A stretch of DNA of 31,291 nt, taken from Tubiluchus corallicola. Its lineage: Eukaryota; Animalia; Priapulida. Under the pieces are notes generated by a model. That model searched no databases and was not told the DNA's origin. It worked only from the letters and a program-made list of their open reading frames with translations. Each line of letters starts with the position of its first letter. Position 1 is the first letter of the stretch. Where the stretch lies: positions 1 through 31,291 of the forward strand of contig JAQGDQ010001640.1 of the NCBI GenBank assembly GCA_030141605.1, in the 5' to 3' direction. A program made the position numbers and the translations under genes. Positions 1 to 31,291 of this stretch are shown here, one piece after another.

Positions 1-645
1 TAAGTTCTTTTTCAAACGATGAGCTTGACCCCAATAATATCCTACCAACATATGACAGTCCATACTTTAAGCTTGATACGCTTTGTAGCAATACAGAACT
101 GAAATCAATAAATGCTGATTTCAGTTTTGTGCATTTTAATACTAGCAGCCTCCATAGGCACTTTACCAATATGTATGATGTTATTAAACATTTCCAACAA
201 AAACCACAGATCATAGCAATCTCTGAAACAAGGATTACTCCGAATACCACATTTTTATGTAATATACCTGGTTATACTTTTATACATCATGACTCAAACA
301 CACATGCTGGGGGGATTGGCCTATTATAAGCAATCTGTTGAACTTCTCGGAAAATACAGAATTAAAAATAAATTCCAACACAAATATGCAAGTCGAAAAT
401 CTTTGGATTAACATCGAAACCAAATCTAAAACAAAAAACATTATTTTTGCTGTTATATATAGGCACCCCAACACTGATGTATTGCCCTTTCATATAGAGA
501 GGAGCGTAAACAGGCATACATTAACAGATCAGCCGTGAAATGTTACATATGTGGAGATATAAATATTAACTTGCTGCAGCACGAAGACATTGCTGACTAT
601 ATCTCCATGTTATTTTCTAACTATTTTGTACCAGTAATTACAATA
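1..645 (+). mobile_element. Decayed LINE (CR1/L2/Crack-like) ORF2 N-terminus: APE endonuclease fragment
   Basis: Frameshifted ORFs carry APE motifs HFNTSSL, IIAISETRI, GYTF..HAGGIGL, IFAVIYRHPN, ICGDININLL. Truncated after PVIT. Confidence 0.85.
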
Positions 646-1690
646 TTAGGAATTGCTAGAAAGTTCTTGGCTACAATCAAAAACTACTTGTTGAGTCGAT
701 CATTCTGTATCAGTGTAGGTTAATTCTGTTCTCAAAAGTATAACAGTAATATTGGCCTCCCACAAGGCTCTGTCCTTTCACCTCTGTTATTCATAATTTT
801 CATCTCAGAAATGCTAAATGATGCAAGAACCAATAAAATGGCAGACGTCTTCAAATCCGCAGACGATGACACATTTTACGCATCTAAAACAAACTCTGAT
901 GAGTGTCGTAATACTGCGCAAATTTGTTGTAATAAGTTACATCTATGGTGTAAAAAATGGCGGCTGAAAGTCAACTGTAATAGGAATAAAACGGAAGTTA
1001 TGGTCATGGGGTCTACGCAAAATATAGTAAATAATAATTTGCCTAAATTAAAAATAGGTGATAATGAAATTGAATATGTTCAAAATAGCACAGTACTGGG
1101 TATCACTATTGATAGTAATCTGAAATTTGATTGCTATACCAATAGAGTTAGGAAAAATGCCTGGCACAAATGGACACAAATTAAACAACTGTGTTTTAAA
1201 TACAGAGGAATGAGAATGGCAACTATTACACAACTGTTTAAAACATTTGTACTACCTGTTATACTATACAGTGCCAGTGTTCGGTTAGCTAAAAACATTC
1301 ATTATTTGATGACTTGTATTATGTTCTCAGAACTGCAATGGGTTCATTCTTTAAACCTTGCAGGGTATTGTTAGAAATTTTATGTGGTGTGCCTACTTTA
1401 GAAATCGAAATGAAAGCTCATAATGTAAGATTCCTAAGTAAAATATTGCAGAATGGTGATGATGATCTAGTTAAGAAAGAACTTTTGTATATATTTAATA
1501 CTAACTTTTATCTGTCATATAACCACTTTGTAAAATATTATGCTAGAGATTTAAGGCAATTTTTAGCTACTACTAGAGATGCAGGGCAAATTAACAACGA
1601 AGAACTTTCTATGGTTAATTGGTCTGTTACAAAATCTGATCTGGATAAATTCAAGCAAACCAATTTGTCCATGGGGTCTGAAACTATTGG
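646..1690 (+). mobile_element. Non-LTR retrotransposon RT C-terminal half (I/Nimb/Jockey-like), decayed
   Basis: GLPQGSVLSPLLFIIF (752-800), ADD, WCKKWRLKVN..KTEVM, LGITIDSNLKF, LPVILYSA, RTAMGS...LEILCGVPTL. Has a stop and a frameshift. Confidence 0.85.
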
Positions 1691-2259
1691 ACAACTGAGT
1701 GGACAGATGTTTTTGGTGGTGGCGATTTCCACAAAGTTTGGTGACAATTAAGACTTTGTCTCATTGCTGTGTTCGTATTGTTGGGAAATGCTATTGGTGC
1801 ACCGACAAACCGTTGAGAGGCGGATCCATGTTTGAGGTGACGAGGCACCCCCAGTACGGTAACAATCCAGAGACTGTAAGTTGCACGATTTAGTATTTGC
1901 GTATCTGATGTTAGCAGTTGGTGGTGCTTCTGATCATATGGGCTGGTGGCGTGTAGTTAGGCAAATAGGTATTTGACCCAGTTTTAGTTAGGTTTAGCTG
2001 TTGTGCATTATTTCCGAATTTATTTGTTAGTTTATCGACCTGATACTGTAATTTAAGTAGATATTGTAATATTTAGCTCATTCAAACGTAGTTAAATTAG
2101 TGTTTGACTAATGGTAGTGTTTTTTACATACATTTTTGTTTGTTTGCTTAATAATTATTTATACAATATTTATGCAATTAATTGTTTGTTGATTAGTTGG
2201 CTACGCATCGTCGTTTGCATTATCACAGTGAGTACAACAGATTACTCCAAGCAAGAAGA

Positions 2260-3814
2260 GACACACGTGACTCATACCAAAAACGCTGTAAATTTTGTGG
2301 AAAACGACATGTTTTTGGTCGTGATAGTTGCCCTGCATATGGTAAGCAGTGTGCTAAGTGTAAGCAATGGAATCACTTCCAAGTCAAATGTGATTCTCTT
2401 AGAAAATCTGCATCATATAGTAGAAAAAGAAATGTGCGCACCCTTAATCAGCAGTTTTGTGATCTACAGTAACTCAGATACTGATACTGAAAATTCGGAA
2501 AACTACTGGAGTGTGCAAGCGCTTCATTCTTCAAGTGTGAAACCTGGAAATAAAATTTATTTTTGCTATGATGCTGGTGAGTAAGAAACCTATTCGTTTT
2601 CTGATTGACAGTGGTGCAACATGCAATGTGATACCAGCCAGTTTTCTGCCTTCCAATCAGTTGATTGATCATAGTGAGAAAAAATTGCTTTACACGTATG
2701 ATGGAGGAACAACTGAACCAGTGGGTAGTTGTGTTGTTAGAATGATAAATCCTAAAAATGGTGGAAAGTACTTGTGTTGTTAAAATGATAAATCCTAAAA
2801 ATGGTGTAAAGTATAAAGTGTAAGGTAAACTTCCTGGAAAACTGCACCTAGAAGTAGATTCTAATGTACCCTCTGTAGTACATCCACCTAGACGTGTACC
2901 TGTTGCTTTGAAGGATGACTTAAAGAGGGAACTAGATAAACTTGAATCTCAAGAAATTCTTTCTAAAGTCACGACTTCTACAGATTTCGTATCTAGCCTC
3001 CTTGTTCTACGAAAATCAAACAACCAGCTGAGAGTCTGTACAGATCCTCAGGATCTAAATAAAGCTTTGAGGCGAAACCACTATCCTTTAAAGACTATTG
3101 AAGATGTCTTGCCAGATTTGAGTAACCCCAAGGTCTTCAGTATTTTTGATGCCAAGAATGGATTTTGGCAGTGGAACTAGATGAATCTAGTTCTTTCAAA
3201 CCACTTTCAATACACCTTTTGGACATTATCGTTGGTGACGTATGCCTTTTGGCATATCGGTTGCTCCTGAAGAGTACCAACGCAGACAAGATGAGGCTCT
3301 AGAAGGTTTAAAGAATGTTATGAGTGTAGCTGACGATGTGCCAGTTATTGGCAACGGAGCGACACTAGAACTTGCAAATAAGGACCATGATGAAAATGTC
3401 CGAGCTTTTATGCAACATTGCAGAGAGAAAAATTTGGTCTTAAACAAAGAGAAAATTAAGCTGCGACAGAGTAAAGTACAGTTTATTGGTCATGTATTAA
3501 CAAGTGAAAGTCTGATGCCTGATCCAGACAAAGTTAAGGCTATTGTAGAAATGCCTGCCCCACAAGAGGTGTCTGGTGTACGGAGACTTCTGGGATTAGT
3601 TAATTGTCGATCTAAATTTGTTCCTAACTTAAGTGACATGTGCAAGCCACTTAGAGAACTTACTGAGAAAAATGTACTGTGGCACTGGGATGAAACCCAG
3701 GGGAAAGTTTTCCGAACTATAAAATCAGCTATCTCCCAGGAACCTGTACTGCATTACTATGATCCTAAAGAAGAAGTCACCTTACAATGCGATTCTTCTG
3801 AGAAAGGTCTTGGA
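2260..3814 (+). mobile_element. Gypsy (Mag-type) LTR retrotransposon internal fragment: gag zinc knuckles, protease, RT, start of RNase H
   Basis: Double CCHC knuckle CKFCGKRH...CPAYGKQCAKCKQWNHFQVKC, protease FLIDSGATCN, RT LRVCTDPQDLNKAL / DAKNGFWQ / MPFGISVAPE / VADD, RNase H start LQCDSSEKGLG. Several frameshifts and stops. Confidence 0.92.
2729..2813 (+). repeat. 43-bp tandem duplication disrupting the Gypsy protease
   Basis: ttgtgttgtta(g/a)aatgataaatcctaaaaatggtg(g/t)aaagta occurs at 2729 and 2772. Confidence 0.85.
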
Positions 3815-4400
3815 ACTTCAGACTCGAAGCAAATGGAACAAGGAGCAGAAGAATGTTGAAATAGGAGACATGGTATTAGTTCTGGATGAGACACCAAGGG
3901 ATCACTGGATGCTAAGACGGATCATTGAAGCACGGAAAAGCTGTGATGGACTAGTGAGAATTGTGACATTAAAGACTAGAGAAGGGACTCCAAAACGACC
4001 AATTCATAAAATAAGTTTAATCGAATGTAATAATTAGTTGATTTTGTTAAGTATTCATAAGCTGTATGTTTAAGTTAAATTCTGAAGTAGATGTATGTCA
4101 ATTTAGTCAGTCATGATATGTTATTACACTGTTGGTTTCCTTTAATTTTGCAAATGCTGCAGGAAAGCATTTAAGGACGCGGTGTTTTGGATATAAGCAC
4201 GTGGTGCCTCCTGGTGTTTGTTTTTCCTAGTTTAGACAGGTGAGCTGGTACAGGAAATAGGCCATTGGCCTCATTTCACAGTTAGGATATGAAAGTAGTG
4301 AGTCACCGGTATGCGGCAAAGATGTAAGTTTCATTTCTTTACATTTCGTCATGTCATGTTATTGTTAATTATCATTATACCAGTTACTTAATGTTGTGAC
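3815..4400 (+). mobile_element. BEL/Pao LTR retrotransposon 3' end (DUF5641-like C-terminus, PPT-like tract, start of LTR)
   Basis: LQTRSKW...IGDMVLV..E.PR.HW...RII...DGLVRIV..KT...RPIHKI (stop at 4037). PPT-like aaggacgcgg is followed by TGT at 4183. The LTR end is uncertain. Confidence 0.8.
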
Positions 4401-6557
4401 GTTGGTTTAGCAGAAAGAATTTTTAATTTTATTTCAGTCGTTTATTAATTTTTAAATCAATGACAACATTTGCAAAGACTTGCGTTCACTCCAATCAATA
4501 GGAAATTTTTTCTTTAAAATATCTTTAAAATCTTGTCTGCCTCCTCACAGTGGTGATGTACTAAATCATCTTTATTTTGCTATTTACAGCAAAAGGAGTG
4601 CAGGTCCTTATTCTCGGAGAAGCTGCGGGAAATGCTGAAGCTCAAATATTCCCAAACAATGTCACCGTTTTCACGTACATATTCTCGTCATCAGAGATGG
4701 CATATATCAATGCCGTGTGCCAGGAGAGATGTACATTGATAGCAAGAATACGGTTAGACGAGTAAGTATCATCCAACAAATATGTAGAAATTGTGCAACT
4801 ATTATTAGGTTATTAATAATTATTAGGAGCAGGCATTATTACAGTAAAATATTAACAACATCATAAACACTTCTTGTTAGTTATATTGCTGAAATGGATA
4901 AAAATCTTGTAGACGAAGTGTTTATTGATTTTGTTTCTGTTGACCAGGAAAAACTCTTTGATATTTTGAAATGATATAACGATGGCTTCCTATTGAAACC
5001 TGCTGGCCAAAATGAGATTTTTCATGCAAAATGCGAAACGTAGCCCTTGGCATGTCCTGATAAAACCTGGCACTGTCTTCTCTACATTCTACGGGCTGAA
5101 ATACAACAATAGAATAACCAGCTAAATCCAAGCACCAAAATTGTTTTGTAGTGAGTACTGCTATATCCCTTTTGAAGCAAAGTGGGTACAGACATTCTTA
5201 AAATGATGACCCAATGAAACCTGCCATGTTGCAAAGCAGCTATGTGATTGGTTAATAAAATGGACTGATGAGAGCTGCTACGTAGATAACAATGCATCCT
5301 GCATATCAGACAGCTGCTGACCTTCAACAAGGTTACAAGGTAAGAGAGTTGCTACAGTATTTGTAATGTTCAAATTATTAAACCTTATTCAATAAGTTCT
5401 GTTCTACTGAAGTGTCTACAAATTAGAATAGAAACTTGACATTCATTCAAGACAACTGAAAAAGAAACATACAATTGTTTGTTCATCACTCAAACTAACA
5501 ATGCATGTTATGGTGCATCAGCAGTAGTGAAGTGAATGTAATTAGGCCTGTGTCTGTGTGTGTGAGGTGTGTGTTGTTAATTTTGATAGTAAATGGCTTG
5601 CTTGGCTTGCATTGCTGTATGTGTTCTTTCATTTCATCATCTCCTCACCCCTGTCACTTAAATGGTTTGTGCTTACCCGTTGGAATGCTTCCTTTGCTTA
5701 TGTAGAAAAAGCAATACCTGTTCTGGACAGTTGAGTTGATACTTTTCACTGGTATAGGCGTTCGTTGTTGGTCTGACCAGTGGGCATGTTCCAGCATACC
5801 TGTAGTTGATGTATTTGTCTGGAAAGGCTGGTACACGATCTGTGGTGTAACTTCTTTACCATGGAGAGCTGAGCTAAGTGTTGTTTTGGCCAAAAGGACA
5901 GTGTTCCTGTTGTATAGCCTGTCTTTCTCAGTCTCGTTGCTGTTGCATGGTTTGAAGAGCTGGTCAAGCCACAGAAGTGTGATGTTATTCCATTCCCGTC
6001 AGCTGTTGGTACGTTCGTGTTGTAGATTACAAGAGGGTTGCTGGAAGCTGTTGATTAGCTGTCGTCATCTGCATTGTTATGGCTCATGGAGGATCGTCAT
6101 GTTGCCGGCGTCAACGTTGTCATTGAGGGAGGATCGTCAAGTTGTGCACAACATCGTCATGAACATTCAGATAAGTTATGCGCATTCATTTTCTTATCCT
6201 CATCTTTCCTTGGGGGTTTTTACAGCAAGCCACTAATAGTAATTTTTGAGCTCTTATTGTTGACTTGTTGTTGTACTCTTCTTTTGTAATAATTATAGCT
6301 TTAAAATTTGTTTCATCTTGTTTTGTTTTTAACTAAACAACCTTAAAAAACAGCAGACGAACCCGTGAAAATACATGTAGTATATTTTCCTGATCATTAT
6401 ATAAAAATTAAAAATGCAATAGCCTCAAAACGTTACAATAGTGGCAGTAGTTATTTTGTTTTTAAGCAAATAAGCCTCGGCACGTTACAGTGTGTTTATC
6501 AAGTACAAAGTAGAGATTGTTATTATTAAATACTCTTTACAGTTTTATAGATAAGCC

Positions 6558-8097
6558 ATGAATCAATTCAGTAGAGACAAAATGCTCATAGAGCTCAGCA
6601 GAAAACAGAATCTAGTGGCTGAAAAGACTTCAGAAGTGAAAAATAGTAACAGTATTCATAGTCCATTGGATGCAACAGATGCACAGCCAATAGAAGTCAC
6701 CACATAGAGAGCTTATTTGAAGAGTCATGAAGAAGAGTTGACAGACGTAGTTGAGGATATGGCCGTGGACACCTCTCTTGATGAGGACTTGTTTAGTCAG
6801 TCAGCAACAGCTGAAATTCTGCAAAAAGTGGATTATTTAGATAATGATGCATTTGACTGTGGTGGGTCTTCCAACAGTGACCCCAGATACATACCAGAAC
6901 CCGAAACCGAATCCGACTCTGGTGGGTCTTCCAACAGTGACCCCACATACATACCAGAACCCGAAACCGAATCCGATGAAGAAGGGGCAAATAAAGTGCA
7001 AACAGGAAATAATCAGGCAGGGAAGAATCACTTTGCGGAAACAAAAGGAGCTGGAATCTCACAAAAAAAGATCTAAAAAGGCAAATCCAGAAAAATGGAA
7101 ACAAAATGTTAATAAATCTCAGAGAGAAAAGCGAAAATCATATATCCGCCTGAAAAACATAAATGGTGAACCACGTAAAGTGAAAAAAGCTGAACGGAAA
7201 ATTAAGCCACGGGGTAGTTGTCAAAACACCAAGACCAAGGTTGTGTGGGGATTTCAGTGAAGAGGATAGGAGAAAAAATTTCACAACATCTGGGAAAACT
7301 TAACGTGGGGTGAACGGAAAATTTTCGTTAAAACAGTTGAGGCAGTACCAACAAAACAAAGCCGAGCAGCAGGTGAAAATCCTGAAGAAGCTTAGCAATT
7401 CGATACTTAAAAAGGATGGGGAACACACACCCGTGTGCAGAATGATGTTTCTTTCCACTACAGGACTTGGTAGGTGGTCAGTCCAAAATTGGGCAGAGTG
7501 CAGTGACTCCAAGAAATGCTGGAGTACATTCAAAGTATTATGATAGAGCCAACGAAGGGAGGGAATTCACGAGAACAGAATTTTTGGACAAGCTTCCCAA
7601 AATGCCTTCTCACTATTGTCGTGCTTCTTACAACGAAAACTTATTTAGAAGCAGTAATATCAACCATGACTAACCTGTACAAACTTTACAAAGAGAAATG
7701 TGAAGAATGAAATATAACATCATTATCACGACAAGTTCTTATTGATGAGTTTCTAAAGAAGAACATGGCATTATTCCAACCTGGAAAAGATCAGTGTGAC
7801 GTATGCGTTGGTCATGAGGCAGGAAATATAACAGAAGAAGAATGGCAGGAACACAGGAAAAAGAAGGATGAGGCAAGAGATGAAAAGGAAGCTGACAAGG
7901 AAAAAGCCATTAAAAGCCTTCAGCCTCATTATAAAGGGGAAAAAGTTTTAGTAACTTGCATGGATATGCAGGCTGTTTTACTCTCATCTTCCCTACCAGC
8001 TTCTGCTTTGTATTACAAACAAAAGCTATGTCTGCACAATTTCACTATTTACAATATGGCCTCTCATGAAACTGTTTGCTATGTTTGGCATGAATGA
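6558..8097 (+). mobile_element. Sola-superfamily DNA transposase fragment (Sola1-like), frameshifted and truncated within the DDD core
   Basis: VCRMMFLSTTGL, LPKMPSHYCRA, LYKLYKEKC, PGKDQCDVC, DMQAVLL...YYKQKLCLHNFTIYN...CYVWHE. Subgroup assigned from recalled motifs. Confidence 0.75.
6855..6976 (+). repeat. 60-bp in-frame tandem duplication (GGSSNSDPxYIPEPETESD x2)
   Basis: Two near-identical units 60 bp apart. Confidence 0.9.
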
Positions 8098-8240
8098 AAA
8101 ATGTCATTTATTTCAACGTATAACAAATCTTCCCTTTTTTATTGTCACTTTTTTCCTGTGATTTTTTCCAAGCCCGCAAATTTTTTCCCTAACTTTTTTC
8201 TTGTGAGTTTGTTAACGGTCACCGTTTAAAATACTGTACT

Positions 8241-8490
8241 GCAGGGCTGTGATGAGGTAGTGTTAATACTGGCAGGAGAATACAGCAGACTTCTCAGGTG
8301 TGCGTGTGAACGTGGCTTTAACTAGCACATAGACGCTTATTCTGACCTTGTGTTAGTGGGAGCCACTAGTCACATGCACACCTGAGCTTATAAAAAGGGT
8401 AGGTCTGCTGTAGATCCTTGTCAGTGGTCGTCTCATCTCATCTCAGCTCTGTTCGCACTTCAGGTTTTGCTCCATTCGGTAAGCTATTTG
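8241..8490 (+). other. LTR-like segment forming a ~210-nt imperfect hairpin, with TATA box and splice donor
   Basis: TGTGATG at 8248, TATAAAA at 8389-8395, gtaagc near 8479. Nested inverted arms span 8241-8452. Confidence 0.5.
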
Positions 8491-10090
8491 GAACATTTCT
8501 TTTTTTGGTAATAAATCGTCATTTTTATTTTATTATTTTGGTTTTTGAGACATGCCGCACGGTGTAGGCCGCGGTGCCATCCGTTCTGCCTCCATTAAAA
8601 GCGGAGAGCAGTCCAATACGTTTATTGGTCCAAAGCTGCGAAATTCGTCTTAAAGCACAAGAAACCCTTTTGTTTGCACAAAGCTAATAAGTGCATTTTG
8701 AAATTGTGTACTTCATCAGTGACTACGTGATAAAAAAAGAAATGCTGTGTATAACGATTTCAGACACATCAAAAAATTGTGATGAGTACGATATTGTCTT
8801 TGTTGTTGCTGATGATGTTCAGCAAGTGTTTAATAACAAGGAAATGAACGTAATTAGTCGATTGGCGAAGATGTTTTTCAGTGGCTATGTACGCAGAAGA
8901 GTAAAAGTATAGAACAGGTGAATCCCAGCAGGAAGAAGCTAAACTTTGCAGTTTCACCGTTTAAAGGTTAGTAAAATCCAGTTACTTTGAGTTTTTTTGC
9001 AGTTCACTTAATGTATTGATTTTTACCAGTCCGCCTACGCATTTTTGCCACAATTAGCGAGCGTTCTCTGTCCAGCTTTTTTGTGTGTGTTTAATAGTCC
9101 CTGTACGAATGCTCTGATTATTTTTTTGAACTTTATGCAATGTTAACTAAACTCGTTTCAAACTTCTTGGTCAATATTAACAAAATTGTATCTACCATAA
9201 TTCTGAGGCCAGAATATATGCTTAGCGACCGAAGTTAAGCAATAAGACTGGCCGGTGGAGAATGGATCGGTGGTCCCAAACGTCATAATCTGGCCCTGTC
9301 CTTGATAAAGCTTAAAAAATTCGTTTTCAAATTTTAAATCAAATACAAATGGTTCTATTCTGCAAAGACCTTGCGTTAGTAAAACTTGTAAAATTAAGCC
9401 CAGCCATTTTACGGTAAGTCGTTTGGAAAAAATACTTTTGCGGTAACCCAATTTTCCCATTCCCCCAATTCGTGGCAGATTCATACCTAGAACATTGAAG
9501 TTAAGAGCAGTGCCATTTTGTTGAAGAGAAATGAACATGATTGGTTTAATATCGGCGTCATACGGTCATTGATGACATAACAGGATGCAAGGCAACGATG
9601 TCACCTAACAAAGGAAATAATCATATCCCATAACAACGCTCTCACAGATGTGTCTCGACCTTCAATGCGATTACACGTGTTATTATTTTGCGAGACCCAT
9701 CTATTATACACAAGTGACTTTTTACAGCTGTTTTTACCTTTCTCTAGTGGAGAGGATGCTTCAACACCACCAAAAGCTTCCCTTTACTGTGCTTCTTGCA
9801 CTCCTTTGTTTAAACTTCGCTTTATTTCGTTTCTTTGTGTAAGTAATTTTCGTCTTGTCTTGTATTGTGTTTTACTGGTGACAGATACCAGCATTATTTC
9901 ATTTCTTTTTCATTTAGATTTTCATTATAAATTAACGTGTCCGATTTTTTTGTAGGTTTCGTTCTGTTTTATGAGATGTTTTGTCACTTTTGTGTCAGTC
10001 TGCTACAGCTAAAGGCAGGCTTCCTTATGAACTGACTTCCACCACTGTGGCTTCCAGTCACGTGTCATTTGTGCTGAGTGAGTTAAGACA

Positions 10091-11267
10091 TTAGTTGAGT
10101 TGAGGACCAAGTTGAATTGTTAGGGAGTTGAGGACCCAGTTGAATTGCTAGTGAGTTGAGGACCAAGTTGAATTGTTAGTGAGTTGATGACCAAGTTGAA
10201 TTGTTAGTGAGTTGAGGACCAAGTTGAATCGTTAGTGAGTTGAGGACCAAGTTGAATTTTTAGTGAGTTGAGAACCAAGTTGAATTGTTAGTGAGTTGAG
10301 GACCAAGTTGAATTGTTAGTGAGTTGATGACCAAGTTGAATTGTTAGTGAGTTGAGGACCAAGTTGAATCGTTAGTGAGTTGAGGACCAAGTTGAATTAT
10401 TAGTGAGTTGAGGACCCAGTTAAATCGTTAGTGAGTTGAGGACCAAGTTGAATTTTTAGTGAGTTGAGGACCAAGTTGAATTGTTAGTGAGTTGAGGACC
10501 AAGTTGAATTGTTAGTGAGTTGAGGACCAAGTTGAATTGTTAGTGAGTTGAGGACCAAGTTGAATTGTTAGTGAGTTGAGGACCAAGTTGAATTGTTAGT
10601 GAGTTGAGGACCAAGTTGAATTGTTAGTGAGTTGAGGACCAAGTTGAATTGTTAGTGAGTTGAGGACCAAGTTGAATTTTTAGTGAGTTGAGGAGCAAGT
10701 TGAATTGTTAGTTGAGTTGAGGACCAAGTTGAATTGTTAGTGAGTTGAGGACCGAGTTGAATTGTTAGTGAGTTGAGGACCAAGTTGAATTGGTAGTGAG
10801 TTGAGGACCAAGTTGAATTGTTAGTGAGTTGAGGACCAAGTTGAATTGTTAGTGAGTTGAGGACCAAGTTGAATTGTTAGTGAGTTGAGGACCAAGTTGA
10901 ATTATTAGTGAGTTGACGACCAAGTTGAATTTTTAGTGAGTTGAGGACCAAGTTGAATTGTTAGTGAGTTAAGGACCAAGTTGAATTGTTAGTGAGTTGA
11001 GGACCAAGTTGAAATGTTAGTGAGATGAGGACCAAGTTGAATTGCTAGTGAGTTGAGGACCAAGTTGAATTGTTAGTGAGTTGAGGACCAAGTTGAATTG
11101 TTAGTGAGTTGAGGACCAAGTTGAATTGTTAGTGAGTTGAGGACCAAGTTGAATTGTTAGTGAGTTGAGGACCAAGGTGAATTGTTAGTGAGTTGAGGAC
11201 CAAGTTGAATTGTTAGTGAGTTGAGGACCAAGTTGGATTGTTAGTGAGTTGAGGACCAAGTTGAATT
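10091..11267. repeat. 28-bp minisatellite, ~42 copies, consensus TTAGTGAGTTGAGGACCAAGTTGAATTG
   Basis: Head-to-tail repeats with period 28 and scattered point variants. No unique spacers. Confidence 0.97.
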
Positions 11268-11752
11268 ACCGTTGTTCGTAAAAAAGCCAAAGAAATTACA
11301 AGACGATTACAAGCCTTACAACTTTTGAAATGTGCATTTTGAAATTGTGTACCTTCTTGTGAAACAAATGTAGGCAACAATGATTAAACCTTGGATAGAT
11401 TTTCACAGCAGTAGTAGCACAGACGTTTGACTGTGAATTTTATTTATTGAACTTCGGGAAGAAAATTGCCTTTTCTTCGTCTTTTAAGAATTGATATTGT
11501 CACACCAAAAAGCAAAAAAATTCTGGCTGCAGTAAACGATTTGTTCCAGTCACAACAGCTAGCATAGAGGTATTCGCACCAACCTAACACCAAACAGATA
11601 AAGTCAGTGACCAACATTTGCTCTCCGATTTTGATAAATTGGCCGATTAATAACAGGCGTCATACAATCTAATGACCCATGTGTGCAAACAAAATATTAG
11701 AACCTCTGCCAGTTCTTATTCTCTCTCTCGAAACCTATAATACTGGAGTGAT

Positions 11753-12620
11753 ATGGCGTACTCTCGCAGAAAAGTTTACATCACAGAATCAGAGATCAGA
11801 GACGCTCAAGCTAGGGCGCACAGCATATCAGCAAATATCAGAACTTTGTGTGGGATCGAACTGGGCGAGTATTTAGAATTATTAGCAGAGAAGAATACCA
11901 CAAATGCGCTGTTTATGTATGGCAACCTCCTTGGATTGACCGCCGGTTTGTTACCACATGACACATGAAAGTTTAATCATAATTAGAATCATAATTATAA
12001 TGATTGTTATCTCATAATCGTATATTGCATGATACATTAGATTACGAGTGATTGTTTACTCTAGTTACTAGTTACCTTAGTTACTCGTTGAATGTTTGGC
12101 CCATGTCTGGCTATCTGATTTACTGGCTAACTAACAAAGCAATGATTGGCTTTGCTAACATTATTGTACTTTTTTTTGTTTCAGACAAACCCAACTACTT
12201 ACTGTTTTCATTATCGCTGCTGGGCCACCATCAATGCGGGAAAACGATAGCTGAGAGTACAGTGATTACAAAGCCGCTGGCTCATATAGAGAAAACTGGA
12301 GAGGTAAACATATTGTTCAACAGTGGTACCAAAGAGGGACTACTGAAGCAAGTAGCCGAGAACGAACATCGAAACGTGCTTATTAGTAGCGACGAAGTAT
12401 GGATGTACCTTAGAGAGCAATGAGATGGTTCTGGGGAGGTGCAGTTGTTTGCTAGCGCTTGGAGCGGTGAACAGTCCGTCTCCAACTGACAACTAAAAAG
12501 AGAATATCGCTACCTCATGCAACATCTCAATAGCTGGGGCTATACAAACAGACTTGTACTGGGAACTTCTTAGTAACTTGTATGGATATGAAGGCTGTTT
12601 TGCTCTCACCTTCCCTACAA
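11753..12620 (+). pseudogene. DUF3987/YfjI-like P-loop helicase pseudogene, probably with one intron
   Basis: N-terminal YLELLAE..TNALFMYGNLLGLTAGLL, acceptor ttttgtttcag at 12184, Walker A VFIIAAGPPS-CGKT (1-nt insertion at 12234), TKEGLL, Walker B LISSDE, AWSG, ISIAGAIQT. Confidence 0.6.
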
Positions 12621-12736
12621 GCTTCTGCTGGACATGTGCAGCCTACTTCAGACATTCAAAAATTTGTAGAAGGATTCCAGAAGCAACTGACGTTCATTAG
12701 TAGCAAAGTTGTGAGGATTTATGACCTTATGCTGAG

Positions 12737-13246
12737 GTAACCAAATCGCAAGATTTTCTAAGCCACAAATTTGATGGTTTTCAAGAACAAATGAACAAGT
12801 ATCAACAAGACATGGAACATTTGAGAGACGAAAACAAGGTACTGAAAACTACTGTTAAAACATTACAAAACAGAATAAAAACTACCGAAAATGAACTAGA
12901 CAAACTAGAACAATATGAGCGGAGAGACACATTGGAGATAGCTGGAATTCCTGTAATTCCTCATGAAGTTACAAATGACATAGTGCTAAGTGTAGCCAGA
13001 AATATGGGAGTGGCATTGCACCTGCAAGATATTAGTACATCACATAGATTGGCAGCACGAAAAAATGGAGGGCCTCCGCGAATTATTGTAAAGTTCACAA
13101 GACGCGTCAAACGTGATGAACTTTATGGTACTAGAAGAAATGCCAGAAGCACTAAAAATCTTGACTATGCATCGTATACTGATAACCAGATCTACATCAA
13201 TGAATCCTTGACTTCAAACAAGGAGAAAACTACACAAACAATGTAG
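12737..13246 (+). mobile_element. LINE ORF1 fragment (coiled coil plus L1-type RRM, CR1/L2/Crack-like)
   Basis: SQDFLSHKFD, LEQYERRDTLEIAGIP, DISTSHRL, PRIIVKF, IYINESLT. Paralogous to 26110-26780. Confidence 0.85.
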
Positions 13247-15093
13247 GCTATTAGTTGTAATTACGACTCAGATGATTCGAAGACTTAACACCACAGTGCA
13301 GTAAAAAACGTGCTATTTTAAAGACAAATTACTGAGGTTTAATTGAAACTCGAGTCTTAAAATTATCAGGGAATTTTTCACTAGGATACCTGCTGATAAT
13401 GTCAGTTTCAAAGTTGTCCCAACATGGAACATCTTGGAGCTTAAAATGTGTCGTGCAACAAATTTACTTGGAAATTATTAACGAATCAACAAAAAAGTCG
13501 AGATTATTTAGTAGATTATAGGTTATTAGATTCAACTGTTATTGTTCCAATTATTTTGTGTACTAATGAATACAGTTTAAACTGAAAAAGTCTCATTTAT
13601 TTTAAGTAATAATGGTAGCACATATATGTGAAATGTATTTAATCTTTATTTATTTGTTGTTTATTATCAGTACTCTATTGAAAGTACTCAATTAAGAATG
13701 TTTATACCCTAGCGTGGCTTTGGGGCTAATATGCAAGCACCACTTAAAGTGCAATGGCTTGGCCAAAGGCAGGTATAGTTATTCTATGGAGCAAACTGCA
13801 TCTGACTGATACTATCAATCGCGCAGACTTCCACATCTTAACAATTGATTCTTAAACACTTTAACATATAACAACAATGACATCTCAGACAATAACTTTT
13901 ATAATTTCTATTTGTAATAGATGCACTATAATGCACTGTAGCAAGCGTTAATGCACTGTAACAGTTGAGCAGATTCAAGGACTTGATAACACAGCATGTA
14001 AAAGCATGTTGTAGTTTAATTAAGGTTCGGGTCTTAAAATAATCAACAGACTTGTTCTTGGCCCACCGGCATCCGATAATGTCAATTTTAAAGATGTCAC
14101 AACATGGAATAACTCGGACAGTAGCTTTCAAAATTTCAGTGAAGGTTACAAAGACTTATACGAGAAAGTGTTTCTAGCACGTACAGTGCCATCAGGTAGC
14201 TATACTTTGAATCAAAATACAGAAGCAGCTAGATTGGGGCTGAATTTCCAAACTAGGCCAGCACTTTTTAAAACCGTCCCAGAATGAGTTACGTGGCTAT
14301 AGAAAATAAATGGAGGCTCAATGGGCCCACAGAGTCATCAGATCTGAGTCCGAAGGTCTGACCACATCTTGATTACTAGACATAACCAGAAATGTCGCCA
14401 ACCCAGACCTCAGTTAATAAGCAACGTACATCAGTGATTCTCTTAGCCAGACAATGAAACAGTTACTAACTTCAAGCAGGTGGATAGTTCAATTCCAGAA
14501 CTCTGAAATTTGGTTTTCACAGGAATTTTTACCAGCAATAAATGGCAAAGTCGATGTGGTATTGGCAGACTACCGGAATTTCAAGATTTCATATCCGTCC
14601 TTTTGCCGGCTTCAGTGATAATTTTTAAAATAGCGGTTAAGGAGGCAGTTGAGTCTACATTTGGTGAGGTTGTTGAGGAATTCTAGGAATCACTTAAGCG
14701 ATTCAGAAAACATGTGTTTAACATTCAAAACCAGCATCAACACTGCAGAATGATAAGGCAACAGCTGGAGAATGACAAAGTTCTGCTTCATGTAGACTTC
14801 AGTGAAAACTACGTTTGCCGTTATAGTACTGAAATACAGTCTACACATTTTGGGGCCTCTCATACTCAGGCAACACTTCACACAGGTTGTCTCTATGCTG
14901 GCAGTGATACCCTGCCATTCTGCTCAATTTCATCATCAAGACAGCATGACCCAAGTGCTATATGGGCGCACTTGAGTCCAGTTCAATTAGTCAAAATTAT
15001 CCAGGTGTTGAAAAACATTTTTTCTGATGGTCAGGTGACACAGTAGCGTCAAAAACGAAAATTTTCATTTCTACTTGGAATTTTTTTGAAGCC

Positions 15094-15581
15094 TGTCGCT
15101 TATTGTACGCGATTGTGGTATTATGTAATCTATTTAATTGTCAGTTTTCTACAAATGTTTTTTAGCTGCAGCCTCAATATGCCTCCTCATCTCCTCGTTT
15201 CCATGACTACTGAAAATTAGAATAAGTTTGGAAGAGAAGCAACTAGTGAACTTAATGTATTCTGCTATGAAAGAAGCCATGTAGATTTGATTTTGGTTTA
15301 ACATGTAGAGTATAGGTGACCTTTGCATGAATTTAATGTTTAATGTACCTTCCAATAGGAACTTGTATGTCTGGTCATGTGATTAGAGCTTGATTCTCCC
15401 AGGCATGCAAGTTCCAGTTGGTCTTGAGACAGCATTTGGAGAGGTTGAAAGTTTTCTACTGTAGTGGTATCATAATGTGTCATAAAAGTTTATAATGGTG
15501 AACATTGTACATTTTGCAATAAAATTGTTACAAGTTTTTTTTTACATCTGGTGCCGAAACCCGGGAATGAACCAGGGACCT
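15094..15581 (+). mobile_element. Single LTR (TG..CA, 15094-15546) followed by an extended tRNA-Phe complement
   Basis: Starts TGTCGC, has AATAAA near 15518 and ends TTACA. TGGTGCCGAAACCCGGGA-AT-GAACCAGGGACCT follows at 15549-15581. CCTGTC is present at both junctions (15092-97, 15579-84). Confidence 0.8.
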
Positions 15582-15821
15582 GTCATGGAAAGGGAACTCC
15601 AGATGGAATAGGAGGCGTTTTATAAAGAACTGCAGACAGACTGACTAGGAGGGTGCCAATATTCCTACACCTAGAGAACTGTTTGAAGCACTGAAGAAAG
15701 CCACTTCAATAAAGCTTTTCTTTGTTGAAGACGAGGAAGTTTTGCATGAGAGTGCTACTATGAAATTAGTTGAAAATCACATAAAGACTGTAGCTGGAAC
15801 AATGTGCATACATCAAGTCAT

Positions 15822-17126
15822 TGCAGTGGACTATATTAAGTTGCGTATTGTTAGTATGTTCAACAAGTCAAGATGGATGGACATGAACGTGTAACACTAT
15901 TGTCTCTACTATCTAGTTTACTTTATGGTGTCAGATTAGTGCAGAGATAGAACCAACAATGAGAAACGCATTACCATAAATGGGAGTTTACCGGTACGTG
16001 ATGTGTTATCGAAATTTAGCGTGAAAAACTATTTATTATCGAACCAGATTCGTCGTTCTACATACAGCGTGACGGCGGTCGCGTTATCGTAGTGCGGATT
16101 GATACATGATTAGTAAAACGGTCTTTGATGTTTCGGAGTTATTTTTCAACGTTATTATCGAGACCCGTGGGGGATATTGGAAATGAGAACACAGCATACA
16201 TAAGATAAAATCGCGACGTGTACAGCAACGAATTTTTTTATACACGTGAACTGATAAATCACACAGACGTTAAACACACTTAAAGGACATGGCCGATAAA
16301 ATTCCAATTATCAACTGGTATGCTACAAACGTGGCAGAGGCATTCAAATTCTTTCGACAAAAGATGGACATTTTCTTCCAAATTAAAAACATTGAAGGGG
16401 AGAAACAGGTAGCATATCTGCTTAGAGGTGTGGATGATGAAGGATTATGCAGGTACAATTCATGGACGCTATCCGAAGAACAGAAGAGAGATCCAACACA
16501 CATTTGGAAGTGTTTGGAAGAACAATTAAAAGTAGCAGTGGAAAATTTTCGCGTAGCACGATTGCAACTTCATTACTTTTACCAAACTGAGCAAGATGCT
16601 GTTAAGGCTCTACCCTTTTTTGATGGAGAAAATGTTGCCTGGGAAAGCTATGAAGCCCAATTTTAATTATTAATGACTGCAAATAATTGGACTGATAATG
16701 AAGCTGGGACTTGTCTAAACGATTTCGTAACAAGGTGCCGTGAAAAAGCACTAATGTGCGACTTTACAGAACAGGAACGTTCTGAACGCATCACAGAACA
16801 AATAATAGCATCTACAGCGATACCAGAATATCAGAAATTCCTCTTGGACCAACCAAAAGGATACAGTTTGGATGATGCTTTAGAACATGGACGAACATTC
16901 GAAGCTGCAATAGTTAACCATCAACATTTACGAACAATGAATGCCAGTGCCAACAACTCAGCCATCAGTGAGAATGTTAGTGCAATCAAACGTAAAACTA
17001 AATAGAGAATCCAACAAACAGTGTGTAAATGTTGTGGGCGTGACCATCCTCGAGGAAAAGATTCGTGCCCAGCCAGAAATTCAACGTGCCTCCTCAACTA
17101 TTGTCTCTACTATCTAGTTTACTTTA
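15822..17126 (+). mobile_element. Internally deleted Mag-type Gypsy element (short 5' LTR, PBS, gag, 3' LTR remnant) with 5-bp TSD GTCAT
   Basis: TSD at 15817-21 and 17127-31. 5' LTR 15822-15925, whose last 30 bp are identical at 17097-17126. PBS TGGTGTCAGA at 15926 (tRNA-Leu type). gag 16289-17090 ends in CKCCGRDH...CPARNSTC. Confidence 0.88.
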
Positions 17127-17417
17127 GTCATCTGGCTCAACACTCACAGCATTTATGTAAGGGATATTAGTTGTCCAACTTGCAAAGCAAAATGTGAATG
17201 TGTCTCCGTGGGAAAACTGTTGAATTGCTCAAACCGAAAACTTGGCAGTCAGTATGAGAGCCATGTACTGACAAGAGTCAGAAGCAACCAGAGTCTAAAG
17301 GAACTTACAGCCACAACAACTGATGAAATTTTTGAAGTCGGGAAATGGTGTCTTGTGGAATATGAGGAGAAATTTTATCCAGGAATTATTCAGCAGGTAG
17401 AGGAATCTGATGTGCAG

Positions 17418-17619
17418 CCCCAGTATACATGCGTGTTGTTAGGATTATCAACTTTATCCCTTTTGCAATGTTACCCTTTTGTTTTCAACTTCTTTGTTTT
17501 TGGGTTGCGCTCATCTTTCTAGTTACAACCTCGTTGCTTTGCGAGTTACAATAAAGTTGTTAAATTTATTCTTGTCGTCTTGGTGTTTGAGACAAAGCTG
17601 GTACATTCATTAATTAATG
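17418..17619 (+). mobile_element. ~200-bp LTR-like insert in the Sola2 transposase, flanked by GTGCAG direct repeats
   Basis: GTGCAG at 17412-17 and 17620-25, AATAAA near 17550. The transposase reads SDVQ|VD across it. Confidence 0.6.
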
Positions 17620-18062
17620 GTGCAGGTAGACTTACATGTGTGCTGCAGGAAAAAACAGGTTTTTTGGCCAGTAATTAAAGACTTATGCTGGTACAGCTTC
17701 GACAAAATAATTTTAATTGATGAAGTAAAACCTGTCACAAATATTCTGAGACACTTCCAAGTGGAAGAGACAGTGTGGCAAAAGTATGCATCAATGTAGG
17801 GCTCAATTTGTTAGTTTAACAATGGGGCATAAGTTTAAAGCATTCCAAAACATAATTGTAAGAATAAATCTTTTCAAGTTTTAAATCTTAGAAACAATTT
17901 CGAATTTTTCATCATCTAAATTTAAAAACATTCACAGTTGAAACAGGCAGCTGTGAAAATGTGTGGAACAAACCAGACTTTGCCATACTGAGTGTGGCAC
18001 AGCTTAATAATGTTTCTTAGAAATGACCGCCTGTGAAATGACCACATTAGATTAGCACCAAT

Positions 18063-18605
18063 ATGGAACTGGCATCTATAATTCTGTTGTCATTGACATG
18101 GCTCTACTTTGACGCATGTCTTACCAAGTTGACTGCTATGCCAGCTGACATTGCATTTAACAACGTAACAGGACTGCCCGCTGAACCAAGGATTCGAGGT
18201 GGAGAAAAAATTTTTGAAAGAGAATTTCCTTACATAGTTTCTCTTCTTTTAGGGGTGGAGTGTTGTGGAGGTATCCTCATCGATCATGTATGGGTCCTGA
18301 CAGCCGCTCATTGTTTTATGAGAGTCGAAGAACCCAGACGACACTTGAGTCAATTTGGAGGACAACAGTGTGTTTGACTCGCCAGTAATGCGCTGGATTC
18401 GGTGGTATCATACGCATGATCTTTTCGACCCAGGTGGAACAGCTGTGCAAACTCATGATATTGCCCTGGTGCGATTAAACAGGCGTATTGAGTACACCGT
18501 CATTATCGGAGGTCAGTATGATATCCTGCCTGCTAAGCTGCCCGTTTGTGACAGAGATCATTATATTAATGAAGCGTCTTTTGTAGCAGGATGGGGAACC
18601 CTGTG
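18063..18605 (+). pseudogene. Intronless trypsin-like (S1) serine protease pseudogene, 3'-truncated
   Basis: Signal-like N-terminus, activation site RIRGG, CGGILI..WVLTAAHC, HDIALVRL, VAGWGTL. Frameshift near 18355. The GDSGG motif is absent. Confidence 0.88.
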
Positions 18606-19115
18606 GAATTAAATATTTAACTTTGCGTATTTAATCTCATGTAGTACACACCTTGAGTATAGTTAAATATTTATCCATGTAATATATATGCATTAGTAAA
18701 GTATTTTGATTCAGAGTTAACCGGCCCTACCGTAGAGAACATTCTTTATTATTAAGAGAGGAGTAAAGGAAAGCCCTTTTAAATAGTGATTTTGATTAAA
18801 CTGGTGATTTAATTATTAAATTAATAACTCAAGATTAAATGCTTTACGATGCAAAATTGAATCATTGTGCTAGGTGTGACATATCACGTGATGATCAGCT
18901 GATGTTCCACCAGCTGACTCAGAAGTAAAGATTGATTATGTAATCCTTATGCGCAGAAGCTCATGGAGCATCAGGTAGTTAGAAAAGAGGATTTCGAGGC
19001 CCGCACCTCGGGGGAGATGAGGAACTGACTTGAAGATGGAGGGCTGGCATTACTATCCTCTTATATTTACCGTGTTGTGTTTGATCTTTAATAAATATGT
19101 AGTTTGCTAAATAAA
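18606..19115. repeat. Dispersed ~510-bp repeat, copy 1
   Basis: Collinear with, but diverged from, 20332-20858 in direct orientation. Confidence 0.9.
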
Positions 19116-19272
19116 TCACTGGTTTACCAACAGTTATACATGATCATAACTGTTATACATGCTATTCATTATGCCTTTTTAGATTCGTCTTGAAACTTCA
19201 TCTTGTCACTGAGTAAAAATATTGCTGTGCGAGTAAGAAAATTGTTAGCTGTTTTATTCATGTCCACCCATA

Positions 19273-19491
19273 CACACAACAGTGGGTTCGTGCAAATGTT
19301 TCGAAATTGCAGATGGTGCGACGAACTTTTTCACTTGAATCATCCTCGTTCCCCCCTCTCTCTTTCTCTCTCTCTCCCTCTCTCTCGCTCTCTCTCTGGC
19401 TGTCTGTGACACGCACAACAGTGGGTTCGTACAAATATTTCGAAATTGTGGATGGTGTGATGATTTTTTTCGGTTGAATCATCCTCATTTC

Positions 19492-19562
<71 letters not shown>

Positions 19563-19608
19563 TCTCTCTCTCTCTTCATCCCTCCCTCCCTCTTTCTCTC
19601 TCTCTCTT
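19273..19608. repeat. Two ~80-bp units each followed by a C/(CT)n microsatellite
   Basis: cacaacagtgggttcgt...ttgaatcatcctc occurs twice. Long (CT)n at about 19502-19575. Confidence 0.88.
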
Positions 19609-20331
19609 TGACACGTGCAAAAGAAAAATCGAAATTGCTCTTTCATAAATGATACGTCCTACCCTCCAGACAAATTCTTCTTTTTCGTCAGCATCTGCCA
19701 CATTCACTGATGACATGATCTCACTTAAGAGACGAGGAATGGTGGAATAGATATCAGAACAAGAGCATTGAATCTACCGGGAGATAGTAAAAAAGGCTTT
19801 TACTTTGATGTTAATCTCATTATCCTCTAGATAATGTACTTATTACTTGTGATATAAGGCCTGTAGAAATTGTATATTTACTGTACAGTCAATTGGAAAT
19901 GTGTAATCCCATCATTGGTGTCACGGGGTAGTAGTCCGAGCATGATAATTATAGTATTTTAGGATGAAACTTTTAATGGATCAATAGTGTGACTTATTTA
20001 ATGCAAACTACTGTATATATTTTGAGTCCATTATAATCTAGCTTAATATAATTAGTATCAATTGTAGTTTACGTATAATTGTTTGTATAATCATTTGTCA
20101 TAGACATTGCATGATATTTTAAAACTTAGGATATTTTCAACTTATAATATTTTGAAACTGGCGTACCCACACGTACGATAATCAGTTACGTCAAGGTGCA
20201 ACAGATGGCGCCACATAAATATACATTCCTTATCTATATGTGTAGTAATTTCATGTTGCTATGACTTACCATGTTGTCGAATTGAAACAGTTAACCGTGT
20301 GTATTTAACCTCATATGACAAACGCGTTGTT

Positions 20332-20858
20332 GAATTAAATATTTAACTTTCCGTATTTAATCTCATGTAGTACGCACCTTGAGTATAGTTGAATATTTGT
20401 ATTACGCAATGTAATATATATGCATCAGTAAAGTATTTTAATTCAGAGTTAACCAGCCCTACCGTAGAGAACTTTCTTTATTAGGAAGAGAGGAGTAAAC
20501 AAAAGCCGTTTTAAATAGTGATTTTGATTAAACTGGCGATTAAACTATTAAATTAAAAATTCAAGATTAAATGCGTGACGACGCAAAATTAAATTATCGT
20601 CATGGCTAGAAGCCCAGCTAGGTTTGGCATAGCACGTGATCAGCTGATGTTCGACCGGCTGACTCAGAAGTAAAGACCGATGATGTAATTCTTATGCACA
20701 GAAGCTCATTGCGCATTAGGTAGTTAGACAAAAGTGTTTTGAGGCCCGCACCTTGGGAGATCAGGAACAGACTTGAAGACGGAAGGCTGGCATTATTATC
20801 CTCTTATATTTACCGTGTTCTGTTTAATATTTAATAAATGTGTAGTTTATTAAATAAA
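20332..20858. repeat. Dispersed ~525-bp repeat, copy 2
   Basis: Matches 18606-19115 from gaattaaatatttaac to taaataaa. Confidence 0.9.
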
Positions 20859-21134
20859 GTCTTGATAGTTTGCCATGCCCATTGTAGCTGTCTCATATGC
20901 CACGCAATAAACAACAATAATCAGCAAGCAGCTTTAACCACAATACTAAACAGACTTTAACGCCACCACTACACCAGTTGTTTTACTGTTACCCTACGCT
21001 TCGACAATAAGATAGGGGGTTGTGTATAGGCCTCCAAATTTTTCATTTGAAACTTATTCCTTTCTATTTAAGCGTATACATGATATTGCTGCTGTTGGCT
21101 CACCCAATTTTATTTTGTGTGATGACTAATTTTC

Positions 21135-22842
21135 TGAATGACTTTAATTTTCCGAATGCAAACTGGTGTACTTTGAAAGGGGACGCAAAATTTAGTAGAT
21201 TTCTCAATGTTCAACAACAATGTTTCCTTAATCAAATGGTGATTGACTATACCAGAAGCTTTAATACCCTTGATCTAGTACTAGCACCGGATGAGTTGTT
21301 AGTAAAAAACCTAGAGATTAGAGAGGAATTAGGTGCATCAAATCATGCAGTCATTACTTGGCAAACTGTAGTGCAGTTATCTCTTAAGAAACCACTTAAT
21401 CCTGATTTCAATTTTGACGAAGCCAATTTTTAATCTATTGCAAGGGACACCTGTTTCGTTTGGGTGACGCTTACACGTATTGGAGTCTTTTAAGGACAGA
21501 ATGTAACAGTTTATTCATAAATATGTACCCAAATATAGTTCCAGTAATCATAACAAACCTCTTTGGTTTAAATATAATTGCAATAAAGCTGTTAGGAATA
21601 AACAGCATTTGTACACGGTCTATAAGCAAACACTTTTTTTACATACAAGAGACAGACAAAGCTGACTCGAGCGACATGCTAAACGAAACTTTGAAACCAA
21701 ATTTGCCTTAAATATCAGTGATGATGCACGCTCTTTCTGGCGGTATATTGCAAACAGAACTAGTCGACCTTAGGTCGGTCCACTTACTACTGCTGTCAAT
21801 GTACCAGAGCATTTTTACTGTAGAGAATCTGACAAACTTACCTCAAGTACCTAGAAGAGGGGTGGGGGAGATGGAGTTTTATGTGCAGTTACCATGACTC
21901 AGCATGTACACAAATTGTTACTTGGACTGACAGAGAATTTATCTGCAGGACCAGACTTAATTCGTCAAAAAATACTGGTTAAGGCTGCTGATTCGCTGGT
22001 CAATCCACTGACATTAATCTTCGGAAAGTTTTTAGCTACTAGAACATTCCCAGTAATTTAAAGTTATCTCACATTAGTCCAATTCATAACAAGAGACCTA
22101 AAAATAAACCTGCAAACTATAAGCCAGTTGCAATTATCAGTACTGTTGGCAAACTGCTGGAGAGGCATGTCGTCAATACAATACTCGTCTATCTGCAAAC
22201 TAACAATTATTTAAAAATATCTCGACATGGGTTTCTCAAGAAACACTCAGTGACAAATAATTTACTGGAGTTGTTCGAATACGTATTCTCTACATTGGAT
22301 CATGGTAGCCCTCTTGACTTAGTACCTAGACCTAGCGAAAGCATTTGACAAAGTCCCACATAGAAGATTGCTCCTTAAGCTTGAGGCTTATGGTATTCAA
22401 GGATTAACTGGATAACAGCATGGCTAAATGACAGATTGCAATATGTCGAAGTTGAGGGTTGAGCTTCTTCTACTATCCCAGGTCTATCAGGAATGTCGCA
22501 AGGAAGTGTCCCCGGATCCCTGCTATTTCTCATCTTCATTGACGACATGGGTGATAATGTTGTTAGTTGGGTTCTCACTAGCATACCAAATTGGCATAGC
22601 CAATATGTTCTTCTATGCAAGAGTTCCAAAAAGACTTGCACCAAATATGTGCATGGGTTGATAAATGGCAGATGGAATTTAAGACACTAGATGGTAAATG
22701 CAAGGCGATGCATGTGGGTAATCAGAGCAGTCGAGCCACATACAGCTTTGGTGATGTTGATTTGCCTGTAGTCACTGAGGAAAAGGATCTTGGACTGTTA
22801 GTAGATAGCAAACTAAATTTCTGCTGTCATGTCTCTAAGTAA
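21135..22842 (+). mobile_element. CR1-clade LINE ORF2, heavily decayed (APE C-terminus plus RT)
   Basis: DFNFPNANW, TR..NTLDLVL, AGPD, NYKPVAIIS, HGF, DLAKAFDKVPHRRLL, QGSV.G.LLFLIFIDD, WQMEF..KCK, EKDLG..DSKLNF. The catalytic FADD appears deleted near 22580. Confidence 0.9.
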
Positions 22843-23389
22843 TCAAAGTTTACTCACTACAAACGTGAGTTATACTAACACTTCTGCTGTAACAGTTTTC
22901 ACTGCCTTTAATCCTGTACGATTTTTACTATGAAAATTTCTAGAACTAACAGTTATTAAAATGCTGCTATTTTCGCGCGGGATTACTTATGCTGGAACAT
23001 TTCTTTAAGCCATTAGATCCGTTACTGGATCTTTAAGTGAAAAACTTTATCTTCGGCACCGGACCTTTAGAAGTTAAAATTTGAGTTCCCGTGCCGGAAC
23101 TAATTCAAAAATGTTTGATCCGGAACATGATCTCTAACCAGGTTGTAAAAAAATTATAGACCTACTAAAAAGTGCTACAGATATACAAACATACAAATAT
23201 CCGATGTATGTGTGTGAATATATATACTTTTCGCTTATGAAAATACTTTTTTCGTGCTGTTGAAAGTTTTTGGAGAAAATGTAAAAAACCGACAAAATAA
23301 GTGTAGCAATCGCTAATGTTGAGCTATTTTGGTGCCCATTGGGGTGGTGGCAATAATCGTTGTGATTTGCCCGAACAATGAGTCACAAA

Positions 23390-25345
23390 GACCAATCAGT
23401 CAGTCCAATTTTGAAACTAGAATTAGCCAATTGAGTGATAAACTTGAAGCTCTAGACAATAAAATGAGCTGCAGCTCAAAACCATTGTGGAGTGATATAG
23501 TATCGATGCCTAGAGCCGAGAATAGTGCCAAGCTGTCAACAGAAAACAAGTCTAACGACAAAATGAAATTAACCAAAACCATTTATGATCCGTCTCATAC
23601 TGTAATAATCAGCAGTGTAAAAAATAAAGAAATTCTTAAATCAAACTTCTCCATCAAAAAACCATTATCCCGCCACTTCCCCCTCTAACGCAATTTGACA
23701 ACCTCAGAAAGACAGCTAAAGGTATGATACAAGTGCAACTTAAGCACAAAGAAGAAGCAAAGTTAATGATAGATAACTGGCTGCCTTTGGGCACAGAGAC
23801 TTCAGCTAGATCGCCTCTACAAAATACCATTGGCTTACTACGAGACTGCGACCTAAGCTTGACTGATGATGAACTATTAGATGAGATTAGTAGGTGTTAC
23901 ACTGACGTGAAAGTGGACAGGTTCTAGAAAAAAAAGGTAGAACGGTGCTTCCCCTAGTTAAAGTATATTGTAATTCAGCTGATGATTTAGAAACTGCTAT
24001 CTTTGATGGCATTCCCATTGGTAATACGTACTGTCAAGTTGAGAAGTTCATAATCGCTAACAAACCAGTACAGTGCTTCGACTGCTACAAATACGACCAG
24101 GTAACAAAATGGTGCAAATCTAAAACTGTCTGTGGAAAATGTTCATCTAGTCATAAAATCAATTGTTCCAGTTAATTACTGATCCCACTCGAGTAACTAG
24201 TACGTCAAAGTCTGTACTGGATTTGATTATCACAGACTCACCTAAATTATTTACTAACTATGGTGTGCTTTCACAAGTCTTTACATGCGATCATAACACT
24301 ATTTTTAGGAAAATTTGTGTCAAAATTCCAGTACGTCATGCTTTAAAAAGAAAGGTATATAATTATAATTTAGCAGATTGGCCAGTATTAAATCAACAAA
24401 TCTCTGCTGCAAATTGGGAGGCTGTTTGCAGACAATACAGTCTTAATGGATTCGTTTAATGATGACCCACATACATCAGCAAATCGCTTAAAGGCAGATC
24501 TCAGAATAATTGAAAACTGGTCCAAACGTTGGTTGGTTAAATTTAATCCTAATAAGACCGAAATTATGTTTTTCTCCCGTAAATCCAATGCTCCTCAATA
24601 TCCTACTCTGTATTTATCTAATACTCCACTGAAAACTGTAAATGTTCACAAACATTTAGGTATCCATCTTACATCTGCCCTGAAATGGAACTATCACGTC
24701 TCAAAAATGGTAGACAAAGCAAATCTAAAGCTAAACAACTTTCGACGCGTGTCAGTTAATATGCCCAGAGCTACGCGGGAACGATTATTCATTACGACTA
24801 TTCTCCCTGCCATCGAATATGGTAACGTAGTATGGTCAGGATGCAGTGAAAACAGTATACGTTTGTTAGAAAACATTCAGCTAACTGCTGCTAGAATCTG
24901 TTCTGGCGCTATGTTTCGATCTTCCCCTGCAAGTATCTTGTCTGACAGCGGCTTCACTAAATTAGTGACACGCTTCCATTATCATCGCCTATGTCTTTTT
25001 TCAAAATAATCAATAGCTTAGTGCCCCACTATTTAAGTGCAATTCCAATGTAAAATTTTCCATTGTATACATGTCATTATATTACGTAGTAAACGCTTCC
25101 AGTAGTTTCTACCTGATATGAAATGCATCAGTCTTAAATAATCGTACATTAATATTTTCGAACCCTCATTTTCTACTAATGTCTAATGTATTCTTGTAGT
25201 AAAACTTGTCAGCTTGTGTAGTTATAGTCTAATCTTACTGTAAATGTTCTTGTAAATAGTGTATAAAGTCTGTTGTGGTGAGGATCCTAAATCATGTTGT
25301 TCAAACTGTCTGATCCAAATCTAAATAAATTATGTTTAAACTAAA
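23390..25345 (+). mobile_element. LINE mosaic: gag-like ORF1 with zinc knuckles, APE C-terminus, RT C-terminus and 3' UTR, with large internal deletions
   Basis: PVQCFDCYKY..VTKWC...CGKCSSSH, QLITDPTRVT...LDLIIT..DH, LFADNT (24422-24439), WSKRWLVKFNPNKT, HKHLGI. The 3' end is aataaattatgtttaaact near 25324-25342. Confidence 0.85.
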
Positions 25346-25536
25346 AAGTGCTACAGCAAATATATTTGCATTGTGCTGCATCCGCACAACCACAGTTAGA
25401 GTTGCACTACAGTGGTATCTATGTAGAGCAAACACTTTGTAAGACTGATCATGCATTCAGTATACAATACTCATAATGCCCTATTTGTTTGCAAGCGTCC
25501 TCTACATACAATCATTCATCATCGCTACTAATATAG

Positions 25537-26020
25537 ATTCAATTCAATTCAAAGGTTTATTTATCTCTAATATAATATTTATAGCGCAAATACAACAAAT
25601 TATGTAAAGTATGTAGAGATGGGGTGGCGAAAGACCAGGAGGTCATCGAGTCAGCCACCCCTATATAACTCACGAATATTAAAAGCACGGCAGACTACAT
25701 GGTTAAGTGAATAATACATGGTTAGGTCTTAAGTGTAGGAAATAAACAAAATGCAAAGCAGTTATATTATAATTATACTAACGGAAAAACAGCAAGCAAA
25801 TAACAATTAAACAACAACTGAACAAGTCATGAATGCAGCAACAAAAAAGCAAGCAATCTGGTTAAATCATAAATGCAGCGGAATGAACTAAAATGCAGCA
25901 AATGAACGGCATGAATGCACAACAAAAAAAAACAAAAGGAAGAAAATTTGTGCAGTAAGTCCTAAAAGAAGTATTTGTAGACCACTCATGTAGAAGTATT
26001 TGTCTAATATGTTTCTGAAA
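25537..26020 (-). mobile_element. 5'-truncated L2/Crack-like LINE 3' end on the minus strand
   Basis: The minus strand reads FQKHIRQILL, then a T-rich UTR, a GGGGTGGC..GCCACCCC stem-loop (25621-25661), AATAAA and a (TTGAA)n tail. Confidence 0.7.
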
Positions 26021-26109
26021 CATCAATCGTTTGTATACTTATCACCCAGTATAAATCCGCATTTCAAAACTACCTTATTCCATTCAGCGCTTGATTTGTG
26101 TTCATCACA

Positions 26110-27870
26110 AGGTAACCAGAATCGATCAAAAAAACTGAAGAAATAGAAAAATCCCAGCAGTTCATCTCGGAGAGCTTTGAAATGATGAAATTTGAACTTG
26201 CATCGGCACGCCAAGAAATTAATATCTTGAAGACAAAAAACAATGCATTATCAGCTACAGTTGAAAAACTGGAGAAAACTATAAAGGACAAGGGTATGGA
26301 AATTGATGGTCTGGACCAAAACAGTAGGCGTGACTGCGTTGAGATTTCAGGTGTGCCGTTGAGTAAGGATGAGAATGTTTCTGATATAGTTCTGTTCATT
26401 CTCTGAACATAGATATCCCACTTGATAGGAACGACATTAGTACAGCCCATAGGCTTCCACCGCCTAAGCGAGGAGGAATTCCAAAGATAGTGGTGAAGTT
26501 CACTCGTAGGCTTGTCCGCGATCAGTTTTATGACAACCGGGAAAAACAGGTCATCTTACTAGTGCCACTTACACCGTAGACAATCAGATCTACATCAACG
26601 AGCTGCTCACGACGAAACGAAGGACCCCTTTTTCTCAAATGTCTAGAATTCAAGAGAAACCACAACTACAAGTACATTTGGACTAAATATGGTAGAATTT
26701 TTATTCGAGCCAGTGACAATAGTAATAATGTTGAAGTTCAGAAGGAGAAAGACTTGATGAGTAAAATAAAGACACCCTAAAATAAAGACTTAGATGAGTA
26801 AACCTTGTTAGTTACATTTTAATAGATTGTTATGGTTTACCCATGCACTTTTTGTCTACACAATTGCAAGAATATTCAATTTAGTATTTTCTGTGACATA
26901 TGCAAGTGTTGGACACACTTAAAATGCACAAGCTTAACAAGAGAGCATTTCTGACTTTATCAGAAACTTCTGACGTCTATTATTGTTTTAAATGAATTAA
27001 CGAAGTTATGCCATTTCAAAACACAGAAGACGAGGATTTGTCAATGAATTTCTCACATTTTGTTAATGTTGAAGATACTGAGCAAATAACTACTGCATTG
27101 GAAGAATATCTTTCTCCAAATCCTAACAAAGCTGATTCTTATGATCCTGATCATCATTCGGTGACGTTCACATGTAATTATTATAAACTTGAATCTCTAA
27201 AGAATGACATCAATCTCGATGCAGATAAAAATGATTTTTTGTTTGTCCAAATGAATACGAATAGTTTAACCAAAAATTGATCGAGAATCCTCGATGTACT
27301 TTGTTATTTTTCACAGGGCCCTGATGTTATTGCCATCAGTGAAACTCGTATAAAGATCATCAACCTTTTTTATGTTCTCTCCCCGGCTACACTTATATTT
27401 CACCCAACTCGGTAACTAATGCAGGTGGTGTAGGCTTATATATTAAAATTTCTATAAAATTTCAAACTAAAAGAAATTTGAAAATAGAATGTGATAAGGT
27501 GATAAAAGATTGTCGACAAAAATTTCTAGTAAAAATATTATTTTTGGGGTGATCTATCGCCACCCAAACACTCCACTCAGACATTTTCACGAAGAGATGG
27601 ACAACCTTCTGAATAAAATCAGCAAAACAGATAAATTGGCCTATGTGTGCAGAGATATTAATATCGACTTATTACCGTATGACGCTAAGCAAAGTGTTCA
27701 GGACTATACCAATAAGCTTTTTGCCAGTTACTTTACACCATTGATTACTAAGCCTACACGTTATTCTTCTAGACCTAAAACAATTATTTACACTCCTCTT
27801 CTTCCCCCATTTATGCTGGTGTAGTCCTGAACCAAGTATCAGATCAACTACCTGTTTTTGTCATTTGTAA
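26110..27870 (+). mobile_element. CR1/L2/Crack-like LINE 5' portion: ORF1 plus APE endonuclease, truncated before RT
   Basis: ORF1 LDQNSRRDCVEISGVP, AHRL, IVVKF, IYINE.L, YKYIWT. ORF2 from 27008 has DPD..CNYY, MNTNSL, AISETR, AGGVGLYI, GVIYRHPN, DINIDLL, ITKPTR, SDQLPVF. Confidence 0.9.
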
Positions 27871-29115
27871 AAAAACTAAAAATTCTTACTTATTGCTTAT
27901 TGCTCGATTGATTGACGTCTTTATCTTTCTTCGCAGTCACACTCATAACTTTAATACTCCAATATTGATAATCTGGTAAATAATTCTGTAATGTTTTACT
28001 TTTGGTGTCTTTTCACTTTTAGTAGTGTTACAGACTTCCAATGAAATATAGCAAACCCAACTTCGCGCGGCATACCCCTGAATTTCTGAAAAATGCGCGA
28101 ACCCGATTGCCCAGGTGTGAGTCTTTTTTTTATTTTATTGCAGCAACGACCACGACGCAGCTTAACGTGTTTCAGCACAATTTTGTATTAGCGACTTCTT
28201 CGGAGACAGCATTTCTTTTTGAAATAACAGCGATAGACTTATTTTATCATTATGATTATTATTATTATCACTTTAGATAGGATCACGGCATATACTACTC
28301 TATCAATAGACCACAAAATGAATTTTGTGTGTCAAAAATTCACAAAAAGCAATAATAACTTTAGAGTCTCGAAATCTTTGCACCTCAATTCAGTTAATTA
28401 GTATTGAATAATACCACGTTTATGTATGGTGACCACTGACATATTTTGAGTCAGCGTCTATCCAACAGCACTGGAAACGCTTTTTACATTTTTTAATTAC
28501 CTCAACGTTGACAACTTGTTCTCGACTATGTCAGTTTCCTATAATGATTTGCTTATAATTTTTATCTTGCTTGTGTCCTGGTCATGTCATACCTTTCAAA
28601 AGTATTTCTAAACACTTCCGTTCACCGTACGCACATGAAAAAGCACCAAGGAAGGCAGGGTCTGCTTGTAAAGATGTTCATGACTTTATGAAAAATCATG
28701 CCTAGAAGTCTAACATCAGCCACTGAACCAGCAGATGTGTGTAAGCCTTAAGTAGGAAGCATACATCAGCATTTTTTTACCTTGACACTGCCCTCTCAAC
28801 TGAAGTCTTACAAACTTTATGGCTACTAACATGACACGTGGCAGTATCATTTCCAAAGCATTTGCATTGACATGAGGACAAGCATTAATTATTATAGATA
28901 CAGACAGATATTAGTTCTCTTTTGTATCGGTGCTTATGGATTTGGCCATTCTTGTTGATTTAAAAAGTTGATAGAATGTTGAATTTTACTAAACAGTTAA
29001 TTTGTTAATCGATTTTAAATAAATAAAGGTTGTAAGCTATAGATAAACATGGCTTCGCAAATAATTTGTAAAAAGCTGCATGATGAGTTCACAAATAACC
29101 CATAGTAGCAAGTAC

Positions 29116-29480
29116 TAAGGGTGAGCATCGAACGTTCGAGTTCGAACATTCGTATCGAATTCCATTCGAGCGAGTTTCTTTAGTTCAAACTCGATTCGAA
29201 TCCAAAACCATAGATTCGAATAATTCAGCACTTCAATCACATATGTTCCTGATCACTAAAACGATTGAAACATCATACAATTAACATAATTTAGTTGTTA
29301 TTTCTGTGCACAACTTTAAGCAAACTACTAGTCGTTTTATTGCAGAACAAAATCTAGTGATATGCATGATCTTTGTAAGACTAATTTTTACTGGTTCATC
29401 GTTCAATCTCAATTCGAATTCGAAAGTCACAAATTCGGTTCGATTCGAACTTGCTTTCTGGTAGAGAATGCTCGCCCCTA
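29116..29480. mobile_element. hAT-type MITE (365 bp) with 13-bp imperfect TIRs and 8-bp TSD
   Basis: TIRs TAAGGGTGAGCAT / ATGCTCGCCCCTA. TSD GCAAGTAC at 29108-15 and 29481-88. Many subterminal TTCGAA motifs. Confidence 0.88.
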
Positions 29481-30043
29481 GCAAGTACTACTTCAAAGTT
29501 CAAATGGCTGTAACTCCATTTAAAACTATTAAAATACTATTCAATAAATAAAAAGTATCAACCACTTTCATGCCTTTGAAAAGATTAATGTATTTGGTTC
29601 ACTTAGATTAAATATTGTCAACAAAACAGCGTGTACAAAGTGTGTATGAATAACCTCATATATAAAGTCTACAAGAAACAAATTATGTACGAGTTACGAT
29701 ATATAATATATAAAATTTATTTATCGAAAAATATAAGCATTCTACAAAATAACTATTGATTACAATTTTTAACTAAATACCACAGTTATCCAAAATTTAT
29801 TTCAAGAAATGGCAACTGACAAAAGGGTACATTAGCTAAGTCAATGATCTCCAAAATTTAAGAATGTAAAACACTCCATAATCTAAAACTGAGGTTAAAT
29901 TCGAGCTTGTTTAGTGTAAATGCTACTATAAAATGTAACCTAAACCACCTCCAAATGAAAACACAAAAAACAGCACAAAAATAGCAGATCACTAATCAAG
30001 TTGTTAAGCACGCACAAATAAAATAAACGATGTCACAGACGAC

Positions 30044-30210
30044 TATCACAAAGATATCAAAAGTGTCTATTAAGTTTTAAAATTTTTCTTTTTTTCACAG
30101 ACGATTTCATCCTTCATGAACTGTGATATGCAAATAAAGGATGAAAATTTCTGTGAAAATAAAAAAATTGCGACTCAAAGAAGCACTGTGACACCTTTAC
30201 GATTGTGATC
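30044..30210. repeat. Imperfect inverted repeat (foldback) abutting the satellite
   Basis: ttttcacagacgatttcatcctt pairs with aaggatgaaaattttctgtgaaaa. Weaker outer arms atcacaa..aagtgtc / gacacc..ttgtgat. Confidence 0.6.
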
Positions 30211-31291
30211 ACAGCAAGTGTCGGAAGAGTACTACCTTCTTCATACTATAGAGGTAACTAAGAGTGATCTTCTCCTGACTCCTGCGAGGAGAGTTATGAT
30301 CACAGCAAGTGTCAGAAGAGTACTACATTCTTCATACTATAGAGGTAACTAAAAGTGATCTTCTTCTGACTCCTGCAAGGAGAGTTATGATCACAGCAAG
30401 TGTCAGAAGAGTACTACCTTCTTCATACTATAGAGGTAACTAAAAGTGATCTTCTTCTGACTCCTGCGAGGAGAGTTATGATCATCAAGTGTCAGAAGAG
30501 TACTACCTTCTTCATACTATAGAGGTAACTAAAAGTGATCTTCTTCTGACTCCTGCAAGGAGAGTTATGATCACAGCAAGTGTCAGAAGAGTACTACCTT
30601 CTTCATACTATAGAGGTAACTAAAAGTGATCTTCTTCTGCTCCTGCGAGGAGAGTTATGATCATCAAGTGTCAGAAGAGTACTACCTTCTTCATACTATA
30701 GAGGTAACTAAGAGTGATCTTCTCCTGACTCCTGTGAGGAGAGTTATGATCACAGCAAGTGTCAGAAGAGTACTACCTTCTTCATACTATAGAGGTAACT
30801 AAGAGTGATCTTCTCCTGACTCCTGTGAGGAGAGTTATGATCATCAAGTGTCAGAAGAGTACTACCTTCTTCATACTATAGAGGTAACTAAGAGTGATCT
30901 TCTCCTGACTCCTGTGAGGAGAGTTATGATCACAGCAAGTGTCAGAAGAGTACTACCTTCTTCATACTATAGAGGTAACTAAGAGTGATCTTCTCCTGAC
31001 TCCTGTGAGGAGAGTTATGATCACGTGAAGTGTCAGAAGAGTACTACCTTCTTTATACTATAGACATAACTAAGAGTGATCTTCTCCTGACTCCTGTGAG
31101 GAGAGTTATGATCACGTGAAGTGTCAGAAGAGTACTACCTTCTTTATACTATAGACATAACTAAAAGTGATCTTCTCCTGACTCCTGCGAGGAGAGTTAT
31201 GATCATCAAGTGTCAGAAGAGTACTACCTTCTTCATACTATAGAGGTAACTAAAAGTGATCTTCTTCTGACTCCTGCAAGGAGAGTTATGA
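30206..31291. repeat. 89-91-bp tandem satellite, 12 units, running off the window end
   Basis: GAGTTATGA recurs at 30291, 30382, 30473, 30562, 30652, 30741, 30832, 30921, 31012, 31103, 31194, 31283. Confidence 0.97.

What the first reader, a model, noticed from the sequence alone, without database searches (positions are those of the whole stretch)
1..27870. Strand-biased library of TE fragments: candidate uni-strand (flamenco-like) piRNA cluster or TE trap
Seen: about 17 of 18 orientable fragments lie on the + strand. They include LINEs of several clades, Gypsy, BEL, two Sola-type DNA transposases, nested inserts, a helicase relic and a protease pseudogene. All are short and non-functional, and mostly from different families. 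If the 18 were independent and randomly oriented, the two-sided binomial probability is about 1.5e-4. Known: uni-strand piRNA clusters such as Drosophila flamenco accumulate TE fragments antisense to one long precursor. Inference: a minus-strand transcript here would give antisense piRNAs against many TE classes, in a lineage where such a locus may be undescribed.
Basis: partly seen in the sequence, partly recalled or inferred. Interest (0 to 1): 0.88.

Follow-up and report, generated by a model that had tools for sequence, protein, structure and literature searches.

The report
One-way transposon archive, candidate piRNA cluster
This 28-kb stretch of an animal genome is a patchwork of broken jumping-gene pieces of many unrelated kinds that almost all face the same way, the layout of a locus that likely makes transposon-silencing small RNAs from the opposite strand, although that RNA is untested.

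Summary
Pfam scans of the 150 longest stop-free segments per strand gave every transposon domain on + and none on -. All 733 tblastn hits of 317 homologues fell on +. I count 14 of 15 firmly oriented, separate elements on + (p about 0.001), or 20 of 21 with weaker calls (p 2e-5). The exception is a minus-strand LINE tail. One DNA transposase is split by three inserts, each flanked by a 5-6 bp repeat, so these are separate insertions; two are + by primer-binding site, the third by a weaker sign. One insert ends in 33 nt complementary to mature tRNA-Phe, mismatched at position 58: likely a captured reverse-transcription by-product. The piRNA reading is untested: no genome was held and no stranded or small-RNA data were reached. 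An intron or read-through zone of a minus-strand gene with a 4:1 bias gives 14 of 15 with probability 0.17. Best reading: one-strand piRNA cluster (0.55), broader than flamenco, whose bias is Gypsy-only. This scan noted the same layout in other genomes before.

The parts
1..650 (+). LINE endonuclease relic (CR1/L2-like; clade label recalled), cut by the window start
   Evidence: 37% aa identity to 27134-27403, E 3e-13; LINE HMM E 0.0017
650..2200 (+). Second LINE family: RT C-terminal half; the non-coding rest is an inferred 3' UTR
   Evidence: RVT_1 E 3e-12; 124 homologues; HMM positions 632-968
2230..3830 (+). Gypsy-type gag end, protease, RT and start of RNase H, with stops, frameshifts and deletions
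   Evidence: Asp_protease_2, RVT_1, RT_RNaseH_2; Gypsy label recalled
3830..4468 (+). BEL/Pao-type integrase C-terminus and probable 3' LTR, fused directly to the Gypsy RNase H start
   Evidence: DUF5641 E 1.6e-18; LTR ends read from the sequence; BEL label recalled
6930..8095 (+). DDD transposase family 1 (Sola1-like; name recalled), cut off just after the first conserved Asp
   Evidence: 2002 relatives at E<=0.001; 301 + strand hits and conserved D..D..D columns
8268..8552 (+). LTR-like element (TG..CA, TATA-like box then AATAAA); weak orientation call
   Evidence: sequence; an X1 contig joins across 8202-8640
10091..11267 (.). 28-bp tandem array, 42 copies
11740..12540 (+).
   Evidence: Pfam DUF3987 E 1.8e-4 on 12181-12540; Atlas lead at 0.88; the 5' part is assigned by eye
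12570..12629 (+). 60-bp copy (92%) of transposase family 1 at 7948-8007; possibly not independent
12650..13250 (+). LINE ORF1 relic
   Evidence: L1 ORF1p E 0.008; related to 26119-26650
14540..17790 (+). DDD transposase family 2 (Sola-type; name recalled): one element split by three inserts
   Evidence: 47 homologues; collinear hits on both sides of each insert
15098..15578 (+). Insert 1: partial LTR without its TG start, then the tRNA-Phe complement (15549-15581, running 3 nt into the flanking repeat); 6-bp repeats at 15092-97 and 15579-84
15822..17126 (+). Insert 2: Gypsy-type LTR remnant, primer-binding site and gag, ending in the last 30 bp of the LTR; 5-bp repeats at 15817-21 and 17127-31; probably holds about 110 bp of a second gag at 16590-16700
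   Evidence: 30-bp repeat; flanks and PBS; zinc knuckle; no Pfam or PDB hit for gag; second gag judged from recalled motifs
17418..17619 (+). Insert 3: TG..CA LTR-like piece with extra flanks; 6-bp repeats at 17412-17 and 17620-25; weak orientation call
18051..18601 (+). Trypsin-like protease pseudogene with no intron seen, cut off by an LTR-like element
   Evidence: Trypsin E 3.7e-10; PDB matches
18602..19130 (+). LTR-like copy A; weak orientation call (TG start, AATAAA near the 3' end)
   Evidence: 84.5% identical to copy B over 536 bp
20328..20870 (+). LTR-like copy B; weak orientation call
21130..22940 (+). CR1-type LINE endonuclease and RT relic (clade label recalled)
   Evidence: Exo_endo_phos_2 E 1.2e-4; 147 hits
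23640..25030 (+). LINE ORF1 with a CCHC knuckle, fused to an endonuclease end and an RT end (counted as one element)
   Evidence: ORF1 by motif only
25535..26040 (-). The exception: non-coding LINE 3' end with hairpin-like stretch, AATAAA and short tandem tail
   Evidence: minus-strand sequence; identity read by eye, no profile hit
26040..27870 (+). LINE 5' half: ORF1, PHD finger, endonuclease
   Evidence: Baculo_FP_2nd E 1e-11, PHD E 0.002; self-matches

Best explanation
The region is a dense archive of co-oriented fragments of LINEs, LTR retrotransposons, two DNA transposases and two non-transposon genes, and it likely works as a one-strand piRNA cluster whose long minus-strand RNA would be cut into small RNAs antisense to all of them. 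Shown: the content, the co-orientation, three separate insertions into one transposase, and heavy internal deletion that leaves mostly coding cores. Inferred: a transcript runs right to left from a promoter or read-through gene at or beyond about 28 kb. Insertions that read antisense on it are kept because they add silencing information, while sense ones are lost or neutral. Some cargo likely arrives as reverse-transcription by-products rather than as whole elements.
For: Symmetric Pfam scan: all transposon domains on +, none on -. 733 of 733 homologue hits on +. 14 of 15 (p 0.001) to 20 of 21 (p 2e-5) elements. Three inserts with 5-6 bp flanking repeats in one transposase; chance per junction 0.014 for 6 bp and 0.06 for 5 bp; the host alignment resumes within a few residues at inserts 1 and 3. 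By my own interval list, coding relics fill 13.8 of 26.4 kb of non-tandem sequence. No host exon was found on -. DNA transposases and non-transposon genes share the bias. Precedent: both strand-biased candidates with small-RNA data were one-strand piRNA clusters (PMC10643416 section 24); the most productive mammalian read-through clusters and planarian Seed clusters are rich in antisense transposon sequence (PMC11615739 passages; bioRxiv 10.64898/2026.01.28.702291 section 6).
Against: No transcript, promoter or small RNA was observed. There is no genome baseline. A 4:1 intron-type bias (PMC1794541 passage) gives 14 of 15 with probability 0.17 and 20 of 21 with 0.058; a 70:30 bias gives 0.035 and 0.006. 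The window was picked for its bias out of many. AATAAA on the minus strand is not depleted (29 seen, 21.9 expected). Substitution classes against X1 contigs are strand-symmetric, and the CpG trend is not significant (p 0.11). One element is on -, and several kilobases are unoriented. Six of the 20 generous calls rest on weak signs. Flamenco-type bias is Gypsy-only.
Confidence: 0.55

Rival explanations
1. The window lies in a long intron or 3' read-through zone of a minus-strand gene. Sense-oriented insertions are purged because they disturb transcription, and no piRNAs are made.
For: Antisense bias of LINEs and LTRs in introns is documented in mammals (PMC3088655 passages; 4:1 for an endogenous avian virus family, PMC1794541). 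At 80% bias, 14 of 15 has probability 0.17. A 28-kb stretch without exons fits a long intron.
Against: The bias covers DNA transposases, a protease and an ATPase relic, and short internal pieces. Minus-strand poly(A) and splice-site motifs are not depleted (z +1.4, -0.6, +0.4), which purging would tend to produce. About half of the sequence is coding relics. The vertebrate figures may not apply to this animal.
Confidence: 0.25
2. The patchwork is the cargo of a composite mobile element or of repeated segmental duplication. Co-oriented pieces were joined by template switching or capture, then copied as a block.
For: Head-to-tail fusions without termini (Gypsy RNase H to BEL integrase end; endonuclease to RT jumps). 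A 60-bp second copy of transposase 1. An X1 contig bridges 7836-8293 with 3 differences at depth 38, where other long contigs show 5-27, hinting at more than one copy (depth is no copy number).
Against: Three inserts have flanking repeats, so they entered DNA one by one. No terminal repeats or Helitron or Polinton genes were found around the block.
Confidence: 0.12
3. This is an ordinary transposon graveyard whose bias is chance, inflated by picking the most extreme of many windows and by missing minus-strand elements.
For: Many windows are scanned; the strict count gives p of only 0.001; several kilobases are unoriented; the homologue libraries were seeded from + fragments.
Against: The symmetric Pfam scan found nothing on -; long stop-free segments are 25 against 8; the generous count gives p 2e-5.
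Confidence: 0.08

Closest known systems
Drosophila flamenco and flam-like unistrand piRNA clusters (van Lopik et al. 2023, PMC10643416; passages and section 24 read)
   Same: Dense, nested, fragmented transposon sequence on one strand; such bias was used there to find clusters from genomes alone.
   Different: Their bias is driven only by Gypsy elements, they were sought in 100-kb windows and are expressed in follicle cells. Here LINEs, BEL, DNA transposases and two other genes share the bias, no env gene was seen, and expression is unknown.
Read-through clusters downstream of genes: mammalian piC-DoGs (PMC11615739, passages) and mosquito core clusters (bioRxiv 10.1101/2022.08.22.504762, passages)
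   Same: One-strand loci tens of kb long that hold antisense fragments of several element kinds (LINE and ERV; viral fragments).
   Different: No upstream gene is visible here (a satellite fills the right end); mosquito core clusters are mostly depleted of transposons; DNA-transposase cargo was not described in the passages read.
Planarian Seed (type A) clusters (bioRxiv 10.64898/2026.01.28.702291; abstract and section 6 read)
   Same: Large, gene-poor clusters enriched in sequence antisense to transposons, in a non-insect invertebrate.
   Different: Mostly LTR elements; defined by PIWI binding and chromatin, which are untested here.
Read-through plus-strand strong-stop DNA of retroviruses (PMC8599865, passages)
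   Same: RT normally stops 18 nt into the primer tRNA, one base before m1A58; copying beyond it gives DNA that cannot complete normal integration. Insert 1 runs 33 nt into tRNA-Phe and mismatches at position 58.
   Different: Described for HIV-1 and MLV in cells and in vitro; here it is a germline fossil of an LTR retrotransposon with a 6-bp flanking repeat.

Membership tests
Uni-strand piRNA cluster | Produces abundant 24-32 nt, 1U-biased piRNAs from one strand | not testable with these tools
   No small-RNA or raw-read run was offered; contigs cannot show strand.
Uni-strand piRNA cluster | Long single-strand precursor antisense to the transposon fragments | not testable with these tools
   No stranded data could be laid; indirect traces (poly(A) motifs, CpG trend, substitution asymmetry) were null.
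Uni-strand piRNA cluster | Dense transposon fragments with strong one-strand orientation | tested here: met
   14 of 15 to 20 of 21 on +.
Uni-strand piRNA cluster | Bias exceeds the genome's background, including introns | not testable with these tools
   No genome held.
flamenco / flam-like cluster | Strand bias driven only by Gypsy elements, with Gypsy enrichment | tested here: not met
   Two Gypsy-type elements among the 14 firm + calls; LINEs and DNA transposases dominate (definition).
flamenco / flam-like cluster | Expression in somatic follicle cells | not testable with these tools
   No expression data.
Read-through (downstream-of-gene) piRNA cluster | Expressed gene upstream on the precursor strand | tested here: inconclusive
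   No Pfam match better than E 0.067 in minus-strand frames of 27870-29100 and 29480-30200; the window ends in a 91-bp array.
Sola DNA transposons (both transposases) | DDD triad and membership of Sola1-3 profiles | tested here: inconclusive
   Three conserved Asp motifs in both homologue sets, and the sets do not cross-match. Pfam has no Sola model (PMC5751038 passage); the name is recalled.
Read-through strong-stop cDNA (insert 1) | LTR end joined to the complement of mature primer tRNA beyond 18 nt, with a change at position 58 | tested here: met
   112 of 122 loci matching the 26 fixed letters carry an ARAGORN tRNA-Phe call; 126 of 128 matches have T where the window has A. An inherited long primer-binding site remains possible.

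The most novel reading that the evidence does not exclude
A multi-class, one-strand piRNA archive in a non-model invertebrate that grows partly by direct capture of short reverse-transcription by-products (such as an LTR-tRNA strong-stop DNA) and gene scraps in fixed orientation: acquisition of pieces, not only trapping and decay of whole elements.
Probability: 0.15. Interest if true: 0.8.

Novelty: new member of a known kind. Interest (0 to 1): 0.48.

Why it matters
If confirmed, one-strand antisense archives against LINEs, LTR elements and DNA transposons together exist well outside flies, mosquitoes, planarians and vertebrates, and can be found from genome sequence alone. The tRNA-ended insert offers a countable mark for asking how such loci acquire sequence: whole-element trapping and deletion, or capture of cDNA by-products. 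Without RNA data it remains a good candidate, and one of several in this scan.

Tried and rejected
No whole genome was held, so no flank or genome-wide orientation statistics. Run search for 1-10000: no RNA holder listed; this is no evidence either way. X2 (guessed RNA, contigs) laid 0 records on 1-10050 and 7 short, partly fitting pieces on 19650-30150; uninformative. Trypsin: longer-homologue search found none at E<=1e-8, and viral-contig scans for trypsin and the DUF3987 relic found no relative, so a viral origin is unsupported but weakly tested. The Atlas gave no usable hit for the minus-strand frame 5657-5998, which stays unoriented. Rfam and ARAGORN found no RNA gene in the window, and Rfam missed the 33-nt tRNA piece. 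An automatic TG..CA-with-TSD scan returned 24 candidates, none of them the three inserts, and was dropped. Poly(A)-signal depletion, CpG gradient and substitution asymmetry were null; a + strand splice-donor deficit (z -2.5) was 1 of 8 tests and was set aside. Host lineage: named homologues span fish, an annelid and a ctenophore, which is not diagnostic. Earlier-finding look-ups by place and sequence were empty. The original Sola paper was not retrieved. Paper searches (listings only, except the papers cited) showed no report of a multi-class one-strand archive in a marine invertebrate. The library omits most subscription journals, and I read no supplements, where cluster composition tables may bear on this.
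Full report
Setting. The window is AT-rich (GC 0.31-0.41) and animal-like. No genome is held. Named homologues come from fish, an annelid and a ctenophore, so the lineage is open; an invertebrate is my inference. Tandem arrays lie at 10091-11267 and 30206-31291.

Observation. I scanned the 150 longest stop-to-stop segments of each strand against Pfam in the same way. The + strand gave reverse transcriptase at three places, aspartyl protease, RNase H, DUF5641, endonuclease twice, a LINE ORF1-type domain, PHD and trypsin. The - strand gave no transposon family and nothing better than E 0.01. I then fetched 120 LINE proteins (best 120 of 124), 47 homologues of one transposase and the best 150 of 2002 relatives of the other. 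All 733 tblastn hits at E<=1e-3 were on +, as were all profile hits. These sets were seeded from + fragments, so the Pfam scan is the unbiased test. The 'helicase' is a DUF3987-like ATPase relic. One element is on -: a non-coding LINE 3' end at about 25535-26040, recognised by eye from its AATAAA and tandem tail.

Counts. Elements oriented by protein similarity or a primer-binding site, with likely pieces of one element merged, give 14 of 15 on + (two-sided p 0.001). Adding four LTR-like pieces oriented by poly(A) signal, a 60-bp duplicate and a probable second gag gives 20 of 21 (p 2e-5). About 4470-6500, 8700-10090, 13250-14540 and 19130-20320 stayed unoriented.

Anatomy. The second transposase (14540-17790) is one element split by three inserts. 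Homologues align on both sides of each, resuming within a few residues at inserts 1 and 3 and less sharply at insert 2. Each insert is flanked by a 6-, 5- or 6-bp direct repeat; random frame-kept junctions reach 6 bp in 1.4% and 5 bp in 6% of 3000 trials. So these were separate DNA-level insertions. Inserts 1 and 2 face + by their primer-binding sites, insert 3 by a weaker poly(A)-signal call. Elsewhere, pieces are fused head to tail without termini. Coding relics fill 13.8 of 26.4 kb by my interval list. Contigs of DNA-like run X1, which may be the window's own source, join across 8202-8640 and 8671-9304. Forms without these parts therefore exist, as alleles or as other repeat copies.

A tRNA-ended insert. 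Insert 1 (15098-15578) lacks the LTR's TG start and ends in a primer-binding site that keeps matching tRNA. The window has the complement of the CCA end, then matches for 33 nt in all (15549-15581). It differs at the base opposite position 58: A, where 126 of 128 matches have T. The next base is a variant seen in 30 of 128. The last 3 matching bases overlap the flanking repeat. RT normally stops just before m1A58, and read-through DNA cannot finish normal integration (PMC8599865, passages). I infer that a read-through strong-stop cDNA was captured here. That m1A causes such a misreading is recalled. Among the 10 loci without a tRNA call, 5 have the CCA complement. Two identical ones (L090, L103) show the same A in a tandem unit. 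Three (L013, L038, L107) have T and continue into other sequence, so a long inherited primer-binding site followed by deletion is a live alternative. This is one case only.

Mechanism. The likely driver is a long minus-strand RNA processed into piRNAs, with antisense insertions kept because they add silencing information. Strand-biased loci found from sequence alone made one-strand piRNAs in both species that had data (PMC10643416 section 24). Antisense-rich one-strand clusters are described in mammals (PMC11615739, passages), mosquitoes (bioRxiv 10.1101/2022.08.22.504762, passages) and planarians (bioRxiv 10.64898/2026.01.28.702291, section 6). Most Nematostella and axolotl clusters are one-stranded (PMC5731801, PMC7618676, passages). 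The mollusc passages I read gave cluster composition but no orientation data (PMC11067994, PMC6128900).

Against. Nothing here shows transcription. Indirect traces were null: minus-strand AATAAA 29 against 21.9 expected, CpG trend p 0.11, symmetric substitution classes. Introns show antisense bias in mammals (PMC3088655, PMC1794541, passages). At 80% bias 14 of 15 has probability 0.17, at 70% 0.035. The window was also selected for its bias. A composite mobile or duplicated block is a smaller rival.

Membership and novelty. The layout test for a one-strand cluster is met and the RNA tests could not be run. The flamenco test of Gypsy-only bias is not met. I file it as a candidate new member of a known kind. 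Eight earlier notes of this scan, none from this genome, describe the same layout; they are unchecked and add no support, but they show the pattern is not unique to this window. Verdict: observation confirmed, piRNA-cluster reading 0.55, interest 0.48.

Noticed in passing
window 15549-15581: 33-nt complement of mature tRNA-Phe (CCA included) at the end of an LTR fragment, mismatched at position 58 and overlapping the flanking repeat by 3 nt; likely read-through strong-stop cDNA.
   Followed up: yes
L090 and L103, match at 121-148: Two identical metagenome loci in which an LTR-end-like unit plus the extended tRNA-Phe complement, with the same change at position 58, is repeated head to tail.
   Followed up: partly
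L013, L038, L107, match at 121-148: Apparent LTR/primer-binding-site junctions with 31-33 nt of tRNA-Phe complementarity, longer than the usual 18 nt.
   Followed up: partly
window 11740-12540: DUF3987-like ATPase relic, a family mostly bacterial and phage in the Atlas rows, here with what looks like an intron; its carrier element is unknown.
   Followed up: partly
window 18051-18601: Trypsin-like pseudogene with a signal-peptide-like start and no intron seen, co-oriented with the transposons; host retrocopy or mobile-element cargo.
   Followed up: partly
window 7836-8293: One X1 contig bridges the cut end of transposase 1 and the next elements with 3 differences at depth 38, hinting that part of the mosaic has more than one copy.
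   Followed up: no
window 5560-6340: Repeat with many X1 contigs, G/T-rich on +, with open frames on both strands; unidentified and unoriented.
   Followed up: partly
window 28000-28200: Small CpG-rich patch (11 CpG in 200 bp, o/e 1.29) in low-depth DNA just right of the mosaic; a possible promoter for a minus-strand RNA, untested.
   Followed up: partly
window 9100-9420 and 29110-29480: Two MITE-like repeats; the first shows opposite-strand joints in X1, the second has very high contig depth and short matches in X2.
   Followed up: no
window 10091-11267 and 30206-31291: 28-bp array (42 copies) inside the mosaic and 91-bp array (12 copies, cut by the window end) beside it.
   Followed up: no
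window 13337-13438 and 14014-14118: Two 73% identical pieces of about 105 bp in the same orientation; unidentified.
   Followed up: no

Follow-up and report, generated by a model that had tools for sequence, protein, structure and literature searches.

The window (the whole stretch of DNA that was analyzed, 31,291 nt) contains a decayed mobile-element-like ORF that is interrupted by a 487-bp insert, with one copy of a 6-bp direct repeat at each boundary (Table 1). The chance of a 6-bp direct repeat at fixed insert ends is 3.6e-4. Within the insert, an LTR-like segment is followed by a complement of the 3' portion of tRNA-Phe, and directly past the right copy of the repeat the host ORF resumes; as the original prediction had stated, there is no internal element sequence after the tRNA copy.

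Table 1. Features of the insert and of the interrupted host ORF, in window coordinates.
Feature	Position	Strand	Comment
Host: decayed mobile-element-like ORF, family without Pfam match, upstream part	14624..15097	+	48% identity over 157 aa to P0001
Left copy of 6-bp direct repeat	15092..15097	+	Final four bases could alternatively form the start of the LTR
LTR-like segment, 453 bp, 34% GC, terminal CA	15094..15546	+	LTR identity from anatomy
Polyadenylation-type signal AATAAA	15518..15523	+	31 nt upstream of primer site
Spacer, 2 nt, from terminal CA to primer site	15547..15548	+	
Primer-binding site, 18 nt	15549..15566	+	Perfect complement of mature tRNA-Phe(GAA) 76-59, including CCA
Mismatch at tRNA position 58	15567..15567	+	A in cDNA sense, T expected from genes
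Over-extension, complement of tRNA-Phe 57-44	15568..15581	+	Last three bases common to target repeat
Right copy of 6-bp direct repeat	15579..15584	+	
Host ORF resumes directly after insert	15585..15821	+	Goes on at 17132-17781 past second insertion

A HMMER search with the downstream host piece returned five proteins, of which four are blank in Pfam and one (P0002) was rejected as a spurious homolog; a word-indexed protein search for the host gave nothing among 74 candidates. P0001 and P0003 align on both sides of the insert, with upstream identities of 48% and 40% respectively. When the 487 bp are skipped, residues 134-165 of P0003 align without gaps across the junction at 62.5% identity, and P0001 is likewise gap-free over the junction motif. 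Because skipping the insert restores these gap-free alignments, we conclude that exactly 487 bp were added with the host register left intact, and that no other element remnant remains. The junction codon encodes Cys in the window and Ser in both homologs, and judging from these two distant relatives the middle base of the 6-bp repeat may not be host-derived.

The same host ORF is interrupted again 240 bp further on by a gypsy-like element (15822-17126) with a 104-bp 5' LTR, a 10-nt tRNA-Met primer site, a leader, and a gag that includes a CCHC knuckle; the host frame is restored when this element is skipped. Its LTR ends are flush with a 5-bp target duplication (15817-15821 and 17127-17131), and a deletion has left no more of the 3' LTR than its final 30 bp. 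We considered whether it could be a second captured intermediate, given its Met primer site and 30-bp repeat, and rejected this on account of the 5-bp duplication, the 104-bp LTR and the deletion. It is an ordinary integrase insertion, and it also shows that large deletions have occurred at this locus. Within its gag, some 40 codons at about 16595-16715 resemble, by eye, part of another gag that was inserted in frame with matching orientation.

More broadly, the Pfam mobile-element domains of the window all lie on the plus strand (five matches in four elements; the 70 frames examined include 22 minus-strand ones). This strand test left out five of the 75 frames (at least 70 codons, simple repeats), and one run also left out frames overlapping the insert. 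Adding the two elements that are oriented by their primer sites gives six of six on the plus strand (two-sided sign test, 0.03), and the window may be a trap locus with strand bias, for instance a piRNA cluster. The plus-strand Pfam pieces fall between 724 and 27824 and include a LINE reverse transcriptase (RT) at 724, gypsy protease and RT at 2541-3856, a DUF5641 at 3723 and a LINE endonuclease at 21011; additional LINE-like plus-strand frames can be made out by eye. At 3239-4037 the gypsy RT/RNase H breaks off and is directly followed by a fragment of DUF5641, a domain that we take to be BEL/Pao-associated. There are also tandem arrays at 9964-11400 and 30112-31291, with periods of 28 bp and about 90 bp, and at 18051-18377 and 18602-20858 a trypsin-like fragment on the plus strand lies beside a duplicated segment of about 500 bp, the copies of which are 1.73 kb apart and 86-94% identical.

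Returning to the 487-bp insert, the 453-bp segment is judged to be an LTR by anatomy only, that is, by its terminal CA, its AATAAA, the 2-nt spacer and the primer site. Its 5' start could be the TG at 15094, the TG at 15104, or a truncated start at 15098. The segment is noncoding, with longest stop-free frames of 41 codons on the plus strand and 77 on the minus strand, and a TATA-like motif lies at 15491, 27 nt ahead of AATAAA. No second copy of it is present within the window, no purine tract was found at its 5' side, and no gag-pol coding sequence is linked to the insert.

This arrangement has the form of an over-extended plus-strand strong-stop DNA: a terminal CA is followed by a primer site that pairs with the last 18 nt of a mature tRNA, CCA included, the tRNA complement runs beyond position 58 to 47-44 with one mismatch, and the piece contains neither internal element sequence nor a purine tract. 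Such a product would also begin with the first base of U3, for which the candidates are the three starts given above. It differs from an integrase insertion, in which TG and CA at both ends are flush with a 4-6 bp duplication, and from a TRIM or Helenus element, in which a primer site and a purine tract lie between two LTRs. It is also unlike a tRNA gene or tRNA-derived SINE, which would show a full cloverleaf or both the A and B boxes, would not encode CCA and would have its tail flush with a duplication. The insert has just tRNA positions 76-44, together with CCA; ARAGORN calls no tRNA genes in the window, and an Rfam scan of the window gave no tRNA family, only three weak unrelated matches (E 0.11-3.5). 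A solo LTR would have TG...CA flush with the duplication and no primer site, so the retained primer site and tRNA copy exclude an origin by LTR recombination, in agreement with the original prediction.

The junctions are informative but ambiguous in detail. At the 3' junction the insert ends in tRNA sequence and not in CA, and an integrase-type 3' end is directly seen to be absent. Bases 15579-15581 are both the last three that match the tRNA and the first three of the right repeat, an overlap between insert 3' end and target with a chance of about 0.01, and because of this overlap the tRNA-derived part is 30-33 nt long. Eight readings of the junctions fit, ranging from a 6-bp duplication with a 5'-truncated LTR through to a near-blunt joint with two-sided microhomology. 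None of the eight has integrase ends on both sides, and if a 6-bp duplication is assumed the 5' end of the insert is not TG. The original prediction had proposed capture through microhomology on both sides; this does fit the junctions, but several readings fit equally well and it needs an unproven LTR start.

To evaluate the tRNA portion, we used tRNA-Phe genes from other eukaryotes, not from this species, which were fetched from metagenome contigs by a motif scan and called by ARAGORN. The motif comprises 28 letters, with positions 58 and 57 free and all other positions exact, and the scan yielded at least 122 loci and at least 128 matches, with at least 119 tRNA-Phe genes called by ARAGORN. 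The complement in the window begins at 15549, opposite position 76 with CCA included, so that 15567 lies opposite position 58. The best-fitting tRNA-Phe variants, which carry A57, match the window from 76 to 44 with A58, read as T, as the sole mismatch, and the next mismatch against the best genes is at position 43; the coordinates, the alignment and the single mismatch as originally described are thus borne out against these ARAGORN-called genes from other eukaryotes. A 15-nt extension with at most one mismatch has a chance of about 9e-8. G57 is present in 70 of 90 73-nt tRNA-Phe genes among the matches listed, all from other eukaryotes, and if the tRNA-Phe of this species has G57 there would be two adjacent mismatches instead of one.

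Among the 128 motif matches listed, 123 lack CCA and are gene-type. All 123 of these listed matches have the gene base at position 58 (95 of 95 after deduplication), 122 continue into the anticodon arm, and at position 57 they are divided 93 to 30 between two variants. The five listed matches that carry CCA (L013, L038, L107, L090 and L103) represent three independent loci, L038 and L107 being one locus seen twice and L090 and L103 likewise. Position 58 is unchanged in L013, L038 and L107, that is, in two of the three independent comparison loci among the matches listed, and carries the same change as the window in L090 and L103. Among the matches listed and with the window excluded, the change at 58 is therefore found in none of 95 gene-type sequences and in one of three independent CCA-bearing loci (Fisher p 0.031), a comparison based on very few loci. 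A Fisher value of 0.0012 that includes the window was set aside because the window was the query, as was the count of A58 in 233 of 233 across all ARAGORN genes because ARAGORN itself favors A58.

The presence of CCA indicates that the template was a mature tRNA rather than a gene, and in plus-strand synthesis m1A58 would be encountered immediately after the 18-nt primer site. A laboratory RT misincorporates dATP very efficiently where m1A is followed by U (PMC4787781). U59 is present in 89 of the 90 73-nt tRNA-Phe genes among the matches listed, and in the window, and the mismatch base at 58 fits this m1A-U context rule for dATP. A random single substitution would give both position 58 and the exact base about 1 time in 100, a chance that is low but not negligible, the locus having been picked for its mismatch. 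We think it likely, from sequence comparison, that the mismatch records the methyl mark of m1A58 through dATP misincorporation. This part of the original prediction, like its proposal that the tRNA extension arose from an RT intermediate, is well supported by the independent loci and by published work.

Among the matches listed, an LTR-like end immediately precedes the tRNA copy in all three independent CCA-bearing loci. The stop points are at 46 (L013), 43 (L038/L107) and 38-36 (L090/L103), and different sequence follows the tRNA copy in each; the LTR and purine-tract labels used for L013, L038 and L103 are readings of the sequence alone. Because both stop points and continuations differ, recurrent RT accidents fit better than a single inherited long primer site. 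The LTR-like segment of the window has no significant similarity to L013, L038 or L103 (best E 0.63). The recurrence bears on the possibility that the window contains a LINE-retroposed tRNA 3' fragment beside unrelated DNA, or the remnant of an ordinary element in which position 58 was substituted by chance. LINE machinery does copy tRNA fragments (PMC13174262), and decayed LINEs are abundant in the window, but the 6-bp repeat encloses the LTR-like segment together with the tRNA copy as a single insert, the tRNA complement occupies the place of a primer site, 2 nt past a terminal CA with AATAAA upstream, and the arrangement recurs in three of three independent CCA-bearing loci among the matches listed. 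We regard this explanation as extremely improbable.

L013 (551-831) has a 144-bp LTR-like unit, a 31-nt tRNA-Phe copy to position 46, a jump into the LTR interior and a second LTR end, with a 5-bp duplication flush with TG and CA; we read it as an integrase-inserted product of deferred second-strand transfer. A similar history can be considered for the window, in which second-strand transfer was deferred, with the over-extended plus strand jumping to a point further downstream on the minus strand, integrase inserted the completed DNA, and a later microhomology deletion ran from the tRNA copy into the right target duplication. Transfer and integration of this kind have been reported for HIV-1 (PMC12657518), L013 displays the over-extension, the jump and the integrase insertion with a 5-bp duplication, the neighboring Met-primed element has lost most of its body by deletion, and the TG at 15094 could be an integrase junction. 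We nonetheless consider it unlikely, since the four target bases following the cut would have to equal the first four of the LTR by chance (0.003), and the deletion would have to end a few bases from the old right junction with the host register kept.

L038/L107 (L038 on the minus strand) has an LTR-like end, a 34-nt tRNA-Phe copy to position 43, a purine tract and a second LTR-like copy, and thus appears to have the form of a newborn TRIM. A layout of this type (LTR, tRNA copy, purine tract, LTR) could propagate, so that the long tRNA complement might be native to a family founded by over-extension in a TRIM-like element, with the window containing a deletion remnant that inherited the mismatch. 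Native complementarity extending a few bases past the primer site is reported in lentiviruses (PMC13191261). Reported native over-extension goes no further than about position 55-54, the window lacks a purine tract as well as a second LTR, L038 and L107 represent a single locus and not a family, and the same exact deletion is required as for an integrase-inserted deferred-transfer product; we judge a native long site to be very unlikely.

In the third locus, L090/L103, an LTR-like end with AATAAA leads into a 76-bp tandem unit present in 4.8 copies that run off the locus (L103 1-369), each unit consisting of the LTR-like end and a tRNA-Phe copy to 38-36. The change at 58 is kept in five of five tandem units, and the remaining mismatches are mostly unit-specific. 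The array could have arisen through successive jumps of RT on a single primer, or by amplification at a later time.

Taken together, we favor as the probable explanation that the insert is an over-extended plus-strand strong-stop DNA, whose synthesis passed m1A58 and which was joined to a chromosome break without integrase. A tRNA-Phe-primed LTR retrotransposon would have copied its plus strand over the LTR and into the still-attached primer, and RT would then have bypassed m1A58 by placing dATP opposite it and continued to 47-44, a step that is strongly supported. As is established in retrovirology, a 3' end of this kind is unpaired with the minus-strand primer site, and normal second-strand transfer fails. 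In the final and weakest step, host end-joining through 2-4 bases of microhomology may have patched the dead-end DNA into a break in the decayed mobile-element ORF, the insert then becoming fixed in the germline. The route of entry into the chromosome is less certain than the form of the insert as an RT product. The template could also have been a minus strand with the tRNA still attached, either minus-strand strong-stop DNA with a long R or a longer, internally primed minus strand; a broken chromosome end would have primed synthesis on it, and RT acting at the break would have gone on into the tRNA. This predicts an identical sequence with an identical mismatch, the idea is compatible with the insert as long as the LTR transcription start is not fixed, and captured Ty1 pieces include minus-strand intermediates (PMC11372161). 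However, the spacing between the TATA-like motif and AATAAA suggests a short R and an insert that is mostly U3, and RT activity would be required at the break itself. We rate such break-primed copying as highly improbable, and return to direct capture of plus-strand strong-stop DNA as the preferred reading.

If this reading is correct, inherited DNA bears a legible mark of a tRNA base modification, and an animal-type genome contains, as a fixed insertion, the sort of dead-end product seen in HIV-1 proviruses and in yeast break repair. No function is evident for this single 487-bp insert, which lies within a decayed mobile gene. Recovery of at least three further loci from one scan suggests that the class is easy to mine, and some TRIMs and satellites may owe their origin to over-copied primer tRNAs. 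More tentatively, it is possible that over-copied primer tRNAs are common but overlooked fossils of animal germlines that record tRNA modifications and give rise to new sequence types. If so, the record of modification would comprise the mismatch at m1A58 and the stop near position 37, and the ways in which such copies are resolved would include direct capture (the window), elements truncated but inserted by integrase (L013), minimal elements resembling TRIMs (L038) and tandem satellites (L103). Both tRNA modification and RT read-through would then be readable in lineages and from times without RNA data.

Capture of Ty1 cDNA at yeast breaks was reportedly described by Moore and Haber 1996, Teng et al. 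1996, and Yu and Gabriel 1999. In yeast, Ty1 cDNA intermediates are captured at double-strand breaks by end joining (PMC11372161); the breaks there were induced in the laboratory, and the section of that paper describing capture does not say that extra nucleotides come from tRNA and mentions no modification signature. Helenus TRIMs are short noncoding animal LTR elements with tRNA-derived sequence (PMC10886601), and they have two LTRs, a primer site and a purine tract, their tRNA-like sequence being located within the LTR. The insert instead has one LTR and no purine tract, and its tRNA copy continues the primer site. We found no description of a germline single LTR with an over-extended tRNA copy joined to host DNA in an invertebrate, in a search that took in neither supplements nor most subscription journals.

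In retroviruses, plus-strand synthesis normally stops before m1A58, with minor products ending at 55, 54 or 37, and products that reach past 54 are unable to undergo the usual second transfer (PMC13191261, PMC8599865). Relative to these stops, L103 ends at 38-36, near the position-37 stop, and the tRNA copy of the insert ends at 47-44, off all of them; because 47-44 matches no listed RT stop, it was probably trimming or microhomology that determined where this copy ends. The closest counterparts are in HIV-1, in which 44 proviruses have 7-54 nt of tRNA-Lys3 copied past the primer site, with the same change at 58 in five of the 44 and a change at 54 in none (Hardy et al. 2025, PMC12657518). These resemble the insert in lying in integrated DNA and in the order of LTR end, 18-nt primer site and further primer-tRNA bases, and the position-58 change is termed a sequence mutation by the authors. 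They are somatic proviruses in which downstream viral sequence follows the tRNA copy, whereas in the insert the tRNA copy joins host DNA directly. The insert further differs in having a single LTR and a tRNA-Phe primer, and it comes from a genome assembly, where it interrupts a decayed mobile gene. Each part of the favored reading nonetheless has a precedent: in HIV-1, copying that runs on into the primer tRNA and shows a change at 58, and in yeast, cDNA capture.
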